The position numbers and the translations under genes were made by a program. From IMG/VR virus record IMGVR_UViG_3300027762_000001: a DNA stretch of 64,000 bases; one strand, 5' to 3'. This stretch comes from a virus. Of the stretch, positions 1-64,000 are shown piece after piece. The notes under the pieces were generated by a model that did no database searches, was not told the DNA's origin, and worked only from the letters and a program-made list of their open reading frames with translations. Position 1 is the stretch's first letter. The number at the start of each line of letters is the position of its first letter.

Positions 1-27
1 ATTTATAGTATAACATTTTTTACACAC

Positions 28-61
28 AAAAAAGAGAGGCACTATTTCTACCTCTCTTTTT
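28..61 (-). terminator. Intrinsic terminator after tail tube gene (possibly bidirectional)
   Basis: aaaaaagagagg-N11-cctctcttttt hairpin with A/T tracts on both sides, just past the tube stop codon. Confidence 0.7.
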
Positions 62-70
62 ATATTAAAA

Positions 71-640
71 TTATTCTGTTGTTAAGGAAACAATTTCTTC
101 ATACATTATATTAACATTTTCAGCTATCAATACTTGGCCTGCACTTATACTTTCGTTTCTTGATTGTATCCAGCAAGTACTAAATACTCTTGAATAACGA
201 AGAGGATTCCCTTCTTCGCTACTATAAGCTGCAAACATTAAATTTATAGGTTTATCAATTTCTTTTAATGATGCTATTGCTGTTTTACCCTCATTTGAAG
301 GGGTAACATTTGAGCCTGTTCCAGGTCCATAGTGTAAAAGATTTACTAGGTCTTTACCAAATACAAATAATCTTGCAAGTGATATTTGACCAGTCGCTCT
401 TCCAGGTACTAGATATGGTCTATCTGAACCTAACTCAAATATCATTTCTATTTGTCTTTGCTCTCCCCAGTTATATCCCTGAATAACGCCTATTCTTTTA
501 AAATCAGTTCTCTCTGCAGTTAAAGTTGGAGCAGCATAAATAATACACTTTGATGCACTTATAAAGCTACCTGGCTTTATATTGTCATCTATATGTCTTT
601 TTTGATAATCCCAATTAGTTTCAAAATTTGTATCAGCCAT
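71..640 (-). CDS. Tail tube protein
   Basis: 189 aa directly after sheath; IGVIQ..W..QR....IFELGS....LVPG and CWI.S.......G...IAENV.I.YE pattern typical of myovirus tubes. Confidence 0.75.
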   Translation of the reverse strand: MADTNFETNWDYQKRHIDDNIKPGSFISASKCIIYAAPTLTAERTDFKRIGVIQGYNWGEQRQIEMIFELGSDRPYLVPGRATGQISLARLFVFGKDLVNLLHYGPGTGSNVTPSNEGKTAIASLKEIDKPINLMFAAYSSEEGNPLRYSRVFSTCWIQSRNESISAGQVLIAENVNIMYEEIVSLTTE

Positions 641-661
641 TTTTAATTACACCCCTTTCTT

Positions 662-2065
662 TTATTCTAATATAAGAGTAATTTCAATGTAGTTACAAGG
701 ATATGGAGGAAGAACTGATAATGACACTATTATGGTGTCAGGATTATTTTCATCCTGCATTATTAAGTCTATTCTTCCATCTACTATTACTCCTCTTGAT
801 TTTAAAGTATCCATAGTAGAATCAAGAGTTCCTTTAACCATGCTTATAAGTTCAGGAGTAATATTATATCTTCCTATATATACTTCACATGCATTTCTTA
901 AAAGTTTAGCGCAATAATCTTCAATAGCTAGTATTGAATTTTCTTTAAATTGTAATGTTGACATATCAGTTGATAGTTGATGTCTAATTGTTATAGGAGA
1001 TGTAGAGTTTTCTTGTGTTAAAATCATAACTCCTTTTTCTGCTAATTGATTCATTTGAGTCCTTATCATTTTAACACCCTTTAATTCATTAAATCCATTT
1101 AAAGTCACTCTAGTTAATGACCTTTGTGGAGGATTAGCCCATTGTGCACCTGCAATTGCACAAGCTAAATAAGGAGCATCTAATTCTCTTAGAGTTCCAT
1201 CGCCTAATAATCTAGTAGCTTTATCTGGATACATAACACTTACTCTTCTGTTATATATAAATTCAGATAAACCGCCAACCTTTGTCAATACATCACTGAA
1301 AACAGTACCTTCAGGATCTAGGTCAGTGTATGCTTTTCCGAGGATAGCACATCTTTCCATTCTCTCTTCAACAGAAGACATTTCAGTTATATGAGCTATT
1401 ACAGCGTCTTGAATGTCTTTAGTGTTATCCATTATAACTACTCTCCACATGTCTTTTATAAATCTAGCATGTGTTTCAATTGCAGCTATATAATCAGCAA
1501 CAGTAACTTCTCCATCATAATTAACTTGTAATACATAAACTGTAGGAGCTCCTTGCTCTAGAACTATTCTTGCTCCTAATGATACAGGTGATAGTGGGTA
1601 TCCACTTTCGTTTTCTTGTACCTCAGGACCGAATAAAGATGTTACATCAGCTATAGTTCTACATAACTTTGGTTCAAATTGAGAATCCTCAACATTATAA
1701 ACTAAAGTTACATAATAAGTTGAACCAGCTTCAGGTCCACCTGAATTCCAAGTTATTTCATTTGAGTCAGCAACAAAAGTATAATTACCTGTATCAGGGT
1801 CAGGATCTGCACCCTCTTCAAAAGGAATCCATTCACTGATAATTCCTCTTTTTGAGCTTCCTATATAAGCTATAGAAGCTACACTTGTAAAAGGAAATAT
1901 ATCTGTGTCGCCACTTTCCGCTCTAACTATTGCAACAGTCTCTCTTAACTTACTTGCACCTGTTCCAATAACAAGTGGTATCATTGATACTTCACCTGGA
2001 ATTAAAGGACCAGTTCTAGCGGTATTTTGCACTTCTAGGTATACGCCCGGTTCTCTGTAAGCCAT
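662..2065 (-). CDS. Tail sheath protein
   Basis: N-terminal MAYREPGVY; C-terminal QLAEKGV...IRHQLST...YIG......PPYPCNYIEI sheath signature. Confidence 0.9.
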   Translation of the reverse strand: MAYREPGVYLEVQNTARTGPLIPGEVSMIPLVIGTGASKLRETVAIVRAESGDTDIFPFTSVASIAYIGSSKRGIISEWIPFEEGADPDPDTGNYTFVADSNEITWNSGGPEAGSTYYVTLVYNVEDSQFEPKLCRTIADVTSLFGPEVQENESGYPLSPVSLGARIVLEQGAPTVYVLQVNYDGEVTVADYIAAIETHARFIKDMWRVVIMDNTKDIQDAVIAHITEMSSVEERMERCAILGKAYTDLDPEGTVFSDVLTKVGGLSEFIYNRRVSVMYPDKATRLLGDGTLRELDAPYLACAIAGAQWANPPQRSLTRVTLNGFNELKGVKMIRTQMNQLAEKGVMILTQENSTSPITIRHQLSTDMSTLQFKENSILAIEDYCAKLLRNACEVYIGRYNITPELISMVKGTLDSTMDTLKSRGVIVDGRIDLIMQDENNPDTIIVSLSVLPPYPCNYIEITLILE

Positions 2066-2090
2066 TTTTCAATCCCTCCAATTCTCTTAG

Positions 2091-2669
2091 TTACAAAACT
2101 GTTTTTAAAATCTTTATCATATTTAATAATTCTAAATCTCTAATCTTATTTCCTTCCCATTCTAAATTCCCTTGTACTGATAATGTTGTTTCAAATATAT
2201 GTTCAGGATATTGTCTATGTGGGGATGTAGGATTTTTTGATACACTGCCAACTTTTATATATATTGAATCAAAAAGCTCCTTTGCTGTAAAGGTGAGATA
2301 GCTTAAAGCCCTATTAGCTAAATCTTTGCTTACAAAATACTCTGATAAGCAAACAAGGCCAAGCGAATATGGTATGATATTTAAATATCTTTTCCCTATC
2401 TGCCTTCCTTCATCATCAAATATATCCATATAATAATTACTGTAAAAACTTGTTTCACAATTAAAGTTATACGTTATATTTGTAACGACAAGATGAGGCG
2501 TTTTTAAAGTTGCGTCTTTTTCGGGAAACTCTGGTGTTATTATGAGTTTTGTTAATTTATCATCTTCATTATATACGAAAGTATCATCTTTTTCAAATAT
2601 CGCTTTAAATGCTTTAACATATCTTGCTTCTATCTGTTGCTCTATATCTATTAAATTAAGAGATCCCAT
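2091..2669 (-). CDS. Putative tail terminator / tail completion protein
   Basis: Position between neck genes and sheath; size; synteny only. Confidence 0.45.
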   Translation of the reverse strand: MGSLNLIDIEQQIEARYVKAFKAIFEKDDTFVYNEDDKLTKLIITPEFPEKDATLKTPHLVVTNITYNFNCETSFYSNYYMDIFDDEGRQIGKRYLNIIPYSLGLVCLSEYFVSKDLANRALSYLTFTAKELFDSIYIKVGSVSKNPTSPHRQYPEHIFETTLSVQGNLEWEGNKIRDLELLNMIKILKTVL

Positions 2670-2680
2670 TTTAACACCTC

Positions 2681-3457
2681 CTACACAGTAACTTTGTAAA
2701 CTATATTTGACTTTGGAAGTCTATGAATTTGTAGTGTTTGTCTTATAAGATAAAAATTTTTATGGCTCGGTTGACAATTAGCTACAATATATCTTGTATT
2801 GTCTTGTGAAACTAGAATATCATTAATTTGTATAAAGGGATAGTTTAATGTCCAAAGCTGTAGTGGGCTATCTATTTCTCCAACATCACTTACTGTAAAG
2901 TTTTCGCTGACATTAGAAGCATTAAAATAATTGACAAATATTTCATATGCACTATAATATCCGCCAACATATTTAGTTCCGTAACATATTTCGCAGCTAA
3001 CGGGATTAGACCTTCTTCTTACATCGTCAAAACAAGTACATAATTGTCCTATCTTTTTCCTCTTTAATAACTTTAATTTTTCTGTTATTATATTTTTTAA
3101 ATATATAGTGTGAATCTCTACAATTGCTTGAGCTTCAAGGTCAGGTTTTCTACCTTTATACTCACCGTAAATATCATGTAATATACTCTCGCTAGTCAAT
3201 TTGTCTGTGACTTTAATTTTATAGTAATAATTAATAGACACATCATATAAATTAACTAGCATATCTCTATGACTAAAATCTTTAATATCAGAGACCAATA
3301 AAGTATAAGCACCAGTTTGGTGATTAGATTTATATATATCAAATATATAGTTATCTAAATTATCATGAGTATCATTTATACTAAACTCAACATATAAAGA
3401 ATCAAGCCCTAATTTATCTGAAACTAATATATCTTTTATATAAATCATTATCTCCAC
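2681..3457 (-). CDS. Putative neck / head-closure protein with Zn motif
   Basis: CTCFD...CEICYGTKYVGGY motif; beta-rich N-terminus; position in morphogenesis module; start may be 3448. Confidence 0.55.
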   Translation of the reverse strand: MEIMIYIKDILVSDKLGLDSLYVEFSINDTHDNLDNYIFDIYKSNHQTGAYTLLVSDIKDFSHRDMLVNLYDVSINYYYKIKVTDKLTSESILHDIYGEYKGRKPDLEAQAIVEIHTIYLKNIITEKLKLLKRKKIGQLCTCFDDVRRRSNPVSCEICYGTKYVGGYYSAYEIFVNYFNASNVSENFTVSDVGEIDSPLQLWTLNYPFIQINDILVSQDNTRYIVANCQPSHKNFYLIRQTLQIHRLPKSNIVYKVTV

Positions 3458-3972
3458 ATCCTGTAACTAAATTCTGATCCAATGCCTATAAACCCTGAGT
3501 TTTCACTTGATGCAATAATAGCAGATTTAAACTCCTTCTTATCTGACTCATATTGTTGAAGTAAGAAGGATACCCAACTTTGATACATGCCAGTTTTATT
3601 AAACATTGCTATACTAAGGCCTGAATCATTATAGTCTATTTGATTTCTAAGCTGCAAGATTCCCTCTCTTATAAGTGCGAAAATCATAGCCCCATCTATT
3701 ATAAGACCATCATCTATTATGGAGTTTTGAAAATTAAATAGTGTATATTTTGTTCTTGGATATCCTTTATTTATATCTGCAATTGCTGACTTTAAGAGAG
3801 CTACTATAGTATTGTCGGAATAGTGCAGTACTTTTCCGGATAAAATATTTTTTTGAGGATCATCATCCGCCATGTGAAGTCTAAAATCATCTACTAAGCC
3901 TTGAAGTGTAGATAGCTGTTCCTGCGTATAATTTCCAGTAATAGTATAAGTCTTTTTTAAAACTATAGGCAT
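3448..3972 (-). CDS. Putative head-tail adaptor
   Basis: Helical, LRNQIDYNDSG motif; synteny; start refined to ATG 3972 (MPIVL) after ggtgg RBS. Confidence 0.5.
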   Translation of the reverse strand: MPIVLKKTYTITGNYTQEQLSTLQGLVDDFRLHMADDDPQKNILSGKVLHYSDNTIVALLKSAIADINKGYPRTKYTLFNFQNSIIDDGLIIDGAMIFALIREGILQLRNQIDYNDSGLSIAMFNKTGMYQSWVSFLLQQYESDKKEFKSAIIASSENSGFIGIGSEFSYRMWR

Positions 3973-3973
3973 A

Positions 3974-4798
3974 TTATACCACCATCCTTTCAAAGCCAAC
4001 GGATATGTATCCATTCTTCTCAAACATAAAGTAGTAGTTCCCAGGCTTCAACATTAAATTCCATGCACCAACATCATTCGTAATTGTCTTAGCTATAACC
4101 TCTTTTGTTGTAGGATTAAAAATAGTTATTTGAGTATTAGGGATTGGAGACCCTTGCTCATCTAACACTTTAGAATCTGAACCGTCTAAACTTTTTAATG
4201 TATTACTTCCAACAAAGAGAGGCGGTATATTATCTGCAGTATCAGTTGCATTTAATATGAAAAATATTTCATCTATTTCACTAAATACTGTTATAGAATA
4301 TTCGCTAATTTCGTCTGGGGTAAAATTATAAAGATAAAAATCTTCAACTGAATTCATATCAATTAAAAATATATCATTTACCCATTCTGTGCCGTTCCAA
4401 AAAGTATTGTCTTTTAATTTTATTATTTTAGCCTTAGCACTATCTCCATCCCCTATAAACTTTATAGGATAAGACGTATTTACTAACCAATCATATTTTA
4501 CTATATCATCATTATACGCAGTTAGAGATATAATTTTACTACAATTATATTCATCTGATCTTGATAATATAGTAAATACTCCTATTTTGTCAGGAGTAAA
4601 ATTATAAGAATATACACCATTTCCAATATGATTCATTATTATATGAAACTCATTATCCACCCATGACATTCCATTCCAATATTTAAAATCTTGTGAGTTC
4701 TTAATAATTGTAATAGGTGTATCATCTAATATTCTATTATTATTAATATCAGTAACGAGTAATGATACTACATATGTCTGACCTAATTTTAAGAACAT
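3974..4798 (-). CDS. Virion structural protein with repeated beta modules and C-terminal Ig/CarboxypepD_reg-like domain
   Basis: Two (F/Y)WNG.(S/E)WV...YNFTPD repeats; V.DEQGSPIP...T.TND.G.W...L.PG.Y...F.K.GY. Confidence 0.55.
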   Translation of the reverse strand: MFLKLGQTYVVSLLVTDINNNRILDDTPITIIKNSQDFKYWNGMSWVDNEFHIIMNHIGNGVYSYNFTPDKIGVFTILSRSDEYNCSKIISLTAYNDDIVKYDWLVNTSYPIKFIGDGDSAKAKIIKLKDNTFWNGTEWVNDIFLIDMNSVEDFYLYNFTPDEISEYSITVFSEIDEIFFILNATDTADNIPPLFVGSNTLKSLDGSDSKVLDEQGSPIPNTQITIFNPTTKEVIAKTITNDVGAWNLMLKPGNYYFMFEKNGYISVGFERMVV

Positions 4799-4809
4799 AT
4801 TTTCACCCC

Positions 4810-5337
4810 TTATTCTGGAGCTTCTTTATTTATAACTTCTTCTATTTTCTTTTCCATTATTTCCTCTATTTTTTCTTCTGTTAATTTAATTTCTACTAGT
4901 TCTTCCTTAATTTCTACTGGCTCTTCTTTGATTTCTACTGGCTCTTCTTTGATTTCTACTGGCTCTTCTTTAGATTTTTTAGATTGTTTTTTATTTTTAT
5001 TTAATCTTTCTGCAGCTGCTTTTTTTCTTTCTTCAATCTTTAATCTGTTATCTTCCTTCTCTTTTTCTTTCTCTGTTCTAGCTTTTATTTTTTCTTTTTC
5101 TTCTGTCGAAATTGATATTCCGTCAAAATCTCTTCTTCTACTTTTAAAGAAGTCATTATAGTTATGACTCTCTATTTTAAACCATCCATTTTGTTCTGCT
5201 GTTTTTAACTTCTCAAAAGTTTCTTCACTAACTTCTGCATTAGTTAAATTATTGCTTCTAAAAACCTTTCCACCAATTAACATCTCACTATTTGTTTCGC
5301 TTATTAATTTTCCTGTTATTTTTATTGTATGTAGCAT
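4810..5337 (-). CDS. Hypothetical protein with Lys/Glu-rich tail and EEPVEIK repeats
   Basis: ORF with ggagg RBS; 21-bp tandem repeats near 4890-4972. Confidence 0.6.
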   Translation of the reverse strand: MLHTIKITGKLISETNSEMLIGGKVFRSNNLTNAEVSEETFEKLKTAEQNGWFKIESHNYNDFFKSRRRDFDGISISTEEKEKIKARTEKEKEKEDNRLKIEERKKAAAERLNKNKKQSKKSKEEPVEIKEEPVEIKEEPVEIKEELVEIKLTEEKIEEIMEKKIEEVINKEAPE

Positions 5338-5353
5338 AAGTTACCCTCCTAAA

Positions 5354-5734
5354 TTAATTGTTTGTACCAGCTAATTGACTGCGCAATACTTCTGCTTCTA
5401 ATTCATTTAATTTATTTTTATTTTGCAAGTATTGTGCTCCGAGTCTTATCCCTTGAACACCTGTACCTATGGCAGCTCCAATTAATGCAGGCTTTATAGC
5501 TCCTAATGCAGCTCCAGTTAATATTCCGCCTAATCCTCCAGCTATCGCTCCACCAGCCCCACCTGTTAGAGCGCCACCTAGAGCAGCTCCCCCAAGCCCA
5601 CCTGCTAACCCTCCAAATGTTCCGCCTATACCTCCACCTATTCCTGCGCCAACTAAAGCACCTTTGCCTAAACTAATTTTATTCTCTTCAGCTATTTTAT
5701 AGATAACCTCTTTATACATTGCCACTTTATCCAT
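5354..5734 (-). CDS. Glycine-zipper membrane protein (candidate ejected head protein)
   Basis: Long GxxxG run; N-terminal KVAMYKEVIYKIA double K-x-A leader. Confidence 0.6.
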   Translation of the reverse strand: MDKVAMYKEVIYKIAEENKISLGKGALVGAGIGGGIGGTFGGLAGGLGGAALGGALTGGAGGAIAGGLGGILTGAALGAIKPALIGAAIGTGVQGIRLGAQYLQNKNKLNELEAEVLRSQLAGTNN

Positions 5735-5758
5735 TACTCTTCCTCCTTAATTTATATT

Positions 5759-5791
5759 ATAAAAGGGTAGGTATGATACCCACCCTTTTAT
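5759..5791 (-). terminator. Stem-loop after major capsid gene
   Basis: ataaaagggtagg...cccacccttttat hairpin; weak U-tract. Confidence 0.45.
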
Positions 5792-5805
5792 TATAACAAT
5801 TAAAA

Positions 5806-6840
5806 TTACATTTCTTCAAGTGAGCCGTAACCTTTAATCTTTCCTTCTTCTTTAGCCATTGCGCCCTTAGTATCATCACTAAGAAGAATCTTGTCATCTC
5901 CAGGAGTGAAGTCTAAGATTAATTTAGCAACAGCTTTTTGTGATGCAAGATAAAGTCCTAAGAACTCAAACATGAATAATCCTTGCTCAAGTTTATTAGT
6001 AACTTCTGTTAATCTTACAGTTAAATCTTTAAGTATAGGCATTCTTCCTACGAAATCTGGCTCTGAGAATGCATATATAGTATTCTTTCCAACAATTCTT
6101 GAAGTGATTAATTTAACACTTCCCCAAATTGAATATTTAACGCCTGACTCTAACATTTCTCTTTGAGTCAATTGGTCTATTTCATTTTGAGCCCAAACTA
6201 GAATATCATCTAATCTGTCTTGTTTCATAACAAAAGCAGCTAGAGGAACATCATGTTGAGACATACATTTTTTTAAGCTAACTAAATGAGTTTTGTAAAG
6301 TAGAGTATCAGCGCTTGTAACTATTTGTGTGTCATGCTCAGGATTTACAGCGTCTCCGCTTCCCATAAGCAATCTATCAACTAAATCTAAGATTTTTCCA
6401 TCTTCGATTTTAGCAACCGCTTGACCTGACAATTCTCTAACTCTTTCTAGATAGTTAAATTTTTGAACTAACATTCTTTTTAAATGAAGAGTAGTATCAT
6501 CACTTGTAATAGTCATGATTCCTACATTAACTCCATCGCCCTCGATTTGATATCTTGGCACTTGACCATCATCAGCATAAAAAGCTGCATGAGAATCGAA
6601 ATCTTTTGGATAATAGAAGTAAGGTTCACCATTTATAAGATGAAGCTCTTCTGAAGTTACGTTGTGAGCTAATAATACTTGTCTTCCAAATGATTCATAG
6701 TCTCTTGTTTCCCTTATAAATGGAGGGAGCTTTTCAAGAGCTAATTTTTCTAATCCACCTGGGGACTCTAACAATTTTCCTAAGTTATAATCAGCATTTT
6801 GAGTTTCACTTGCAGTTTTAATTTTCATAATTCCAGCCAT
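5806..6840 (-). CDS. Major capsid protein (HK97 fold)
   Basis: 344 aa after decoration gene; P.IRETRDYE.FGRQ.L, A...ED...L, EPDFVGRMP motifs; short N-terminal KTA leader. Confidence 0.8.
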   Translation of the reverse strand: MAGIMKIKTASETQNADYNLGKLLESPGGLEKLALEKLPPFIRETRDYESFGRQVLLAHNVTSEELHLINGEPYFYYPKDFDSHAAFYADDGQVPRYQIEGDGVNVGIMTITSDDTTLHLKRMLVQKFNYLERVRELSGQAVAKIEDGKILDLVDRLLMGSGDAVNPEHDTQIVTSADTLLYKTHLVSLKKCMSQHDVPLAAFVMKQDRLDDILVWAQNEIDQLTQREMLESGVKYSIWGSVKLITSRIVGKNTIYAFSEPDFVGRMPILKDLTVRLTEVTNKLEQGLFMFEFLGLYLASQKAVAKLILDFTPGDDKILLSDDTKGAMAKEEGKIKGYGSLEEM

Positions 6841-6861
6841 TTTAGTTTGTCCTCCCTTCCA

Positions 6862-7278
6862 TTATATTACAGCTTTTATTCTAAGTTCGCCATTAACTGG
6901 AGCGCCCAAAGAATAAGCAGCTATTAACCAAGGTGTAGCGTTTGCTGGATCGTATGGAGTTAATACTCCATCAGCATTAACACAAAGCGGAGTCATAGCT
7001 CCATATGTTTCTGCAGTATCAAAATTACTTACTGTAACTTCGAAAACACCGAAATAATAAGTAACTTTTTTAACTGACTTTCCTGAAATCTGATCTCTTC
7101 CAGCTCTTTTTGAGCTTATGCAAAGAAACGATTTCTTTGTTCCATCTGAAATAACAACTTTACCTGAATCATTAATTGTTACCCATTGTCCTTCTTCAAG
7201 TTCTGTTACAGAATCATCAAGTGGTCTAACTGCAACTCTGTAAGCATACTCGTCTAACCTATTCTCAAATCTTATCAT
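6862..7278 (-). CDS. Putative head decoration protein
   Basis: 138-aa beta-rich ORF immediately upstream of MCP. Confidence 0.55.
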   Translation of the reverse strand: MIRFENRLDEYAYRVAVRPLDDSVTELEEGQWVTINDSGKVVISDGTKKSFLCISSKRAGRDQISGKSVKKVTYYFGVFEVTVSNFDTAETYGAMTPLCVNADGVLTPYDPANATPWLIAAYSLGAPVNGELRIKAVI

Positions 7279-7320
7279 GCTTAAACCTCCCTACTATGAT
7301 TTTTAATTTAAAAAAATTTA

Positions 7321-8484
7321 TTAATCTGATAATGACTCTTCAAGAGTGATTCTACGATCACCTAAATCCATATTAATTTGTTTGTCAAGAAAAGTCAAAT
7401 TATCAAGTCCTTCCTTGGTAAATGCGTCAGAATTGATGTTCTCAATTGTTGTTTTTAACATTTCATATCCAGACTCATCAAGTTGCATAACTTTCTCTAT
7501 CTGGCTTTCAATGTCTGCTTTTTTTATTAAGCACTTTTCATTCATTAAATGAGCAAGTTTTGTTGCACTGTCTAGTTTTTCTTTGTTATGTATTGTGGAA
7601 TTTAGTTCGGCGTTTTTAGATATTAACTCCTCATTTTCTTGTGCCAGTTTTCTATTTTCTTTAGCTGCGATTTTTAACATTTTGCTTGCGTTTAAAACGA
7701 CTAGTGATATTTTTTGTATATCTATATTTTTTTGTGATTCACTTTTAATTCTACCATATTTATCGTCGCAAAGAACAGATGATATTTTCTCAATTAATTC
7801 TTTTTTTCTTTCTGATTGATTTTTTTGCATTGCATCACCCTCTTTGCTCTCTTTTTTATCTCCATACAATTTAGATGTTATTGCTAGAGCTCCGACTGTT
7901 GGTAGTACCGCCTTCTTTACTTTACCTAAAGGTGCAGTTGCTAATGGTAAATCTATTTCGCTAAATGTATCAGGGACTCCAGCTTTTGATTCCCCTGTTG
8001 GAACTTGATATTTATTAATAAATGATTTACCGCCCTCACTTCTTGCTCTTGATACATTATCTCTCACACTTTTTTTTACAGAATCCAATCTAGATTTAGC
8101 TTTAGTTATATCTTCGAGGGTCTTAGCTTTAGTTAAAGCTAATCTTGCTCCCTCTAAATCTTTTCTCCCAGAAGATACGGCTTTTTTAACGCTTCTTCTT
8201 CTGAAAAAATTATGTGCGGCTCTACCTCCTCTTATATCCCAATCAGTTAGTTTTTCTTGAGCTTTTGAAAACTGATTTCCAATAGCTTCACTAACTTTTT
8301 TGGGTACAAGCTTTGAGCCAATTCCACTAAAGAAAGAACCTGAGCCTTTTCCTATTAAATGATCTCTAGCTATATCTTTAGCAGAAGATGTTGTACCTCT
8401 AAGATTTTGTTTCCCTATTATGTTGACAAAATCTTGAAAATTCTTAGCTTTTATACCTGCGAATTTATGGAGTCTGTGAGACAC
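7321..8484 (-). CDS. Scaffold-like coiled-coil protein with basic/amphipathic N-terminal extension; probable internal start at 7830
   Basis: GTG start with ggaggtga RBS; in-frame ATG at 7830 preceded by gagggtga; C-terminal coiled coil. Confidence 0.55.
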   Translation of the reverse strand: MSHRLHKFAGIKAKNFQDFVNIIGKQNLRGTTSSAKDIARDHLIGKGSGSFFSGIGSKLVPKKVSEAIGNQFSKAQEKLTDWDIRGGRAAHNFFRRRSVKKAVSSGRKDLEGARLALTKAKTLEDITKAKSRLDSVKKSVRDNVSRARSEGGKSFINKYQVPTGESKAGVPDTFSEIDLPLATAPLGKVKKAVLPTVGALAITSKLYGDKKESKEGDAMQKNQSERKKELIEKISSVLCDDKYGRIKSESQKNIDIQKISLVVLNASKMLKIAAKENRKLAQENEELISKNAELNSTIHNKEKLDSATKLAHLMNEKCLIKKADIESQIEKVMQLDESGYEMLKTTIENINSDAFTKEGLDNLTFLDKQINMDLGDRRITLEESLSD

Positions 8485-8500
8485 AAAAGCTCACCTCCTA

Positions 8501-9292
8501 CTATTCTTGCAATAAGCTATATATATTATAAATAATATCATCTGCTACTTGCATAGAATTTTTTTCTGCAATATAAGCTAGTTTCTCACTTTTATCAACT
8601 ATTGTTTCAATTGCCACTTTATCTTCTATCTTTTGTGAAACATAGTCAGCAAGATCCATTCCTTCTTTTTCTAACTCTTGAGCAGCTAAATCATATGCAT
8701 ACTTAACAACTTCTTCGTCATATTCTGCTGCAGTTTTATTTTCTTCTTCTTCAGTCTCTTCTTCAGCTTCTTCAGTTCCTTCTTGAGTAGCTTCAGCCAC
8801 TATTTTTTTAGCTATCTCTTGAGCTTTTTGAACAAGTTCTTCTTTATCTTGATTCTCTTCCGCTCTTTTTTCTACACCTTTAGCTAAAGCTGATTTTAGG
8901 AGTTTTTGTTCTGCTTCTGCTTCGCCTTCATCAATAACTTCATCTTCACTTTGAACTTCACTGTGATCTCTTTCTTCACTAGTATCAATTCTTTCGTCTT
9001 CACTCATTAACTCTTCTTCCATTGTTTTTCTTTTTGAGTGATTAACTTTGTCTTCTTTAGGTTGTTCAACAGTTCTGTTTTCTAATGAAGGTTCTTCAGC
9101 TACTTTTTCCATAAACATATTATCAATTTCTTCAGCTAAAGCCTCTAGTTGATCTGGTGAAAAATTTTCTTCAAGTATTTGTTTTGCTTCATTTTTATCA
9201 ATACTTGAAGCTGTCTTGTTAATATTATTTTGATAAAAATCTTGGCTTATTAACTCTTCGTAAAAAGCCTCACTTCTTTTATTATCAGACAT
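8501..9292 (-). CDS. Acidic scaffold-like head protein
   Basis: Very Glu-rich; many K-x-A sites (KTAS, EKVA, KSAL, EKRA, KTAA, KYAY, EKLA); between protease and MCP. Confidence 0.55.
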   Translation of the reverse strand: MSDNKRSEAFYEELISQDFYQNNINKTASSIDKNEAKQILEENFSPDQLEALAEEIDNMFMEKVAEEPSLENRTVEQPKEDKVNHSKRKTMEEELMSEDERIDTSEERDHSEVQSEDEVIDEGEAEAEQKLLKSALAKGVEKRAEENQDKEELVQKAQEIAKKIVAEATQEGTEEAEEETEEEENKTAAEYDEEVVKYAYDLAAQELEKEGMDLADYVSQKIEDKVAIETIVDKSEKLAYIAEKNSMQVADDIIYNIYSLLQE

Positions 9293-9398
9293 TTTCTTGT
9301 AATCGCTACAACCTTTGATATTTTAACAAAAATATCATATAGCGATTCTCTCCTTTCTTTTTTATTTTCAGCGATACTAAAAGCACTTGTTTATTTTA

Positions 9399-9427
9399 AT
9401 TTTATATACAAAAAACCTAAAAATCAA
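9399..9427 (-). promoter_or_regulatory. sigmaA-type promoter for scaffold/capsid genes
   Basis: TTGATT-N17-TAAAAT on minus strand. Confidence 0.55.
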
Positions 9428-9451
9428 GTAATCATTATCATTTAAAAAATA

Positions 9452-11821
9452 TCATGATTGTATTGTTTGATTTTTAATACTGTTTTTAGGTTTTTTTGTC
9501 AACTTATGTCCTATATATGCAAATATAGATGCGTCTACTAAATTTGATGGAAGAGCTGATAAGGCTGATTTTTTAGGATTGGTAAATAGTGAGTATGTGC
9601 CAACATCCTTTATTACCGAACCTATTGCTCCTGCAACTTTTTCTACAGTATAATTAAAATCTGTTTTTATAGCTTCTTTACATATATTTAAAAAATTATC
9701 TATATCATATTCGGATAATTTATTTATGGATAATATTTCATCTGCAACATCTTGTCTTTTTAATTCATTTAAGACACATGCATATTTTATTGCACTAATT
9801 TGTTTGTCAGTGTATTTTTCTTTTAAAGTTTTATCTATAGATGCATTTTTAAATATATTATTATTTTCATCATCTGCTTTTTTATAATATTTAGATGATA
9901 TATCTTGTAATTTTTTAGATACATCAAGTCCTTTACCTTTAAATGTTTTTACTATTTTTGGAGCAAATGCTTGAAGCACATATGCGTTAGCAGGATTTTC
10001 TGCCATGTATCTGTTAAACCCGCTTAAGTTTTCTCTATTTTTAAGTCTTGACCTTTGAATTGCAGAGTAACCAAATACAGCGGGTAGTCCATAGGCTAAG
10101 GCTTTTCTTGTAGTATATCCTTTACCTAGTAAAGCTGTTTTTTCTATAAACTCATTTGTTAAATTATCTATTGTGTCTCCCTCTATGTGTGATGCAAACT
10201 TTTCAAGCCCATATGTAAAGTTATCAGATGCTAAATGTTGAACTCTTTGCCCTTGGTAGTTGGCATATAATAGTGACGGTATAATATATTTTAAGAAGTC
10301 ACCTATACCATCAGTATCATTTCTCATTAACATTGCTGGCAAGAAATGAGGTGCATTATTAGTTAAAGGTTTGCTTGGCAAATTGGATATTCTATCAACA
10401 AAAAATCTTGGATGCATACTTCTTTGAGGCATCTCATCTTTTACAAAATCCATCATATCATTATATGCTAAATCTTCATTTAGCATAGGCAATCTTCTTT
10501 TTATTGTCACTATTATTGCTTTAACTTTTCCTAATGGATGTTTGCTTCCTCTTACTAAATCTTGTATATTATCTGTAATCGGAAGTATTTTTTCATTTAA
10601 CGTATCAAACATTGAAGGGAAATTTATTAATTTACTTATGTCGTTTCTTGCAACATTCTCATCTGCTATTTCAACACAATTTCCTGGAATATCAATATCT
10701 TTAAATTGTTCTCTAAAGTCAGATGGACTTGACCCTATTAAAGAATTAAATATATCATTAAACTCTAATGGTGTAAGCTCTATTCCTGCAAAGTCTAATA
10801 CTTTTAAAAATTGGTCGAAAGCATCTCTTAGTGGAAGCTCTTTTTTAATGGCAACTCTTTTTATATTTTCTGCAATCTCGACACATTTTTCTTTATTCCA
10901 ATATTCATCATAAAATAATTTTAAAGAACTTCTTAGATTTTCTATATTTTTATATCTATCACTTAACACTTCACCTTCTGCTGAGTTTGTAATTTTCCCA
11001 ACTATTTCTTTTTTTATGTCAGCTATTTTTTGAAGATATTCTTTTTTATTGGATGCTATCTTCTCAGGGAAAATTTCAAGACTATTAAGTATAAGATTAT
11101 CAACTTTATCATTCGCGCATTTTTCAATGCCTATATCCTCGTTAAGAAAGTTTTCTTTTATGCTAGCAACCTTTTTAATATTAGCATCAAAGCAACTCTT
11201 ATCAAGTTTTAAATCTAGAACTTTAGCTGATTTTTCAGCTCCATTTAAAACTGCAGATATATCATGAAATTTTGGCTCAATATTTATTTCAAAAATTTTA
11301 GTACCATCATCTAATACTTGATTCTTCATATTTCTAATATGGTTACAATACTCACTTCTTACTTTGGCTTTATTTCCACAATAAGAGCATACACTATGTT
11401 TTATTCTACATCCCATAGAAACATCAGTCATAAAACCTTTTTCAAATCCTCTAACAATAGTAGGGGCTAACTTTCTATCTACCCTTATTAGAAGTTTAAC
11501 ACATTTCATTTTATCATCCCATTGAGAATCCAAAACATCCCCAATAGCCTTTGATACATCTTTATTTTCGTGGTTTTTAAAAAAGTGAGCTGTTAAAAAT
11601 GTCTTGTAATTTTTCTTTAATTCATCTTCCGGAAAATAATCTGCATTTTTATTCGATCCGTAAAACTCTCCCGCACTTACAGCTTTTACTACCATATAAA
11701 AGAAATCAGAGTCGTATTTAATTCCATCTGGCAATTTAATTGCTGCGGTTTTTATTAAATTATCATCTAATATTTCAAAATTATCTTCATTTAAACTAAA
11801 AGTAGTTGTTTTGTAAAACAA
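9452..11821 (-). CDS. Prohead (capsid maturation) protease with Zn ribbon and long C-terminal extension
   Basis: N.NADYF, NH.N, DVSMGC, CSYCGN..YCNH, FHDISAV motifs; heads the capsid operon; extension rich in K-x-A sites. Confidence 0.7.
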   Translation of the reverse strand: MFYKTTTFSLNEDNFEILDDNLIKTAAIKLPDGIKYDSDFFYMVVKAVSAGEFYGSNKNADYFPEDELKKNYKTFLTAHFFKNHENKDVSKAIGDVLDSQWDDKMKCVKLLIRVDRKLAPTIVRGFEKGFMTDVSMGCRIKHSVCSYCGNKAKVRSEYCNHIRNMKNQVLDDGTKIFEINIEPKFHDISAVLNGAEKSAKVLDLKLDKSCFDANIKKVASIKENFLNEDIGIEKCANDKVDNLILNSLEIFPEKIASNKKEYLQKIADIKKEIVGKITNSAEGEVLSDRYKNIENLRSSLKLFYDEYWNKEKCVEIAENIKRVAIKKELPLRDAFDQFLKVLDFAGIELTPLEFNDIFNSLIGSSPSDFREQFKDIDIPGNCVEIADENVARNDISKLINFPSMFDTLNEKILPITDNIQDLVRGSKHPLGKVKAIIVTIKRRLPMLNEDLAYNDMMDFVKDEMPQRSMHPRFFVDRISNLPSKPLTNNAPHFLPAMLMRNDTDGIGDFLKYIIPSLLYANYQGQRVQHLASDNFTYGLEKFASHIEGDTIDNLTNEFIEKTALLGKGYTTRKALAYGLPAVFGYSAIQRSRLKNRENLSGFNRYMAENPANAYVLQAFAPKIVKTFKGKGLDVSKKLQDISSKYYKKADDENNNIFKNASIDKTLKEKYTDKQISAIKYACVLNELKRQDVADEILSINKLSEYDIDNFLNICKEAIKTDFNYTVEKVAGAIGSVIKDVGTYSLFTNPKKSALSALPSNLVDASIFAYIGHKLTKKPKNSIKNQTIQS

Positions 11822-11853
11822 AAATCTCAGCTCCCTTCTTATCTTCTAAAGAT

Positions 11854-11882
11854 ATTATACTACATTGAAACTTGTATTTAAA
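11854..11882 (-). promoter_or_regulatory. sigmaA-like promoter of head operon
   Basis: TTTAAA-N17-TATAAT on minus strand ~30 nt above the protease start. Confidence 0.4.
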
Positions 11883-12018
11883 ACAACTTAAATTTTTAGT
11901 TTAAAAATATATATATTATTTCATTTTTTATATACAATTTACCGATAGAATTTCCAGTGTAAAAACATTACATTATTAGATTAGAATTACTGTAAATATA
12001 AACATATATAACCCCCTT

Positions 12019-12057
12019 CTCGGACAAGCTAACTTTTTTTTAGTTAGCTTGTCCGAG
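12019..12057. other. 16-bp perfect inverted repeat
   Basis: ctcggacaagctaact-T7-agttagcttgtccgag. Confidence 0.8.
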
Positions 12058-12159
12058 TTGTAAAAGTCTGGGAAAATATGCATACTTGTGTTTATAAAAG
12101 TCTGAAAACCATTGATATAACTGTATTGTAAGAAAATTTTTTTCAATATAATTACATAA

Positions 12160-12710
12160 CTAGGTGGACACTTCCATGCTCGAAGTGTCCACAAGTGTCC
12201 AAATACATTTTTTTCCACCACCCTCAAAGTGGCTCTAGGACTACTCCCATTTTTTGAAGTGTCTGCCAGTCAATTAAGTGTCCAGACGAAATCGTTGTGC
12301 GAGTTGAGTTTTAATAATTTTGGACACTTTTGACCCTAAAAAATATAAAGGGGGGTATAAAAAAATTTTTTTGTTTTTTTAAAAAAAAATTATAAAAATA
12401 AAAAAACAAAAAAATTTTTTAGGGGGGGTTTATTTCGTATAAAAAGTGTCCAAGGTTTCTCTTATTATAATAATAATAATAATATAATATATATATATAT
12501 ATATATAGAACGTAATTGTCCGTAAGGCTTTCAGTTTTTACCTGTTTTTACCTTTTCCCAAATATTTGAAAAACTAGGTGGACACTGGGTGGACACTGGA
12601 GGACACTTCAAAATTCCCCAAAAAATGGGCACTAGAGCCAAGCGGGTTTGAGGGTGCTGGAAAATATTAGGTGTGGACACTTCATGGACAGACGTGGACA
12701 CTTTTATTTT
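12160..12710. repeat. Candidate replication origin: 11 GGACAC/GTGTCC repeats around AT-rich core
   Basis: GGACAC at 12166, 12322, 12580, 12591, 12601, 12675, 12696; GTGTCC at 12185, 12195, 12278, 12446; (AT)n tract ~12470-12507; non-coding, between divergent gene blocks. Confidence 0.55.
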
Positions 12711-12792
12711 TTCAACTGGAAATTATGCTTACAAAACTATATATATAATTTGAGTTTTTCTATATATGTTATTTTAAAAAAATATGTTATGA

Positions 12793-12810
12793 TAGTATAA
12801 GATATAAAAG
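12793..12810 (+). promoter_or_regulatory. Phage-specific promoter-like motif, copy 1
   Basis: TAGTATAAGATATAAAAG. Confidence 0.65.
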
Positions 12811-12858
12811 CAAATGATTTTTGCTTTTTAAATTATTTTTTTAAAGGGGGTAATTTTT

Positions 12859-13401
12859 TTGAATATCAATATTCCTGATGATCACAACCCAAAATACAAT
12901 ATTTCTAAAGAGGACCTAGAAAAGGCAAATGAGCTAATTAGAAATATGAGTTTAGAAAAGGGTGATGATTTAGTAATTAAAGATAATATGTTAATTAAAA
13001 AAACAAAGAACTATGATGCAATATGGAAAGCTTTTTTAGATCAGGAAGAAGAGGAATTCAAGAAAAAAATGAAGTATGGGAAAGAGGATATTGAGAGGAT
13101 AGGAGTAAATGAATTTATTGATTTTTTAGATTGGAGGGATGAAAACGACATAAGTAAATGGAGAACTGATACTTTACATGTAATACCTTGTCTTAACTGT
13201 CAAGATGCCTTTGCTATATTTGAACATCTTGCTTTGTGTAAAAAATGTGAAGGCTTATACGATTTAAGTAAATATTGGGAAGATGCAAGACAAGGAGAAA
13301 TAAAAAAAGAAGGCGCATCATATGCTCAACTCCTTAACTTTACATTTAATAAAAGTGTAAGAAGTAAATATCTAAAAGGAGAAAAGGGATGCGAAAATTA
13401 G
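12859..13401 (+). CDS. Hypothetical protein with CxxC..CxxC Zn motif
   Basis: CLNC...CKKC; RBS aaggggg. Confidence 0.6.
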   Translation: MNINIPDDHNPKYNISKEDLEKANELIRNMSLEKGDDLVIKDNMLIKKTKNYDAIWKAFLDQEEEEFKKKMKYGKEDIERIGVNEFIDFLDWRDENDISKWRTDTLHVIPCLNCQDAFAIFEHLALCKKCEGLYDLSKYWEDARQGEIKKEGASYAQLLNFTFNKSVRSKYLKGEKGCEN

Positions 13402-13658
13402 AGAGAACTATTAAAGCTATAGGATTTTATATAGCTTCAACAAATTCAACAATAAGAGATGCAGCTCAAAAATTTGGCATATCAAAAAGTACAGTTCATA
13501 CTTATATGAAGAATAAACTTTTAGAAATAGATTATGGTTTATTTCTAAAAGTAAAAAGAGTTTTACAGCAAAATAAAGAGGACGCCCCAAGGAGAGGTGG
13601 CATAGCTTTAAAGGGGAGGCCATCAAATCATAAAAAAGTGAGGAATTTAGTAGTTTAG
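13389..13658 (+). CDS. spoIIID: SpoIIID-like sporulation transcription regulator
   Basis: RTIK.IG.YI..T..T.R..A..FG.SKSTVH.....L.EI...L...VK..L..N......RGG.A follows the SpoIIID pattern over its full length. Confidence 0.9.
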   Translation: MRKLERTIKAIGFYIASTNSTIRDAAQKFGISKSTVHTYMKNKLLEIDYGLFLKVKRVLQQNKEDAPRRGGIALKGRPSNHKKVRNLVV

Positions 13659-13660
13659 GA

Positions 13661-14332
13661 GTGGTAGTTATGAAGGTGATTTATGGATTAAAAATGATTG
13701 ACTTGGAGGATATTATGAGTAACTTCAATGTCGGAAGACCATCTGGTATATGTAATTATTTAAAAAATGATATAGAAGAAAATCCAGATATAATAAATGA
13801 ATTTGATAACAAACTCATAATAGATACAAGCTTAGGTGGAGAAAATACAATCCACAATATTTTAAAACCATACAAATTAATATTTATCCCTTTAGATATT
13901 GTAGAAGAAAAAATAATAAGTAGTGGAATAATAAACTACTTAAAAGGTACAATGGGTAGTTTCTTAAACTTAAGAAGGATTTCTAAAATAGAAAAAACCA
14001 TAGAGGATTATAATGATAGATATTTATCGGTTTGTGAAAAATATAAAAATACGGATAAAATCTTGAATTCTACGTGTTGTATGTTAATATTTGAAGGAGA
14101 TGATTTTTTAGATGTAAGAACCGTCACACCTTCTATATTGTTAAAAGAAGTTATATTCAAAAAAGAAGCATATGTTTGTTCTATATGTAAGAAAAATATA
14201 ATTGTTGATAATACTTCAATGGAAGATTTTATACCTGATATGAACTATGAAACAAATGAGAAAAAAGAAATATTTTATTTTTGTAAAAAATGTTGCAAGG
14301 ACAGGCCTAACGCAAAACAAGTTGGAAATTAA
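13661..14332 (+). CDS. Hypothetical protein with C-terminal Zn ribbon
   Basis: CSIC...FCKKC. Confidence 0.6.
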   Translation: MVVMKVIYGLKMIDLEDIMSNFNVGRPSGICNYLKNDIEENPDIINEFDNKLIIDTSLGGENTIHNILKPYKLIFIPLDIVEEKIISSGIINYLKGTMGSFLNLRRISKIEKTIEDYNDRYLSVCEKYKNTDKILNSTCCMLIFEGDDFLDVRTVTPSILLKEVIFKKEAYVCSICKKNIIVDNTSMEDFIPDMNYETNEKKEIFYFCKKCCKDRPNAKQVGN

Positions 14333-14391
14333 AGAATTTTAAAATAAAATAAAACTTATTTTAAAAATAAAAAAAGAGAGGGGTCAGTAAA

Positions 14392-14667
14392 ATGAATGCA
14401 AGTGATATTATTGAAAAAGTTAGCAAGGATTTAGGTTTACCAAAAACAACAGTAAAATCAGTATTAAAAGCAACAGAGGAAACAGTTTTAGAAGGTCTTA
14501 AGAGTGATAAGTATGTAAAGTTTGGAACGTTAGGTGCATTTAAAAATGCTCACAGAAATGAAAAAGAAGGTATCAATCCAGCAACAGGTGAAGCTATTGT
14601 AATTCCAGCTCATAATACTATAACATTTAAGCAAAGTGCAACAGCAAAAAGATACATCAACGAATAA
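14392..14667 (+). CDS. hup: HU/IHF family DNA-binding protein
   Basis: G.F....R....G.NP.TGE...IPA.....FK signature, 91 aa. Confidence 0.92.
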   Translation: MNASDIIEKVSKDLGLPKTTVKSVLKATEETVLEGLKSDKYVKFGTLGAFKNAHRNEKEGINPATGEAIVIPAHNTITFKQSATAKRYINE

Positions 14668-14686
14668 TTAAAAAGGAGATAATATT

Positions 14687-15574
14687 ATGGCGAAAAATAA
14701 CGAATTAATAACAATTGAAGACAAATTTGATAACTCTTTTGGATTAGATTTATTATCTGATTTAAAATCTGATGCATCTATGATAGGTCTTGAAAATTTA
14801 GATGCATCAGATGTAAAAATGCCTAAAATTAAACTTATGCAACCAACTTCATTAGAAGTTACAAAGGGTTTAGTTTCAGCAGGTCATTTTTATAACACTG
14901 TAACAAAAGAGTCATATGAGAGTCTACCATGTATTTTATTATACATGGGTAAAACAAGGGTAAAATGGAAAGATAAATTTAAAAGAGGAGATGAGCCTCT
15001 TTGTAGGTCTTTTGATGGGGAGAAATCCATAGATGGAGTTTTATGTGCAAACTGTCCTGATTCACATTGGGATAACTCTCCTGATGCAGAAAGTAAAAAA
15101 TCATTATGTAACAAATCATTAGTATGGCTGGGATTAATGGATACACCTCAGAAAACTCCTTTTAGAATTATAATGTCTGGAATGAGCGTGTCACCAACTT
15201 TAGATTTTTCCAGTATGTTACTTATAAATAGATTAGAACCATTTTATTTTAAAATAAACTTAACCTCAGAGTTTAAAGAAAATGATAAAGGATCTTTTTA
15301 TGTAGCAAAATATCCCGATATAAGAAATTGCAAAACCATAATTCATGATACATTAGATTCATTAGGATTCACACCAGCAGATGCAAAAGACGCTGTAAAT
15401 GGTCCTATATTCTTAGCAGAAAGAGATAAAAGAATTAAAGAGTTTAAAGATATAGTAGTGTCTTTGAAAGAATTATTCTTCAAAGCTGCAGAGAAAGATA
15501 CTGTAGATATATCAAATGCAATAGAATTAAATCCAGAGCAAGAAACAGAAACAAAAGAAAATGCATTGTTTTAA
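14687..15574 (+). CDS. Putative phage ssDNA-binding / recombination protein
   Basis: D...P.IKL.Q..S, C.S.DG, C..CP...W...C motifs; acidic tail ending in LF; replication-module context. Confidence 0.5.
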   Translation: MAKNNELITIEDKFDNSFGLDLLSDLKSDASMIGLENLDASDVKMPKIKLMQPTSLEVTKGLVSAGHFYNTVTKESYESLPCILLYMGKTRVKWKDKFKRGDEPLCRSFDGEKSIDGVLCANCPDSHWDNSPDAESKKSLCNKSLVWLGLMDTPQKTPFRIIMSGMSVSPTLDFSSMLLINRLEPFYFKINLTSEFKENDKGSFYVAKYPDIRNCKTIIHDTLDSLGFTPADAKDAVNGPIFLAERDKRIKEFKDIVVSLKELFFKAAEKDTVDISNAIELNPEQETETKENALF

Positions 15575-15583
15575 TTAAAACTA

Positions 15584-15632
15584 ATTACCGTAGTACTTCT
15601 ATAGAGGTACTACGGTAATATTTATTTTTTTT
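15584..15632 (+). terminator. Intrinsic terminator
   Basis: attaccgtagtac..gtactacggtaat followed by T-tract. Confidence 0.75.
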
Positions 15633-15644
15633 AGGAGGTGGCAT

Positions 15645-15806
15645 GTGTCATTTGTAACTATAAAAAATAAAGAAAATGGTAATATGTATCACTGCATATT
15701 ATTAGAGAGAAACGATAGTCACTTTTTTGTAGCTGTTAAGTTCCCGGATGAGATTAAGAATACTTGGTGTTCTTGTTCTTACGATTATTGGGAGCTAATA
15801 TTATAA
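15645..15806 (+). CDS. Small hypothetical protein (53 aa), not in ORF track
   Basis: aggaggtg RBS then GTG; MSFVTIKNKENGNMYHCILL...WELIL. Confidence 0.5.
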   Translation: MSFVTIKNKENGNMYHCILLERNDSHFFVAVKFPDEIKNTWCSCSYDYWELIL

Positions 15807-15826
15807 TGTGGAGGAGTATTTTTGTG

Positions 15827-16372
15827 ATGGATAGTATAAGACCTAAAGTTATAATCATTTCTGGAAATGCAGAACATGGTAAAGATGAACTTGCTAAAAT
15901 TTTACAAGAGAAATATGAAGAAGATGGAAAAAGAGTTTTTACAGTAGCTTATGGAGACTATTTAAAATTTATAGCAGCTAAGTACTTTGATTGGAATGGG
16001 AAAAAAGATGAGAAGGGTAGAGGCTTACTTCAACATTTAGGAACTGAAGTAGTAAGAGAAAGAAATCCTAATTTCTGGACAACTATTGTTAAAATGTTAG
16101 TAGATGTATTTCACGATAGTTTCGACATATTCCTGATAACAGATGCAAGATTTTATAATGAAATATTTGTATTTGCACTTGATGGCTATAATGTATCTAC
16201 TGTATTAGTTGAAAGGCCAGGGCATGAAAATAGCTTAACTGAGAAACAAAGAAATCATAAGAGTGAAACAGAACTAAAAGATTTTAAATTTGAATATATT
16301 ATTAAGAGTAACACTTTAGAAGAATTAGAGGAAAAAACTGATAAGTTATATGAGAGACTTGAAAAGGAATGA
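15827..16372 (+). CDS. Deoxynucleoside monophosphate kinase
   Basis: ISG...HGKD P-loop, R.LLQ.LGTE..R, ITD.RF.NE, H.SE; start refined after ggagga RBS. Confidence 0.85.
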   Translation: MDSIRPKVIIISGNAEHGKDELAKILQEKYEEDGKRVFTVAYGDYLKFIAAKYFDWNGKKDEKGRGLLQHLGTEVVRERNPNFWTTIVKMLVDVFHDSFDIFLITDARFYNEIFVFALDGYNVSTVLVERPGHENSLTEKQRNHKSETELKDFKFEYIIKSNTLEELEEKTDKLYERLEKE

Positions 16373-17045
16373 TTTTATGATAGTTATGTCTTTTGATTTA
16401 TCTAGCTCATGTATTGGAGTTGTTTGTGCAAAGATTGAAAATAAAAAAATAAAAAGCATATTATCTTGCCCTATAATACCTCCTAAATTTGACCCTTCAA
16501 GTTTAGGATTTTTATCTAGTAAGAAAAAAATTAAAACAAGTAAAGGACAATTGATAAATGCTTATTTAAAACCTAACGAAGAAACCATATCAAGGCAAGT
16601 TAAAACGCAAAGAGACTCATATGTAAGGTCTCACAAGGACTTATTTGTATTAACTAAGATAAGTCAAGATATAGATAAGTTAGTAGGGGGAATTAAACCC
16701 GATATTATATTAGTTGAAAAAAATAGTATTTTTAATGGAGTTTTAACATCAGTACTTTTAGCAAAAGTAGCTGGAGTTTTACTCGGATTAGCAGGAAGGC
16801 TATCAATACCCGTTAAAGAATACCCTGTTAAAAAAGTTAGAGAACCTCACAATATAGGTAAGTTAATAAAAGACTTTACTAAAAAATATCATGAAGAAGA
16901 ATTGAAAAAGATTCCCGATATAACAAAAAGAGCATTAAGTGAACTTATGGCATATAAATATAATATAAATTTTCAAACAGACGACGAAAGCGATGCCTGT
17001 GTAGTTTTTGACTATTGGTACAATAAAGAGTATTTACAAAATTAA
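16350..17045 (+). CDS. ruvC: RuvC-like Holliday junction resolvase
   Basis: FDLS...G, PD....E, DESDA acidic catalytic pattern. Confidence 0.7.
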   Translation: MRDLKRNDFMIVMSFDLSSSCIGVVCAKIENKKIKSILSCPIIPPKFDPSSLGFLSSKKKIKTSKGQLINAYLKPNEETISRQVKTQRDSYVRSHKDLFVLTKISQDIDKLVGGIKPDIILVEKNSIFNGVLTSVLLAKVAGVLLGLAGRLSIPVKEYPVKKVREPHNIGKLIKDFTKKYHEEELKKIPDITKRALSELMAYKYNINFQTDDESDACVVFDYWYNKEYLQN

Positions 17046-17064
17046 AAAGAGAGGGAAAGCTGCT

Positions 17065-19089
17065 ATGCATGAAACTTTAGATACTATATTTCAAAAAGAC
17101 GGCATATTAAATTCAATAAAAGATGATTATATACCTAGACCCTCACAGATAGATGCGGCTCACCAGATACACAGTTCTTTAAATAATGTGGAGCACTTCA
17201 TTTTAGAAGGCCCATGTGGATTCGGAAAAACACTTAGTTATCTGGTTCCGCTATTTGAGTATTTACATAATCATAAAAAAGAGTGTTTCAGAGCAGTTGT
17301 TGTTACCAATGGAATATCCCTACAGGAACAATTATTCCATAAAGATATTCCATTGGTACAAAAGATTTTTAAGAGTATATATTCTAAAGAATTAAATTTT
17401 TCAATGTTAAAAGGACGTCAAAATTATGTATGTGTTAAAAAGATGGACAGCGTATTAGCTAAAGGAGGTCCTAGGTGGCAAGACATAGTTGATTGGTATA
17501 AAGATACAAAGACTGGAGATTTGTCAGAACTTAATTTTGTTCCAGATAAAGAATTATTAGGTGAAATGTCAAGTTTGAAAGATAAGGAATGTTCAGGAAA
17601 AAGATGTGTTTCATATGGAGAATGTTTTTATCAAAAGCAAAAAGTTAAAGCTCAAGTTTCAGATATAATAATTACTAATTATCATTTATTATTTACTGAT
17701 TTAGAAATAGGAAATAATATTTTACTCCCCAAATACAATATCATGGTATTTGATGAGGCTCATGAAATCGCTTCTATTTACAGAGATTTCAATGAAGAGA
17801 AGATATCTTTAAGTATTTTAAAGGCTATATCTAAAGACTATACAGAAAGTTATAACCTTTACAGGGAATACTTATATGATGGGTTTGATGAATTAGAATT
17901 TGAAACTAAATTACTATTTGAAAAATTAACAGGGGAAGGCGAAAAATATTTTGAAAAATATTTTGATTTAAATTTTAAAGAAGATAAATTATCACAAATA
18001 AAGATTTTAAATGAAAACTTAAAAACTCCTGATGATAATCTTTCGGGGCTTATATATGATATATCATCAAATATAGAGGATATAATAAATAAAAATTCTG
18101 AACTTTTAAATCTTCAGGACAATGAATACATGACAAAACATAACAATAATTTATCGTCTATCTTAAGGAGACTTAAAAAGATAGATAAAGCTAAAAGTCA
18201 ATATATGTCAGATAATGAGGTATGTTGGGTTGAGAAAATGCCATCCGAAGAAAATAAATCATCAAGAATATCTGTTAATAAAAAAATAGTTAATATAGGT
18301 AAAATTTTAAGTGAAAAATTATATAAAAGAGATGACTTAATGTGTATTTTTACCTCTGCAACTTTAAGTGCTGGTGGAAGCTTTGATTTTATAAAAGAGG
18401 AATTAGGCATTGATTTATGCGTTAAATCAATCAATGAATTCATAGGTGATTCACCGTTTGATTTAACTAATCAACAGCTATGGTATCTCCATCCTGATTG
18501 TGTGGATGGCAATGATAGAGATTTTGATAAGGTAATTCCTAACATAATAAAAGATATAGTAATGGCATGTAATGGTGGAGCTTTAACTTTATTTACATCA
18601 ATTAAAAATATGAATGATGTGTTTTTAAAAATTAAAAAAGATTTAAATGGTAAAGGTATAACCGTATTAAAACAAGGCTTAAAACCAAGGATGAAACTTT
18701 TAGAAGAATTTAAAGAAAATGTAGATTCTACATTATTTGCAACAAAATCATTTTTTACAGGTATAGATGTAGTTGGGGAATCATTAAGGTGTGTGATAAT
18801 AGATAAATTGCCTTTCCCGTCTCCTACAGACCCTGTAATGATAAAGCTAGGCGAAAAACCAAATGCATTTTTTAAATACTTTATTCCAATAATGATTATA
18901 GCATTAAAGCAAGCAGTAGGAAGAGGAGTAAGGTCTATAGACGACAAATGCATTGTAGCTATTTTAGATAATAGGTTAGCAACAGCAAAATATAAAAAGA
19001 AAATTAATAATAGCTTTAATTATCCAAAGACAGGTACTAGGGATTTAAACGATATAAAGAATTTTCTATTTAAAATAATGCCGGAGTAA
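17065..19089 (+). CDS. dinG: DinG/YoaA family helicase with FeS cluster
   Basis: R..Q, EGPCGFGKT, KGRQNY.C, C..K.C...C, FDEAH, TSATL, KLPF..P.DP, LKQ.VGR.VR. Confidence 0.92.
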   Translation: MHETLDTIFQKDGILNSIKDDYIPRPSQIDAAHQIHSSLNNVEHFILEGPCGFGKTLSYLVPLFEYLHNHKKECFRAVVVTNGISLQEQLFHKDIPLVQKIFKSIYSKELNFSMLKGRQNYVCVKKMDSVLAKGGPRWQDIVDWYKDTKTGDLSELNFVPDKELLGEMSSLKDKECSGKRCVSYGECFYQKQKVKAQVSDIIITNYHLLFTDLEIGNNILLPKYNIMVFDEAHEIASIYRDFNEEKISLSILKAISKDYTESYNLYREYLYDGFDELEFETKLLFEKLTGEGEKYFEKYFDLNFKEDKLSQIKILNENLKTPDDNLSGLIYDISSNIEDIINKNSELLNLQDNEYMTKHNNNLSSILRRLKKIDKAKSQYMSDNEVCWVEKMPSEENKSSRISVNKKIVNIGKILSEKLYKRDDLMCIFTSATLSAGGSFDFIKEELGIDLCVKSINEFIGDSPFDLTNQQLWYLHPDCVDGNDRDFDKVIPNIIKDIVMACNGGALTLFTSIKNMNDVFLKIKKDLNGKGITVLKQGLKPRMKLLEEFKENVDSTLFATKSFFTGIDVVGESLRCVIIDKLPFPSPTDPVMIKLGEKPNAFFKYFIPIMIIALKQAVGRGVRSIDDKCIVAILDNRLATAKYKKKINNSFNYPKTGTRDLNDIKNFLFKIMPE

Positions 19090-19125
19090 ACCGGCATTAT
19101 TTACAAAAAAGGAGGTTAGTAAATC

Positions 19126-19212
19126 ATGGATAATATTAAGAAATACTTATTTTTAATACCACTGTTACTAATAATAAAAGCAAGTGCTCATCTTAGCAAA
19201 GATAAAAAATAG
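19126..19212 (+). CDS. 28-aa hydrophobic peptide, not in ORF track
   Basis: aggagg RBS; MDNIKKYLFLIPLLLIIKASAHLSKDKK. Confidence 0.5.
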   Translation: MDNIKKYLFLIPLLLIIKASAHLSKDKK

Positions 19213-19260
19213 TTTAACTTGTATATTAAATATTATATAATATTTAATATACAAGTTAAA
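19213..19260. repeat. Perfect 48-bp palindrome
   Basis: TTTAACTTGTATATTAAATATTATATAATATTTAATATACAAGTTAAA equals its own reverse complement. Confidence 0.9.
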
Positions 19261-19373
19261 GTTTTATTGCACTAATTTTCACCTTACCTCTACATTTAAC
19301 GCAAAAAGTCTTTTGCTGAAAGGAGGTTTCTTGAAAATTTTTTTTTAAAAAAAATAGACAAGGGGGAAAATTT

Positions 19374-20282
19374 ATGAAGAAAAAAAATAGTAAAATTAGT
19401 AGGTATGTTATTCTTATAACTATTTTAGTGGTTTTTGTTTTAATCTTATTAAGTTATTTTAATGTCTCTCATGGATATTTAGAAGTAGATGAAATGAGAA
19501 AAGAAATTAGTAAAAACAATTACTCTTTTAAGGTTGCAGAAAATCCAGCAATTACACGAAAAATAGGAAATCTTAATATTGAGAATTTTTCAAAAAGGTC
19601 AAAATCTTTAAAGAATAAAAAAGTAAGTATATTAGAAGATATTCCTGCAAAGTATGACTCGAGAGAATTAGGAGTTGTAACTCCAATAAAGGATCAAGGA
19701 GAAGTTGGCACATGCTGGGCTTTTTCGACTACCGCAGCAATGGAAGTTGCGATAGCAAAAAAAGATAATGTAATAGTGGATCTCTCGGAACAATTTTTGA
19801 TGGCAGTAAATACTGAAGGGTATGGAACTAATGGTGGATGGTTTGCTCATCATTATCATATAAATCCAGGTGCTGTTTTAGAAGAAGACTTCCCTTACCA
19901 AGGCAAAGATGGAATAAAATTTGATATTCCAGATTACAATTATAAGTACATAGCAGATGATTGGGGTTATGTAGATGAGAATGTAGACATTCCAAATGTT
20001 AACATTTTAAAATCTGCAATATATAAATATGGATCACTATCTGTTGCTGTATATGCGGATAGATATTTTCAATATTATAAGGGTGGTATATTTGACAGAA
20101 ACAGAAAAGGTAATGTTAATCATGCTGTAAATTTAATAGGCTGGGATGATGAGAAAAAGGCCTGGATACTAGAAAATTCATGGGGCACAAAATGGGGTGA
20201 AAATGGTTTTATGTACATAAAATATGGAACAAATCAAATAGGTTATGCTGCATCCTATGTTACATATAGTGGTCTAAAATAA
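19374..20282 (+). CDS. Exported papain-family (C1A) cysteine peptidase
   Basis: Signal/anchor; P..YD.R..G.VTP.KDQG..GTCWAF, LSEQ, NHAV.LIGW, NSWG..WGE.G. Confidence 0.92.
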   Translation: MKKKNSKISRYVILITILVVFVLILLSYFNVSHGYLEVDEMRKEISKNNYSFKVAENPAITRKIGNLNIENFSKRSKSLKNKKVSILEDIPAKYDSRELGVVTPIKDQGEVGTCWAFSTTAAMEVAIAKKDNVIVDLSEQFLMAVNTEGYGTNGGWFAHHYHINPGAVLEEDFPYQGKDGIKFDIPDYNYKYIADDWGYVDENVDIPNVNILKSAIYKYGSLSVAVYADRYFQYYKGGIFDRNRKGNVNHAVNLIGWDDEKKAWILENSWGTKWGENGFMYIKYGTNQIGYAASYVTYSGLK

Positions 20283-20301
20283 TAGTGAGTTAATTAGTTA
20301 T

Positions 20302-20333
20302 AAAAAAATCTGCCCTGATGGGCAGATTTTTTT
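20302..20333. terminator. Intrinsic terminator
   Basis: aaaaaaatctgccc-tgat-gggcagattttttt. Confidence 0.85.
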
Positions 20334-20410
20334 CTTGTTTTCCATAATCTCATAAAGTCATATTAGGTTTTAAATTATACTACCAAAATTTTTTTTATTT
20401 GTAAAGAAAA

Positions 20411-20439
20411 TTGACACTTAAATTAAAATATATTAAAAT
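20411..20439 (+). promoter_or_regulatory. sigmaA-type promoter
   Basis: TTGACA-N17-TAAAAT. Confidence 0.7.
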
Positions 20440-20476
20440 TTTTATATAAAACTAAATTATAAAGGAGAAATAAAAA

Positions 20477-20791
20477 ATGATACAAGAAAAATTCTCCGCA
20501 CCACCAATTAAAGCAAGGCAGATAATATTAACTCAAAAAATAGAAGAAGCAAGAAATATAGTAATAGATGCAGACATAGAATTAGATTTTTTGAGGAGTA
20601 TAAAAGATAAATTAGATAGTGAACAGTCAGAGCTTATTAATAGTGAAATAAATGAACTAGAAAGAAGACATGACTTTTATCTTGAGAAATTGAATCACTT
20701 GAAAAGAGTAAGAGAATTGAAAAGAGCGGATAGAACGGCTAGAATGATAGAAAATTCTACGCCTGACACGATAACGCTCTTAGATATTTAA
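20477..20791 (+). CDS. Hypothetical coiled-coil protein
   Basis: aaggag RBS; helical heptads. Confidence 0.65.
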   Translation: MIQEKFSAPPIKARQIILTQKIEEARNIVIDADIELDFLRSIKDKLDSEQSELINSEINELERRHDFYLEKLNHLKRVRELKRADRTARMIENSTPDTITLLDI

Positions 20792-20808
20792 ATAAAAGTT
20801 TGAACTGT

Positions 20809-20878
20809 ACATGCGACTGTTGGCCGTGCACAGGCCAAGTCATATTCCTTTGGTGGCCACAAGGAAAGTCACGCATGT
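20809..20878. ncRNA. Candidate structured RNA (three-way junction)
   Basis: GC-rich island; acatgcg/cgcatgt, ttggcc/ggccaa and ttcctt/aaggaa stems. Confidence 0.4.
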
Positions 20879-20916
20879 TAAAAAAATAAAAGATTTTTCT
20901 TTTATTAACAGTTTAA

Positions 20917-20947
20917 AAAAAAACAAGGGATTATCCCTTGTTTTTTT
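20917..20947. terminator. Bidirectional terminator
   Basis: aaaaaaacaaggga-tta-tcccttgttttttt between convergent genes. Confidence 0.8.
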
Positions 20948-21182
20948 ATTTAGTTAAATTTAATAAACATTCTTGGCATATTAATTTTTTTTTAAATTCT
21001 ATCAAGTTTTCAGACTCATCACAAAAATTACAACGAGGACAATACCTTCTAATATGTATAGCTTCATCAACTTTAAAAATTTCACATTCAACCTCATCTG
21101 AAAACCCAGATTCTTCTATCCATTTTTTGGGTAGCAATACTTTACCTCGCGCACCTACTTTTTTCACACCCATAGCTATCAT
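20946..21182 (-). CDS. abrB: AbrB-like transition-state regulator with C-terminal Cys motif
   Basis: KKV...G...LP N-terminal swapped hairpin; C.FC.......FK.K.IC..C tail as in clostridial AbrB. Confidence 0.8.
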   Translation of the reverse strand: MIAMGVKKVGARGKVLLPKKWIEESGFSDEVECEIFKVDEAIHIRRYCPRCNFCDESENLIEFKKKLICQECLLNLTK

Positions 21183-21208
21183 ATTGTATCCTCCTTATTT
21201 GTTATAGC

Positions 21209-21237
21209 TTGATATTTTTTAGCCTTAACAATATAAT
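21209..21237 (+). promoter_or_regulatory. sigmaA-type promoter for head-protein operon
   Basis: TTGATA-N17-TATAAT. Confidence 0.6.
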
Positions 21238-21291
21238 TTTATTATATAGTTATAAAATGTCTACTATTTTTTGAAAATAAGGAGTGATATT

Positions 21292-22254
21292 ATGCCATCA
21301 TTATTAGAAGCTTTATCTGGCGGACTAAGTTTTTCATCACCAGCAGTAAAAGATTCAGGGAGCTTCGCTCTTCAGTTAGGGCTTTATAAAGATTCAGTTG
21401 TTAACGATTATAATAAATACAGTACACCACTAAACGAGAGCATTGCAAAAATAGCAAAAGAAAACAGCTTAAATGATAATCAGATACAAAGAATAGTTGA
21501 AGAAGTAAATAACCAAGTTTACCTTGTAAAATATGCTCAAGTAAAACAATACAAAGAAAGAGAAGTAATCTTTGATTTAGCATCTTTAAAAGTTGTTAAA
21601 GGTATACTAGAAGGAAAAGAAGCTATAGAAGATAACGATTCTATTGAGAAAAAAGCTAGCTGGAAAGAAGGAGACGATTTAAATTTTTTAAATTATAATA
21701 AATGTAAATTGCCAGGAATGAGAGAAGATAAAATTAAACCATTATCAGAAATAATGGGGGAAAAATTAGCACACGAAATATCTGAGAAAAATAAAAATTT
21801 TGATAAGGCATTGGAAAAATTTGCAGAAACAACTTATGATATAGCTGAAGCATTAATAAAGTATGATAGATTTAATAAAGACCCTCAAGAAATTTTTAGT
21901 CATATATGTAAAGAGGCAAGTGTAAATAAATATGACCAAATAATGATTAAAAAGGCTGTAACTCAAAAAGTTAATCAATTAAAAGAAGCAAGATATCTTC
22001 CGTCTGATTATAAGTTAGAATTAAATATAGTAGACTGTGCAAAGGAAGATAATTTTTCACTAGGCGAATATAGTTTAAATAAAAGAGCAAATGTAGCGCA
22101 AAGCAATGTTGAACTTCCTGTTATAGAAACTGATAGTAAAAAAGTAATAAAAAATATTCAAAGCCTTATAAATATGGCAGAGAAAATGCAAGAAGAAAAA
22201 CAAAAAGTTATTAATTTAAATGAAAATAAAAATATAATTAATAACTTAAAATAA
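21292..22254 (+). CDS. Hypothetical head-associated protein
   Basis: aaggagtga RBS; K-x-A sites EKKAS, EKLAH, EKFAE, KEAS, KRAN. Confidence 0.6.
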   Translation: MPSLLEALSGGLSFSSPAVKDSGSFALQLGLYKDSVVNDYNKYSTPLNESIAKIAKENSLNDNQIQRIVEEVNNQVYLVKYAQVKQYKEREVIFDLASLKVVKGILEGKEAIEDNDSIEKKASWKEGDDLNFLNYNKCKLPGMREDKIKPLSEIMGEKLAHEISEKNKNFDKALEKFAETTYDIAEALIKYDRFNKDPQEIFSHICKEASVNKYDQIMIKKAVTQKVNQLKEARYLPSDYKLELNIVDCAKEDNFSLGEYSLNKRANVAQSNVELPVIETDSKKVIKNIQSLINMAEKMQEEKQKVINLNENKNIINNLK

Positions 22255-22274
22255 AAATGGAAGGAGGAACCTTT

Positions 22275-23378
22275 ATGCCTCACGGTGCAGTCAAGACTCC
22301 CGAGCAAGAAGTGTTATGGGAAAAGGCAAAATTGCAAGCCGAAAAGCAGGGTCAAAAAGATAACTTTGCCTATATAATGGCTATATATAAAAATATGGGC
22401 GGTCTTAATAAAACTGCTATGGAAGATATTTTTATGGAGAAAACAGCTAAAGTTGGTTTTATAGGAAGGGTATTAGGGAAAAATGTAGGCATTGCAAAAA
22501 AAGAATTAGGCTCAGCTCTTAAAGATTTTCAAACAAAAAAAAGTTTATTAAGAAATAAAAAAGTCCAATCAGGTTTTAAATTAGGGCCACTTGATTTTAG
22601 AAAAGAAACTCCATTATACAATAAGTCTGAAATTAGAAAAATATTAAGTTCAGACATGAATAAACTGCAAGATCTTAGAACATTAAAAAAACTTGAAAAT
22701 AAAGAAACTTTTAATGCTAGAGTTAAAGGTGCTTTAGGTTTGGGCGGATTAGCAGCTGCAACACCTTATTTAAAAGATAAAATAGTAAAAGGTAAATACA
22801 CTTATCCACAAGAAACTTATACGGAAGAAACTATTGCGAACAGTGTAGTGCATGGTCTACTAAAGGAAGCTTCAATAAAAAATAAAACTCTCAACTTTTT
22901 AAAGGGAGTAAAAGATATTGGTACATTTAAAGGATATAGTGCTGCAAAACAAAATTTAAAAAATATAGAGAAGGGAGTAAATCCAACTTATTCCCTAAAA
23001 ATAAAAGAGCTTATAGGCCTTAAGAGGTCCATTAAAAACTTAAGCGGAAAAAATGAAGAGTTGAAAAAACAAATATTAAGAGAAAAAGGGTTGGATGAAA
23101 ACTCTGTATCAAGAACAATAATAGACAGAATAAAAGATGGCAATGATGTTTTAAATGCAAAAAGCAGAAGGGCGAAAGATTTAGAAAATTTATATAAAGG
23201 TAATCAAGATATTATTGGAACTGCAAATAATAAATACCAAAAAGAATATAATAAATTTGTTGACGTTAAAGACAGGGAGCTCTCTAAATCACTTGGTCTC
23301 TGGAGCATTCCAACTGTAGGAGCCCTTTATGGTGGTAAAAAAATATTAGATAAACGAAAAGAAAAGGGTAGTCCTTGA
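22275..23378 (+). CDS. Candidate polyprotein: small helical N-domain (ChaB-like?) plus basic amphipathic modules
   Basis: KTAMEDIFMEKTA and LLKEAS linkers separate modules ending in Gly-rich hydrophobic segments. Confidence 0.55.
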   Translation: MPHGAVKTPEQEVLWEKAKLQAEKQGQKDNFAYIMAIYKNMGGLNKTAMEDIFMEKTAKVGFIGRVLGKNVGIAKKELGSALKDFQTKKSLLRNKKVQSGFKLGPLDFRKETPLYNKSEIRKILSSDMNKLQDLRTLKKLENKETFNARVKGALGLGGLAAATPYLKDKIVKGKYTYPQETYTEETIANSVVHGLLKEASIKNKTLNFLKGVKDIGTFKGYSAAKQNLKNIEKGVNPTYSLKIKELIGLKRSIKNLSGKNEELKKQILREKGLDENSVSRTIIDRIKDGNDVLNAKSRRAKDLENLYKGNQDIIGTANNKYQKEYNKFVDVKDRELSKSLGLWSIPTVGALYGGKKILDKRKEKGSP

Positions 23379-23441
23379 TTATTTTGTTTCAATAAATTAA
23401 AATAGTTTTATAATACTTATTCTTTGGGAGGTTTTTAAGTT

Positions 23442-24371
23442 ATGAATAATAATGAATATAACGTATTGGTTGAAAAGTTAGCAGAGGAAATTATAGTTGA
23501 TACAGCAAAAAGATCGGAAGGTAATTTTGGGCAACCAGGAAGCTTTCCAAATATGCAACAAGAACCAAATGGTGGAGTGTCAGGTTTAGAAAGAGGCGGA
23601 GAAGAATCAAAGAGTATAGGGTCTAAGTTTTTAGATTTTATAAAAGGAACTAAAAAAGTAGAAGTTGGACCTAATGTTGTTGCTGATGCTTCAACAGGAG
23701 ATTATGCGGTTAGTGAAACTAAAGTTGCTTATGAAGAATTAGAACTAGTTAAAACTGCAGCTGAAAAAGCTTTTAATGAAGCTGACAATTATGTTCACAG
23801 TGATTCAATAAAAGAAGCAGCTTATCAAATCTATGAAGAAGCAATAGAAAAAGAAGCTACTCTAGCTTATTCTGAATCTCAAATGTTAAAACAAGCAGCT
23901 GAAGAAGCTTTCTCTGAAGCTGATAATTATGAAGATGAAGAATATATTAAACAAGCAGCTTATGAAATATTCATGGAAGCTGAAGAAGTTGAAAAGGCAG
24001 CATCAGAATATTTAGCAGAAAAAACTATAGAAGAAGCTGCGGAAGCATTTGATTACTCTCAAATGTTAAAAAGTGCGGCTGAAGAAGCTTATGCAGAAGC
24101 TGACAATTATGAAGACAGCGAGTATATCAAACAAGCAGCAGAAGAAATTTACGCTGAAGCTTTAAGTATAGAAAAAGAGGCTGGTAGCTTTTTAGTTGAA
24201 ATAGAAAAAGTAGCCGAAGAAGCGGCAGAAGAAGCAACTAAAGAAGAAGAAGATGAAGAGGAAGAAGAAGATGAAAAAGAAGAGCCTAAAGAAGATAAAG
24301 AAGAGGCTTCTAATAGTATGGCTCAAAAAATAATAGAAGAAGCGGCAAAGAAAAAAATGAATAACGAATAA
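23442..24371 (+). CDS. Glu/Ala-rich repeat protein (scaffold/core-like)
   Basis: Three K.AAE.A..EADNY.....IK.AA..I..EA repeats; acidic tail. Confidence 0.6.
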   Translation: MNNNEYNVLVEKLAEEIIVDTAKRSEGNFGQPGSFPNMQQEPNGGVSGLERGGEESKSIGSKFLDFIKGTKKVEVGPNVVADASTGDYAVSETKVAYEELELVKTAAEKAFNEADNYVHSDSIKEAAYQIYEEAIEKEATLAYSESQMLKQAAEEAFSEADNYEDEEYIKQAAYEIFMEAEEVEKAASEYLAEKTIEEAAEAFDYSQMLKSAAEEAYAEADNYEDSEYIKQAAEEIYAEALSIEKEAGSFLVEIEKVAEEAAEEATKEEEDEEEEEDEKEEPKEDKEEASNSMAQKIIEEAAKKKMNNE

Positions 24372-24450
24372 GCAAATCTTTAAAATCAGACATTTAAAAG
24401 GCATTTCTTTAATTTAAAGAAATGCCTTCTTCATAGAAAGGAGCATAGAG

Positions 24451-25872
24451 ATGGAGAAAAATTCTGGAGTAGGTAGCATATTAAGTACCGCATATGTTGG
24501 AAGTGAAGCTATTAAGGGAGCAAAGGAAAGTAAAAGACTCCTTAAAAATCCTAATGTAAATAAGTTTGATGAAATTTTAAAAAACACTCCACAAAAAACT
24601 ATTTCAACTTTTAAAATGTCATCAGCAATTGACGAGCTGTATCTTGAGAAATTATCATACGAAAACAATCAAAATAATGAAGATAAAAAAAAGAAAAGAA
24701 ATATAGCGCCTTACATAATTGGAGCATCTATATTGGGAGCTGGCGCTGCTGAAGCTATAAAAACAGGAAATCCATTAAGGCCACTGAGAACTGCAGGTAA
24801 AGCCTTGAAGGAATTTGGGCACAAGCTACCTAAAGCTGTACTTGGCAGAAGTGGAAAACCTATATTTGAAGGTTTAAGAAAATCTAAACAGATAGTTCAG
24901 GATACCAAAAAGTTTGATAAAGCATTACATGGAGGATCGCCACAAAATCTTCTCCATTATTATTTGCCAGGCGTTGTTTTTGGTGGAGGTATGGGTGCAA
25001 GCAATTTAGCGGTTCATTTGTTGGGAGATAAATACTTTGATAAAAAAGTTAATAGAAAATCATATAATAATTTCCCAAGCCCTAGTGTTCAAATATATAG
25101 AAAGAGAAAATCAGCATCAGATATGATAGATAATAATTTCATGGAAAAAATAGCACAACTAAAAGGCAAAGCTTTTGCTAAAAAATTATTTGTTGAAGAT
25201 TTTTTACAAAATAGTTTAAAAACAATACCTTTTGCACTAACTCCAATAGCTGTATCTCATGCAATGAATAGAAATTTAAAAACTGATTTTAGTCCAATAA
25301 GAGGAAGTAAAGCTCAAAATCATAATGTTGATAAAATTATAATCGAAGTGCCAAGAGAAAAACTTATTAAAACAGCAAACGTAAAAAAAAATTTTCAACT
25401 ATATAAAAAATTAAAAGGTAAAAATTTTAAAGGGTTTACTTTCAGTAAATTTAAACCTAAAGCTGATTCAGGTATAGAGTCATGGGAAAATTTTGCAAAA
25501 TATAGGGTGCCTGAAGGCATGGTCAGGTCTTTAAGTTGGTTTGGAGTTCCTGCGGCTATAACTGCGCTAACTGGAAGAAATATAAAAGGCTTAGGAGAAA
25601 AAGTTAAAAAACATGAAGATATAGATCCTGATAAAGTCAGAATAACAGTTGATAGAGGTTCTGAATACGATGATGCAAATAAATTTATGGATGCATCTAG
25701 AATGTCAAGAATGGCAGATACTAATGAATTATTTATTGAGAAAAAATCAAGTGTGACAAAAGACATAGATAAAATAGTGAAAAATATTTTATCTGAAAAT
25801 AAAAAACTTAAATCAATAAATCCAAGAGTTATAACTCAAGGTATTCAAAAAAACAAAAAAATGTTAGGATGA
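24451..25872 (+). CDS. Candidate polyprotein of membrane-active modules
   Basis: Linkers KMSSAIDELYLEKLS, KSASDMIDNNFMEKIA, KTA, RMADTNELFIEKKS; Gly-rich hydrophobic segments between. Confidence 0.55.
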   Translation: MEKNSGVGSILSTAYVGSEAIKGAKESKRLLKNPNVNKFDEILKNTPQKTISTFKMSSAIDELYLEKLSYENNQNNEDKKKKRNIAPYIIGASILGAGAAEAIKTGNPLRPLRTAGKALKEFGHKLPKAVLGRSGKPIFEGLRKSKQIVQDTKKFDKALHGGSPQNLLHYYLPGVVFGGGMGASNLAVHLLGDKYFDKKVNRKSYNNFPSPSVQIYRKRKSASDMIDNNFMEKIAQLKGKAFAKKLFVEDFLQNSLKTIPFALTPIAVSHAMNRNLKTDFSPIRGSKAQNHNVDKIIIEVPREKLIKTANVKKNFQLYKKLKGKNFKGFTFSKFKPKADSGIESWENFAKYRVPEGMVRSLSWFGVPAAITALTGRNIKGLGEKVKKHEDIDPDKVRITVDRGSEYDDANKFMDASRMSRMADTNELFIEKKSSVTKDIDKIVKNILSENKKLKSINPRVITQGIQKNKKMLG

Positions 25873-26123
25873 TAATTTTGAATAATATAATAAGCGTAAT
25901 AACTGAAGCTGCATCAAAGAAAAAATTAGTTGAAATAACATATCAAGACTCAAAAGGTCTTGTTACAAACAGAGAGACAGAGCCATATGAAATAAGAGAT
26001 AATTCTTATTATGGATTTTGTATTTTAAAAAACAGTATAAGAAAATTTAAATTATCTAACATTTTGTCAGCCAAAATGTTAGATAATGAGTATAGACCTA
26101 AGTGGTCAGTTAAAATTCCGTAA
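25869..26123 (+). CDS. Stand-alone WYL domain protein
   Basis: I..A......VEI.Y.D..G..T.R..EPY......YYGFC......R.FKL..I..A. Confidence 0.85.
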   Translation: MIILNNIISVITEAASKKKLVEITYQDSKGLVTNRETEPYEIRDNSYYGFCILKNSIRKFKLSNILSAKMLDNEYRPKWSVKIP

Positions 26124-26196
26124 AGATAGGCTGCTTTACTTTGATTGCTATTTATAATAAAATTTAAATTGAAAACATAATAAAGGAGGTTTAATC

Positions 26197-26340
26197 ATGG
26201 AATATAAAAATCATCCAGGATTTATCGCTTTTAAAGCTTCTAATGTAAAAGAAGATGTAAGCTGTAAAGAAGAAAATATTGATAAAGATATCGTTGAGCC
26301 TGAGAAAAAGAATGAAGGTGGTGACGAAGGCAAAGAGTAA
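26197..26340 (+). CDS. Small acidic protein (47 aa), not in ORF track
   Basis: aaggaggt RBS; MEYKNHPGFIAFKASNV...GKE. Confidence 0.55.
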   Translation: MEYKNHPGFIAFKASNVKEDVSCKEENIDKDIVEPEKKNEGGDEGKE

Positions 26341-28210
26341 AATCTTTGCCTTAATACTTATGAGAAAATTATCTGATTCTATAATAAAAGAAGCATGTGA
26401 AGAACTAAATGTTGAAGGAAAGCTAGAAAAAAAGGCTTTAAACTTTGCAGATTTTTCTTTTTTGCCAGGATCTATATTGGGCTCAATAACTGGCTCAATT
26501 ATAGCTGGGAATAAAGTTAAAGCTGAGAACCTTCAAAGAAGAATGGAAGAAGAGGACAGAACAGCTTTAAGCGGAAATTATTATAACCAGGCTCAAAATA
26601 TAGTTAATAACTTAAAAGTTGTATTCACGCCATTTGGAGTTATATATATAGTAAAAGATGGCCCTAAAGAAACTACGATTGAAAATATAAACACAAATGA
26701 AATGAATACAGCTATGTACTCTGCTTGGCAAGCTAAAGATGCAGAATACTTTAAAAATATACTATTAAACAAAATGCAAAGTGAGCTTCAATTTGTTGAA
26801 CAAATGTTTGCAAAAAAAATGGTGGAAAAACAGCTTGGTATAAATAATACGATAAAACAAGAAAAGAAAGCATCTATAGATTTTAATGACTTAACTTTAT
26901 ATGAAACTTTAGAGTATGTATCAAAAATGAAGGATATGTATTCTAAACAAAATGAAGCTACAGAGAAGATAGCATCTCTTTTAATTAATGAGATGGATGA
27001 AAGAGAAGATGATTATGTTATATCTTTAAAGTTAGAAAGACCAGTAGAAAAATATGCTTTCTTCGGAGAGGCTTTAAAATTTATGGGGCTTGAAGTAGGA
27101 AGTAAAGACATAAAATCATTACAAGGAAAATTTCTTAATCCATCACATTTAAATAATAGAGTTCAAGTAGGCTTTTTACCTGATAGAGTTGTTTTTATAG
27201 TTGATAATAAGGTTATGTCTTCTCTTCTTGCTATGGATATGAATGAGGAGGGATTTGAGAATTTTAATAAAAGTAATGAAGGTTACTTTAGAAACTTATT
27301 TAAAGAAGAAGCTAAAAAAGGAATGTTAAGAATTCAAGGTAAGATTCCGCCTAATTCTCCTTTAATGAAAATGCAAGAAAAAAAAGCATCTTTTGAGGAT
27401 AATGACTTATCTCAAATCTTTAAAAGAAACGACATACATCCTTTAATTTATTATAAAGCTTTAACAAAAACATTCGGTGATACATGGATTTCATGGGACG
27501 GCAATGCACTTGTTAAAGCAATAGAAAACTCTTTTAATTTAAAAGATGGTGTACCTAGTATTCCACTAAATAAAATATTATCAATAGAAGTTTGTAATTC
27601 TAGCTATACTCCATATACAAGTAAGCATGCTTTCGAGAAGATAATAAGAGGTTTTACTGAAAAATCAGTTAACTTTATGGAGAGAGAAATCTCAGATATA
27701 ACTCCAGAAGATTTAGCTCTAGGTATAGATGCTTTAGATTTAGTAACTCCTAATGATGATATATATGATAATTTCAATCATGAAGTCTTCTCTCATATAA
27801 TTGAAATCTTATTGATAAATAATTGTAAAATATTTTATCCGTCAGAAATGACAGACTCTGTTTTAAAAGATGAATTTTATAGTCAATTAAATGAATATCT
27901 TTTAAATGCTACAAATAAAAAAGATATTGAAGCTATAGACAATAAGAAGCTTGAGAGTAAAACCATAAGTAATAATACGATAATAAATAAAGTATCTTTA
28001 TCTATACTTAACAATATAAGGAAAGTAAAAAAATCTTCTGATTTTGATAATATAAAATTCATTTCAGATGTACTAAATAAAACAAGTATAGAAGATAATA
28101 TAAAAAGCATTATTGAAAAACAAGTTACAAATAATATATTTTTAGATGAAGTATTGGTTATCAAAACAAGAGTATTAAAAGAGCAACTCGCTTTTCTTGA
28201 GCTAAATTAG
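26279..28210 (+). CDS. Hypothetical head-associated protein with internal duplication
   Basis: Two similar modules (LKVVFTPFGVIYIV / VQVGFLPDRVVFIV..YF.N); many EKxA sites; precedes portal; start uncertain. Confidence 0.6.
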   Translation: MIKISLSLRKRMKVVTKAKSKIFALILMRKLSDSIIKEACEELNVEGKLEKKALNFADFSFLPGSILGSITGSIIAGNKVKAENLQRRMEEEDRTALSGNYYNQAQNIVNNLKVVFTPFGVIYIVKDGPKETTIENINTNEMNTAMYSAWQAKDAEYFKNILLNKMQSELQFVEQMFAKKMVEKQLGINNTIKQEKKASIDFNDLTLYETLEYVSKMKDMYSKQNEATEKIASLLINEMDEREDDYVISLKLERPVEKYAFFGEALKFMGLEVGSKDIKSLQGKFLNPSHLNNRVQVGFLPDRVVFIVDNKVMSSLLAMDMNEEGFENFNKSNEGYFRNLFKEEAKKGMLRIQGKIPPNSPLMKMQEKKASFEDNDLSQIFKRNDIHPLIYYKALTKTFGDTWISWDGNALVKAIENSFNLKDGVPSIPLNKILSIEVCNSSYTPYTSKHAFEKIIRGFTEKSVNFMEREISDITPEDLALGIDALDLVTPNDDIYDNFNHEVFSHIIEILLINNCKIFYPSEMTDSVLKDEFYSQLNEYLLNATNKKDIEAIDNKKLESKTISNNTIINKVSLSILNNIRKVKKSSDFDNIKFISDVLNKTSIEDNIKSIIEKQVTNNIFLDEVLVIKTRVLKEQLAFLELN

Positions 28211-28221
28211 GAGGGTAAACA

Positions 28222-30189
28222 ATGAGTGATATAAATAAAGACATAACAGAATTAGATGAACTTCCAATGAACGCCATAGATCTTGACAATCCTCTTGATG
28301 GTGATGATAAAAAAATTGCAATGTTAAGAGAGGAAAAAGATAAGGCTATAAGTATGGTGAAGATTGCATCTTTTGATGGAAGACTTCAAGACCCATACCC
28401 TACTCCATTTTTAAATTTATCCGATACCAAGATACCTAGGACATCAACTGAAATTTTTAAATGGTGTAAATATTTTTATACTTTTGACCCGCTAATTGCA
28501 GGAGCCATTAATGCACTATCCACTTTTCCAGTTACTGAAATTTATTTAGAAGATGTAGATGAAAACGGAAAAGGCGATAAAAATGAAGATAGTGATACTT
28601 TAATTTTATATAAAAAAATCTTTTTTAAAGATTTAAATATATATAAAATGTTAATTGAAATAGGTATAGATTATTATTTGTATGGCAACTGCTTTATATT
28701 TGGAGAACTACATACAAATAAAGCAACTGGTAGTGTTGAGTGGAAGAACATGGTGAGACTTGATCCTAATAGAGTTATTATAGATTATAACCCGGCTACA
28801 AAAGAAAAGAAATTTAAATGGAGAGTATCTCCATCTATTGCTAAAATTATAAAAGATAAAAAGCCAAAAGATGAGTATAATAAAATACCAGATATAATGA
28901 AAGAGGCAGTACTTAAAAATAACTCTATAGTATTAAATTCAAATAATATATATCACTTCCCAAGACCTACAGATTCAGCGGGAGATAATAATATTTGGGG
29001 AACACCTATTATTGCAAATGTACTAAAACTTTTAATGTATAGAAATATATTAAGACAATCTCAGGAGGCTATTGCGAGAGAACATATAGTGCCTATGAGA
29101 GTTTATTATTTAGATAGAACCAATGATTATAATCCTACGGCTGATTGGAATAAAGTTGCATCTAACTTTGCTGCTGAACTTAATAAATCAGTAAAAGACC
29201 CTAATTATAAAGTTGTATCTCCTGTTCCTGTTAATTTGATAAATGTTGGAGGTCAAGGAAGGGCTTTATTATTAACTCCAGAAATAGAGCAAATACAAGC
29301 TGAGATTTTGGCAGGAATGAATGTTCCAAGAGAGTTTATATTTGGTGGAGTTGGTTATTCTGGAAGTTCTATATCTTTAAAAATATTAGAAAATCAGTTT
29401 ATAACTTATAGACTTTTACTAAAAGACTTTATGCAAAACTTTATAATAAAAAATATGGCTAAAGCTAGAAAAGAATGGGTTAGTGAAAAGGATGATAGTT
29501 CATTAATTACAGTTAAAATGATGGACTTAAAAATGCAAGATGACGTACAGCAAAAACAATTAGTAATACAATTAAATCAAGCTGGCAAATGTACTAATGA
29601 GTATATGTGGAAAGTTATAGGAATGGACCCTGATAAAATGAGGGAGTCATTAAAAGATGAAGCAATAGAAGCTATAAAAACTGATACAGAAATAAAAATG
29701 GAGCAGTTAAAATCACAATTAGAACTTCAAAAGGTGCAGATGCAAGTAGATCAAGAAATAAGAAAATTCCAATTAGAGATGTATAAAAGTGACCCACAAA
29801 TGAATCAGGAAGAAGCTCAAATGAGTCAGGAACAACAAATGATGCAACAGCCTATGCAAGGACAGGGTCAAAGTCAAGACCAAGGTATGCATCCAGCGGC
29901 ACAAGGTCAAATGCAACCAGAGCAAATGCAACCAGAGCAAAATCCAGCTATTGACGAATCTGATGTCGTCAATGAGGATGCTCAGATTCAAAATGTTGCT
30001 CTTCAATTAATTAAAACAGGGGAAAAAGGAAGAGATGCTTTCTTAGCTTCCTTGCCTGATAGATATAAACAAAAAGTTATAAAGAAAATGCAAGAATTAA
30101 CAACATCTATGAATAATCAGCAAGGTGCAGGAATAGATATGAGACCTATGCCAGAACAAAAACCACCAAGAAGAGATAGCCTAAAATAA
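28222..30189 (+). CDS. Portal protein
   Basis: W..YFY..DPLI...I.....FP, Y..YGN.F, WG.P, P.R, G.NVP.EF..G; coiled coil and Gln-rich tail. Confidence 0.8.
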   Translation: MSDINKDITELDELPMNAIDLDNPLDGDDKKIAMLREEKDKAISMVKIASFDGRLQDPYPTPFLNLSDTKIPRTSTEIFKWCKYFYTFDPLIAGAINALSTFPVTEIYLEDVDENGKGDKNEDSDTLILYKKIFFKDLNIYKMLIEIGIDYYLYGNCFIFGELHTNKATGSVEWKNMVRLDPNRVIIDYNPATKEKKFKWRVSPSIAKIIKDKKPKDEYNKIPDIMKEAVLKNNSIVLNSNNIYHFPRPTDSAGDNNIWGTPIIANVLKLLMYRNILRQSQEAIAREHIVPMRVYYLDRTNDYNPTADWNKVASNFAAELNKSVKDPNYKVVSPVPVNLINVGGQGRALLLTPEIEQIQAEILAGMNVPREFIFGGVGYSGSSISLKILENQFITYRLLLKDFMQNFIIKNMAKARKEWVSEKDDSSLITVKMMDLKMQDDVQQKQLVIQLNQAGKCTNEYMWKVIGMDPDKMRESLKDEAIEAIKTDTEIKMEQLKSQLELQKVQMQVDQEIRKFQLEMYKSDPQMNQEEAQMSQEQQMMQQPMQGQGQSQDQGMHPAAQGQMQPEQMQPEQNPAIDESDVVNEDAQIQNVALQLIKTGEKGRDAFLASLPDRYKQKVIKKMQELTTSMNNQQGAGIDMRPMPEQKPPRRDSLK

Positions 30190-30201
30190 GGATGTGATTA
30201 A

Positions 30202-30417
30202 ATGAAAAGAGGAATAAAAACATTTATACTTCCTATGCAGGATAAAGAAGCTTCAATTTTTATGAATAATAAAGATATAGTTGTAACACTAAAGGAGAGA
30301 CACTTTGCCCCAAAAGAGGGATTACTATATTTATATATAGAATATGACGACTTCGCTCCTGAAGGTGAAGATTATGAAGATTGTGATGAAGGTGGGTGTT
30401 TATTAAATGATACATGA
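30202..30417 (+). CDS. Small hypothetical protein overlapping RNAP start
   Basis: 71 aa, acidic tail, overlaps RNAP ORF by 11 nt. Confidence 0.55.
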   Translation: MKRGIKTFILPMQDKEASIFMNNKDIVVTLKERHFAPKEGLLYLYIEYDDFAPEGEDYEDCDEGGCLLNDT

Positions 30418-33400
30418 AAAAACTGAAGATTTAAAAAGAAGACTTATGAATTTTATGCAGAGGAATACACCCATTAAGGCTGATACTAGAAGTTTACATA
30501 TTGAGAACTTAACTATAACAGAGCCTTCAGCAGTAAATGATTTAGACCAACAGCTTAACATGAAGTATTCTGAATCAGGAAATTTAAAGGGTTGGCTTAG
30601 GGGAAATGTTACAGTTACAGACAATAAAACAAATAAAGAAATAGCAAAAACTAATCCGATAAATTTAATACCTGTATATTATATGACTGATAGAGGTACA
30701 TATATAAGTAATGGTATTGAGAAAAATATTTTAACTCAAATGAGATTAAAACCTGGAGTCTATACTGAAAAAGGTGCTGACATAAGAACCAATCTTATGT
30801 TTGATATGACAAAACAGTATCTTCCTAGAATAGATATTATATTTGATCCAGGTGCAATGTCATTTAAAATTATTATAAAAAGAGGAAAAGACACTAAATT
30901 TGATGGCATTGGATTTTTAAGAGAATTAGGTTTTTCTGATGCTGAAATAAAAAGAGCTATTGGTAACGATTCAGTTTCTGATATGCTATTTTCAGTAAGC
31001 AGAGAAAGAAAAAGTATATACGATATATTTAAAGCTATAACTGGTAAAACATCTAGTGATACGCCAGATAAAACAAGAGATATGTTATTTTCTTATTTTG
31101 ATAATGAAATGACGTTTGGAGAAGATGGTAAGGAGTCAGTTAAATCAACTATAAATTCAAGTTCTAAAAGTTTAAATAAAGATATAATATTAAGGTCTGT
31201 AAATAAAAACTTTGCGGTATTTAGAAATGAAGTTGAAGAAGACGATAAAGATGATTTAAGATTTAAAGTTGTATCAGATGATAATGATTTGATAATGGAA
31301 GAAGTTGCACAAGACTTTGAGGTATTTAAATCATCTGTAATAAATACTTTAAATACAAGAGAAGTTTTAAATTCATCAGACTTAAGAGGATTAACTAAGT
31401 TAGGGAAAAATATTGATAAATTCATGAAAGAAAGTGATTTATCGCAAAATCCGGAACAGACTAATCCACTAGAAATAGCATCCATTGATAGAAAAGTTAC
31501 TCAGATAGGTGGGTTTCAAGGTATATCAAAAGACAATGCTGACAAAGTTATTAAACCAAGAAACTTAAAAGCTATGGCAATTAATAGATTAGATCCAGTT
31601 GAAACTCCAGAGTCAACAAAGATAGGATTAATAGAACATTTAACTCAAAGTGCTGAGGTTAAAAATAAAACTATTAGTACAGAGTTTATAAAAGTAAAAG
31701 ATGGCGTTGCCGTAAATACTCTTGCCAATGTAGTTAAATTAACTCCAGATAAAGAGTATGACTCTAAAGTTGCCTTTTATGATTTAAGATATATAAGAAA
31801 AGATGGTAACAAAATAATATTTACAAAAGATGTAATTCCAGGAAGATATAAAAGTAAAATTCAAGATATTCATATAAGTGAAATACAGTATGTTGATAGA
31901 GCTCCGCAAAACCTTTTAAATTATGCTGCAAATATGATACCCTTCGTAAGTCATGATGATGGAAACAGAACACTTATGGGTACTAATATGCAAAGACAGG
32001 CTGTCTCAATTATCAACAGAGAAGTTCCACTTGTTATGTCTGCGTCTGACGATAAAAGGACATATGAAGATGTTATAGGGGAAAAATATGGGAAGCCAGT
32101 AAATTCAACGACTAGTGGAGTTGTAAAAGATATAACTTCATCTAGAATAATAATTAAGGATGAAAAAGGAAAAGAGCATGCTCATAATTATTACGACCAT
32201 TTTCCTGTCAATCAAAGTTTTATCAATAATGAGCTATTAATAAAAAAAGGACAAGAAGTAAAAAAAGGTCAAATGCTTGCAGAAGGATGGCAAACTAGAG
32301 ACGGTAAACTTGCCTTAGGTGCAAATGCAAGAGTTGCTTATATGCCATTTAAAGGCTTTAACTATGAAGATGGTGTAGTTGTAAGTAAAGACTTTGCTAA
32401 TAAAATGTCAAGCGAAGAAATGCATCAAGTAGAAATTGAAATTTATTCTGACTACTTAGGTGGTAAAGGTAGTAACATACGGGATGAGCTAAAAAAGTAC
32501 ACAGTTAACCAAGAAATTTTAACTAGGCTAGATAAAGACGGAATAATAAAAGAGGGCTCATACGTAAAGCCAGGCAATATACTAGTGGCATTCTTAGCTC
32601 CAGAAGATAAATATGAAACTTATGGACTATCAGAAGTCTTAGGAATTAAAAAGAAAAATGTAACTTATAAGCTGGGCCAAAAAATAATAGAGGAATCTAG
32701 TTATTTAGAAGGTACAGTTAAAAGAATAAATATAATAGAAAGTCCTGAAGCAGGAATAAAACAAAAAATAGTAGTATCTCTTTTAAGTGAAAAGTCATTA
32801 AAGCTAGGAGATAAAATTTCTGGTAAGCACGGAAATAAAGGAATAATAACAAAGATACTCCCTACATCTGAGATGCCTGTAGCTGAAGATGGCAAAAATG
32901 TTGACTTAATCTTTTCTCCATTAGCGGTACCTTCAAGGAAAAATTTAGGCCAATTATTAGAAGTCAATGCTGGATTAATAGCAGAGAAAAAGGGAAAACC
33001 TTTTATTGTAAATAATTTTGACCCTAAAGAAAAAGAGAGAGTTGAAAAAGAATTAAAAGAAATAGGTATTCCTGATGGAAAAATGAAAGTTAGCTTAAGA
33101 GAAAGACAAGACGATGACAGCATTAAAGAAATCCCTGTAGACAATCGTGTTACAGTTGGCAATATGTATATAATGAAATTAAAACACAAAATTGATGATA
33201 AAGTTCAATCAAGAAGTAACATTGAAGGTGTTGCTCCTGAAAGAAAAACATTTATGCCTGCTAAAAAATTAGGTCAGGCACAAGGCGAAAAGTACAATCC
33301 TCAAAGACTTGGTGAAATGGAAATGAGGGTATTGCAAGCTCATGGAGCTGTTCATAATATATTAGAGAGCTCCACTATAAAAGCTGACGGTGGAGGAAAT

Positions 33401-36400
33401 GAACAAAATAGAATAGCAATATACAATGCTATAGCCACAGGAAAACTAGATAGCTTAGATTTTTCTGCCACTCCAGAGACTATAAATGTAATGGCTGATA
33501 CATTAAAAGGGCTAGGCTTAAATGTAAAACCTATCAATAATGGAGATGTAGCTAAATCATTTGATGAAGCTTATGATAGTTTAGCTGTTGTGCCTATGAA
33601 ACCTAGTCAAATGATTAAAATGATAGGTAAGGATAACGAGGTTACTCAGCCAAAAATGTATGACGCAAAAGCTGGAGGAAGACAAGTCCCATATAGAAGG
33701 GGGCTTGCTGACCCTGAAATTTTTGGAGATGATAAGAGCTCAGATTTAGAGGATAGAAAAAAATGGGGTTATATAAAACTTGGCACTCCAATTCCAAACC
33801 CTATACTTATGTCCAATGCATCATACAATCCATACTCTTTAATAACTGGGATGAAAGATAGTCAGTTGAAAGAGTTAATGGACGGTAAGAAAGTTATGGT
33901 AATTGACCCTGAAAAATATGAGGCTTTTAAGGGTAATAAAGAAAAGATAGAGGAAGTAAAAGCGAATATGGATAAGCTAGGTTTTAAGCCTGGTGATTTA
34001 GTTGATCCTCAAAAGCTTGAAAAATTAGATTTAGATAGTAATGTAATTTTATGGAAAGCTGGAGGAGAAGGCATTCAGCATTTATTAGATAATGTTGATC
34101 TGGAATCTGAACTGAAAAAATCAGAACAAAAACTAAAAGATGCCAAGCCTAAAGATATAGATAAACATTATAAAAAATATAAATCACTTTTAACATTAAA
34201 AAATAACAACTTAAATCCTGGTGACTTAATGCTTCACTATCTACCTGTTACGCCTCACTACTTTAGACCCACTCAAATGCAAGGTAAAAAAGTAGTATTG
34301 TCAGATTTAAGTGAACTCTATGGTAATGTTATAAAATCTAATAACTCTATAATTAATAACTATGAAAGTGGCTTTGACATGATAGGTGACTCAGACCCTG
34401 AACAGGCTGCAAGACTTACTAGGTCACTTTATAAGACAGTGTCTTATGCAACTGGAGACAAGGAATATTATCATCCACGAAAGAAACGAAAAATGCTAGG
34501 AATAATAGAGAGTTTAGGTAAAAAAGAAGGCCTTATAAGAAATAAAATGCTAGGGAAAAGAGTAGATTTTTCTGGAAGGTCAGTTATTGGTGTTGATCCT
34601 AACTTAAAGTTAGATGAGGTTGGAATTCCTCTTGATATGGCTAAAAATATTTACAAGCCTTTTATAGTTAAAGAATTAATGAGTAGAGGCTTGGCTAAAG
34701 ACAGAAAAGAAGCTACTAAGAAGATAAAAAAAGGTGATAGTGATGTTAAAAAGATATTAGATGATTTAGCAAAAGACAGACCAGTATTATTAAATAGAGC
34801 TCCATCACTACATAAATTTAATATACAGGCTTACACTCCCGTTATAAAAGATTATCAGGATGGCGAAGCTGTGAAGATAATACAATTAAATCCGTTGTCT
34901 GTATCAGGCTACAACGCTGATTTTGACGGGGACACTATGTCTGTCCACCTCCCTGTAACTGAAAAGGCCAATGAGGAAGCTAAGAAACTAATGAGACCAT
35001 CAGATAATTTAATAAATCCTACAAATGGAAAAATGATAGTTGAAATACGTCATGAGATGGCATTAGGCATATATTATCTAACGATGAGCTCTGACAAGGT
35101 AAAAGGTGAAGGTAAAACATATAGCAATATAGAGCAATTAAGAAAAGATTTTAAAGATGGAAATATAAATGTAAAAGATAAAGTTACTATCGGAGGCAAG
35201 ACATCAACAGCAGGTCAAGCAATGTATAATTTACTCTTACCTGAAAAATATAGAAATTATAGTTTAGCATGGTCCGCAAAAGATATATCTAAGATGTTTT
35301 TAGAGATGTATCAAGAAGCAGAAAGAACTAATGGAAAAGCTATATCTATAAGTGAAGTTAGTAGAATATTAGATAATGTAAAAGATTTAGGTTTTGAAGC
35401 ATCTACAAGGTCTGGAATTAGTATAGGTATTGGTGACTTTAAAAAGATAGAAGATGCAGATCAATTATTCGATTCACATGTGAAAAAAGAAATGAAGACA
35501 AATAAAAATCCTAATGATGCTAAAATACAAGGTTGGCTTAAAGCTGAAGGAGAAATACAGGATAGGCTTAAAAAAGGTGAAATTTTAGCATATGATAATC
35601 CTGTTCAAATAATGATGGCATCAGGTGCAAGGTCAAAACCTGACCAAGTAAGAAGAATGATGGTAAGTGTTGGTGTTGGTATGGATTTGACCGATAAATT
35701 AACAAGCCCAGTTAAACACTCTCACTTAGATGGATTATCTCCACAAGAGTACTGGACTCACAGTTACGACTCTAGAAAAGGTATGTATGATAGAACCGTA
35801 GAAACGAGAGAGCCAGGAGCATTCTCTAGAGAGGTATGGAGTGTAACTCAGGATATTGTGATAAAAGAAAAAGATTGCAAGACTCGTGACGGAATAAGTA
35901 TACCAAAATCAAACCCATCAGCATTAGGAAGATTTTTATCTGAAGATGTTTTAGGTACATCTTCAATAATTGCAACGAGAGATTCGCTAATAACAAAAGA
36001 GGTATATGATAAAATTTATAAAGATGAAACTGTGAAAATGATAAAGATAAGGTCTCCATTAAAATGTAAGGTTGTAAATGGCCTTTGTCAGAAGTGTTAC
36101 GGAACTATGCCTGGTACTATGCAAACTGCAAGTATAGGCTCTCCAACAGGAGTTATAGCATCACAAGCATTATCTGAGCCTGCAACGCAGATGACAATGA
36201 ATACATTCCATAGTGGAGGAACAGGGTCAGCTGCAACAGTTGGATTTCCTAGAATTAAACAAATACTTAATTTATCAAAAGATAGTGAGAGTAAAGCAGT
36301 CTTAGCTAGAACATCGGGCAATGTTATATCTATCAAAAAGGGTGCAAAGGGAACATTTGATATAGTTAGAATAAGTAATGTTGACCATAACGTTCCTCAC

Positions 36401-37237
36401 ACAAAAGAAGGTGCTAGTCAAAAGATTAAAGTTTCTATTGGTGATAATGTAATAAAGGGTGACTTTTTAACTTACGGAGATATAGATGATATAAATGCTG
36501 GAGAAAAATTAATATTATCAGCAGACCCAAGAGAGATGTTTGCGTTGAAGAGTGAAGAGCTAGGTCAAGATAAGGCATGGGATTATACTCAGAACTATTT
36601 AACTAACAGCATACAAAGAGCTTATGAAGATACATTTGGAATAGGGGCTGTAGATAATAGGCATTTAGAAACAGTGGTGTCTAAAATGACTTCGAGAGTT
36701 ACGATAATGGATCCGGGAGATTCAAACTTTATAAGAGGCGATGTAGTAGAAAAGAATCAAGCAGACCAATGGAACTCTATCAATGCTGGTGAGTTTAGTG
36801 TTAAAACTAAGAATGTAAGTAATGCAGGTGAAATCTTAAACAGTGTTGCGCATGAAACATATAAAGATAGAGCTGGAAATACAATAGTTTCAAAAGGTGA
36901 TATGTTTACAGAAGAAAATATTCCAAAATTAATGTTAGCAAATATAAGCCAAGTAAAAGTTAAACCAAAGCCAGTTAAATATAATATAGAATTATTAAGT
37001 AAGAATCAGGCGGTAACAAAAGGGCATGATAATTGGCTTAGTAATATGGGTCATGAAAATGTAAAAGAACAATTAACAAGAGCGGTTGTTAAAGGACAAG
37101 TTGATAAATTAAATGACCCTAGAACTAGACTCATGACAGGAAAGCTGTTAAATATCGGTGAAGGGTTTAATGCTGTTAAACAGAAAGCTAACAGTATTGC
37201 AAATAGGATGTTCAACTTCTTTAGTAAAGATGATTAA
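30407..37237 (+). CDS. rpoBC: Fused beta-beta' DNA-directed RNA polymerase
   Basis: beta: PVETPE..KIGL, IPF..HDD.NR.LMG.NMQRQA, G.NYEDG, GDK..G.HGNKG, KL.H..DDK, QRLGEME; beta': LGKRVDFSGRSVI, NRAPSLH, YNADFDGD (34913-34933), RSPLKC..CQKCYG, EPATQMTMNTFH. Confidence 0.97.
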   Translation: MIHEKTEDLKRRLMNFMQRNTPIKADTRSLHIENLTITEPSAVNDLDQQLNMKYSESGNLKGWLRGNVTVTDNKTNKEIAKTNPINLIPVYYMTDRGTYISNGIEKNILTQMRLKPGVYTEKGADIRTNLMFDMTKQYLPRIDIIFDPGAMSFKIIIKRGKDTKFDGIGFLRELGFSDAEIKRAIGNDSVSDMLFSVSRERKSIYDIFKAITGKTSSDTPDKTRDMLFSYFDNEMTFGEDGKESVKSTINSSSKSLNKDIILRSVNKNFAVFRNEVEEDDKDDLRFKVVSDDNDLIMEEVAQDFEVFKSSVINTLNTREVLNSSDLRGLTKLGKNIDKFMKESDLSQNPEQTNPLEIASIDRKVTQIGGFQGISKDNADKVIKPRNLKAMAINRLDPVETPESTKIGLIEHLTQSAEVKNKTISTEFIKVKDGVAVNTLANVVKLTPDKEYDSKVAFYDLRYIRKDGNKIIFTKDVIPGRYKSKIQDIHISEIQYVDRAPQNLLNYAANMIPFVSHDDGNRTLMGTNMQRQAVSIINREVPLVMSASDDKRTYEDVIGEKYGKPVNSTTSGVVKDITSSRIIIKDEKGKEHAHNYYDHFPVNQSFINNELLIKKGQEVKKGQMLAEGWQTRDGKLALGANARVAYMPFKGFNYEDGVVVSKDFANKMSSEEMHQVEIEIYSDYLGGKGSNIRDELKKYTVNQEILTRLDKDGIIKEGSYVKPGNILVAFLAPEDKYETYGLSEVLGIKKKNVTYKLGQKIIEESSYLEGTVKRINIIESPEAGIKQKIVVSLLSEKSLKLGDKISGKHGNKGIITKILPTSEMPVAEDGKNVDLIFSPLAVPSRKNLGQLLEVNAGLIAEKKGKPFIVNNFDPKEKERVEKELKEIGIPDGKMKVSLRERQDDDSIKEIPVDNRVTVGNMYIMKLKHKIDDKVQSRSNIEGVAPERKTFMPAKKLGQAQGEKYNPQRLGEMEMRVLQAHGAVHNILESSTIKADGGGNEQNRIAIYNAIATGKLDSLDFSATPETINVMADTLKGLGLNVKPINNGDVAKSFDEAYDSLAVVPMKPSQMIKMIGKDNEVTQPKMYDAKAGGRQVPYRRGLADPEIFGDDKSSDLEDRKKWGYIKLGTPIPNPILMSNASYNPYSLITGMKDSQLKELMDGKKVMVIDPEKYEAFKGNKEKIEEVKANMDKLGFKPGDLVDPQKLEKLDLDSNVILWKAGGEGIQHLLDNVDLESELKKSEQKLKDAKPKDIDKHYKKYKSLLTLKNNNLNPGDLMLHYLPVTPHYFRPTQMQGKKVVLSDLSELYGNVIKSNNSIINNYESGFDMIGDSDPEQAARLTRSLYKTVSYATGDKEYYHPRKKRKMLGIIESLGKKEGLIRNKMLGKRVDFSGRSVIGVDPNLKLDEVGIPLDMAKNIYKPFIVKELMSRGLAKDRKEATKKIKKGDSDVKKILDDLAKDRPVLLNRAPSLHKFNIQAYTPVIKDYQDGEAVKIIQLNPLSVSGYNADFDGDTMSVHLPVTEKANEEAKKLMRPSDNLINPTNGKMIVEIRHEMALGIYYLTMSSDKVKGEGKTYSNIEQLRKDFKDGNINVKDKVTIGGKTSTAGQAMYNLLLPEKYRNYSLAWSAKDISKMFLEMYQEAERTNGKAISISEVSRILDNVKDLGFEASTRSGISIGIGDFKKIEDADQLFDSHVKKEMKTNKNPNDAKIQGWLKAEGEIQDRLKKGEILAYDNPVQIMMASGARSKPDQVRRMMVSVGVGMDLTDKLTSPVKHSHLDGLSPQEYWTHSYDSRKGMYDRTVETREPGAFSREVWSVTQDIVIKEKDCKTRDGISIPKSNPSALGRFLSEDVLGTSSIIATRDSLITKEVYDKIYKDETVKMIKIRSPLKCKVVNGLCQKCYGTMPGTMQTASIGSPTGVIASQALSEPATQMTMNTFHSGGTGSAATVGFPRIKQILNLSKDSESKAVLARTSGNVISIKKGAKGTFDIVRISNVDHNVPHTKEGASQKIKVSIGDNVIKGDFLTYGDIDDINAGEKLILSADPREMFALKSEELGQDKAWDYTQNYLTNSIQRAYEDTFGIGAVDNRHLETVVSKMTSRVTIMDPGDSNFIRGDVVEKNQADQWNSINAGEFSVKTKNVSNAGEILNSVAHETYKDRAGNTIVSKGDMFTEENIPKLMLANISQVKVKPKPVKYNIELLSKNQAVTKGHDNWLSNMGHENVKEQLTRAVVKGQVDKLNDPRTRLMTGKLLNIGEGFNAVKQKANSIANRMFNFFSKDD

Positions 37238-37243
37238 AACTTT

Positions 37244-37268
37244 AAAAGAGCCGAGAGGCTCTTTTTTT
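37244..37268 (+). terminator. Intrinsic terminator after RNAP
   Basis: aaaagagcc-gaga-ggctcttttttt. Confidence 0.85.
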
Positions 37269-37281
37269 ATTTTCCAAAAAA

Positions 37282-37298
37282 TAGCATTAGAAATAAAA
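37282..37298 (+). promoter_or_regulatory. Phage promoter-like motif, copy 2
   Basis: TAGCATTAGAAATAAAA (one mismatch). Confidence 0.6.
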
Positions 37299-37321
37299 TT
37301 AATGAAAGGAAAGTGAATAGT

Positions 37322-37486
37322 ATGATTAAAAAGATGAAAGAATGTTGGAGTGAAATGGATAGAGGTGAAAAATTAAAAACAGTATTATATGGTGCCGCAG
37401 GAATTGGATTTGTATTTATGGTAGCTGGGACATATGGAGCTGTAAAATTATCAAAAGAATTATATGAAATTATGAAACCGCAATAA
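37322..37486 (+). CDS. 54-aa single-TM protein, not in ORF track
   Basis: aaagga RBS; TVLYGAAGIGFVFMVAGTYGAV hydrophobic segment. Confidence 0.6.
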   Translation: MIKKMKECWSEMDRGEKLKTVLYGAAGIGFVFMVAGTYGAVKLSKELYEIMKPQ

Positions 37487-37488
37487 CG

Positions 37489-37515
37489 AAAAAGAGCCGA
37501 AAGGCTCTTTTTTTT
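37489..37515 (+). terminator. Intrinsic terminator
   Basis: aaaaagagcc-gaaa-ggctctttttttt. Confidence 0.85.
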
Positions 37516-37522
37516 GCAATTA

Positions 37523-37540
37523 TAGCATAAGATATAAAAG
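37523..37540 (+). promoter_or_regulatory. Phage promoter-like motif, copy 3
   Basis: TAGCATAAGATATAAAAG. Confidence 0.65.
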
Positions 37541-37547
37541 GAAAGGA

Positions 37548-37763
37548 GTGATTAAAATGAGTGATAAAAATTCTAAAAAAACAAAAATACCATCTGATTT
37601 ACATGAGGAAGATAAAGAAACTTTAAAGGAATTTATTGATTCTGGAGCTGATGTAGATATAAGAGATGAGGGAGATCATTTAGTTGCAAATATAACGAAT
37701 TTAGACGAAGAAACAATAAAGTTTATAAAAGAATATTTAGATATTCCTGATGATGAAAATTAA
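37548..37763 (+). CDS. Small acidic hypothetical protein
   Basis: aaggag RBS; likely start 37557; followed by terminator 37768-37792. Confidence 0.6.
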   Translation: MIKMSDKNSKKTKIPSDLHEEDKETLKEFIDSGADVDIRDEGDHLVANITNLDEETIKFIKEYLDIPDDEN

Positions 37764-37817
37764 TCTTGAGCTTTAATAAGCTCCTTTTTTTTGTCGTTTT
37801 TTATTTCCATTTTTTGG

Positions 37818-37834
37818 TAGTATAAGGAATAAAA
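37818..37834 (+). promoter_or_regulatory. Phage promoter-like motif, copy 4
   Basis: TAGTATAAGGAATAAAA. Confidence 0.65.
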
Positions 37835-38334
37835 TGAAGGGAGATGATAGTATGAACTATGAAGAATTTGCAGGCTTGCAAAATAAAGTATCAGAGCTAA
37901 ATGGAAATTTTAGATTTAAAATTATGCAAAAAGTATTTGAAGATTCAGGCATAAATTTTACAAAAAGAATGATGTTTTATTATATAGAAGATAATTTAAT
38001 TCCACCAATTCATAAATTAAATAAAAATCAAGCTTACTATACAAAGGAGCATATTTACAGATACTATCTTATATCTTTATTGAAAGAGTGTCTGAGTTAC
38101 GAAGAGATAAAAATATTCTTTGTGCAAAATAAAGAAGATATAGATAAAATGGATTCAGAAAAGTTGATAGAGTTAAATTTTAAGATACTGCCTAAAATAC
38201 ACACTGAATTATATAATAGAATTCTCTTAAGTGAAGAAAGAGAGCAGTGCGATTTTAAGAATCTTTATGACAAATTTGTAAATCTATCAATTTTATATAA
38301 CTCTAAAAAAATGCTTATAAATAGAGATGAATAA
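37834..38334 (+). CDS. DUF1836/MerR-like HTH protein
   Basis: T..M...Y....LIPP.......Y...H........LK..LS.EEIK; likely start 37852. Confidence 0.65.
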   Translation: MKGDDSMNYEEFAGLQNKVSELNGNFRFKIMQKVFEDSGINFTKRMMFYYIEDNLIPPIHKLNKNQAYYTKEHIYRYYLISLLKECLSYEEIKIFFVQNKEDIDKMDSEKLIELNFKILPKIHTELYNRILLSEEREQCDFKNLYDKFVNLSILYNSKKMLINRDE

Positions 38335-38345
38335 AATGAAGGAGG

Positions 38346-38555
38346 ATGATTGATATGTTTGTTAGCGTAGAGAAGGAGCGTAAAAAAAAATATTATGAAG
38401 AAAATAAAGATAAAATACTTGAGAGACAAAGAGAGAATAGAAGAAAAAAAAGATTGAAAAATAAACCAAAAGTAAAGGCCCGTCAAATAAATCGTTGGGT
38501 TGAAAATGTTTTAAAATATGTTGCAAAAGCAGAGAATCATGAGAGTGAAGAATAA
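38346..38555 (+). CDS. Small basic protein
   Basis: ggagg RBS; KKYYEENKDKILE.Q.E..RKK basic helix. Confidence 0.6.
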   Translation: MIDMFVSVEKERKKKYYEENKDKILERQRENRRKKRLKNKPKVKARQINRWVENVLKYVAKAENHESEE

Positions 38556-38570
38556 AAGGAGGATGATAAT

Positions 38571-38930
38571 ATGACAAATTTAAATGATGTACTAAAATAT
38601 GCAAAGATAATAAATAAAATAATTGAACGATACACAAATGATAATGATATTGAAAAGTTTAAAAAGTCAATGGAAGGGATTGAAAGGAAATTAAAAAGAG
38701 ATATAGCTAACAGTAAACCATTAGAAATTGGACCTTCAAATTTCTGTATGGGAGCACTTGTAATTGAAAAGGCTATTTCGCATTTACTAGAAATAAAATC
38801 TAGGCATGAGCCTAAATCACAAAATATTAAATTGGTGCCAACAAGAAAGATTATCAAAAAAGATTTAGAAAAAATTAAAGATATTAGCGCTAAATCTTTT
38901 AAAAGATATAAAGAGGAATGTGAAGAATAA
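38571..38930 (+). CDS. Hypothetical protein
   Basis: ggagg RBS. Confidence 0.6.
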   Translation: MTNLNDVLKYAKIINKIIERYTNDNDIEKFKKSMEGIERKLKRDIANSKPLEIGPSNFCMGALVIEKAISHLLEIKSRHEPKSQNIKLVPTRKIIKKDLEKIKDISAKSFKRYKEECEE

Positions 38931-38945
38931 AAGGAGGATGATTAT

Positions 38946-39035
38946 ATGAATTGGGATAAAATTACTGATATAGGCCTAGGAATAACTAGCATTATACTTG
39001 GAGTTGCATTAATTGCACTAAGAATAAAAAAATAA
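38946..39035 (+). CDS. 29-aa single-TM peptide, not in ORF track
   Basis: aggagg RBS; MNWDKITDIGLGITSIILGVALIALRIKK; terminator follows at 39041-39063. Confidence 0.55.
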   Translation: MNWDKITDIGLGITSIILGVALIALRIKK

Positions 39036-39067
39036 TCTACAGAGCTTCATAGCTCTTTTTTTTCGTC

Positions 39068-40684
39068 CTATAACGTCTGACCATAAGCACTAGAAAACGC
39101 AATACCAGTATCTCCAGCTTCAGGATATAAAAGTTGAGCTAAATATGCATATATGCAGGAGTGCATACCATCGTCAGGTTGACCCTCTGGATGAGTGTAA
39201 ATTAAATCTTCAGATCTTCCATTCTGACTTTTTCTATACTCTTTCATTTCAGCTAAGTGATGGTCAAACATCCACATAAATTTATCTTTATCATAACCTG
39301 CCCATGCAACTCTTTGTTCATATACAAATCTTACATAGTTAGTTATAACTTTACTTCTATTTACAACCCATTTTAAATCCTTTTGGTCCCACTTTGTTTC
39401 TTCTTTTTGATTAAAAGAATAATAACATGCCATAACTCTTAATCCAAATCTCTTTTGAAGTTCTTTATATTGAGTAAAACCAAAACCCCAGTCAACTATA
39501 CAACATGCAATTTTAAAAATCTGCATTAAGTTAGATATATCTCTTAACTGATAATCAGGCTCTATCTCTTCACTTCTATGATATTTTTTAGTATAAAGCA
39601 TCTGATACTTTCCTTCTGCATTAAAAGAAAATATGCTAACTATAGTAAATGATTTTTCTCCTTTACCCCAGTCTACCCCCATGAAGTTTCTGGTGTTCGT
39701 AAAATAGCCTTCTGCTCGATTATAAAGCTTAAAGGTGTTATTAGATATCTGAGATAGAATTAAGTGGTTAAATGGCTTTTCTGCGTCCTCATAGCTACGT
39801 CCTAAAACCTCGTTATGAAACTTATCCATTGAGTATGTTTCATACTTATCCCAAATGTCTCCAGGTAATATCCATGGCACCATAAGTTGCGATATTCTAA
39901 ACCCATACATTTTTTTGCCAGGCTGCAAGGGATACCACATTCCACATGATATAGATTCTTTAGGAATTTCCATTCTACATTTTCTACATAAAAAAGCATC
40001 AGGGGATAAATTCTTAACCCCTAATATCTGATATTTATTACAATGAGGGCATTTTACGACCCACTCATTTTGATTACTTCTATCCCAATACTGCTGAATT
40101 GTATTTCCGAAAGTCTTAGGTGTTCCTGTGTACCATGTAACTCTTATTCCTGCACCTGTATCTAAAGCATGAGACTGTGTTTCTTTTATAACAGGAATTG
40201 CATCTATGTGTATATCTTGTATTTCATCCCCCCAGATTCCGTTACAAGTTATACCCCTTATATTATCTCCATATTCAAAGCAATGCTTAAAATAATTAAC
40301 AGAGCCATTTGTGAACTCTTTTAACATAACAGCTTGAGCACAATTTTTATCTATGTAACTCTTTTTTATTATGCTCTCCTGACTATACTCATAAAGCTTT
40401 CCTATTCTCTCTCTTGAAAATGTTCTGACTTGCTCTGTGAGTGGAGCAAAATATAAAGCCCTAAAATGAGGTATTAAAAGAGTATGATTAGCCATATGTA
40501 CAGAACTTGTCGTAGATTTCTCTACCTGACGCCCCGACATTATCATACCCTCTTCTATAATACTATTATATATTGGCAATAGATAACTTCTATTTTTAAG
40601 CCTAAAAGGTTTCCCCTCTAACATATAGACGCTTTCTGCAAATGTTGAAGGAATAACCTCTAATTTTTTTTGCTCTTCACTCAA
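39068..40684 (-). CDS. terL: Terminase large subunit
   Basis: GRQVEKST Walker A-like, DEIQD Walker B, GTP coupling motif, CPHC..C..C, F.NEVLG, GVDWG nuclease, DD.MH. Confidence 0.88.
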   Translation of the reverse strand: MSEEQKKLEVIPSTFAESVYMLEGKPFRLKNRSYLLPIYNSIIEEGMIMSGRQVEKSTTSSVHMANHTLLIPHFRALYFAPLTEQVRTFSRERIGKLYEYSQESIIKKSYIDKNCAQAVMLKEFTNGSVNYFKHCFEYGDNIRGITCNGIWGDEIQDIHIDAIPVIKETQSHALDTGAGIRVTWYTGTPKTFGNTIQQYWDRSNQNEWVVKCPHCNKYQILGVKNLSPDAFLCRKCRMEIPKESISCGMWYPLQPGKKMYGFRISQLMVPWILPGDIWDKYETYSMDKFHNEVLGRSYEDAEKPFNHLILSQISNNTFKLYNRAEGYFTNTRNFMGVDWGKGEKSFTIVSIFSFNAEGKYQMLYTKKYHRSEEIEPDYQLRDISNLMQIFKIACCIVDWGFGFTQYKELQKRFGLRVMACYYSFNQKEETKWDQKDLKWVVNRSKVITNYVRFVYEQRVAWAGYDKDKFMWMFDHHLAEMKEYRKSQNGRSEDLIYTHPEGQPDDGMHSCIYAYLAQLLYPEAGDTGIAFSSAYGQTL

Positions 40685-41139
40685 GGAGTGTCACTTCCTT
40701 TAATTATGTGGTCATATGCACGAGTATATGAAAGCTCACCTTCTGCAGATAGATGTTCTCCCCAAGAAACTGTTGGTGTTGAAACTTCATCAATTGTAAC
40801 TATCTTTTTATCTTTACTCATTATTTCAGTACTTTCAACGCCATTTCTATCTTTTATAATTAAATAGTTTTTTATATCATAGTCGAAATTTTCTGCATTA
40901 GTAATAATTATACCAGCATTAATGCATTCTCCAAATTTAATGTACTTATCATTTAATGTAACGCCTACTCTTTTTCCTGTATATGATTTAACAAAATCAA
41001 AACAATCAGAGATATCATCATAAAAATTAACAGTTTCTCTTTGCTGATTTATTATATGATCCATCTTACTGTCCGTTATAGTGAGGAAACTTTTTATCTC
41101 TTTTATATCATTTAAAAATTCTTTTATTTTTCTAAACAT
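40681..41139 (-). CDS. Hypothetical protein
   Basis: Overlaps terminase start; same operon. Confidence 0.6.
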   Translation of the reverse strand: MFRKIKEFLNDIKEIKSFLTITDSKMDHIINQQRETVNFYDDISDCFDFVKSYTGKRVGVTLNDKYIKFGECINAGIIITNAENFDYDIKNYLIIKDRNGVESTEIMSKDKKIVTIDEVSTPTVSWGEHLSAEGELSYTRAYDHIIKGSDTP

Positions 41140-41444
41140 AAGTCATCACCATCTAATAAGTCTTTTTTTCTTGCATCTATGCTGTGTTCAAATATTAATT
41201 TAATATTTGATACTGAGTCATCTTTTCTAGTATCAATAATTTGTTTAAAGTTATTTAACCTGCTAGCATATTTTACACTATCATTACTATGTATTATAAT
41301 ATTTATACAGTCCTCTTCACCAATTAATAAATCACAAAATAACCTTAAGATATCTACTCTGTTAAGTTTATGCCTTTTTGCTAAATTACTAACTGCTGAC
41401 TCTTGTTCTTCACTTAGTTCTAATAATATTCTTTTTCTAAACAC
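41124..41444 (-). CDS. Putative ribbon-helix-helix DNA-binding protein
   Basis: ILLELSEEQ..AV..LAKRH.LNRVDILR strand-helix-helix pattern. Confidence 0.45.
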   Translation of the reverse strand: MFRKRILLELSEEQESAVSNLAKRHKLNRVDILRLFCDLLIGEEDCINIIIHSNDSVKYASRLNNFKQIIDTRKDDSVSNIKLIFEHSIDARKKDLLDGDDLCLEK

Positions 41445-41502
41445 TATTTGATCACCCTACACCATCATAATATATATTTTTTTAAAAATCAATATATTAT
41501 TC

Positions 41503-41548
41503 GTGCTTGATATATATATAAAGTTTTGATAGAATATATATCAAGCAC
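41503..41548. promoter_or_regulatory. 15-bp inverted repeat overlapping a sigmaA-type promoter
   Basis: gtgcttgatatatat...atatatatcaagcac; TTGATA(41507)-N17-TAGAAT(41530). Confidence 0.6.
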
Positions 41549-41564
41549 CGAGAAAGGTGATGAA

Positions 41565-41831
41565 ATGACAAAAAAAACGGTGGGAGCTATTGTTTTTAAA
41601 TTAGGAGATAACAGTGAAATTATTGAAAGATTAGAAGACGCGGGATTTGAAATCACGAAATTAAGTGAAAATGATTTTTATGTATATAAAGATGAGAACG
41701 ACATAACTCCGATAGATGTTCTATTAAAATTAAGAGAACTTGGAGTTTATGTATCAACTCAAAGTATAGTCAAGACATCAGTTTATTCCGGTGGAGAAGT
41801 ATACAAAGAAAAAATAGAGTATTTAATGTGA
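41565..41831 (+). CDS. Hypothetical protein
   Basis: aaaggtga RBS; start refined. Confidence 0.6.
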   Translation: MTKKTVGAIVFKLGDNSEIIERLEDAGFEITKLSENDFYVYKDENDITPIDVLLKLRELGVYVSTQSIVKTSVYSGGEVYKEKIEYLM

Positions 41832-41838
41832 GGGAAAA

Positions 41839-42483
41839 ATGGCTAGAAAAAAAAGAAGTGTTAAGCAGATAGAAGAGTCAATCGAGACACTAAGTAATAA
41901 ATTATTTGAAAGACTAAAAGAATTCAGAGATAGTGGAACTAAATTTTGTATAATTGATAGATTCAATGGATATGATTTTTTTGAAGTTTTTAAAGATGCG
42001 TTATATTCATATAGGTCAGATGCAGTTATTTGTGAAAGACTTTATTATGAAAAAAAATGTTATCTTGCAAAAAGAAAAACTTTTGACATCTCTGACGATG
42101 CAAAAAAACTTTATGAAAGCTTTATAAAGTTTTCTAAAAAAATAGAAAAAGAGAATATTAGCGAATTATCAGATGAAGAAGTAAAACAAAGAGAAAATAA
42201 AATAGAAGATTATAAGAAAAAATTAGAAGACAATCCTCCCGAAGAAAAAGATATTAGTCTGTTATCATATAAAACTGACTTTAATGGGGAGGGATATTTA
42301 GTAACAGAATTAAATAAAATTTCAGATGAAATTTTATTACAGATAAGTAAAACGACAGTAAACTTTGTTTTTAGCTATTTTTCAACTTTTAAATATATGG
42401 CAATGGATGGATACTCAATTAGTATAACGCCTATATTTAGTGAAGATTATATAGATATCATCGCCATAATGAAGGAAATGTGA
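41839..42483 (+). CDS. Hypothetical protein
   Basis: gaggg RBS, 214 aa. Confidence 0.6.
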   Translation: MARKKRSVKQIEESIETLSNKLFERLKEFRDSGTKFCIIDRFNGYDFFEVFKDALYSYRSDAVICERLYYEKKCYLAKRKTFDISDDAKKLYESFIKFSKKIEKENISELSDEEVKQRENKIEDYKKKLEDNPPEEKDISLLSYKTDFNGEGYLVTELNKISDEILLQISKTTVNFVFSYFSTFKYMAMDGYSISITPIFSEDYIDIIAIMKEM

Positions 42484-42507
42484 TCACTATCCTGTAATTC
42501 TCCTTTT

Positions 42508-42545
42508 AATAAATAGACTAGGGTTAAACCCCTAGTCTATTTATT
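42508..42545. terminator. Bidirectional terminator
   Basis: aataaatagactaggg..ccctagtctatttatt between convergent genes. Confidence 0.75.
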
Positions 42546-43784
42546 ATCCTCATCCACTTCAAAACTTACTCCTAATTCATCTATACCCTCAATATCTTCT
42601 GGTATTATTTTTTCATCTAATGGCTCTATGCCAGACTCTTTTAATCTCTCATTTGTTTTTTTGATTTGCTCATCTAAAATATCTTCTGTTCTTTGTTTAT
42701 AAAGTTCCATGAGTATTGCATTCGAATGTTTATCTGCATTACCCGTTGATACTCCTGTCTTTATATTCTCCACTTTATCATGAGCAAAACTCATGATTTT
42801 TGCAACTTTAAATAATGAATCAACAACATCTCTATCTTTGTGTCCGTCTAACTGTAGGAATCTCTCATAACCTTTAGCCACAACATCTGTGAACATTTTT
42901 TCAAAATCACCCTGTTCTGCTTGAGCTGTTCTAAAGGAGAACTCGGAATACACCATGTTTAATGTTTTAATATTATCATCTAATTCTTTAACTCTTTGTT
43001 CTGATTGTTTTTTAATAACTAATTTCTCTCCAACCTCTAAATCTTTATACGCTGACAAATTATCTATATCTTTTAAAAGATTAACTAATGCTGCCTTTTC
43101 GCCTTCTAATGTCTTTATTTTAGATTCTATATCATGAGTCTTTATATTGAAGAACACTTTCTTATAAAGACCTATATCATAATTAAAGATTTTCATATCT
43201 AAATTTTTATTACAATACTCGCATATTCTAGAATCTGGAACACATTCTAATAACATTTTATCTACCAAATATCTTTTTGGATGAATTAATATTTTTTCTA
43301 TAGATTGTCTCGTAAATGTTGTATCAATTAATCTTTCACCATTTTGGTCAACAGGGACATTTGTAGTTGAGCCATAAAATCTGACTATTTCATTTGCCCA
43401 TAGAGCATCTACCTCTAAATCTTTTACCATTTTGCAAAAACTTTCTTGATCGTCTGGTGCATCAGATAGTTCAAGATTAAAATTTAATATATTTTTTTGA
43501 AATGCTTTACTCTTTTTATTTGTTAATATTTTATTCTTGTAATCACTATATACGTATCCTAAGTTATATTGTTTTATTACAGGGTCTATCACATTTAAGT
43601 AATATATAACAAGATTAGGCTCGTGAGGAGCTGAAAGTCCAAGTTTGAAAAGTTCTGCCTTTATAAAAGTTGGAGAGTATCTTTTTGTTAAAAGATATCT
43701 TATATATCTTACGTGTGGTTTTGACTCAATTGCCTTTATTATGTTTATGCATCTTTCTTTGCTAAAATTAAAATCTGTAGCCAT
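42537..43784 (-). CDS. Hypothetical helical/coiled-coil protein
   Basis: 415 aa, acidic tail; no family recognised. Confidence 0.65.
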   Translation of the reverse strand: MATDFNFSKERCINIIKAIESKPHVRYIRYLLTKRYSPTFIKAELFKLGLSAPHEPNLVIYYLNVIDPVIKQYNLGYVYSDYKNKILTNKKSKAFQKNILNFNLELSDAPDDQESFCKMVKDLEVDALWANEIVRFYGSTTNVPVDQNGERLIDTTFTRQSIEKILIHPKRYLVDKMLLECVPDSRICEYCNKNLDMKIFNYDIGLYKKVFFNIKTHDIESKIKTLEGEKAALVNLLKDIDNLSAYKDLEVGEKLVIKKQSEQRVKELDDNIKTLNMVYSEFSFRTAQAEQGDFEKMFTDVVAKGYERFLQLDGHKDRDVVDSLFKVAKIMSFAHDKVENIKTGVSTGNADKHSNAILMELYKQRTEDILDEQIKKTNERLKESGIEPLDEKIIPEDIEGIDELGVSFEVDEDNK

Positions 43785-43793
43785 GTCTACCCC

Positions 43794-44096
43794 CTACTTT
43801 ATTGTCCTAATTTGATTATTTTTTAGTTCCTTCATTTTCTCTCCAGGCTTTTTAATTGTAACAAATGAAGTAAAAGAACTTTCGTCTGGAGCAATGCTTA
43901 CATTTGTATAGTCCTTAACAATGTCCTCAACTAAGGTTCTAATTACAGGCATTAATTGTACAAGCTCTGGCATTACTTGCTCAGCTTCAATATTTAGCTT
44001 ATCTTTCTTATTAAAAAATCTTTTTGCTGCCTCATAAATATCATCAAAAGGATTATTTTTAATATGCAAAATATATTTTTTAATTTGTGCGTTCAT
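43794..44096 (-). CDS. Hypothetical protein
   Basis: gaggggtga RBS; upstream TTGAAA-N17-AATAAT (44113-44141, minus). Confidence 0.6.
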   Translation of the reverse strand: MNAQIKKYILHIKNNPFDDIYEAAKRFFNKKDKLNIEAEQVMPELVQLMPVIRTLVEDIVKDYTNVSIAPDESSFTSFVTIKKPGEKMKELKNNQIRTIK

Positions 44097-44191
44097 AACT
44101 CACCCCTCTTTCATTATTGCATATCCGCGTCTTGTTTTCAAGTAAGATGCAAATTATGATAGTTTTGCGTTTTAAGTTTTTTTTAAAAATT

Positions 44192-44208
44192 TAGTATAAG
44201 AAATAAAA
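44192..44208 (+). promoter_or_regulatory. Phage promoter-like motif, copy 5
   Basis: TAGTATAAGAAATAAAA. Confidence 0.65.
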
Positions 44209-44236
44209 TAAATTAATTAAAAGGGGAAATGAAAAC

Positions 44237-44452
44237 ATGAAATTTTTTAACTTTAGTGAGAAGGCAAAGAAGCGAATTAAAGTAGGAACGGCAGTTGGAA
44301 CGGCTATTTTAGGGGTAGTACTTGTAGTTTTTGGATTCAATTCAAAAAGTAAAAATTCAGAAGAAGATTCAAATGACCAAGAAGACACAGAAAATGAAAC
44401 TGTAGATAACAACAATGACGAAGATAATGAAATAAAGATCACAGAGTTTTAA
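44237..44452 (+). CDS. Small single-TM protein with acidic tail
   Basis: VGTAVGTAILGVVLVVFGF; terminator 44457-44487. Confidence 0.65.
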   Translation: MKFFNFSEKAKKRIKVGTAVGTAILGVVLVVFGFNSKSKNSEEDSNDQEDTENETVDNNNDEDNEIKITEF

Positions 44453-44486
44453 ATTTAATAAAGGGCCTAACGGCCCTTATTTTTTT

Positions 44487-46619
44487 TCATGCAGTTCCCT
44501 TTATGGAGTTATGAAACTTACTTATAGCACCTTTTAATGTGTCCGCTTTACCGCATGCTCTATGTGTATGAGTCACATATGTAGTTTTTCCATCCTTGTT
44601 TACACTTTTCCAAACTGCTGAGTCACCATTACTCCATGTAGCTTTAGACTTATAAACTTCTTCTTTTTCTTCTTTTGATAATGGAACTTTATTATCTTTT
44701 AACTTTTCAAAATTTGATTTTGTCTTAGCTTCTTTATACATTCCATCTATATAGTCTGCAACTTTATTATTCTCTTTTAGCGTATCAAATAATAATTTAT
44801 TTTGTTTGTCTTTATGTTGAGCGATTTCATATATAAATTCATCAGGTGTCTTATCTCTTGACTTAAATATACCTAAAAACTTTGGCATAGTAGCTATATA
44901 TCTATTTACATTTACAACTCTATCTTTCTTAGGTCTATGACTTAACCCACCACTTCTTACACCTCTTGCCTCCATCTGCTTCATTTTTTCAGGATTATAA
45001 TGAGGGTCCAATACACCTTCCCAAGTTGTATCATTTAATGATAAACCCTCTCCACCAGCAGAAGATATTATCATAACCTTTTTATTGCCTTTATTAAAAT
45101 CCTCTATATCTTTTTGTCTTCCTTCTTCTGTAATTCCAAAATTACCTTTGCCTGTAAATTTACCATATTGAATACCTTTTGATTTTAACCCCTGTTCAAT
45201 AGAATCTGTACCACCCTTTATTAAGTGACTAAATAATATTGCTCTTCCATCAGGAGTTTTCCCTAAATGTTCTTCCATATCGCGCAAAAGAGTGTTTAGT
45301 TTTGGAGTTAATTTTGGACCGTCTTTTGGTGATATCTTTGGGTTTATAGCACTTATATCGTTCATTAATTTTCTTGCTTCAACTAATTTTGAAAAAACTT
45401 GAGCAGCCTCTTCATCTTTTAAAGTTTCAAGCCTCTTTGTTCTTATCATTTTTCTAACTGCTGGATTATCCTTTAATATACCTTTATATAATTTTTTTTG
45501 CTCTTTACTGAGAGGTACCTTCGTAATACTTACAGCTTTATCAGGCATTTTAGCTATTTCTTTTATATCATTAACATCTAAATAATCTACATATTTTTTT
45601 AATTCGTTTTGTAATAATCTTTTATTTTTAAAACCTAAAACAGGCTTTCTTTTTTCATGCAAGTCTCTATACTTCCAAGACCTATCTCTTTTTAGCCACA
45701 TTTGCTCAAATTGTTTTTTATTTTTTCCTAATATATGTTTTTGTCCAGAGGCAACATCAACTAAAGGCTGAATATCAGCTAATGAGTTAGATACTACAGA
45801 GCCTGTTAATCCAATATAATTAGGATAAAGTTTTCTTGTTTTCTTTAGAGCTTCAGTAACTGCTGTATCTTCATTTTTACCTTTGTGACTCTCATCTGTT
45901 ATAACTGTGTCAGCTCCAGTTTCCCTTATATAATACTCAGGGTCTTTTTTAAATAAATCATAAGATACTATATTGTAATCTTTATTCTTGTCAGGTAGTC
46001 CATATTTGCTATTTTTCTTTGATAGCTCAGCTTTATTTCCAACAATATTGTATGAACTGTTTGTGAATTTTTTTATTCCAGATGAACCAAAATTCATTCT
46101 AAGTCCAGATGGTACGACTACCAATGCTCTATTGGCCTTTCCATCTTGTTTCATTTTTTCAAATTTAGCAATTGCAGTTAAGGTCTTTCCGCTTCCAACA
46201 GGATGCGCTAAAACTTTTTCTGTGCTAGGATCTTCTGCTACACGTTTTTGATGAGGGTAAAGCTGGATGTTGTCTCTTAAAGCAGCCTCTTTATACATTC
46301 CATCTATATAGTCTGCAACTTTAATATCCCATCTAGGCTCATAAGTTTTCTTAGAAAGATTTGCTTGATTTATATTTTTTATTTTGAATCGTCTAATATT
46401 ATTTCTTAGTTTACAATAGCCGAAATAATCGTCTCCACGAATCTCGTAAGGCTCTGTTAATCTCATTGTGGAGTCACCTTTTTTATCAGTATACCAAATC
46501 TTTAAAAGATTTTTATTGTTGCCAGCTTTTTTTATTTTGCTTTTTACTTTTTCTTCAAGGGGTATAGCATGCCTCCCCATTGCATATTTATATATAATTT
46601 CTTTATATGAATCCTTCAA
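44487..46619 (-). CDS. WYL-SNF2/SF2 helicase fusion with small C-terminal domain (candidate polyprotein)
   Basis: WYL (Y.D.KG..T.R..EPY..YC..R...R.F); LYPHQ, VGSGKT, DESH, GLTG, GGEGL.L, W, Q..ARG.R; KVADYIDGMYKEA on both sides of the helicase. Confidence 0.88.
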   Translation of the reverse strand: MKDSYKEIIYKYAMGRHAIPLEEKVKSKIKKAGNNKNLLKIWYTDKKGDSTMRLTEPYEIRGDDYFGYCKLRNNIRRFKIKNINQANLSKKTYEPRWDIKVADYIDGMYKEAALRDNIQLYPHQKRVAEDPSTEKVLAHPVGSGKTLTAIAKFEKMKQDGKANRALVVVPSGLRMNFGSSGIKKFTNSSYNIVGNKAELSKKNSKYGLPDKNKDYNIVSYDLFKKDPEYYIRETGADTVITDESHKGKNEDTAVTEALKKTRKLYPNYIGLTGSVVSNSLADIQPLVDVASGQKHILGKNKKQFEQMWLKRDRSWKYRDLHEKRKPVLGFKNKRLLQNELKKYVDYLDVNDIKEIAKMPDKAVSITKVPLSKEQKKLYKGILKDNPAVRKMIRTKRLETLKDEEAAQVFSKLVEARKLMNDISAINPKISPKDGPKLTPKLNTLLRDMEEHLGKTPDGRAILFSHLIKGGTDSIEQGLKSKGIQYGKFTGKGNFGITEEGRQKDIEDFNKGNKKVMIISSAGGEGLSLNDTTWEGVLDPHYNPEKMKQMEARGVRSGGLSHRPKKDRVVNVNRYIATMPKFLGIFKSRDKTPDEFIYEIAQHKDKQNKLLFDTLKENNKVADYIDGMYKEAKTKSNFEKLKDNKVPLSKEEKEEVYKSKATWSNGDSAVWKSVNKDGKTTYVTHTHRACGKADTLKGAISKFHNSIKGTA
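44731..44766. repeat. 36-bp exact direct repeat, copy 1
   Basis: tctttatacattccatctatatagtctgcaacttta. Confidence 0.92.
46288..46323. repeat. 36-bp exact direct repeat, copy 2
   Basis: tctttatacattccatctatatagtctgcaacttta. Confidence 0.92.
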
Positions 46620-46646
46620 GAAAAATCACCACCTTACCTAAGATTA

Positions 46647-46664
46647 TAGCATAAGAAATAAAAG
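46647..46664 (+). promoter_or_regulatory. Phage promoter-like motif, copy 6
   Basis: TAGCATAAGAAATAAAAG. Confidence 0.65.
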
Positions 46665-46690
46665 ATTTAAAAGAAGGGAAGGATGTATTA

Positions 46691-47269
46691 ATGAATTCAA
46701 AAATTTTAGATGTAGGATTTAAATTATTGGTGTTAGTAGGAGTAGCTGTAGCTGGAGGAGCATTAGGAATTTATATCTCAGAAAAGAAAGAGAATATTAT
46801 TATTGAAGATTTAAATGAGGAAGTTGAATTTAGAAATAATGAAATAAATGAGTTAACTGTTAAACTTGAATGTTTAGAAGAGGAACTTTTAAATAGAAGT
46901 ATAGAGCTTCAAAAAAGTAATGATAAGATGAAAAGATTAAAAACATGGGAGGAAGACTTAAGTTTAAGAGAAAATTCAACATCATCTATAGAGGATAAAC
47001 TTAATGGAGAGAAAAAGGAGCTTAGTTTAAAATCTCAACAATTAGATGAGAAAGAAGCTAAATTAAAAGCTATGGCTCTTAATGATTTAAAATATAAAAT
47101 TGATACAGTAGAAGAGATTATCAAGGAAATAGATAAACTAAAAGAAGAAAATAGTGACTCGTCAGTATTAATAAAGGAAATAGACAGATTATTAAAAGAT
47201 AAAAACGATTCAAGTATAGATAAATTTCTATTTAGGTCTGATATAAATTTAACATCAATAGAAATTTAA
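46691..47269 (+). CDS. Membrane-anchored coiled-coil protein
   Basis: N-terminal TM then long heptads. Confidence 0.7.
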   Translation: MNSKILDVGFKLLVLVGVAVAGGALGIYISEKKENIIIEDLNEEVEFRNNEINELTVKLECLEEELLNRSIELQKSNDKMKRLKTWEEDLSLRENSTSSIEDKLNGEKKELSLKSQQLDEKEAKLKAMALNDLKYKIDTVEEIIKEIDKLKEENSDSSVLIKEIDRLLKDKNDSSIDKFLFRSDINLTSIEI

Positions 47270-47296
47270 AAAAATATTTTTAAAACGCATTTTCTG

Positions 47297-47314
47297 TAGT
47301 ATAAGGGATAAAAG
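47297..47314 (+). promoter_or_regulatory. Phage promoter-like motif, copy 7
   Basis: TAGTATAAGGGATAAAAG. Confidence 0.65.
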
Positions 47315-47452
47315 TAAAAGAAAGGAAGTGATAACAATAAGTGGAAGTGTAAAAACAATCATAGCAGTTTTAAGGTCTGTACTAATACGTATCTTCAAGT
47401 TTTAACATAAATATAACTAATAAAATTTTAAAAAATGAAAGGGTGTTGAATT

Positions 47453-47875
47453 ATGATGGAATTTATTAAAAACGAGGTAGTTAAAAAGGTAATGGAATAT
47501 CTAGGGATAGCATTTGTTTCAGTATTTATATTGAAGATATTTGAAAAGATACTAGATATAATGAATGAGGCAAAACCGGCAGAAAAGAAAACAGCAGTAG
47601 ACTTATTTAAATCCGCAACAAGAAGAGCAAAAAGAGGAGAAGGGTTCGATAATGTTGAAGGTGTTGCTACTGATGCAATAGTTAAATATAAGATTGAACT
47701 AGCAAAGAAAATAAAAGATAAAGAAAAAGAAGTTGAAAATAATAAACCTGCAGAACCTAAAGCTGAGGAAGTTAAAGCAGAACCTAAAGCTGAGGAAGTT
47801 AAAGCAGAACCTAAAGCTGAGGAAGTTAAGGCAGAAGAAAAGAAAACTGAAGAAAAGAAAGATAATAAAAAATAA
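47453..47875 (+). CDS. Membrane-associated protein with EPKAEEVKA repeats
   Basis: Hydrophobic N-segment; three 27-bp tandem repeats ~47753-47833; terminator 47908-47934. Confidence 0.7.
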   Translation: MMEFIKNEVVKKVMEYLGIAFVSVFILKIFEKILDIMNEAKPAEKKTAVDLFKSATRRAKRGEGFDNVEGVATDAIVKYKIELAKKIKDKEKEVENNKPAEPKAEEVKAEPKAEEVKAEPKAEEVKAEEKKTEEKKDNKK

Positions 47876-47952
47876 GGCAGCTTAAGTCAGACACAATAAC
47901 TAAAAACAAAAAGGGGTGCAAACCTCTTTTTTTTCTTCTTTTTTTAAAATTT

Positions 47953-47970
47953 TAGCATAAGATATAAAAG
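47953..47970 (+). promoter_or_regulatory. Phage promoter-like motif, copy 8
   Basis: TAGCATAAGATATAAAAG. Confidence 0.65.
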
Positions 47971-48019
47971 GAGAGACGGAATAGGTACAATAATAATAAC
48001 AGTAAAGGAGAGTCAAATC

Positions 48020-48274
48020 ATGAAACAAATTTTTACAGAGGTAGGAAAGAAAGTAGCAGTAATAGCTGGAGGTTATCTTCTAGGTAAGGGAATCGAGATG
48101 CTTGTAGATTGGGGAATCGATAAGTATCGCAAAAAAAAAGAAAGTAAAAATATTTCAAGTTATGACGAAGACATTAGTACCGAAAATAGCACGGGGATTA
48201 ATGACACAATCATCAGAAGAGAGACAATAAGAAGTGAGTCAGTTAAAGGTGATGTGAAAAAGAAAGCAGCATGA
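48020..48274 (+). CDS. Small amphipathic/membrane protein
   Basis: aaggag RBS; VAVIAGGYLLG; terminator 48277-48301. Confidence 0.65.
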   Translation: MKQIFTEVGKKVAVIAGGYLLGKGIEMLVDWGIDKYRKKKESKNISSYDEDISTENSTGINDTIIRRETIRSESVKGDVKKKAA

Positions 48275-48433
48275 CAAGAGAGGGTAAAACCTCTTTTTTT
48301 TCGATGTATTTTTAAGAAAGTCCTTCAAGTTAAGCCTTTTTGTTTTATTTTGTTAATTTTGATAAAATATAATTATAGATATTTTACTTCAAGTCTAACT
48401 AGAATCTCTTAAAATAAAAAGGAGGGATTTAAT

Positions 48434-49318
48434 ATGGATGATTTGAAAAAGGATCAGGAAAGGCTTTTGAAGGAATTGTTTCCAGAGCAAGAACAAGAAA
48501 AACTGTTAGATGAAATATCTCCCGAGCAAGAAAGACTTTTGAATGAACTATTCCCCGAATCAGAATTTAAGGAATACACAAGACCGATACCAATAATTAA
48601 AAATTATAATCCAAAAATAAAAAATACTATTATGGCACTTAAAACACTTAAAAAAATGGACTTATCATTAATCTTAAGTGTTGTCAGTATCTTATTTATT
48701 TTAATTTCATCAATTACTTTATACTCACACTATAATAAATTGAAAAACGAAAATGATAAAATTAACAATGAAAATAATAAAATTAAAAATAAAGTAAATC
48801 TAATTGAGAATAAAATAAAAAAAACTGATGAAGATATAAAAAATATAAAAGATGAGACAAATGAAAGAATGGAAGATTTAAGTCGAAATATGGGCGTAAT
48901 ACAAAGTACACTGGAGACTATAAATGAATCTATAAAAAAACTATACACTATTGTAACCGGGAGACAAAGTGCATCCGTGGGAGGGGAGACACTTGATATG
49001 AGGGCAACAGTATATGATTTAAGTGTTGAGAGTTGTGGCAAAACAAGAGACCACCCAGAGTATGGGATTACTAGATCCGGTGTAAAGGCTACCAAAAATA
49101 GAACAGTTGCCGTTGACCCTAAAGTAATACCTTTAGGGTCAAAATTATACATAACGTTTCCTGAGAAATATAAATTTATGAATGGTAATTATGTTGCTGA
49201 AGATACTGGCGGTGCAATAAAGGGAAACAAGATAGATATATTTTTGGGCGAGTCAGTAGATAGAGATTATATGATGGAATTTGGGATACAGCCTGTAAAG
49301 GTTAAATTAATAAAGTAA
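48434..49318 (+). CDS. Membrane-anchored 3D-domain protein (lytic transglycosylase-like)
   Basis: TM, coiled coil, AT.Y..GIT.SG..AVDP.VIPLGS..AEDTGGAIKGNKIDIF. Confidence 0.92.
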   Translation: MDDLKKDQERLLKELFPEQEQEKLLDEISPEQERLLNELFPESEFKEYTRPIPIIKNYNPKIKNTIMALKTLKKMDLSLILSVVSILFILISSITLYSHYNKLKNENDKINNENNKIKNKVNLIENKIKKTDEDIKNIKDETNERMEDLSRNMGVIQSTLETINESIKKLYTIVTGRQSASVGGETLDMRATVYDLSVESCGKTRDHPEYGITRSGVKATKNRTVAVDPKVIPLGSKLYITFPEKYKFMNGNYVAEDTGGAIKGNKIDIFLGESVDRDYMMEFGIQPVKVKLIK

Positions 49319-49387
49319 ACAAAAAAAGACAATGCAATATAGTCTTTTTTTTATATAAAAAAATAAAATAAAAAGGAGATTTGATTT

Positions 49388-49768
49388 ATGAAATTACAAG
49401 AAAAAGTGTGGAGTAAAATACCATACTTAAAAGAGTTAGTAGAAAAAGGTGATGTTAAAAGATTCACAGATAATGAAATTTTAGATTTAACAGAGGGAAA
49501 TAAGTTAAAGATAAAAGAGATGGAGGAGACAAATAAAAGTATAAATTTAAAAATTATAGCTGTATTAGATCAAACTGCTCATTTTCCTGATGAAAGTGTA
49601 AACATGACAAGCTATGTTTATATGGATAGTCAAACTAAGCCATGGATAATAGAAGGTGACGCGATAGGCTTCTTTGCAAATGTAATAAATGAAGCATGGT
49701 TTGTAGAAGAAATAGGTAGCATTGGAATAAAAGAGCTCCCCAGTGGTTTTATTCGAAGAGTAATGTGA
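49388..49768 (+). CDS. Hypothetical protein
   Basis: aaggag RBS; V.N......E.GSIG......G...R C-terminus. Confidence 0.65.
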   Translation: MKLQEKVWSKIPYLKELVEKGDVKRFTDNEILDLTEGNKLKIKEMEETNKSINLKIIAVLDQTAHFPDESVNMTSYVYMDSQTKPWIIEGDAIGFFANVINEAWFVEEIGSIGIKELPSGFIRRVM

Positions 49769-49805
49769 TAAAATGTTACTATAAAATAAAAAGGGAGGAA
49801 TATCC

Positions 49806-50285
49806 ATGTTTAAAAAAGTAGTGTTCACATTGGCGGTAGTATCAATACTTTCCATCAATGTATCTTTTGCTGAGGCTTGTATTTTTAAATTCAAGCCAGT
49901 TATCCCTAAGTGTCCTATAGTAATAGTTACGCCTACTCCTTCATCAACAGTAACTCCTGTGATTACACCAATACCTGTTAAGCCAAAACCAGTAATACCT
50001 GTACCTACAGTGCCTGTAATTCCTAAGACTCCTAAGCCTACAATTACCCCGATACCCACAGTAACACCTATACCAACGATAACACCTACAATTACTCCAA
50101 GACCTACTGTACCATCTCCAACGGGACCAATAATTCCTAAAACGCCTGCACCAGAATATGAGGAGATAAAAGTACTTCCAAAGACAGGCGAGAAAAAATC
50201 TATGAATTTAGTACATATTTTTGCTGGAGTTTTATTATTAATGGCTGGTTCAACAATATTTTTATATAAGAAAATTGGAGTATAA
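49806..50285 (+). CDS. Pro/Thr-rich LPxTG sortase-anchored surface protein
   Basis: Signal peptide ending VSFA, ~85-aa P/T/V/I-rich segment, LPKTG, TM, KK tail. Confidence 0.85.
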   Translation: MFKKVVFTLAVVSILSINVSFAEACIFKFKPVIPKCPIVIVTPTPSSTVTPVITPIPVKPKPVIPVPTVPVIPKTPKPTITPIPTVTPIPTITPTITPRPTVPSPTGPIIPKTPAPEYEEIKVLPKTGEKKSMNLVHIFAGVLLLMAGSTIFLYKKIGV

Positions 50286-50323
50286 ATTTTAAAGTGGTGG
50301 CCATATGGCCACCACTTTAAAAT
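50286..50323. terminator. 38-bp palindrome / bidirectional terminator
   Basis: attttaaagtggtggccatatggccaccactttaaaat between convergent genes. Confidence 0.75.
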
Positions 50324-50389
50324 GCTTGAATTTGCGGATAAGAACATGAACAGGATTATTTAAATTATATCATTTAATTTTATGAATCG

Positions 50390-50812
50390 CTACTTTAATT
50401 TCAATATGTAATATAATTCCTGAGGACTATAAGACTTATTATCTATCTTTGTTATTTCTGATTGATTTAAACCATTAACTACAAACTCAACACAATTATC
50501 GGAATTAAAATTATCTGGAATAAATTTTAGAAGCCATCTTAATAATTCTCTGTAATCATATGGCTTTCTTGTTTCGGTTAAATATTCCATTAATAATTCA
50601 TATTTATACATTTGATTTATAGGAATTTTTACTTCCTCGAATTTTCCATCTAATTCTTTTATATCGTAGACTTTTACACTTCTAAAAATATCAGTATCTA
50701 TTAAATAATCATTAATCCTAAAAGCAACATGACTAAATTCACTATCAGTGAAGAGTTGGATTATTTTAGATATAAATCCAACTCCTTTATAAAATAAAAT
50801 ATTTATTACCAT
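50390..50812 (-). CDS. Permuted papain-like (YaeF/YiiX-type) protein
   Basis: IS..I..FT.S.FSHV, KPYDY, NC.EFV, SP..LY. Confidence 0.7.
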   Translation of the reverse strand: MVINILFYKGVGFISKIIQLFTDSEFSHVAFRINDYLIDTDIFRSVKVYDIKELDGKFEEVKIPINQMYKYELLMEYLTETRKPYDYRELLRWLLKFIPDNFNSDNCVEFVVNGLNQSEITKIDNKSYSPQELYYILKLK

Positions 50813-51345
50813 GTTATTGACATAACATCTTCAACTGTAGTTGCATTATTAACTTGAGTTTCTTTTGTTCTAAACTTTGTAACATTAGTTTGAACATGTG
50901 TTACAGAGTCCAAATATAATTGTATTATTTGAGATTTATTGTGGGCTATACATTCTCTCGTATCATGTATTCTCCACTCTATAGTTGCATTTTCTGGATA
51001 ATAAGGTATTGCATCAATTGCTATTGTTAAGTTACGTTGAGCTTCTGTATCATATGAGTATAAATGAGGAGTGCCTAACGCTGAAGATGTAAATGAACTA
51101 TTTATTGTATTTGAACATGATACTTGTAACTCACTTATCTTTCTCTCTTTAGCTGCACTTAATTTTATACTTTCTATATTATTAATTATAGCCTGTATAG
51201 CTTCTTGATTTTCGTTATCATTAAATGTAAATGTGCCTACTCCATTTGATACTGTAACTAGTAATGGAGTAATACCTTCTTTAATAAAATAATCATGTAA
51301 TACATTTAAACTGCAATCAGCACAATTATTAATATAAAAAATCAT
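50806..51345 (-). CDS. DUF4376-like tail fibre assembly protein
   Basis: K..KI.EL...C...I...F.SSALG..H.Y......Q.NL; ending V..ITW. Confidence 0.7.
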   Translation of the reverse strand: MIFYINNCADCSLNVLHDYFIKEGITPLLVTVSNGVGTFTFNDNENQEAIQAIINNIESIKLSAAKERKISELQVSCSNTINSSFTSSALGTPHLYSYDTEAQRNLTIAIDAIPYYPENATIEWRIHDTRECIAHNKSQIIQLYLDSVTHVQTNVTKFRTKETQVNNATTVEDVMSITW

Positions 51346-51917
51346 CCTAGCACCTCCACTTGTAAATATGTATTTGAAGTTAAAATATTTCTAGATGAAC
51401 CACTATTTTGATATAATCTAATTTGTAAATAATCGCTAGTAGACACATCTAGAATTCTACTTACAATTTTTAAATACCTGTCTCTAGAACTATTTTCCCA
51501 TCCATATTCATGCTCTTCTATAACACTACCGTTTAATAGTAATTGTATGTAGTGTATACGAACTTCTCTTAAATCATCTACATTTAATAGGCATGAAAGC
51601 CTTACTTTAGTTATACCGGATGGAATAGTTATTCTATTATTCTGACTTGAATTCCAAAATCCATGAATATCACTTTGCGGATTCCAAGTTACCAGCGTAA
51701 CTGAGCCAGAAGAGATAGATTGTGTAGATGTTTTATTAAAATTGCTAAACTCAATATTGGAATATAGTCCACCCGCAATTTTAATTAAAGGATTACCTAG
51801 CCCATTTCCTACATATAACTCTCTTGTATCTGTGCATATAAATGGTTCCCCAGTCAAACCTTCACTTGGAAGGTTTGACTTAAGGCCACGTTTTAATTTT
51901 ATAAATGTATTCATCAA
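51342..51917 (-). CDS. Short fibre/receptor-binding protein with Mtd-N-like adaptor and C1q-like beta head
   Basis: IKLKRG...LP.....GEP..CTDT.ELY.G.G; beta-rich C-terminus. Confidence 0.6.
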   Translation of the reverse strand: MMNTFIKLKRGLKSNLPSEGLTGEPFICTDTRELYVGNGLGNPLIKIAGGLYSNIEFSNFNKTSTQSISSGSVTLVTWNPQSDIHGFWNSSQNNRITIPSGITKVRLSCLLNVDDLREVRIHYIQLLLNGSVIEEHEYGWENSSRDRYLKIVSRILDVSTSDYLQIRLYQNSGSSRNILTSNTYLQVEVLG

Positions 51918-51935
51918 TTTTCACATCCTGACATT

Positions 51936-54900
51936 TTATGCTGATACAACTTCTAAGTAAAATTCACCATCTTTAACTACAAACCTATATTGAACACCTG
52001 TGTAGTCTGGATTAGTACCTTCGTCTTCGTAACTGTGAGGATTAGCCATATTATCTAAGTGATTGTCTGTCTTTTTATCAGCTCTTACTATCATATCACT
52101 ATTATCATTAATCTGTGCTTTAATAGTAGTACCGTAACTGTAAGTAGTAGTAGGTATAGTTCCTGTTCCACTTGAATATACAGTTCCTGACTTTTGAGCC
52201 TGTAATATTTGTGGGTCGTAAGTTGTTATAGTAGGAGTTGCTAGTTGATAATATACTTTAGTGCCAGCTAGAGCTGTTTTAGCTGCAGCTAAAGTTGCAT
52301 ATGTGCCTAACGCTACTACGAATCCTAACCTACCAGTAGTTGACACATAATATTTACCAATTTCACTTGTGGGAAGATTAGTTGGGTCTACATAGCTTGA
52401 TGCATCTTTTCCAATAACTCTTGTTTTACCATTAGTTGCAGGAGATAATGATAGATCGCCAGTTAAAAAATTAGTGCCAGTATATGCAACTTGAACATTA
52501 GTCATATTCTCGATATTCGTAATATCTGCTTCAACTAAGCTGTACTCATTACTTACATTCTTCGTATGAACTCCAGTCTGAACATCAAAACTATCTGATA
52601 TAGCAGGAACATTTCTTAATGCAACTGGTGTTTCTGCTACTGTTTCTTTGTATTCTTCGTATGTTGTAGCTGATGAGCCTTGTTCTAACTGTAATTCAAT
52701 AGCTTCAAAATCCTCTCCTATATCCCATGTTGATGAAGGATTTTTTCTAAAATTGAAAAATACATATTCTGTCTTAGTTAATGTAAATGTAGTTGTTAGT
52801 GGTTGCATACTCCCAAATATATCGCCACTATTTTGAGTTATCGCTTTATAGTATATTGCTTGGCTGCTTGACATTATGTATGTTCCAGCACCTAATAATA
52901 TATGATTAGTATGTCTATAAATTGTTGTGTCAGCACCTTCACCCTCATAAGGTGGATAAGTTAAATCATAACCAGTGTAAAAAGACTGATTTTGCAATAA
53001 ATTCTTCCCAACACTTGTTATAGTTTGTGACTGTGTATGTGCTGTGTCTCTATGATAAGCGTATTTTTCGAGTAAAGCATTAGCACCTAAGGCATATTCT
53101 GTAGCTGTTATTTCTTGTACCATTAGTGCATCTATATATCCATATTGATTTTCTGCTCCATCAATATATCCCATTATAAATATTGACGATGAAGCATCAA
53201 AGTCTGTTGGTTGTACAACTACTCCAACTCTAGTCCATGATGTAGAAGTTACAAAGCTGGATGCTACTGTATTATCTCCTATGGGAACAACTTGCATTCT
53301 AATTCCTGAACCTGATAAATTACCATTTTTTAAATACCCTGACACAAAATAATATTTACCAGCAGTGAATATAGAAGAATTACTATAATTTGCATAACCA
53401 TTTGTTTGACCAGCACTTAATGTCATTTTAATACAATTATCGCCTTCATACTCATTACTACTATCTAATGACCTTACACATCTAGTATTTCCCCAAGAAG
53501 TAACATCTTCACAACCAGCTATTGTATCAGGTAATTTATTAGTTACTGTATTACCTTTAACTACCATTTTAAGTTCTGATCTTTCTATATTATTAGAAGG
53601 TAAACTTATTATACTTTGTGTAACTTCAGTATTTGTTGAATAACTAGCTACTAATAAATTATCAATTCCATGAGCATTGGCTACATTATCAATATGACTT
53701 TCTACTTTATCATCTACCCTATCTATCATTTCACTATTATCATCTACTTGTGCTTTAATAGTAGTACCATAGCTATAAGTAGTAGTAGGAATAGTTCCTG
53801 CTCCACTTAAATATACAGTTCCTGATTTTTGAGCTTGAAGTATTTGTGGGTCGTAATTAGTTATAGTAGGTGTTGCTATTTGATAATATAACTTAGTTCC
53901 TGCTAGAGCTGTTTTAGCAGTGGCTAGACTTGCATATGTGCCTTTAGCCACTACAAAAGCAATTTCATTACTGAATGCAGTTAGCTTAAAAGTTCTAATA
54001 TATGACACATTATCAATACTTGTTCCTGATGTTGTTTGATTTTCTGAGTAGCCAATTAATCTGTAAGTGTCATATATGGCAACTGCTGTACTACCATATG
54101 CTTTTGATAAAGCATTTTTATTAATTTTAACATAATCAACATTAGTTAAACTTGTTACTAATTCAACTATATCTGCTTCAACTAAACTATACTCATCACT
54201 TACATTCTTAGTATGAATACCAGTCTGTACATCAAAAGTATCACTTATAACAGGAACGCTTCTAAGTGCAATTGGTGTTTCTGCTACTGTATCTTTGTAT
54301 GGTTCGTAAGTTGTAGCTGATGTGCCTAACTCAACTTGTTCTGTATTATGGTTATCTAATAAATCAGATATTTTAATCCAATATCCATTAGCAGGAATAG
54401 TGATTGTTGCACTATCTTGAGCGCCACTTATAAATGTTTTATTTATATCGTATATTGCGTGTCTACGTTGAGCGCCTCCACTACCAGACCTTCTATAAGA
54501 TGTGCTAGGAGTAACGGAAATCCAATCAGAAGCATAATGTAATACATTCGCGGTTAAATTACCAGTAATAGATGATATTAAATAACCACTTGCTTTAGTA
54601 TTTTTGTTAAACAAATTCTTCCCAACACTCGTTATAGTCTGTGGCTCGGTGTGTGCTGTACCTCTATGGAAAGCGTACTTGCTAAGTAAAGCAGTAGTAC
54701 CTAATGCGTATTCTGTGGCTGTTATTTCCTGTAGCATTAGTGCATCAACAAAGGCGTATTGTGTTTCTGTGCCAGTTACTCTTGTTTGTAATCTTAGTTG
54801 TGTTGCACTTGCCATGTCACTAGGTTGTACAACTATACCAACTCTAGTATAACTTGTCGCAGTTATGTATGAAGATGTTTTAGTCGCACCACCGCTAACA

Positions 54901-57900
54901 AATTCAGTTTCTAGTCTTATCCCAGTTGTAGCATTTCCGTTTTTCAAACGAATTGATATTAAATAATACTTAGAAATATCCAAACTTGCTAATATGTTTC
55001 TATAATTGTATGAAGTTGTTTGTCCCGCACTTAAAGTCTGCTTAAGGCAATTAGTTCCTTCAAACTCGTTGTCACTATCTGTTGCTAATGTACCTTGTAC
55101 TACACTCCACCCAGTAGTAGACTCACACCCTGCCACAGTATCTGCTAGCAAGTTAGTTACTGTATTACCTTTAACTGTTGTTTTAAGTTCACTTGTTTCA
55201 ATATTAGTCGAAGGTAAACTTATTATACTTTGCGTTACCTCTGTATCTGCTAAATAACTAGCCACTAATAAATTATCCATTCCATGAGCGTCAGTTTCAT
55301 TACCTAAATGAGATGCAAGATTTGAAGCTGTTGCATAGTGACTTCCTTCTTGACCATCAAGTAAATCGGCATCTAAACCTGAAGTAGTACCGTCTACTGT
55401 TTTAATGGCTGTCAATATTTCATTAGCTGTCATATCAGCAGTTGCATTTGATTCAACTCCATCCAACTTCGTTTTATCTGATGCACTCATTAAACCTGAG
55501 GCAGAAGTTGTAGCATTTGCTATAATATCAGAACCTCCAGTTATATGAGATGAAGCGTGGGCTCCAGGAAGTAATCCTGTATGACTGTGAGAACTAATTG
55601 CTCCTGTTAATTTGGCCTCAATTTCAGCCTTAGTTATATCGCTATTTTTTTGAGCATCAGAAGGAGCATGAGCTACTTGACTATGGTCATAAGCTGTTTT
55701 ACCTCTGTCGCCTCTATATGCTGTAGTATCTGTTTCTCCCAAAGCTAAATTAGATTTAGCATTCCAGGTACTTTTCTCAGTATCTGTTACAAATCTATTA
55801 TTTGTATCTTGAGTAATAATAGATGGAGCGTGATTTGCGGGATGTGTATAGTTGTTAGCATTTGTAGCTACTCCATCTAATTTTGTTTTATCAGTTGAAC
55901 TCATAAATCCATTAACAGAAGTGGTCGCCGCTCCATGCGCTGCACCTGTTGCTCCTACATGAGAGCTTGCAGCAAAGTCTGAAGCTAGATATCCACTATC
56001 CTTTAAAAGTTTTCCAGTAACGCCATCGAAGGCCGCTAATCTATTAGTTATTGAAGATGCAGGGCCTATAACAGCTCCATCAATATTTACTTGAATTATG
56101 TTAAAATTAGCCCCTACAGCAGCATGAGTTCCAGAAGCAGTCCCATCAACTGTACAAATTATCATATCGCCAACTTCAACATTAGGACCTGATGCACCAC
56201 CTATTTTACCGGAAACACTTACTTTCCAAGTATGACCAGCACTACCCGCAGAATAATTAGGATTAGCTGAACAATCAATAACTCCCTTATATACCATAGC
56301 GTCATTAGCGCCAATTAAATTATCAACATAAGTTTTAACCGCATCTGCTCTTGCAAGAGCTGTAGAACTACCAGTTAATGTAGTCTCAACAGTATATCCA
56401 TCATTTAAGGCATCCCCTGTAGCGCCATTCCATGTCGGAACAGCTCCACTTGTAGATGAAGCTCTCTTTTTGACTTGAGCGTCATCTGTAACATTAGTAA
56501 GCCCTACTTGAGCTTTAGTTACAGTATGAGGGTTAGATGTACTTCCTGTATGAGAGGTTAAATTTGAAGCTGTAGCATAATGACTTCCTTCTTGACCATC
56601 TAATAAGTCAGCATCTAATCCTGAAGTTGTGCCATCAACTGTTTTTATAGCTGTTAATATTTCATTAGCTGTCATATCAGCAGTTGCATTTGATTCAACG
56701 CCATCTAACTTTGTTTTATCTGATGCACTCATTAAACCTGCAACGCTTGTTGTAGCATTTGCTATAACATCAGAGCCCCCAGTTATATGAGTGGAAGCAT
56801 GAGTTCCAGGAGTTAATCCTGTATGGTCATGAGAGCTAATAGAACCTGTTAATTTAGCTTCTATTTCAGCTTTAGTTATATCACTATTTTTTTGAGCATC
56901 AGAAGGAGCATGAGCTACTTGACTATGGTCATAAGCTGTTTTTCCTCTGTCACCCCTGTAAGCTGTAGTATCTGTTTCTCCCAAAGCTAAATTAGATTTA
57001 GCATTCCAAGTACTCTTTTCAGTATCTGTAACAAATCTATTATTAGTATCTTGAGTTATAATAGAAGGATCATGATTTGCTGGATGAGTATAATTGTTAG
57101 CACTTGTAGCAACTCCATCTAATTTAGTCTTATCAGTTGAGCTCATAAATCCGTCAACGGAAGTAGTTGATACTCCATGAGCATTGCCAGTTGCTCCTAC
57201 ATGAGAACTTGCAGCAAAATCAGATACTAAATATCCACTATCTTTTAAAAGTTTCCCTGTAACACCATCAAAAGCTGCTAATCTATTATTTGTTGATGAG
57301 GCAGGTCCAATAACCGATCCATCAATATTTACTTGAATTATATTAAAATTAGAACCAACAGTTGCGTGGTCTCCAGAAGACGTGCTGTCCACTGTACATA
57401 TTATCATGTCTCCAACTTCAACGTTAGGCCCTGATGCTCCACCTATTTTTCCTGCTACACTTACCTTCCAAGTGTGACCAGCATCACCCGCGGAATAATT
57501 TGGATTAGCGGAACAATCAATAGCGCCTTTAAATACCATTGCATCATTGGCACCAATTAAATTATCCACATAAGTTTTTACAGCGTCAGCTCTTGGTATT
57601 GATGTGGAACCTCCAGATAGTGTAGTTTCTACACCATATCCGTCAGTTAGAGCATCACCATTTGAGCCATTCCATGTTGGTATATTTCCACCTGTTGAAG
57701 AAGCTCTCTTTTTGACTTGAGCATCATCTGTAACATTTGTAAGTCCTACTTGAGCTTTAGTTACAGTGTGAGGGTTATTAGTCAGTGAAGTATGATCATA
57801 AGCTGTTTTTCCTCTGTCTCCTCTATAAGCATTAGTTGATAATTCTCCTAAAGCTAAATCTGATTTTGCATTCCATGTACTCTTCTCAGCATCTGTAACA

Positions 57901-58337
57901 AATCTATTATTTGTATCTTGAGTTATTATAGAGGGATCATGATTTGCAGGATGGGTATAATTATTAGCATTCTCTGCTATATTGGCTAATTTACTTTTCT
58001 CAGTTGTAGTATAATCTTCAGTTGAAAGACCTTTACCTGTGATCTTGTCGACTTTATCACCTAAAGCAGAAGCTGTGGCATAATAACTTCCCTCTTGACC
58101 ATCTAACTTATCTGAATCATCTACAATGCCATCTTGGTTAGTGTCGTATATAGCTCTAACCATATCTCCGCCGGCACTACCAGGTATATATTCTAAGTCA
58201 TTCCATGCAGTTATGCCATCACCTATTTTAATTTTTAGCGTATCTGTTTCTACTCCAACTTCTCCTTCTGCCAATATAGGATTTATTATAGTCCAATTTT
58301 CAGCAGTATCTCTTCTTAACTGAATTTGTTGTGCCAT
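51936..58337 (-). CDS. Long tail fibre protein with tandem duplications
   Basis: IQLRRDT...W...NP.L..GE.G.ETDT.K.KIGDG..WN.L.Y; NPH.VTKAQVGL, G.MS..DKTKLDG, GLDADLLDG repeats; two ~414-aa and two ~540-aa units. Confidence 0.88.
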   Translation of the reverse strand: MAQQIQLRRDTAENWTIINPILAEGEVGVETDTLKIKIGDGITAWNDLEYIPGSAGGDMVRAIYDTNQDGIVDDSDKLDGQEGSYYATASALGDKVDKITGKGLSTEDYTTTEKSKLANIAENANNYTHPANHDPSIITQDTNNRFVTDAEKSTWNAKSDLALGELSTNAYRGDRGKTAYDHTSLTNNPHTVTKAQVGLTNVTDDAQVKKRASSTGGNIPTWNGSNGDALTDGYGVETTLSGGSTSIPRADAVKTYVDNLIGANDAMVFKGAIDCSANPNYSAGDAGHTWKVSVAGKIGGASGPNVEVGDMIICTVDSTSSGDHATVGSNFNIIQVNIDGSVIGPASSTNNRLAAFDGVTGKLLKDSGYLVSDFAASSHVGATGNAHGVSTTSVDGFMSSTDKTKLDGVATSANNYTHPANHDPSIITQDTNNRFVTDTEKSTWNAKSNLALGETDTTAYRGDRGKTAYDHSQVAHAPSDAQKNSDITKAEIEAKLTGSISSHDHTGLTPGTHASTHITGGSDVIANATTSVAGLMSASDKTKLDGVESNATADMTANEILTAIKTVDGTTSGLDADLLDGQEGSHYATASNLTSHTGSTSNPHTVTKAQVGLTNVTDDAQVKKRASSTSGAVPTWNGATGDALNDGYTVETTLTGSSTALARADAVKTYVDNLIGANDAMVYKGVIDCSANPNYSAGSAGHTWKVSVSGKIGGASGPNVEVGDMIICTVDGTASGTHAAVGANFNIIQVNIDGAVIGPASSITNRLAAFDGVTGKLLKDSGYLASDFAASSHVGATGAAHGAATTSVNGFMSSTDKTKLDGVATNANNYTHPANHAPSIITQDTNNRFVTDTEKSTWNAKSNLALGETDTTAYRGDRGKTAYDHSQVAHAPSDAQKNSDITKAEIEAKLTGAISSHSHTGLLPGAHASSHITGGSDIIANATTSASGLMSASDKTKLDGVESNATADMTANEILTAIKTVDGTTSGLDADLLDGQEGSHYATASNLASHLGNETDAHGMDNLLVASYLADTEVTQSIISLPSTNIETSELKTTVKGNTVTNLLADTVAGCESTTGWSVVQGTLATDSDNEFEGTNCLKQTLSAGQTTSYNYRNILASLDISKYYLISIRLKNGNATTGIRLETEFVSGGATKTSSYITATSYTRVGIVVQPSDMASATQLRLQTRVTGTETQYAFVDALMLQEITATEYALGTTALLSKYAFHRGTAHTEPQTITSVGKNLFNKNTKASGYLISSITGNLTANVLHYASDWISVTPSTSYRRSGSGGAQRRHAIYDINKTFISGAQDSATITIPANGYWIKISDLLDNHNTEQVELGTSATTYEPYKDTVAETPIALRSVPVISDTFDVQTGIHTKNVSDEYSLVEADIVELVTSLTNVDYVKINKNALSKAYGSTAVAIYDTYRLIGYSENQTTSGTSIDNVSYIRTFKLTAFSNEIAFVVAKGTYASLATAKTALAGTKLYYQIATPTITNYDPQILQAQKSGTVYLSGAGTIPTTTYSYGTTIKAQVDDNSEMIDRVDDKVESHIDNVANAHGIDNLLVASYSTNTEVTQSIISLPSNNIERSELKMVVKGNTVTNKLPDTIAGCEDVTSWGNTRCVRSLDSSNEYEGDNCIKMTLSAGQTNGYANYSNSSIFTAGKYYFVSGYLKNGNLSGSGIRMQVVPIGDNTVASSFVTSTSWTRVGVVVQPTDFDASSSIFIMGYIDGAENQYGYIDALMVQEITATEYALGANALLEKYAYHRDTAHTQSQTITSVGKNLLQNQSFYTGYDLTYPPYEGEGADTTIYRHTNHILLGAGTYIMSSSQAIYYKAITQNSGDIFGSMQPLTTTFTLTKTEYVFFNFRKNPSSTWDIGEDFEAIELQLEQGSSATTYEEYKETVAETPVALRNVPAISDSFDVQTGVHTKNVSNEYSLVEADITNIENMTNVQVAYTGTNFLTGDLSLSPATNGKTRVIGKDASSYVDPTNLPTSEIGKYYVSTTGRLGFVVALGTYATLAAAKTALAGTKVYYQLATPTITTYDPQILQAQKSGTVYSSGTGTIPTTTYSYGTTIKAQINDNSDMIVRADKKTDNHLDNMANPHSYEDEGTNPDYTGVQYRFVVKDGEFYLEVVSA

Positions 58338-58338
58338 T

Positions 58339-58554
58339 TTATGCTCCACCTCCATTTATTCCTTGTGTACCACCATACACAGAACTTGCATTTCCACCAT
58401 CTGCTTGAAAAAATGCAGCAATTTTAACAGGTGGGCTGCCAGGACCAACTCCAATATATAATTCTTTAGTATCTGTACAAAAAAGCGGTTCACCGCTAGC
58501 ACCTTCAGATGGAAGATCTTGTTTTAGTCCCCTTCGAATTTTAATCGTGGCCAT
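58339..58554 (-). CDS. Small Mtd-N-like tail-associated protein
   Basis: IKIRRG...LP.....GEP.FCTDTKELYIG. Confidence 0.65.
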   Translation of the reverse strand: MATIKIRRGLKQDLPSEGASGEPLFCTDTKELYIGVGPGSPPVKIAAFFQADGGNASSVYGGTQGINGGGA

Positions 58555-58649
58555 ATTATCTCCCCTTTATAATAATATCTTTAATATTATTATAAATCAT
58601 ATTTTGTTAAAATAAAAACTTTATAATCTATCTTGTATTTATTATATAA

Positions 58650-58679
58650 AAATAGTGGGGTTATATAACCCCACTATTT
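58650..58679 (-). terminator. Intrinsic terminator
   Basis: aaatagtggggtta-ta-taaccccactattt. Confidence 0.7.
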
Positions 58680-58704
58680 ATTAATATGTTAATAATTAAA
58701 ATTA

Positions 58705-59412
58705 TTATGCAGTAAATTCTCCACCGTCAACTTCATAAACATAAAGTCCAGAAGTTTCGTCAATTTTAATAGTTGCATTATCAACTATAGCTTCAGCTTT
58801 TAATCCTGTAGCTGAATCACTTAAGTTAATTGAAGTTGAATCTTCATATCTTAAGTTGAATTTTACTTGATTGTTTACATCATCATAAACTGCGTCGATA
58901 GTATTTGTATCAACTAGTAATTCAACTATTCTAGCTTCTACAGCTGCATCCCAGTCAGAGATATCTGAACTGTCGATGTTAGCAGCGCCTTTGTATAGAT
59001 CGAAGTCTGTAGCAACAACAGGATCAGAAGCTGTTTTATTAAAGATTACTTTGTCGCCATCTTCATAATCAACTCCACCTATTGTAGCTGTAGCACCTCT
59101 TACTATATACATGTTACCAATTTCTGCTCCAGCAAGCCCTGCTAAACCATCAGTAGTAGCATCCCAAGCGCCTTTATACAAAACGCCTTCTGCAAATGCT
59201 CCAACTAATGTATCAACGTGAGACGCTGAATAAACATTGTCAGTTGTTGATAGGGAATCATTTATAAGATATTTTCCAACTAAATTGTTGTTAGTTCCGT
59301 CGTTTATAAATAGCTCTTTAGTATCTGTGCAAAAAGCCATTTCGCCAGAAAGTAAACCAGCATTTCCGATGTTAGCTTTCAAACCTCTTTTGACTCTGAT
59401 TATTTGACCCAT
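58705..59412 (-). CDS. Mtd-N-like fibre/structural protein
   Basis: IRVKRG......L..GE.AFCTDTKEL; YKGAWDA..G..Y; ends VDGGEFTA. Confidence 0.65.
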   Translation of the reverse strand: MGQIIRVKRGLKANIGNAGLLSGEMAFCTDTKELFINDGTNNNLVGKYLINDSLSTTDNVYSASHVDTLVGAFAEGVLYKGAWDATTDGLAGLAGAEIGNMYIVRGATATIGGVDYEDGDKVIFNKTASDPVVATDFDLYKGAANIDSSDISDWDAAVEARIVELLVDTNTIDAVYDDVNNQVKFNLRYEDSTSINLSDSATGLKAEAIVDNATIKIDETSGLYVYEVDGGEFTA

Positions 59413-59451
59413 TTTAAATTCCTCCTTTATAATTTTATTCTACCTAATTTA

Positions 59452-59480
59452 ATTATACATAAAATGATTTAATAAATCAA
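59452..59480 (-). promoter_or_regulatory. sigmaA-type promoter for fibre genes
   Basis: TTGATT-N17-TATAAT on minus strand. Confidence 0.6.
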
Positions 59481-59680
59481 AATTCTCCACCATCAACATC
59501 GCGATAAACAACTTTCCCTGTTACGGTATCGTATGTTAGTATTTTTCCTGTGGCAATATTGGCTTCATCAACAGCTTTAGTGCCGACGTAACCTTCTTTA
59601 GAAAAGAGATATATTATATCGGTAGCGTTTTTATTAACTCTTCTTAAAATTCTACCATCTTCATAATCAACTCTAGGCAT
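59477..59680 (-). CDS. Small structural protein ending VDGGEF
   Basis: 67 aa; shares C-terminal motif with neighbouring fibre gene. Confidence 0.55.
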   Translation of the reverse strand: MPRVDYEDGRILRRVNKNATDIIYLFSKEGYVGTKAVDEANIATGKILTYDTVTGKVVYRDVDGGEF

Positions 59681-60134
59681 CTAAAGCTTCACCTCCAAAG
59701 CTGATTCTCTCACCTACAGTTCCGCAAGCATAAATTAAATTAAGATTTGAAACTGTAAATGTGGTTGTGCTTCCAGGCCCTAATACATACATATGAGAAG
59801 TAGGTGATACACTTGAATTCCCTAAATAAACATAATCTAAATTGTCAGGATGAGCTTGGATAGTTACTACTTTGCATGTTTCATTTGCTGCTAACTGTAC
59901 AGCGTTTGTATCTGTAAAAGTTATATTTCCTTGTATAAGTCTGTTGTTTGGAGGAATACTAACATCTAAGTTGTCAATATTTACAGACACACTTCCAGCA
60001 CCTAAATTGATTGGTAGTGGATTATCTTTTGATACTGGTATCATATCATTTACCGCTTCGTCAAAATACTGAAGTGGTATAACATTACTATCTAACTGAC
60101 TTCTTTTTAATAATTTATTGATTGCTCCACTCAT
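59673..60134 (-). CDS. Putative virion structural protein
   Basis: PVS.DNPLP motif; V.IQA.P.N...VYLG beta domain. Confidence 0.55.
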   Translation of the reverse strand: MSGAINKLLKRSQLDSNVIPLQYFDEAVNDMIPVSKDNPLPINLGAGSVSVNIDNLDVSIPPNNRLIQGNITFTDTNAVQLAANETCKVVTIQAHPDNLDYVYLGNSSVSPTSHMYVLGPGSTTTFTVSNLNLIYACGTVGERISFGGEALDA

Positions 60135-60160
60135 TTTTTAAAAACCTCCCTTTTTTATTG

Positions 60161-60826
60161 TTAAAGATTTGCTCTGTCTAAATGATCTGCATCGTAAACA
60201 CTGGTTCCCTCATAAGGATCGTTATCATCGCTTTCTTCTCTTAAATTTCTAACTTCAGATGGCTTAACACCGCCTATAGCTCCACAATTAGGGCATTCAC
60301 CATAAACTGTAGTCTCGCCTTCATAGTCACAATTTTCACACTTTATTGTTTGTAAGTCAGTTTTCTCTTTTGGAGTATTTGCCTTTTCTTTTTCTTTGTT
60401 TGTTGGTGTCTCTATAGTTGCAGTTTTATACATGAAATCTATATACTCTGATGCTGTTTTAACATTATTTAAACTTTTTAAATTATTATAAATCTCATCT
60501 AATTTGGCTCTATCTTCATTTGCTAGTGATACATTTTTTCTAATTTCGTTAATTGCAGACATAAGAGCAAAACTTCCTCCAACTTTACCTGCATGTAAAT
60601 ACTTGTTAGTGTTTTCTGTTATCTTGTCAAGTGTTGGCTTACTTATCTTGCCTTTCATAAATAGATTATTCATAGCATTGAGAATTCCAGCCTGTAGTCC
60701 CCACGCTATAGCAGAACCTAATGTTCCTGCTGACATGACTTGTGGTATCATTGGCGAATATTTTTTTAAATTATTATCCTCTGCCAATTTTTCAATATAA
60801 AGTTCATCAATAAATTCTCTTATCAT
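60161..60826 (-). CDS. Candidate polyprotein: membrane module plus Zn ribbon
   Basis: IDELYIEKLA leader, hydrophobic Gly-rich module, KTASEYIDFMYKTA linker, CENC..CPNC. Confidence 0.6.
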   Translation of the reverse strand: MIREFIDELYIEKLAEDNNLKKYSPMIPQVMSAGTLGSAIAWGLQAGILNAMNNLFMKGKISKPTLDKITENTNKYLHAGKVGGSFALMSAINEIRKNVSLANEDRAKLDEIYNNLKSLNNVKTASEYIDFMYKTATIETPTNKEKEKANTPKEKTDLQTIKCENCDYEGETTVYGECPNCGAIGGVKPSEVRNLREESDDNDPYEGTSVYDADHLDRANL

Positions 60827-60944
60827 TTAAAATCACCTCGTAATTAAATTATATAATAATTTAACCCTAAAATACACATGACAAAATGCAGTATAGAAAA
60901 TAAAAAATAGAAAGAGCTCTTAAAGAATAAAAATATTGAAAAAA

Positions 60945-60962
60945 TAGCATAAGAAATAAAAG
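60945..60962 (+). promoter_or_regulatory. Phage promoter-like motif, copy 9
   Basis: TAGCATAAGAAATAAAAG. Confidence 0.65.
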
Positions 60963-61081
60963 GTAAAGGGAGGTTTTATACAAATGAACAGCAAAAGAAA
61001 CACAAAGAAAAGTGATAAAATTAATTTTATCCAAATTTTCGTAACAAAAAACACAAAAACATCAAAAAGGGGGCTGAACTA

Positions 61082-61540
61082 ATGAGTAAAATGGTAAAAG
61101 CAGTAGCAAGTGGAGTTTTAATTTTAGGTGCAACAGTTATCGGATCTGAACAATTAGGATTTTCAAGTAAATTAACCTCCGATAAGAAAAAAGATTTGGT
61201 TGGAAAGTACATGAATCGATGCAAGGAATTTAAAATACTTTATAGTATGACAAATAATGCTTGGTCAAGATTGGTGGAGCACCATAAGCATAATAAAATA
61301 AAGATGTGCTCGATACCTGTTACAGAATATGAAATCGAATCTTTAAACGAAGATTATGAGTCTATCCTAAAGAATAAAATAAAGGTTATAAATATTGCAA
61401 AATCAATAGGTGGAGATATAGTTTTAACATCTGCAAGCTTAATAGAGGTTTTAGACTTGATAGATGATTACCATAAAAAATACAGTTGTGTTTATGACAA
61501 AATTTTAGCATATGAAGAAGGCTTAGGAGCAAAAATATAA
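61082..61540 (+). CDS. Hypothetical protein with N-terminal hydrophobic segment
   Basis: AVASGVLILGATVIG; terminator 61547-61576. Confidence 0.65.
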   Translation: MSKMVKAVASGVLILGATVIGSEQLGFSSKLTSDKKKDLVGKYMNRCKEFKILYSMTNNAWSRLVEHHKHNKIKMCSIPVTEYEIESLNEDYESILKNKIKVINIAKSIGGDIVLTSASLIEVLDLIDDYHKKYSCVYDKILAYEEGLGAKI

Positions 61541-61595
61541 TTATCTAAGAAAGGCTAAGTTAGCCTTTCTTTTTTTAGGATTAGGGGGTAAAATT

Positions 61596-61760
61596 ATGAA
61601 AGATGTTAAATTAAAATCAAGCGAATTAAGGGTTTATATTAAAGATAATAAAATTTATTGTGCGTCTCAAATGTGTAAACAAAATGACGATATATGCCCT
61701 AGAATCGACAAATGTAAAATTCTAAAAATAACTTTAAGTGAGGTGGATAAGTCATGTTAG
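61596..61760 (+). CDS. 54-aa Cys-containing protein, not in ORF track
   Basis: aggggg RBS; YCASQMC......CP....C. Confidence 0.5.
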   Translation: MKDVKLKSSELRVYIKDNKIYCASQMCKQNDDICPRIDKCKILKITLSEVDKSC

Positions 61761-62017
61761 AACATTTTATAGACTCGTTTTCAATTTTTATAGCAGTATT
61801 ATCTTTATCGTTTAGTATCATTTTGACTTTTCTTAATTTTATAAAATTAAGAGAACAAGACAAAGTAATAAAAATGTTAGAAAAAGAAAATTCAAATATA
61901 ATAAAAGATTTTTCTAACATAAATAAAAGAATTGATAGTCTAGCTGAATTTTATTTAAAAATATTAGTTGAAAAAGATGAAAAAGAGAGGCGGAAAAGTG
62001 ATGAGAGCAGAATTTGA
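61754..62017 (+). CDS. Small TM plus coiled-coil protein
   Basis: gaggtgga RBS; N-terminal TM. Confidence 0.6.
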   Translation: MLEHFIDSFSIFIAVLSLSFSIILTFLNFIKLREQDKVIKMLEKENSNIIKDFSNINKRIDSLAEFYLKILVEKDEKERRKSDESRI

Positions 62018-62456
62018 TTTAGTATCAGCAGCTGAAATAATAGTAAAATTATCAGATCTTTTAGATGTCGATATTAAAGAAGTGTGGGAAAAAGATGCTC
62101 CAAGTGCAATCAAACAAAATTTTTCATATGAAGAAATTGAAAAAGAAATAATTGCTAATCACGATATGTCAATTCAATCTCCCATCCCATGGGAGAGAGG
62201 AGACGCTGAAACTTTAAGCTCTGACATAGTTGATAAATATGGAAACGATATAGCGAATTTTGACAGAAGAGCAGATATCGGATATACATTAAAATGTGTT
62301 AATGGGTATGAAAAGTTAATGAACTTAATACTTAAAGTAAAAGAAACTTCAGTTAATTGTGGAGGGGCTCTAAGTGCAATCATAGTTAAATTAATTGATG
62401 AATCACTAAGAGAAGAGATGGATAAGATGGCGGATTATGAGGATTCAGAGTCTTAA
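61968..62456 (+). CDS. Hypothetical protein
   Basis: Likely start ~61998-62001 after gagg RBS. Confidence 0.6.
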   Translation: MKKMKKRGGKVMRAEFDLVSAAEIIVKLSDLLDVDIKEVWEKDAPSAIKQNFSYEEIEKEIIANHDMSIQSPIPWERGDAETLSSDIVDKYGNDIANFDRRADIGYTLKCVNGYEKLMNLILKVKETSVNCGGALSAIIVKLIDESLREEMDKMADYEDSES

Positions 62457-62457
62457 T

Positions 62458-62487
62458 TTGAATTTTAATGGAAAAATATGATATAAT
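62458..62487 (+). promoter_or_regulatory. sigmaA-type promoter (extended -10)
   Basis: TTGAAT-N18-TATAAT with TG at the extended position. Confidence 0.5.
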
Positions 62488-62563
62488 TAAAGTAACAAAA
62501 AGGCTTAACGACTAAAAATTGTTAAGCCTTTTTGTTAAAAATTAAATAAGGAGGGATCTGAAA

Positions 62564-63223
62564 ATGCTTAAGATCACTAAGAAATTTACAGTACTCCTAA
62601 CTTTAATTACTTTAATCACAAGTGTTACAAATTATTCTTATGCAAGTTCATCGAGGCTAGGTGTAGTCTCAGTATGGATGGGCTATTTAAATTTAAGGTC
62701 AGGACCTGGAATACACTATAGAGTAAAATCTAAAATGCCAAAAAATACAATAATAAGAGTCCATTCTACAAGTGGTACATGGTATAAAGTGTCATACGGG
62801 AGAACAGTAGGTTACGCAGACAAGAGATATATAAAATTATACTCAAACACAAGGGCAGTAAGAGCGACAAGTGAAGCTTTAAGTTTCATGGGAGTTAGAT
62901 ATGTTTGGGGAGGAACATCTCCTAGGGGATTCGACTGCTCTGGAGTTGTGCAATATGTGTATAAAAGGCAAGGTATAAACTTGCCAAGAGTTGCACATGC
63001 TCAGTCTAGAACTGGTAAGTGGGTATCTAAGAAAAATTTAATAGTTGGAGATTTAGTATTTTTTTCATCAAGTAGAAGCTATAATAATGTCACACATGTT
63101 GGAATTTATATAGGCCAAGGAAAATTTGTACATGCATCATCTGGAGCTAAATGTGTTACTGTTAGTTATTTAAGTAAATTATATTATTTGAGAACTTATG
63201 TTGGAGCAAGAAGAGTTTACTAA
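62564..63223 (+). CDS. Secreted SH3b-NlpC/P60 cell-wall peptidase
   Basis: Signal peptide; LNLRSGPG..WYKV.Y....GY; Y.WGG.SP.GFDCSG, GDLVFF, HVGIY.G...F.HAS. Confidence 0.95.
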   Translation: MLKITKKFTVLLTLITLITSVTNYSYASSSRLGVVSVWMGYLNLRSGPGIHYRVKSKMPKNTIIRVHSTSGTWYKVSYGRTVGYADKRYIKLYSNTRAVRATSEALSFMGVRYVWGGTSPRGFDCSGVVQYVYKRQGINLPRVAHAQSRTGKWVSKKNLIVGDLVFFSSSRSYNNVTHVGIYIGQGKFVHASSGAKCVTVSYLSKLYYLRTYVGARRVY

Positions 63224-63297
63224 GGCTCAAAATTAAGATATAAGCTAATAAAATATAAAGAGAGTGGAAATATTGCTCTCTCTTTTTTTTGTCATTA

Positions 63298-63315
63298 TAG
63301 CATAAGAAATAAAAG
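63298..63315 (+). promoter_or_regulatory. Phage promoter-like motif, copy 10
   Basis: TAGCATAAGAAATAAAAG right after terminator 63257-63290. Confidence 0.65.
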
Positions 63316-63447
63316 AAATATTATATAGAAAAGGTCAATAAGTTTAAGCAAGCAATAGTTTTAAATTCTCACTTTCTTACCCAGAAAACATTTATATCTT
63401 TCTTTAATTGCTTGCTTAAACTATGACAAATAAGGAGGGGTCAACTT

Positions 63448-63606
63448 GTGAACACTTTTATTGAAGGCGCACAATTTGCTATAGGGGTAATTGTGGTTAA
63501 TATTACTATTGCAGGAAGTTGTAAAATCATTGATTGCATTGATAAAAAGATGAATAAAAAAAGGCGTAATATTACTATAGGCTTTAATCGCAAAACAAAC
63601 AATTAG
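63448..63606 (+). CDS. 52-aa membrane peptide, not in ORF track
   Basis: aaggagg RBS then GTG; FAIGVIVVNITIAG. Confidence 0.55.
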   Translation: MNTFIEGAQFAIGVIVVNITIAGSCKIIDCIDKKMNKKRRNITIGFNRKTNN

Positions 63607-63633
63607 GGGATAAAAATTAGGAGGAGAATAAGT

Positions 63634-63855
63634 ATGGATTTTTATGTAGGATTAGCGGTAGGGATTTTTGCAGGAGTAACAGGGGCATTTTGTTATATGT
63701 TCTCAGATGTTAAAAAGGAAAAGGACAAGTATATTGGATTTTCAAGTGCATATGCTGAGATAATGGACAATAAATGCAGAAATATTTTTAATACATCAAA
63801 TGCAAAAATAGAGAGTAAGAGACATAAAGGAAGTAAAAGTATGTCGAGGCGTTAA
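63634..63855 (+). CDS. Small single-TM protein
   Basis: ggagg RBS; FYVGLAVGIFAGVTGAF. Confidence 0.65.
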   Translation: MDFYVGLAVGIFAGVTGAFCYMFSDVKKEKDKYIGFSSAYAEIMDNKCRNIFNTSNAKIESKRHKGSKSMSRR

Positions 63856-63888
63856 GCCTCTTTTTCTATTTTTAAAAGTGTTTTTTGG

Positions 63889-63906
63889 TAGTATAAGGAA
63901 GAAAAG
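63889..63906 (+). promoter_or_regulatory. Phage promoter-like motif, copy 11
   Basis: TAGTATAAGGAAGAAAAG after terminator 63846-63865. Confidence 0.6.
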
Positions 63907-63936
63907 GATAATATATAAAATAAGGAGTTGATAGCC

Positions 63937-64000
63937 ATGGAAACATTAATTCATTTTAACAGATTAGATGTATTAGAAAACGTTATCATCAAAAGTGGAC
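63937..64000 (+). CDS. Start of a CDS truncated by the window edge
   Basis: aaggag RBS, METLIHFNRL... Confidence 0.5.
   Translation, partial: METLIHFNRLDVLENVIIKSG

Follow-up and report, generated by a model that had tools for sequence, protein, structure and literature searches.

The motif TAGYATAAGnnATAAAA is, on the evidence of its sequence context, a well-supported promoter of non-structural genes that is used throughout a lineage of phages. Its position and strand, the terminators near it and its conservation in relatives all support the promoter reading proposed in the initial annotation. A second proposal that we judge correct is that the motif marks an early class of non-structural genes, linked with the phage RNA polymerase (RNAP) and not with host sigma-A. 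The fused RNAP itself had been named as the reader; the link to the phage enzyme holds, but it probably does not act alone. The phage has its own sigma70-family gene, which lies outside the window (the whole stretch of 64,000 nt that was analysed), so recognition is probably by sigma and RNAP together. We lean, with some caution, towards the view that the motif is read as an early programme by a fused RNAP that is packaged and injected along with the phage sigma factor.

With one mismatch or less allowed, the motif has 11 matches in the window, as against 0.11 expected from dinucleotide-preserving shuffles, in which the maximum in any shuffle was 1. All 11 plus-strand copies listed in the initial annotation were recovered, at the stated positions, by a pattern scan; the two at 37282 and 63889 carry the mismatch and the other nine are exact (Table 1). 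Across the 152,620-bp phage genome the scan gave 20 copies forward and 0 reverse. As anticipated from the window, all 20 are intergenic with a plus-strand gene next, and none precedes a virion gene. With the intergenic copies of two relatives (39 and 26) added, 84 of 85 precede a co-directional gene, with one strand used per genome. Genes of this class comprise host-takeover ORFs and functions in replication and nucleotide metabolism, including DnaE, a primase-like protein, helicases and ThyX. A start codon with a ribosome-binding site (RBS) is found no more than 60 nt away for 14 of the 20 copies, a figure that takes in small ORFs and alternative starts, and at 11 sites the RBS begins 0-8 nt past the motif. 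Terminators just before the motif were likewise confirmed as frequent: a terminator-like hairpin with a T-run ends 16-34 nt upstream at 9/20 sites, compared with 2% of control intergenic positions. For hairpins ending 8-44 nt upstream the counts are 9/20 in this genome and 12/39 in a relative (controls, 2-4%).

Table 1. Motif copies and associated features, in window coordinates unless stated otherwise.
Feature	Position	Strand	Remarks
Motif copy, exact	12793..12809	+	Heads unit g110-g119 (dNMP kinase, helicase, C1 peptidase)
Motif copy, 1 mismatch	37282..37298	+	17 nt past terminator 37244-37265; immediately downstream of RNAP gene
Motif copy, exact	37523..37539	+	RBS about 5 nt on; start codon 17 nt on
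Motif copy, exact	37818..37834	+	After terminator 37768-37783; MerR-like HTH gene next
Motif copy, exact	44192..44208	+	Before 71-aa ORF flanked by minus-strand genes
Two-way terminator	44461-44478		Ends unit headed by motif copy 44192
Motif copy, exact	46647..46663	+	Reverse complement overlaps TGnTATAAT box facing minus-strand SNF2 helicase gene
Motif copy, exact	47297..47313	+	
Motif copy, exact	47953..47969	+	After terminator 47908-47931
Motif copy, exact	60945..60961	+	Divergent intergenic region
Motif copy, exact	63298..63314	+	
Motif copy, 1 mismatch	63889..63905	+	
Fused beta-beta' RNAP (g129), 2276 aa, NADFDGD intact	30407..37237	+	Proposed motif reader with phage sigma
Portal gene	28222..30189	+	
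71-aa ORF between portal and RNAP genes	30202-30417		11-nt overlap with RNAP start
Sigma-A-type promoter-like site, TTGATA-17-TATAAT	21209..21237	+	55 nt before first gene of portal-RNAP module
Terminator-like hairpin and T-run	20924..20947	+	Between motif-driven unit (from 12793) and portal-RNAP module
Divergent sigma70-family gene	genome 57306-58154 (outside window)		Baseplate operon

The terminator hairpins just upstream leave no room for another promoter, and transcription probably starts at the 3′ end of the motif, with YATAAG as a -10-like box. This placement follows from the RBSs that lie 0-8 nt away and from stable hairpins, present at about 30% of sites (5/20, 13/39 and 7/26 in three genomes), whose first base falls within motif positions 14-17. 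We infer the start site, like the reading enzyme and the packaging considered below, and the -10 assignment comes from such spacing arguments. The motif would span about -15 to +2/+3, with T-n-G as an extended -10-like part, YATAAG as the -10-like hexamer and ATAAAA(G) as discriminator and start region. In this register A(-11) is invariant, and all 85 sites from three genomes have G at -7, in place of the T that sigma70-type -10 elements combine with A at -11. A G at -7 appears unlike known sigma70-family -10 elements and counts against the main reading. Taking ATAAAA as the -10 box instead is less likely: at the most closely spaced sites this would put the start within the RBS or past it, and also after the point where the 5′ hairpins begin. 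Most sites would even so keep a short leader. A strong shared -35 element is absent, in line with the first inspection, and what can be seen is weak enrichment for T at 17-20 nt before the motif (about -36 to -32), followed by A at -31/-30 (0.4-0.8 bits). This -35-like signal is weak although region 4 of the phage sigma is conserved. Extended -10 promoters (TGnTATAAT) similarly have one box, a TATAA-core hexamer, conservation of the bases directly before it, a -35 that is weak or missing, and initiation about 7 nt downstream, the last of these being the position proposed here. The motif departs from them in having G at -13 instead of -14, an invariant G for T at -7, and invariant bases from -4 to +2. 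Baculovirus late promoters have a TAAG core, and we treat the ATAAG that they have in common with the motif as coincidence.

Co-occurrence of the motif with this type of RNAP, which the initial annotation had put forward as a check, is borne out among relatives. A core, GTATAAG-NN-AT[A/T]AAA, is common to all six related phage records (RNAP 44-53% identical) and occurs in none of 19 more distant uncultured RNAP-encoding phages (RNAP 26-30% identical). Relatives come from, among others, IMG/VR 3300042922, 3300031722 and 3300031521. The three whole genomes among the six have 25-41 copies each, on a single strand and never before virion genes. RNAP or host labels of the motif-bearing relatives point to different clostridial genera, and MAG labels make Clostridia such as Herbinix or Paraclostridium the likely hosts. 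A megablast search with the RNAP gene gave no match in the phage collection of GenBank. As judged from these comparisons, the motif appears specific to this phage lineage and is lineage-wide within it.

The sigma70-family gene is the sole one in the phage genome and was recognised only by profile search against the PDB, where its family profile matched SigA structures over regions 2-4 (E 2.5e-17). Pfam Sigma70_r2 has no match in the genome, and Sigma70_r4 gives weak HTH matches only. Searches for tRNAs and Rfam families came back empty. An AF2 model of the protein has a pLDDT of 91.4, and the Foldseek matches listed are all sigma-factor chains. In the alignment, the phage protein has other residues in place of the aromatic ones of sigma-A region 2.3-2.4, which fits a non-TATAAT specificity. 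The sigma is present in relatives and in 8/8 complete distant RNAP phages. Its candidate partner, the fused RNAP, is one chain with strong Pfam matches, and its core has 36-39% identity to bacterial beta'. A model of the sigma-RNAP complex reached an ipSAE of 0.81 (best control, 0.00), passing a mark that is attained by 58/80 solved complexes and 2/110 mismatched pairs; three runs had at least 64% of contacts in common, with a partner pLDDT of at least 74. The modelled contacts join coiled coil 1307-1344 of RNAP, which in the model corresponds to the canonical sigma2/clamp-helix site, to sigma residues 41-49 and 67-82. Because the contact is at the canonical site, this pass may reflect memory of solved holoenzymes, and the complex model cannot separate phage RNAP from host core as the partner of sigma.

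An early promoter read by the phage RNAP requires that the enzyme be in the virion, and both gene position and distant cultured phages point to its being there. In a module without a motif of its own, portal gene, small ORF and RNAP gene come in that order; the small ORF overlaps the RNAP start by 11 nt, which indicates that RNAP is co-transcribed with the portal. In 4/5 long genomes (G001, G002, G006, G007) the RNAP, sigma and capsid genes lie opposite the motif strand and stand behind TATAAT-type promoters. TATAATA occurs before virion operons in 9/28 cases against 0.72 expected. A generic sigma-70 scan found 73 sites against 74 expected in AT-rich DNA and, being at chance, does not by itself assign the TATAAT-type sites. 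In the genome studied here the portal-RNAP module is on the motif strand and read-through into it from the motif may occur, though the terminator-like site at 20924-20947 lies between. We propose that the single-chain beta-beta' RNAP (30407-37237) and the baseplate-operon sigma would form a holoenzyme. Their genes would be expressed together with virion genes from TATAAT-type promoters, and expression of this kind makes it probable that the holoenzyme is packed in the capsid and injected. Once injected, it would start the early programme at the motif, and virion genes would be read later from sigma-A-like promoters, in an N4-like order. More tentatively, and at slightly less than even odds, the packaged and injected enzyme could be a holoenzyme of two polypeptides, the RNAP chain and a minimal sigma without alpha or omega, using a promoter from -15 to +2 with a -10 ending in G and leaving only late virion genes to host RNAP.

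Packaging would not be needed if the motif were a middle-class promoter, with host sigma-A holoenzyme first using the TATAAT-type promoters to make RNAP and sigma after infection and these two then reading it. Sigma-A-like sites do precede the portal-RNAP module and other minus-strand operons, RNAP subunit genes of YerA41 are classed as early (PMC7354516), and packaging in the present phage is something that we infer. However, the portal, capsid and tail operons have the same promoter type as RNAP, and replication genes and small takeover-type ORFs would on this account come after them; RNAP is translationally linked to the portal operon, sigma is inside the baseplate operon, and both proteins are found in particles of distant cultured phages (PMC10585845, PMC7354516). 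We regard a middle-class promoter as rather unlikely. It is also unlikely that the phage sigma steers host core RNAP to the motif while the fused RNAP has another task, such as late or TATAAT-type transcription. The sigma is a full sigma2-3-4 protein that could fit a bacterial core, and phage and host cores are inseparable in the complex model; against this stand the joint occurrence of sigma and RNAP in every sufficiently complete relative and in the 8 complete distant phages, the clamp-helix-like site that is kept in the phage RNAP and paired with sigma region 2 in the model, and the presence of both proteins in virions of distant cultured phages.

Recognition by host RNAP with a host sigma, whether a sigma-A variant or the sporulation factors sigma-K or sigma-E, strikes us as highly improbable. 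The likeness of YATAAG to TATAAT, the fit of CATAAGATA to the sigma-K -10 box in some copies and a gene for a GerE/LuxR-type regulator of 61 aa would favour it, but the near-universal T at -7 is G in all intergenic copies of three aligned genomes, six bases past the box are equally invariant, unlike sigma-A promoters, and the generic sigma-70 scan is at chance. The core is also conserved though the labels of the relatives point to different clostridial genera. We rejected the sigma-K -10 alternative raised in the initial annotation, since CATA-N3-TA fits 4/20 copies and the fit is not kept in relatives, which have T and not C at the first position. That the motif is no promoter at all, and acts as a repressor operator or else at the RNA level, for example in processing or in enhancing translation, is scarcely credible. 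Its AU-richness, strict strand specificity and nearness to RBSs are compatible with such roles; many copies directly follow a terminator, however, and would be present in RNA only if a promoter lay right there. The motif has no dyad symmetry, no Rfam family matches, and no other conserved box occurs between terminator and motif. On these grounds of terminator context and missing symmetry, operator and RNA-element readings were set aside.

Injected polymerases with phage-specific promoters are known from N4, phiKZ, AR9 and crAss-like phages; to our knowledge, none of these combines a bacterial-type enzyme with a sigma70-family factor. In the literature we found no report of a phage fused RNAP with a sigma and a promoter. 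Here sequence analysis names a promoter together with a candidate sigma and a candidate polymerase, which makes the system directly testable. If the injected sigma-RNAP holoenzyme is real, no simpler sigma-dependent RNA polymerase would be known, since it has just one chain besides sigma, and its -10 element with G at -7 would help in work on the reading of flipped bases by sigma domain 2. It would also offer an orthogonal expression system for low-GC Gram-positive bacteria, and would mean that a large group of uncultured phages (at least 75 RNAP clusters at 90% identity) carries a self-contained, portable, sigma-dependent transcription system.

Elements of this scheme are found in well-studied phages. 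In N4 an injected phage RNAP reads early promoters, and host sigma70-type promoters drive the virion genes late. The injected enzyme of N4 is T7-like, has a single subunit and recognises hairpins in the DNA; middle genes are transcribed by a second RNAP of the phage. SPO1 gp28 and phiEco32 gp36 are phage sigma70-family proteins that act on host core and define a phage-only promoter class; as far as we know, neither phage encodes an RNAP, and the sigma genes belong to the early or middle class and not to virion operons. Virion RNAPs of phiKZ-like and AR9-like phages use a highly conserved AT-rich early motif, at least about 10 nt long and with its centre near -10, that can be found by sequence analysis alone and is read by an injected multisubunit-type RNAP (PMC7598289). 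The present phage likewise has a conserved AT-rich motif before many early operons, and such a box near -10, before early operons and not virion genes, is a feature of jumbo-phage virion-RNAP early promoters. Those phages have 4-5 very divergent RNAP subunits, no sigma70-family partner and a second, non-virion RNAP, whereas this phage has a recognisable sigma and, in place of split subunits, one fused chain near bacterial beta/beta'. The RNAP-encoding Caudovirales (mReC) of Weinheimer and Aylward 2020 are uncultured tailed phages whose beta and beta' homologues, as here, are detectable by cellular models, and neither sigma nor promoters are mentioned in that paper (PMC7481178). Their capsid proteins match PF07068 (T4 gp23 type), whereas that of this phage does not; phrog_2522 is its sole match, and no Pfam family matches at E 0.01.

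Particle data come from two cultured phages. Purified virions of the Salmonella phage Arash hold RNAP beta, beta' and sigma gp10 by mass spectrometry, within a list of 116 proteins of which, according to the authors, abundant enzymes may be carried over (PMC10585845), and particles of the Yersinia phage YerA41 contain RNAP subunits and a late sigma (PMC7354516). The word "promoter" does not occur in either paper (PMC10585845, PMC7354516). Both phages differ from the present, uncultured one in having an RNAP split into two or more genes and about 26% identical, and in their enterobacterial hosts. Arash nevertheless resembles it in gene order (portal gp204, gp205 and RNAP gp206, as in portal, small ORF and RNAP here), in a homologous portal (E 2e-46), in a gp10 that aligns with this sigma family at an hhalign probability of 98%, and in the location of the sigma gene among virion genes in both. 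With RNAP subunits accompanied by sigma in the virions of both Arash and YerA41, an injected RNAP-sigma holoenzyme is the best reading of our data, and such an enzyme, if confirmed, would in turn account for the RNAP and sigma peptides in those particles.

Scanning the window with the pattern TAGYATAAGRDATAAAA at up to one mismatch returned 11 matches, all on the + strand and exactly at the coordinates of the initial annotation, against 0.11 expected from dinucleotide-preserving shuffles. Across the complete IMG/VR phage record (152,620 bp, 30.7% GC, 123-bp direct terminal repeats, 192 called genes), of which the window covers bases 70475-134474, TAGYATAAGnnATAAAA occurs 20 times, always forward, always intergenic and always with a + strand gene next; blocks on this strand comprise small ORFs without assigned function as well as replication and nucleotide genes. 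Alignment of the sites defines a conserved span of 18 positions, T n G Y A T A A G n n A T W A A A G, with only a weak T-rich patch upstream and no second conserved box between terminator and motif. That copies often lie just after a terminator was confirmed: at 9/20 sites here and 12/39 in the related record G001, a terminator-like hairpin plus T-run ends 8-44 nt upstream, compared with 2-4% of control intergenic positions. Shine-Dalgarno sequences start 0-8 nt past the motif at 11 sites, start codons in G001 are concentrated 20-26 nt past it, and fold analysis found stable hairpins beginning at motif positions 14-17 at 5/20, 13/39 and 7/26 sites, the final AAAG of the motif supplying the 5′ arm. 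Taken together, terminator spacing, conservation span, Shine-Dalgarno spacing and 5′ hairpins suggest that transcription starts at about motif positions 15-17. Given such a start, YATAAG would occupy -12 to -7 as a -10-like hexamer, T-n-G would resemble an extended -10, and ATAAAA would cover -4 to +2. We consider the motif very probably a promoter.

About 30% of copies lead immediately into a stable hairpin, often with a U-rich tail, which could stabilise the 5′ end or attenuate transcription close to the promoter. At divergent virion/early block junctions, two stretches of 1.0-1.2 kb without coding sequence (window 11822-12858 and L009:4217-5399) each terminate with a motif copy. The copy at genome 33235 precedes a GC-rich stretch of ~190 nt without an ORF (genome 33249-33440, +; L010:15249-15440), which folds with an MFE of -69.4 kcal/mol (z -4.4) and closes with a terminator just ahead of the following copy of the motif. 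The stretch matches no Rfam family and is regarded as a candidate non-coding RNA of the phage.

Coordinates of features in the phage genome (G000)
Feature	Location	Strand	Remarks
Fused beta-beta′ RNAP, 2276-aa ORF	window 30407-37237	+	seven Pfam RNAP domains, NADFDGD intact
Sigma gene, 282 aa	genome 57306-58154 = L012:3309-4154	-	baseplate/tail operon, ~12.3 kb before window start
Terminator-like site	window 20924-20947		between upstream motif-driven unit and portal-RNAP module
TTGATA-17-TATAAT site	window 21209-21237		between upstream motif-driven unit and portal-RNAP module
TGCTATAAT overlap sites	window 46643-46671; also 37519-37527, 63294-63302	-	
Motif-end hairpin examples	window 12807-12850; genome 22661, 31040, 40208		also many G001/G002 sites
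MerR-like/DUF1836 HTH gene	window 37852-38331	+	directly 3′ of motif copy
GerE/LuxR-type HTH protein, 61 aa	L013:11008-11190	-	Pfam E 2e-16
Tail-fibre-like protein, 2139 aa	window 51936-58355	-	Mtd_N domain N-terminal
Replication/nucleotide genes		+	DnaE-type polymerase, Toprim primase-like protein, UvsW-like and other helicases, ThyX, dNMP kinase
Virion genes		-	major head protein, protease, sheath, tail fibre, terminase

Fused RNAPs sharing 44-53% identity with that of this phage were found in six IMG/VR records. Three complete relatives carry the motif core on a single strand only, in 41 (G001, 167 kb), 26 (G002, 161 kb) and 33 copies (G006, 168 kb), with the variants TnGTATAAGnnATAAAA and TAGTATAAGAYATTAAA, and in G000, G001 and G002 combined a co-directional gene follows 84 of 85 intergenic copies. 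Because the core is present in related records and has no copy in 19 distant RNAP-encoding phage records (RNAP identity 26-30%), the motif belongs to this phage lineage, and the co-occurrence of motif and RNAP that had been proposed as a check is borne out.

As to what reads it, a canonical sigma-A promoter was rejected because -7 is a G in the proposed register, and the motif is distinct from the sigma-K box. The genome has one sigma70-family gene. Its product is not recognized by Pfam alone; a profile of it and two homologues matched SigA structures at E 4e-8, and a 64-member family profile did so across regions 2 to 4.2 (E 2.5e-17). Its AlphaFold model has a pLDDT of 91.4, and among the Foldseek matches listed all are sigma-factor chains. 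The aromatic residues of SigA regions 2.3-2.4 read TATAAT, and alignment shows them replaced in the phage protein. In relatives the gene recurs on the strand of the virion genes, 8/8 complete distant RNAP phages have a sigma-like ORF, and the family, of which our sigma is the founding member, has about 45-76 representatives at 50% clustering. A model of sigma with RNAP residues 1060-1420 scored an ipSAE of 0.81 against 0.00 for the best control (58/80 solved complexes and 2/110 mismatched pairs reach the benchmark mark), with at least 64% of contacts in common between runs and partner pLDDT of at least 74. It places sigma residues 41-49 and 67-82 on the RNAP coiled coil 1307-1344, which is the textbook sigma2/clamp-helix interface; for that reason the score may reflect memory of solved holoenzymes, and the model is evidence of likeness, not of binding. 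We regard reading by the phage sigma as likely, and lean slightly towards its acting there together with the phage RNAP. The proposed link between an early promoter and the phage RNAP stands in part, with a phage sigma as an important addition.

In G001, G002, G006 and G007 the RNAP, capsid and sigma genes lie opposite to the motif strand; the portal-RNAP module (window 21292-37237: first large unknown protein, portal, RNAP) is inverted only in G000. TATAATA precedes virion operons in 9/28 regions of G001 (0.72 expected), related words are likewise enriched, and TGnTATAAT-like sequences or -35/-10 pairs stand ahead of several virion operons and the portal-RNAP module. Since TATAAT-type sites occupy these positions, RNAP and sigma appear from sequence to be expressed with virion genes, not from the motif. 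The MerR-like/DUF1836 product is a candidate early-made regulator of TATAAT-type promoters; the GerE/LuxR-type protein, whose gene closes a minus-strand block directly after a tail-protein-like gene, is a possible regulator. A motif copy with one mismatch between the G002 RNAP and portal genes (25550-25566, +; L034:5550-5566) aims antisense into portal. Motif copies that have C at position 4 and follow ATTA read TGCTATAAT on the opposite strand. At copy 46647 that sequence is oriented towards a minus-strand gene for an SNF2 helicase, and a pair of divergent promoters would then use the same bases.

RNAP is preceded by a 71-aa ORF that overlaps its start codon, and this ORF by the portal gene (phrog_16240, E 1.7e-18). 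The fused-RNAP family has at least 75 clusters (members 2215-2346 aa, on contigs reaching 170 kb). Herbinix and Paraclostridium are the MAG labels of two members, which points to clostridial hosts. The G005 RNAP ORF (L021 10001-18379, 2812 aa) has a ~500-aa insertion between query residues 1514 and 1509, and the 2869-aa homologue P0182 has LAGLIDADG/Hom_end domains; both look like inteins in the RNAP.

Delivery of RNAP and sigma by the virion is a real possibility, which we place slightly short of probable. The argument is that RNAP is portal-linked and sigma lies in the baseplate operon, that a polymerase for replication and takeover-gene promoters must be there when infection starts, and that two distant cultured phages offer parallels. 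An N-terminal hydrophobic-x-K-hydrophobic-A tag, present on 12/73 late-strand versus 3/119 other proteins (p 0.0013) and enriched on virion-strand proteins in three genomes (p 0.0013-0.014), such as capsid and protease (window 5354-11821), occurs on sigma and not clearly on RNAP, lending weak support to sigma as capsid cargo. Salmonella phage Arash arranges portal gp204, small gp205 and RNAP gp206 as in this genome; the two portal proteins are homologous (E 2e-46), and the Arash sigma gp10 matches our sigma family profile at 98% probability. Purified Arash virions contain RNAP beta (top spectral count), beta′ and gp10 (PMC10585845), and particles of YerA41 carry RNAP subunits as well as a sigma expressed late (PMC7354516); promoters are absent from both papers. 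The phage's capsid protein does not belong to the PF07068 type described for mReC, an RNAP-encoding Caudovirales clade (PMC7481178). The motif would work like the early promoters of the phiKZ/AR9 virion RNAPs (PMC7598289). The polymerase of this phage is a fused chain resembling the bacterial enzyme, with a proposed partner from the sigma70 family.

Follow-up and report, generated by a model that had tools for sequence, protein, structure and literature searches.

The closest described relative of the phage analysed here is Salmonella phage Arash (OQ632216; PMC10585845), which, with its polymerase genes gp206 and gp216 and its sigma gene gp10, belongs together with Vibrio phages D69, D148 and D181 to the same polymerase lineage in our tree as the enzyme described below. 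The Arash-like set has the same beta/beta' junction, lacks the same beta' zinc finger and keeps the same order of portal gene, small ORF and polymerase gene, and in Arash a homologous sigma gene is found a few genes downstream of the tail-associated cell-wall hydrolase. However, the Arash-like polymerases have only about 26% identity to the enzyme of our phage, and both Arash and D69 encode the C-terminal half of beta' on its own, in a gene several kb off; in the D69 group homing endonucleases are found close by. Since these phages nest among fully fused forms, the division of the gene appears to be secondary. The hosts also differ, being Gram-negative for Arash and D69, whereas our phage has a genome of 31% G+C with Firmicute-type lysis domains. 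In Arash the polymerase and the sigma factor have been seen in virions; the Arash paper contains no analysis of the polymerase enzyme (PMC10585845).

A further point of comparison is given by mReC (RNAP-encoding Caudovirales, Weinheimer and Aylward 2020, PMC7481178), metagenomic tailed phages whose beta and beta' are still recognisable by cellular models and branch apart from the cellular enzymes, as those of our phage appear to do. Unlike the fused chain of our phage, beta and beta' are listed as two different proteins in each mReC contig, as far as the part of Supplementary Data 2 used here goes (PMC7481178); a fusion within mReC is nowhere described in the main text, from which the words sigma and virion are absent.

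The phiKZ and AR9 enzymes are two-barrel phage polymerases as well. They do without alpha and omega and resist rifampicin, and early transcription falls to one set that is carried in the virion and injected, traits that our enzyme may share. They differ in consisting of four to five very divergent subunits, in having two paralogous sets and in having no sigma70-family factor (PMC7824862, PMC13282480), whereas our phage possesses one chain, one set, a clear bacterial-type sequence and a true sigma. In the rpoB-rpoC fusions of Helicobacter and Wolbachia, too, beta is joined head to tail to beta', but these are cellular housekeeping enzymes with full-size subunits (~2880 aa), which use alpha, omega and host sigmas. 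Helicobacter-type fused proteins fall with bacteria in the tree (support 100) and the phage proteins do not, so the comparison with these fusions made in the first-pass annotation is good as an analogy only, the phage group being outside the bacterial clade. With N4 the likeness would be one of scheme only, an injected virion polymerase reading the early promoters and the host sigma70 holoenzyme reading the late genes, the virion polymerase gene included; N4 differs in its T7-like single-subunit polymerase and hairpin promoters and has no sequence relation to the fused enzyme. According to recent reviews, phages below 200 kb encode single-subunit polymerases only, and phage multisubunit polymerases come without a sigma homologue (PMC13282480, PMC7824862).

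The fused polymerase and its operon

The ORF at 30407-37237 of the window (the whole 64,000-nt stretch of DNA that was analysed; coordinates refer to it unless given for the genome) encodes the catalytic core of the phage's own RNA polymerase, an enzyme of bacterial type in which beta is joined to beta'. Its parts are:

30407-37237, + strand: single-chain RNA polymerase core ORF, 2276 aa, open in translation table 11
30407-33535, + strand: beta module, about residues 1-1043, a near-complete beta over residues ~80-1043
About residues 1044-1055, + strand: linker of ~12 residues between the beta and beta' modules
33572-37237, + strand: beta' module, about residues 1056-2276, from Pfam and alignment to solved beta'
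34913-34933, + strand: catalytic NADFDGD, at residue 1503 of the 2276-aa ORF

The Pfam domains Rpb2_3, Rpb2_6 (218 bits) and Rpb2_7 fall on residues 350-1042, and Rpb1_1 to Rpb1_5 on residues 1077-2106. The beta part aligns approximately end to end with cyanobacterial beta 8gzg_C (query 82-1041 against 95-1057, E 2e-96), and the beta' part is matched by a Firmicute beta' (E 1e-124). Domains, alignments and motif positions together bear out the first-pass annotation, which had seen near-complete beta and beta' with an intact NADFDGD in one 2276-aa ORF. The bacterial-like motifs that it listed are placed at residues 399 (ETPE), 516 (HDDGNR) and 528 (MQRQA), and the junction lies where it had been put, near 33530-33575, as follows from the mapped positions of TPETINV (residue 1022, nt 33470), LKGLGLNV (1033, nt 33503) and YDSLAVVP (1056, nt 33572).

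In all five phage-clade sequences aligned the N-terminal zinc-binding domain of beta' is absent, about 30 residues including all four Cys being gone, and the second beta' zinc site is intact. The rifampicin pocket is altered at the equivalents of E. coli D516, H526 and S531. The fused polymerase is present in a single copy and is the sole RNA polymerase of the 152.6-kb genome.

This genome, recorded as that of a complete phage, measures 152,620 bp and has a terminal repeat of 123 bp. The fused form is common to about 90 cluster representatives of 2200-2340 aa, carried on phage contigs of 130-170 kb; these full-length homologues have 31-56% identity to the query, and the closest bacterial identity is only about 29%. 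Alignment and tree place the beta/beta' junction at the same point in both phage subclades and in Arash gp206. Phylogeny against bacterial RpoB/RpoC, one of the checks proposed earlier, sets the phage enzymes apart as their own group (SH-aLRT 86) outside a bacterial clade with support 100; that clade consists of 12 rows, four bacterial references and eight other fused proteins with Helicobacter-labelled ones among them, in a tree containing no mReC sequences. Among the matches listed by a scan of bacterial and archaeal genomes, two were real relatives, both from short MAG contigs that bear the labels Bacillus sp. and Cyclobacteriaceae, and the remaining 78 were archaeal polymerase genes picked up through chance patterns; the scan therefore offered neither a prophage copy of the fused polymerase nor a firm host.

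Around the polymerase gene the following features were located:

21209-21237, + strand: sigmaA-like promoter TTGATA-17-TATAAT (11/12), candidate promoter of the 16-kb unit 21271-37237
28222-30189, + strand: portal protein, 655 aa (phrog_16240, E 1.7e-18), upstream of the polymerase in one transcription unit
30202-30417, + strand: 71-aa ORF lying between the portal and polymerase genes; it has a ribosome-binding site of its own, an acidic C-terminus and an 11-nt overlap with the polymerase from its ATG
37244-37265, + strand: strong intrinsic terminator with a 9-bp stem and a T run, 7 nt past the polymerase stop codon

The 16-kb unit contains motif-bearing proteins of no assigned function, the portal, the small ORF and, as the last gene, the polymerase; the motif-bearing proteins early in it are candidate internal head proteins. 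Terminators of the + strand at 20302-20333 and 20917-20947 stand just 5' of the promoter, and the search for + strand terminators found none between the portal gene and the polymerase ORF, in agreement with the first reading of this DNA. That reading had the polymerase close the portal operon, and it does end a 16-kb head/portal unit before a strong terminator; it had also let the polymerase follow the portal gene on the same strand, which is correct as to the unit and not as to direct succession, since the 71-aa ORF intervenes. The best cultured matches to the portal are the portals of Arash and D69, both also 5' of their polymerase genes. The 71-aa ORF has 46% and 32% identity to the ORFs in the same place in two relatives (L010 and L011, respectively), and Arash (gp205) and Vibrio phage D69 have a small ORF there as well, with an identity of just 13-16% and a likeness of size and position. 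Thus in L010, L011, Arash and D69 alike the order of portal, small ORF and polymerase is kept.

The phage sigma factor

No sigma gene had been recognised in the window, which is true of these 64,000 nt and does not extend to the genome, where the proposed search for alpha and sigma beyond the window revealed a sigma70-family gene:

57306-58172 of the genome, - strand: sigma70-family gene, 288 aa, identified by the Arash gp10 match, family profile and fold search

The gene lies 12 kb before the window, inside a tail/baseplate operon and 28 nt from the upstream ORF. Out of 541 ORFs in the genome, only this one is matched by Arash gp10 (E 4e-5), which carries Pfam Sigma70_r3 (35.7 bits). With the profile of the sigma-ORF family, SigA, SigF and RpoS are matched from region 2 through region 4 (E 7e-17), regions 2, 3 and 4 being present in order, and the AF2 model (pLDDT 89.8) has sigma factors as its top Foldseek matches. 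These three routes were the only ones by which the gene was recognised: Pfam gave no match, either with Sigma70_r2 over the whole genome or on the sigma ORF itself, and a word-based search for homologues of the sigma returned 3 matches versus 68 by exhaustive HMMER. The DNA-reading residues in regions 2.4 and 4.2 differ from those of SigA, the -10/-35 readers not being conserved.

Both complete relatives tested carry the sigma gene alongside the fused polymerase. Complex prediction for the beta' clamp fragment with sigma scored 0.44 against 0.00 for the best control and lends weak support to the pairing: the benchmark for that mark has 58 passes among 80 solved complexes and 2 among 110 mismatched pairs, and of these passes just 7 of the solved complexes and both mismatches lie at 0.60 or below. 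Contacts agree between the runs to at least 61%, with a partner pLDDT of at least 69, and the pass may reflect memory, because similar complexes have already been solved. We consider that the phage sigma and the fused polymerase most likely act as a two-protein holoenzyme.

Alpha and omega were sought in the complete genome with the Pfam models PF01000, PF01193, PF03118 and PF01192, a kind of search that also missed the divergent sigma, and no match was obtained; the phage enzyme may be independent of host alpha, as the first-pass annotation had inferred, or may make use of it.

Promoter-like classes and probable packaging

Two promoter-like classes can be distinguished from the sequence, a phage-specific class I and a sigmaA-like class before the capsid gene and the polymerase operon. 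Class I is a 17-bp phage-specific motif, TAGYATAAGRNATAAAA, with 20 copies, all on the + strand, of about 25 bits and with no conserved -35, and it sits 5' of small and replication (non-structural) genes. Its sites include:

12793-12809, + strand: class I motif, heading the + strand block 12859-20282
37282-37298, + strand: class I motif with one mismatch, right after the polymerase terminator and 5' of a small ORF
37523-37539, + strand: class I motif, past a terminator hairpin and 5' of a small ORF
37818-37834, + strand: class I motif, 5' of ORF 37834-38334
44192-44208, + strand: class I motif, by motif match
46647-46663, + strand: class I motif; on the reverse strand, which faces the SNF2 helicase gene, the sequence is TGCTATAAT
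47297-47313, + strand: class I motif, by motif match
47953-47969, + strand: class I motif, by motif match
60945-60961, + strand: class I motif, by motif match
63298-63314, + strand: class I motif, by motif match
63889-63905, + strand: class I motif with one variant base, by motif match

The class I core is strand-biased, at 19:2 here and at 28:2 in a relative whose polymerase has 51% identity, and the motif-core search of the genomes compared did not find the core in more distant relatives. The sequence TGnTATAAT occurs seven times in intergenic DNA against 0.9 expected, among other places 5' of the capsid gene. We infer which polymerase reads which class, the phage enzyme taking class I and the host polymerase the sigmaA-like promoters.

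Most members of the sigma family start with a leader ending in [FYIL][LI]EK[ILMF]A[AS]. The motif hydrophobic-x-[EQ]-K-hydrophobic-[AS] is found 21 times in the genome versus 7.0 +/- 2.6 in shuffles, and it clusters in the head-protease, capsid-side and pre-portal genes. The polymerase was considered as another carrier and rejected, having no head-protein leader motif.

In the LC-MS analysis of Arash virions the polymerase and sigma are the top non-capsid matches, with 3516 spectra for Gp206 (the most of all), 1210 for Gp216 and 467 for the sigma Gp10; the dataset holds 116 'virion' proteins, including ribonucleotide reductases, and its authors allow for carry-over of abundant proteins (PMC10585845). 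The suggestion of the first-pass annotation that the polymerase is expressed late and possibly packaged is a reasonable one, because purified virions of Arash, a cultured relative with an identical layout, contain the enzyme. Our phage probably carries polymerase and sigma in its particle.

Proposed delivery of the polymerase and competing readings

The best explanation, to which we give somewhat better than even chances, is that a virion-injected phage polymerase-sigma holoenzyme starts early transcription, following N4-like logic with a bacterial-type enzyme. Polymerase and sigma would be made late, from structural operons whose sigmaA-like promoters the host polymerase would read; they would be packed into the capsid, injected along with the DNA, and would then transcribe the early and middle genes from the phage-specific promoter described above. 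In a fuller and more tentative form, which we would not expect to hold in every part, the holoenzyme would be a self-sufficient one of two proteins, a sigma and a single-chain beta-beta' that lacks the zinc finger and would do without alpha and omega. It would be loaded into the capsid through a head-targeting leader at the sigma N-terminus and injected with the DNA, and would recognise a -10-only promoter, TAGYAT, and after it a conserved start region, while the host polymerase would make the virion, including the polymerase of the next generation.

If true, this would be the smallest known bacterial-type transcription machine, one catalytic chain and one sigma without alpha platform, omega or zinc finger, delivered by the virus particle, and a minimal model for the structural biology of assembly and of sigma-dependent initiation. 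Virion polymerases would then go beyond the T7/N4 type and the highly divergent phiKZ and crAss types, and the independence from host transcription at the start of infection would be explained for a large, almost entirely uncultured phage lineage.

Several observations count against injection from the virion, among them the weak support from complex prediction, and some of them speak for a polymerase that is never packaged. Under this alternative, possible but in our opinion doubtful, the polymerase operon and sigma would be transcribed after infection by the host sigmaA holoenzyme, middle or late transcription inside the cell would then pass to the phage holoenzyme, and the Arash virion signal would be carry-over of an abundant protein. 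The near-consensus sigmaA-type promoter 5' of the polymerase operon fits such early expression by the host polymerase equally well, the polymerase carries no leader, and metabolic enzymes are among the 116 proteins of the Arash 'virions' (PMC10585845). However, polymerase and sigma are both within structural operons, in distant relatives too; a sigma needed for starting one transcription class cannot bootstrap itself from a tail operon; the Arash polymerase spectra exceed those of the major capsid protein; and the N-terminal leader of the sigma family resembles head-protein leaders.

An improbable alternative to virion injection is that of mixed enzymes, in which the phage sigma would redirect the host core to class I promoters, as the SPO1 and T4 sigmas do, and the fused beta-beta' would join host alpha, omega and sigmaA or have some other role. 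Use of the host core by phage sigmas is common (Iyer et al., PMC7824862), the Pfam models found no phage alpha or omega, and the beta and beta' modules are near enough to bacterial ones for end-to-end alignment. Yet every complete genome tested has the sigma together with the fused polymerase and both appear in Arash virions, the class I motif shifts as polymerase and sigma diverge, and the deletion of the beta' zinc finger together with the diverged recognition residues of sigma suggests a co-adapted pair.

Finally, an artefact, whether through misassembly of a bacterial rpoB-rpoC stretch into a phage contig or through a sequencing error that joined two genes, has nothing in its favour but the likeness to bacterial enzymes and is already refuted, because the identical junction is kept across about 90 independently assembled clusters, and against it also stand the complete, terminally repeated genome, the bacterial identity of about 29% at best and the separate phage clade. 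Misassembly and an alternative genetic code were both rejected, the junction being conserved and the frame open in table 11; the fused gene is confirmed as a real, conserved single-chain beta-beta' of bacterial type.

The fused polymerase and its lineage

The genome is a single 152,620-bp contig of 30.7% G+C with an exact 123-bp terminal repeat, its IMG/VR virus record having a completeness rating of 100%, and it carries structural genes (portal, large terminase, major head protein, head protease, tail sheath) together with replication genes (DnaE-type DNA polymerase, primase-like protein, helicases); a search of it for a second RNA polymerase found none. According to our analysis, the beta-beta' fusion is real and old. 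The first-pass annotation had placed both subunits in one ORF, and the frame below upholds this by its Pfam domains, contains every motif that had been quoted for it, and has its beta/beta' junction at nt 33503-33572, about where it had been proposed.

30407-37237, + strand: polymerase, 2276 codons in a single open frame

Beta domains (Rpb2_3, Rpb2_6, Rpb2_7) occupy residues 350-1042 and beta' domains (Rpb1_1 to Rpb1_5) residues 1077-2106, with the catalytic NADFDGD at residue 1503. Over the first 1075 residues the alignment to a cyanobacterial beta of solved structure is nearly end-to-end (query 82-1041 to 95-1057, E 2e-96), and the remainder matches Firmicute beta' chains with E down to 1e-124. 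In all five phage-clade sequences aligned, that of Salmonella phage Arash included, the beta' N-terminal zinc finger is missing and the second zinc site is kept. At the three main rifampicin-resistance positions, in the established numbering of E. coli beta, the polymerase has other residues: E for D516, I for H526 and T for S531.

The database search yielded some 90 cluster representatives, 2200-2340 aa long and 31-56% identical to the polymerase over the full length; many fused homologues sit on 130-170 kb contigs, and inteins interrupt a few. Some fused polymerases of this search (P0006, P0084, P0093) are 2730-3100 aa long, with intein and homing-endonuclease domains (PF14528, PF05204), and in the group of Vibrio phage D69 homing endonuclease genes are interspersed with the polymerase genes. 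We inferred a tree from 49 sequences, either fused or concatenated (quick search under LG+G4, 2062 columns). In it a clade with 100% support unites the four bacterial references with eight further fused proteins, Helicobacter-labelled ones included; all phage proteins lie outside it as one group (SH-aLRT 86) of two subclades, each supported at 100. The polymerase belongs to one of them; the other comprises slightly shorter fused forms, and Arash and D69 are nested among these. In the latter two phages the chain that holds beta continues through the N-terminal half of beta' only, the C-terminal half being encoded by a gene of its own; because of the nested position and the shared beta/beta' junction, this split is, as judged from the sequences, secondary.

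Weinheimer and Aylward (PMC7481178) described tailed phages whose beta and beta' are bacterial-like. In these RNAP-encoding Caudovirales (mReC) the two are always separate proteins in the rows considered of the authors' table, and the main text has no fusion within mReC nor the words sigma and virion (PMC7481178). Reviews of phage polymerases cover only the split, sigma-less phiKZ/AR9 type and single-subunit types (PMC7824862, PMC13282480), and the Arash paper gives proteomics without analysis of the enzyme (PMC10585845). Unlike the split phiKZ and AR9 polymerases, which are without sigma, the present one is a single chain with a sigma encoded in its genome; we found no description of the fully fused phage form or of its sigma in the literature searched.

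A sigma factor of the same genome

That no sigma gene lies in the window, as had been stated, holds true, but elsewhere the genome does possess one:

genome 57306-58172, - strand: sigma70-family ORF of 288 aa in the baseplate operon, recognised by Arash gp10 match, family profile and fold

Arash gp10, the sigma of that phage, scores 35.7 bits with Pfam Sigma70_r3, and its sole match among the 541 ORFs of the genome is this one (E 4e-5). Exhaustive searching recovered 68 relatives, 260-300 aa long, whose profile matches SigA, SigF and RpoS across regions 2 to 4 (E 7e-17); Sigma70_r3 is reached unaided by 6 of 61 members. Sigma factors are the top structural matches of the AF2 model (pLDDT 89.8), and the gene is found in both complete relatives having the fused polymerase. 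This sigma does not conserve the residues by which SigA reads the -10 and -35 elements. Predicted as a complex with a beta' clamp fragment, it scored 0.44 (best control 0.00), a weak support that may stem from solved holoenzymes known to the predictor. One complete relative has, besides its main sigma, a second, weaker sigma-like ORF of 219 aa (G001:C1:49539-49808, locus L109; E 5.8e-7).

Pfam models of the alpha N-terminal domains, alpha C-terminal domain and omega had no match in the genome; since the sigma is equally invisible to this type of search, the result is absence of evidence only, and the polymerase possibly uses host alpha.

Transcription unit and promoter-like motifs

The polymerase does not directly follow the portal gene, as had been thought, for a small ORF intervenes.

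21209-21237: sigmaA-like promoter TTGATA-17-TATAAT, just downstream of two + strand terminators
30202-30417, + strand: 71-aa ORF with its own ribosome-binding site, an 11-nt overlap with the polymerase ATG and an acidic tail
37244-37265: strong terminator, putative end of the polymerase transcription unit

The unit appears to span from this promoter to this terminator, in the order five proteins of unknown function, portal, 71-aa ORF, polymerase. The 71-aa ORF is translationally coupled to the polymerase gene; two relatives have an ORF of similar size at its place (46% and 32% identity), and the small ORF there in Arash and D69 has no significant similarity to it.

Two promoter-like classes were distinguished, the first being defined by one motif:

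TAGYATAAGRNATAAAA: class I motif, 20 intergenic copies, each on the + strand, ~25 bits

No conserved -35 was found across the 20 copies, which often stand directly after a terminator and down to 1 nt before a ribosome-binding site, ahead of small ORFs and replication genes and never ahead of capsid, tail or polymerase genes. The core is strand-biased, 19:2 in this genome and 28:2 in a relative whose polymerase is 51% identical and encoded on the opposite strand; a relative at 44% identity lacks the core, as do Arash and D69. TAGYAT of the motif retains T-12, A-11 and T-7 of the -10 hexamer, and by this alignment we infer that transcription would start within ATAAAA. At 46647-46663, 37523-37539 and 63298-63314, where ATTA precedes the motif, an extended -10, TGCTATAAT, is read on the complementary strand; that at 46647 points towards the SNF2 helicase gene, and the site may thus hold two promoters back to back.

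Class II resembles the sigmaA promoters of the host. In intergenic DNA, TGnTATAAT occurs 7 times versus 0.9 expected, the stretch ahead of the major head gene included, and the polymerase operon is headed by a near-consensus -35/-10 pair.

Possible packaging of the holoenzyme

The evidence that polymerase and sigma are packaged is indirect: structural operons house both, in this genome and in distant relatives. By LC-MS of Arash virions, polymerase chain Gp206 has the top spectral count of all proteins, and the other chain, Gp216, and sigma Gp10 are likewise abundant (PMC10585845), in a list of 116 proteins for which the authors raise possible carry-over (PMC10585845). We somewhat favour a scheme in which the host polymerase would transcribe the structural operons late, those of polymerase and sigma included, and the resulting holoenzyme would be packed into the particle, injected, and fire the class I promoters. 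The main rival, a polymerase made from the sigmaA-type promoter that acts inside the cell and is never packaged, we regard as less likely.

Most sigma-family members begin with a short N-terminal leader ending in, for example, LEKLAA; the sigma of this genome (..DKIA) falls outside the exact pattern. The form hydrophobic-x-[EQ]-K-hydrophobic-[AS] is threefold over-represented in the genome (21 versus 7.0 +/- 2.6), with clusters in the head protease, neighbours of the capsid gene and genes just upstream of portal:

7321-11821, - strand: head-associated region with the leader-like motif
21271-25872, + strand: head-associated region with the leader-like motif
genome 57306-58172, - strand: the sigma, with a similar motif

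It is a candidate head-targeting (capsid-targeting) or head-protease processing signal. The polymerase itself has no leader motif and so would need to enter with sigma or by another route.

Beside the head genes, at 12160-12710, GGACACTT stands in nine exact copies in both orientations (10 in the window versus 0.9 expected), plus near copies, within the 1 kb that separates the divergent head-protease operon from the + strand block. Extended A/T runs and a (TA)n tract adjoin the copies, which may form an iteron array or origin, or else an array bound by a regulator. The 2139-aa protein at 51936-58355 (- strand) matches at its N-terminus the Mtd_N domain (major tropism determinant) and is probably a tail fibre.

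Follow-up and report, generated by a model that had tools for sequence, protein, structure and literature searches.

Identical leader-coding sequences flank the SNF2 ATPase module of a three-module phage protein

Copies of a short leader peptide link a sensor domain, an SNF2 motor and a small basic domain within one gene of a 152-kb phage. The window analyzed here, a stretch of 64,000 nucleotides, carries this gene on its minus strand at 44487-46619 as a single ORF encoding 710 aa (81 kDa) in the order leader-WYL-KVADYIDGMYKEA-SNF2-KVADYIDGMYKEA-79-aa basic domain, a layout that had been read from the sequence in the initial annotation and that is borne out by Pfam matches, the ORF and the pI of the last domain. 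Translation is assigned to a TTG at 46619 with AAGGTGG 7 nt upstream; the internal ATG has no ribosome-binding site, and the N-terminal leader copy, the third and a diverged one, counts as protein only if this TTG is the start. A sigma-70-like promoter match (46643-46671, minus strand; TTTAAA, 17 nt, TG-n-TATAAT with extended -10) is found 24 nt before the start, as a consensus match only, with a region-wide match frequency no higher than in shuffled sequence. Just past the stop codon, a GC-rich hairpin with T-runs on both strands (44461-44478) resembles a bidirectional terminator. The AlphaFold2 model of the 710-aa protein has a mean pLDDT of 83.

The modules, all on the minus strand, were defined by profile matches, motifs and this model. 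Residues 2-13 (KDSYKEIIYKYA; 46581-46616) constitute the diverged N-terminal leader copy, with SYKEIIYKYA at residues 4-13, and were recovered both by a profile match (E = 8.5e-6) and by the leader regex. A WYL domain with a five-stranded beta-barrel follows at about residues 21-97 (46329-46559). When the N-terminus (residues 1-100) was scanned alone, WYL PF13280 matched residues 27-86 at 26.3 bits (cut-off 21.8), compared to 21.4 bits in the full-length protein; together with the five modeled strands at residues 37-92 (pLDDT 78-88), this score places the domain in the WYL family. Leader copy 1 (residues 100-112, KVADYIDGMYKEA; 46284-46322) has a pLDDT below 50 and lies between two confident domains. 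It aligns with MDKVAMYKDYIYKQA, the N-terminal start of stand-alone SNF2 homologues, and this alignment equates copy 1 with the SNF2 module's own N-terminal leader.

The SNF2-family ATPase core spans residues 113-618 (44766-46283) and matches SNF2-rel_dom PF00176 at 135-421 (68.2 bits, cut-off 24.9), Helicase_C PF00271 at 448-557 (45 bits, cut-off 23.5) and, as its best PHROGs profile, phrog_62 (E = 1e-52). The catalytic motifs GSGKT (Walker A, 142-146), DESH (242-245) and QMEARGVRSGG (motif VI, 548-558) are near-invariant among aligned homologues, and by these profiles and motifs the module is a SWI2/SNF2 ATPase. Its GC3 of 0.186 is typical of the genome (mean 0.201 +/- 0.035), so base composition offers no hint that the core was recently inserted from a foreign source.

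Leader copy 2 (residues 619-631, KVADYIDGMYKEA; 44727-44765) is the leader of the C-domain module and resembles the leaders that precede the C-domain in the homologues P0006 (YLGEMYKQATT) and P0128 (YETEIYKEAKM). The basic C-domain itself (residues 632-710, 79 aa; 44490-44726) has a pI of 9.7, ends in IKGTA and has a predicted core of a helix, three strands and a helix (model pLDDT 87). It has no Pfam match and no informative cluster in Atlas, a Foldseek search of its fold against the PDB returned nothing at E <= 0.001, and structural alignment with VIA-align wide reached no higher than Z = 3.9, its weak rows including dsRBD- and HPF-like structures. That it might bind nucleic acid is a guess from its pI and its predicted topology. 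It is also a widespread mobile domain, found in 266 clusters at E <= 0.001 within proteins of 63-1429 aa, and this uncharacterized family may be useful on its own.

The two inner leader copies are encoded by an exact 36-nt direct repeat, TCTTTATACATTCCATCTATATAGTCTGCAACTTTA, at 44731-44766 and 46288-46323, both inside the 710-aa ORF, with no third copy in the window and 0 such matches expected from shuffles. At 95% identity, the similarity reaches a length of 44 nt (44727-44770 and 46284-46327). Sequence comparison likewise upheld the spacing of the copies, 1557 bp (3 x 519, or 519 codons), so that they stand in frame. The computed product of an in-frame deletion between them is a WYL-leader-C-domain protein of 191 aa and 22 kDa. 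The repeats also make such a hypothetical in-frame loss of SNF2 mechanically possible.

The leader is not confined to this gene. It is a peptide of ~13-15 aa with the consensus M-D/N-K-V-A-x-Y-x-x-x-I/M-Y-K-x-A, located at N-termini and module junctions, and in at least 10 genes of this phage it stands at the front of a module or between two modules. The motif Y...[IMLV][YV]K.A occurs 13 times in the genome compared to 0.24 expected from residue shuffles (maximum 3 in 200), and the variant motif [DEN]..[..]EK.[AS] occurs 6 times compared to 0.21 expected, in scaffold-like, protease-bearing and portal-adjacent proteins, both enrichments being inflated because the regexes were designed once the motif was already known. 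Unrelated proteins that begin with the leader include those of the window ORF 5354-5734, the SNF2 gene, the genome ORFs 146932-147642, 147618-148568 and 148572-149948, and an ORF running off genome position 1; only looser variants (..EK.A, IKTA) are present in the N-terminus of the MCP, an acidic 263-aa protein and a 789-aa protein (window 9452-11821) that bears an N-terminal protease domain. DNA-identical pairs of leaders were also observed in two other genes, over 40 nt (genome 272/1016) and 23 nt (147931/148477), along with matches of 26-28 nt. The main cluster of leader genes lies ~30 kb from the SNF2 gene.

The leader recurs in relatives as well, and from this distribution it is a portable, genome-wide and family-wide peptide element, which bears out part of the initial reading. 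Its sequence co-varies between phages: Y...IYK.A is found here and in L001, where the genes that follow the end of SNF2 begin MDK..IYKEA, and MEKISMEKIA is found on all neighboring genes in L002. Leader DNA is 68-83% identical in L001 and no repeated leader is present in L008, indicating that exact identity is not a functional requirement.

We identified 120 SNF2 homologues at 48-66% identity, and judging by homologues on contigs of 141-170 kb the family looks widely conserved in this phage group. Pattern sorting classified 73 as stand-alone, 30 as carrying other N-terminal extensions, 9 as carrying other C-terminal extensions and 8 as carrying a WYL domain, with 2 of these 8 also carrying the C-domain; BLAST added a WYL domain in P0031 and P0042, which had been sorted among the 30 other N-terminal extensions. 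In the stand-alone majority the leader is the N-terminus. WYL-SNF2 fusions are widespread (P0003-8, P0031, P0042 and P0120), and one of them, P0006, has the arrangement WYL-L-SNF2-L'-C-domain-L'' with diverged linkers, indicating that the architecture is older than the 36-bp repeat. Proteins with a WYL domain do not form a single clade in the tree of SNF2 cores (AU test p = 0.0015), a result that does not separate independent fusion from repeated loss. The core studied here groups with stand-alone SNF2 proteins, not with the WYL-SNF2 clade, by a small identity gap (65% vs 64%).

Each module can also be followed separately. The closest WYL domain, at 76% identity, is joined to other cargo (P0272). 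DNA homology with this relative (about 75%) stops at ...RWEIK, directly before the leader, the alignment of L010 with the window stops at the leader, and P0273 is a free WYL protein that ends RWDIKV-stop. In L011, the nearest SNF2 relative, the C-domain ends the gene immediately upstream of SNF2, giving a reversed order, and across its 266 clusters the C-domain appears in many architectures, often with a leader in front. Elsewhere, the three modules occur alone and in other combinations and orders, with homology breakpoints at the leader. The module exchanges seen are all old (45-76% identity). A megablast search of 43500-47500 against phage records for close relatives gave no match, neither this search nor DNA scans of the contig collections turned up a genome near enough to date the conversion event, and the MCP is only 30% identical to gp27 of Bacillus phage G.

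The explanation that we favor, and consider fairly likely as a whole, combines leader-headed modules, recent homogenization of the leaders flanking SNF2, and a role of the leader as a protease or prohead signal. Given the diverged linkers of P0006 and a core GC3 typical of the genome, the 36-bp identity is most readily attributed to a short, recent gene conversion or unequal crossover between neighbors, which would have made the two SNF2-flanking leaders DNA-identical. Conversion probably ran from the leader of the C-domain onto that of SNF2, given that copy 1 departs from the SNF2-leader consensus exactly where it matches copy 2. Local homogenization of the same kind may have acted in the two other multi-leader genes with identical pairs. 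At the protein level, we infer that the leader could be an exposed helix recognized by the head-maturation protease or another prohead component, and cleavage after K-x-A, as predicted, would free the modules post-translationally, perhaps as packaged virion cargo. If modules are released at the leader, gene fusion or fission at that point would have almost no fitness effect, and module shuffling would draw on in-frame microhomology from the short conserved leader-coding stretch. For the protease domain of the 789-aa protein (residues 1-215) and a segment of the SNF2 protein (residues 596-645), complex prediction scored 0.00, which carries no weight either way. We found no description in the literature of a K-x-A prohead cleavage motif or of this leader, and the phage G paper contains no cleavage data (PMC12484599). 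The gene's own sigma-70-like promoter match and terminator, and its position ~30 kb from the leader-gene cluster, do not suggest late, head-linked expression.

Several other origins of the repeat were weighed against homogenization. It is very improbable that the identity arose with no recombination, from strong selection on the peptide together with codon bias, the linker being a structural spacer only. The genome is AT-rich with strong codon bias and the peptide motif is conserved across phages, as this account would need, but it was already disfavored: the ADYIDGM variant is common to both copies and found nowhere else in the genome, degenerate scans of viral and metagenome contig collections returned 0 matches to other DNA encoding ADYIDGMYKEA, the less common GAC codon (22%) is used in both copies, the chance of 11 codons matching given identical peptides and the codon usage of the genome is about 0.002, and the leaders of relatives differ freely at synonymous and non-synonymous sites. 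An assembly artefact, in which unrelated pieces were joined at a common 36-mer, had been named as a possible refutation and is extremely improbable. While the contig probably comes from a metagenome assembly and reads are longer than the repeat, a two-copy repeat can be resolved into only one linear path, the 710-codon frame runs unbroken over both junctions, the sequence is a single circular contig with a 123-bp end overlap, and the junctions recur in independent homologues, WYL-leader-SNF2 in P0003-P0008 and SNF2-leader-C-domain in P0006.

Readings in which the repeat records or permits movement of the SNF2 module deserve more attention. The initial annotation had proposed a plug-in cassette, and in its active form, with leader DNA as a working recombination site where in-frame excision and re-insertion of SNF2 are reasonably frequent, phage populations would contain full alleles alongside 'empty' ones (WYL-leader-C-domain) and cargo would be swapped between co-infecting genomes. 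The exact direct repeats with their in-frame spacing, the three distinct groups of locally identical leaders within a single genome and the breakpoints at leaders among relatives all agree with such a cassette, but no empty allele was found among the 266 C-domain clusters, short WYL proteins or DNA scans, DNA encoding ADYIDGMYKEA is absent elsewhere in the collections searched, the exchanges are old, and 36 bp is a short substrate; we regard it as unlikely. Its premise that the linker marks a module boundary is strengthened by homology that starts and stops there, by modules that are fused, split and reordered, and by the identical pairs in two other genes, while the diverged linkers of P0006 make the identity look like homogenization rather than an insertion scar. 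Such a scar, in which an ancestral WYL-leader-C-domain gene recently gained SNF2 or had it replaced, with the leader duplicated meanwhile, is decidedly improbable. It would fit the grouping of the core with stand-alone SNF2 rather than the WYL-SNF2 clade, and the nearest relatives of the WYL and C-domains each in other architectures, but P0006 has the same three-module order, core GC3 is that of the genome, WYL-SNF2 fusions are widespread, and a simple double crossover leaves the leader unduplicated.

A broader reading is also unlikely. The leader might serve a dual role, as a peptide acting as prohead address and protease cut mark, and as DNA acting as a portable homology arm, such that cargo modules, here a whole SNF2 motor, would be gained, lost, reordered and traded without a frameshift, both inside one genome and between co-infecting phages, populations would carry alternative cargo sets, and the 36-bp repeats would be a working substrate.

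Should the leader prove to signal cleavage and targeting, phages of ~150 kb with a fused RNAP could fill their virions with an exchangeable enzyme set that includes an SNF2 motor, a ligase and others; the cargo could then be predicted from sequence by the leader alone, and the leader would offer a ready tag for packing foreign proteins into capsids.

The protein has an SNF2-type ATPase core in common with RapA/HepA and poxvirus NPH-I, which are RNAP-associated ATPases. The phage encodes its own fused beta-beta' RNAP (window 30407-37237), and the protein had been likened to RapA, a comparison that fails at the family level (RapA NF003426, 24.3 bits; cut-off 576). Similarity to NPH-I is weak and in the second lobe (E = 1.2e-4; PF08469 E = 0.046), at the level of SF2 helicases in general, and an association with RNAP here is speculative. 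DISARM DrmD (NF038318) was rejected as a candidate at 46.2 bits against a cut-off of 950.

In phage T4, a capsid-targeting sequence on internal proteins is removed by the prohead protease gp21. Like this sequence, the leader is a short N-terminal peptide common to otherwise unrelated proteins, and a looser, related motif is found in head-assembly proteins that carry or adjoin the protease. Unlike it, the leader is also internal, between modules, and ends in K-x-A rather than L/I-x-E; its targeting and cleavage roles are putative.

At the DNA level, the leader resembles the VENN-type junctions of CdiA/Rhs polymorphic toxins with orphan cassettes, for which module reloading through recombination between the conserved stretches has been put forward (Poole et al. 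2011, PMC3150448). In both, variable modules begin at a short conserved peptide-coding stretch at which homology between loci starts and stops (PMC3150448), as seen here in the L010 alignment, the P0273 terminus and the reversed order of L011. In contrast with VENN systems, these are phage proteins, not toxin/immunity pairs, and the modules are serial in one ORF or in adjacent genes with their own start codons; no promoterless orphan cassettes were seen in this phage. The DNA pattern exemplifies domain shuffling steered by a short conserved junction, a process previously documented mainly for polymorphic toxins.

The closest parallel in architecture is provided by the polyvalent proteins of phages and conjugative elements, with phage P1 DarB and DdrB as archetypes (Iyer, Burroughs, Anand, de Souza, Aravind 2017, PMC5512222), for which head packaging and co-delivery with the DNA have been proposed, and some of which are proteolytically processed (PMC5512222). 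Like these, the protein is multidomain and combines a SWI2/SNF2 ATPase with other effector modules in shuffled architectures (PMC5512222), having at least two unrelated effector-type domains among WYL, SNF2 and the C-domain. The match to phrog_62 at 682-1177 of 1881 profile positions is consistent with a helicase module found in much larger proteins. It differs in having no methylase partner, a DarB-type adenine methylase being absent from its Pfam, PHROGs and NCBIfam matches, and no embedded peptidase. Neither a short conserved leader at every junction nor locally identical leader DNA copies are described in PMC5512222, where the word 'linker' is absent from the text. By its domains and junctions, the feature is real and is a variant of these modular polyvalent phage proteins, and the leader pattern may help explain how such proteins are built and rebuilt.

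The minus-strand ORF at 44487-46619 contains both copies of an exact 36-nt direct repeat (44731-44766 and 46288-46323), which lengthens to 44 nt with two mismatches. The two matches in the window compare with none expected from 100 shuffles, indicating that the repeat described in the initial annotation is real and non-random. The copies are spaced 1557 nt (519 codons) apart and each encodes KVADYIDGMYKEA, at residues 100-112 (leader copy 1) and 619-631 (copy 2). AAGGTGG lies 7 nt 5' of a TTG start at 46619 and no ribosome-binding site precedes the next ATG (M14), so the product is likely the 710-aa form from the TTG, which opens with a third, diverged leader copy, SYKEIIYKYA. Upstream of the gene, consensus matching predicts a sigma-70-like promoter whose -10 is extended (46671-46643); 3' of the stop codon lies a GC-rich hairpin (44461-44478) with runs of T on each strand. 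A 17-nt intergenic motif, TAG(C/T)ATAAG(A/G)(A/G)ATAAAA (family D3), is repeated at 44192-44208, 46647-46663, and 47297-47313; the reverse complement of the second occurrence supplies the extended -10, TGCTATAAT, before the SNF2 gene, so the motif may act on either strand. A 27-nt tandem repeat (47733-47875) gives the C-terminus of a 140-aa ORF (47453-47875) three copies of AEPKAEEVK.

Pfam matches in the SNF2 protein comprise SNF2-rel_dom (residues 135-421, 68 bits), Helicase_C (residues 448-557, 45 bits), and, when the N-terminus was scanned in isolation, WYL (residues 27-86, 26.3 bits against a cut-off of 21.8); the motifs GSGKT, DESH, and QMEARGVRSGG are nearly invariant across the family. 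In the AlphaFold2 model (pLDDT 83), WYL forms a beta-barrel and the ATPase a confident two-lobe fold, while leader copy 1 is a low-confidence helix (residues 98-111, pLDDT below 50) and confidence falls along a long helix (592-641) as it passes through copy 2. Modelled with its own alignment, the basic C-terminal 79 aa, termed the C-domain (window 44490-44726, pI 9.7), adopts a confident fold (pLDDT 87) with a helix-three-strand-helix core and two helices ahead of it; it matched no Pfam family, and structure searches returned no clear match. Identification as RapA or DrmD was rejected, as both equivalog models score far below threshold. Vaccinia NPH-I, an ATPase of the SNF2 family, is packaged in the virion and works alongside the viral RNA polymerase. 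Residues 497-662 are weakly similar to it (PDB 6rfl_Y, E = 1.2e-4), with a match to PF08469 (NPHI_C) at E = 0.046, which may reflect just general helicase similarity and is taken as a lead only.

The contig containing the window (152,620 bp, 30.7% GC) has ends that overlap exactly over 123 bp (genome 1-123 and 152498-152620, both beyond the window), and therefore probably represents a complete genome assembly, circular or circularly permuted. Among its products are a tail sheath, a large terminase, a fused beta-beta' RNA polymerase of 2276 aa, a major head protein (30% identity to gp27 of Bacillus phage G), and a 789-aa protein whose N-terminus matches a head-maturation protease family; phage-record and head-protein comparisons found no close cultured relative. 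A leader pattern derived from the linker, Y...[IMLV][YV]K.A, matched 13 times in the predicted proteome compared to 0.24 times in residue shuffles (shuffle maximum 3), a contrast that is large, though inflated because the motif was already known when the pattern was drawn up. N-terminal copies are MDKVAMYKEVIYKIA, MNKVAMYKDAIYKLA, MDKIAMEKVAMYKEAIYKEA, MDKVAMYKEEIVKMA, and MDKVTTYREYIIKIA. The remaining copies separate the modules of longer proteins, and most of these fall in one cluster (genome 144-152.6 kb and 1-1.9 kb) that spans the contig-end junction; in one product of this cluster, an 800-aa protein, two internal leaders come after an ATP-dependent ligase domain. A more relaxed variant, ..[FYM][IML]EK.[AS], occurs six times (0.21 expected), in an acidic scaffold-like protein, the protease-bearing protein, and proteins adjoining the portal, and the N-terminus of the major head protein reads MAGIMKIKTA-S. 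A 381-aa protein (L003 2768-3913; genome 145770-146939) consists of a ~120-aa module three times in tandem, each beginning with MYEEMYKVAKFEA or YYAEEMYKEAKFEA, and its gene carries exact DNA repeats of 58-71 nt spaced 360 and 414 nt apart, a sign of recent module duplication at the leader.

Stand-alone proteins of ~520 aa account for 73 of the 120 SNF2 homologues (48-66% identity). The closest of these open with a leader (MDKVAMYKDYIYKQAAL...), and K-x-A-A-L directly N-terminal to the ATPase core is conserved family-wide, so copy 1 is the native leader of the SNF2 module. In a 166-kb viral contig (L001), the gene ends after WYL-leader-SNF2, and the next genes downstream begin with MDKTTELEQKIYKEA and MDKVAYYEDIIYKEA and have internal leaders as well. 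A 168-kb relative (L002) carries a different leader, MEKISMEKIA, on every neighboring gene and junction; the leader thus co-varies within a phage, the behavior to be expected of a signal with a phage-specific reading partner. This relative is also more GC-rich, with MEKISMEKIA or MEKIA leaders (L002 2489-10225). The 1043-aa homologue P0006 is arranged WYL-L-SNF2-L'-C-domain-L''-further modules (L, MYYAEICKTA; L', YLGEMYKQA), so the order in our protein exists elsewhere with diverged linkers. The nearest WYL relative, P0272 (76% identity), has glycine-rich cargo in place of SNF2; DNA homology to its locus (L010) is ~75% and stops exactly at ...RWEIK, at which point L010 carries GGAGG, ATGATG, and a leader of its own. 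The WYL frame continues through GGAGG and ATGATG into the leader-bearing module (L010 300-360), and the gene looks like a fusion through a lost stop codon. WYL also occurs as a free 79-aa protein (P0273) ending RWDIKV-stop; on a 118-kb groundwater contig (L005 6001-9388), a free 79-aa WYL gene precedes an intein-bearing gene of 1045 aa (Hom_end_hint and LAGLIDADG matches). The C-domain (conserved residues ..AVWKS..TYVTNTHRAY..TLKGAI..H.FIKGTA) belongs to a large uncharacterized family of 266 clusters at 50% identity (P0122-P0271 among the members), in proteins of 63-1429 aa. It often has a leader ahead of it (FYKEGIEKIAK, YETEIYKEAKM, IDELEKIAK) and is almost always C-terminal, or else followed by another leader. 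In the phage with the closest SNF2 core (L011), the C-domain closes the gene directly upstream and a stand-alone leader-SNF2 gene starts 3 nt later, reversing the order in the window.

In a tree of SNF2 cores, our protein falls among stand-alone forms and outside the WYL-SNF2 clade, BLAST finds WYL also in P0031 and P0042 of a third clade, and a single WYL-bearing clade was rejected by the AU test (delta lnL 59, p = 0.0015). Core identity differences are small and the tree fits independent fusions or repeated splits; under either scenario, the junction was made or broken several times. These comparisons show that modules have been reshuffled at boundaries marked by a portable leader. They uphold the proposed domain architecture and the idea of the linker as a protein tag, and its role as a recombination boundary holds on an evolutionary scale, but an active cassette excising SNF2 is as yet unsupported.

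The DNA identity of copies 1 and 2 might be ascribed to a fresh SNF2 insertion that produced identical flanking copies. The peptide variant ADYIDGM occurs in the genome only in these copies and was not found in viral and metagenome collections; given identical peptides, the chance of 11 matching codons under the genome's codon usage is ~0.002, and both copies use the minority GAC codon. However, P0006 has the same module order with diverged linkers, and GC3 of the SNF2 core (0.186) is typical of the genome (0.201 +/- 0.035). Moreover, DNA-identical leaders are not confined to this gene: those at genome 272 and 1016 share 40 exact nt, 26-28 nt are common to these and the copies at 606 and 150692, the two in gene 147618-148568 match over 23 nt, and leader copies make up a large share of the genome's dispersed exact repeats of at least 20 nt. 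Taken together, these data favor a short and recent event between neighboring leaders, either gene conversion or unequal crossover, over fresh insertion of SNF2. Among relatives, leader DNA is 68-83% identical in L001, 85-94% identical in L002, and unrepeated in L008, so exact identity is not functionally required. The positions at which copy 1 departs from the consensus for SNF2 leaders (A-M/F-Y-K-D-x-I-Y-K) are those where it agrees with copy 2, and copy 2 resembles leaders of C-domains elsewhere, making conversion of copy 1 by copy 2 the likelier direction.

We propose that the leader forms an exposed helix recognized in trans, most likely by the head-maturation protease, which would cut after K-x-A. 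Phage prohead proteases have the same fold as herpesvirus assemblin, which cuts at (V/L/I)-x-A|S; the comparison offers a lead only. If modules were separated post-translationally, gene fusion or splitting at leaders would cost little, and the many architectures would therefore be explained. The SNF2 motor could help the phage RNA polymerase, act on injected DNA, or remove host proteins. The gene has a sigma-70-like promoter match of its own and lies away from the cargo cluster, neither of which suggests virion packaging, although modules may perhaps be packaged as virion cargo by analogy with polyvalent proteins and P1 DarB/DdrB (PMC5512222). The short conserved leader-coding stretch could additionally provide in-frame microhomology, much as VENN-encoding sequences, likewise short and conserved, have been proposed to do in exchange of CdiA toxin modules (PMC3150448). 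The SNF2 gene has known precedents both in modular polyvalent phage proteins and in junction-guided module exchange.
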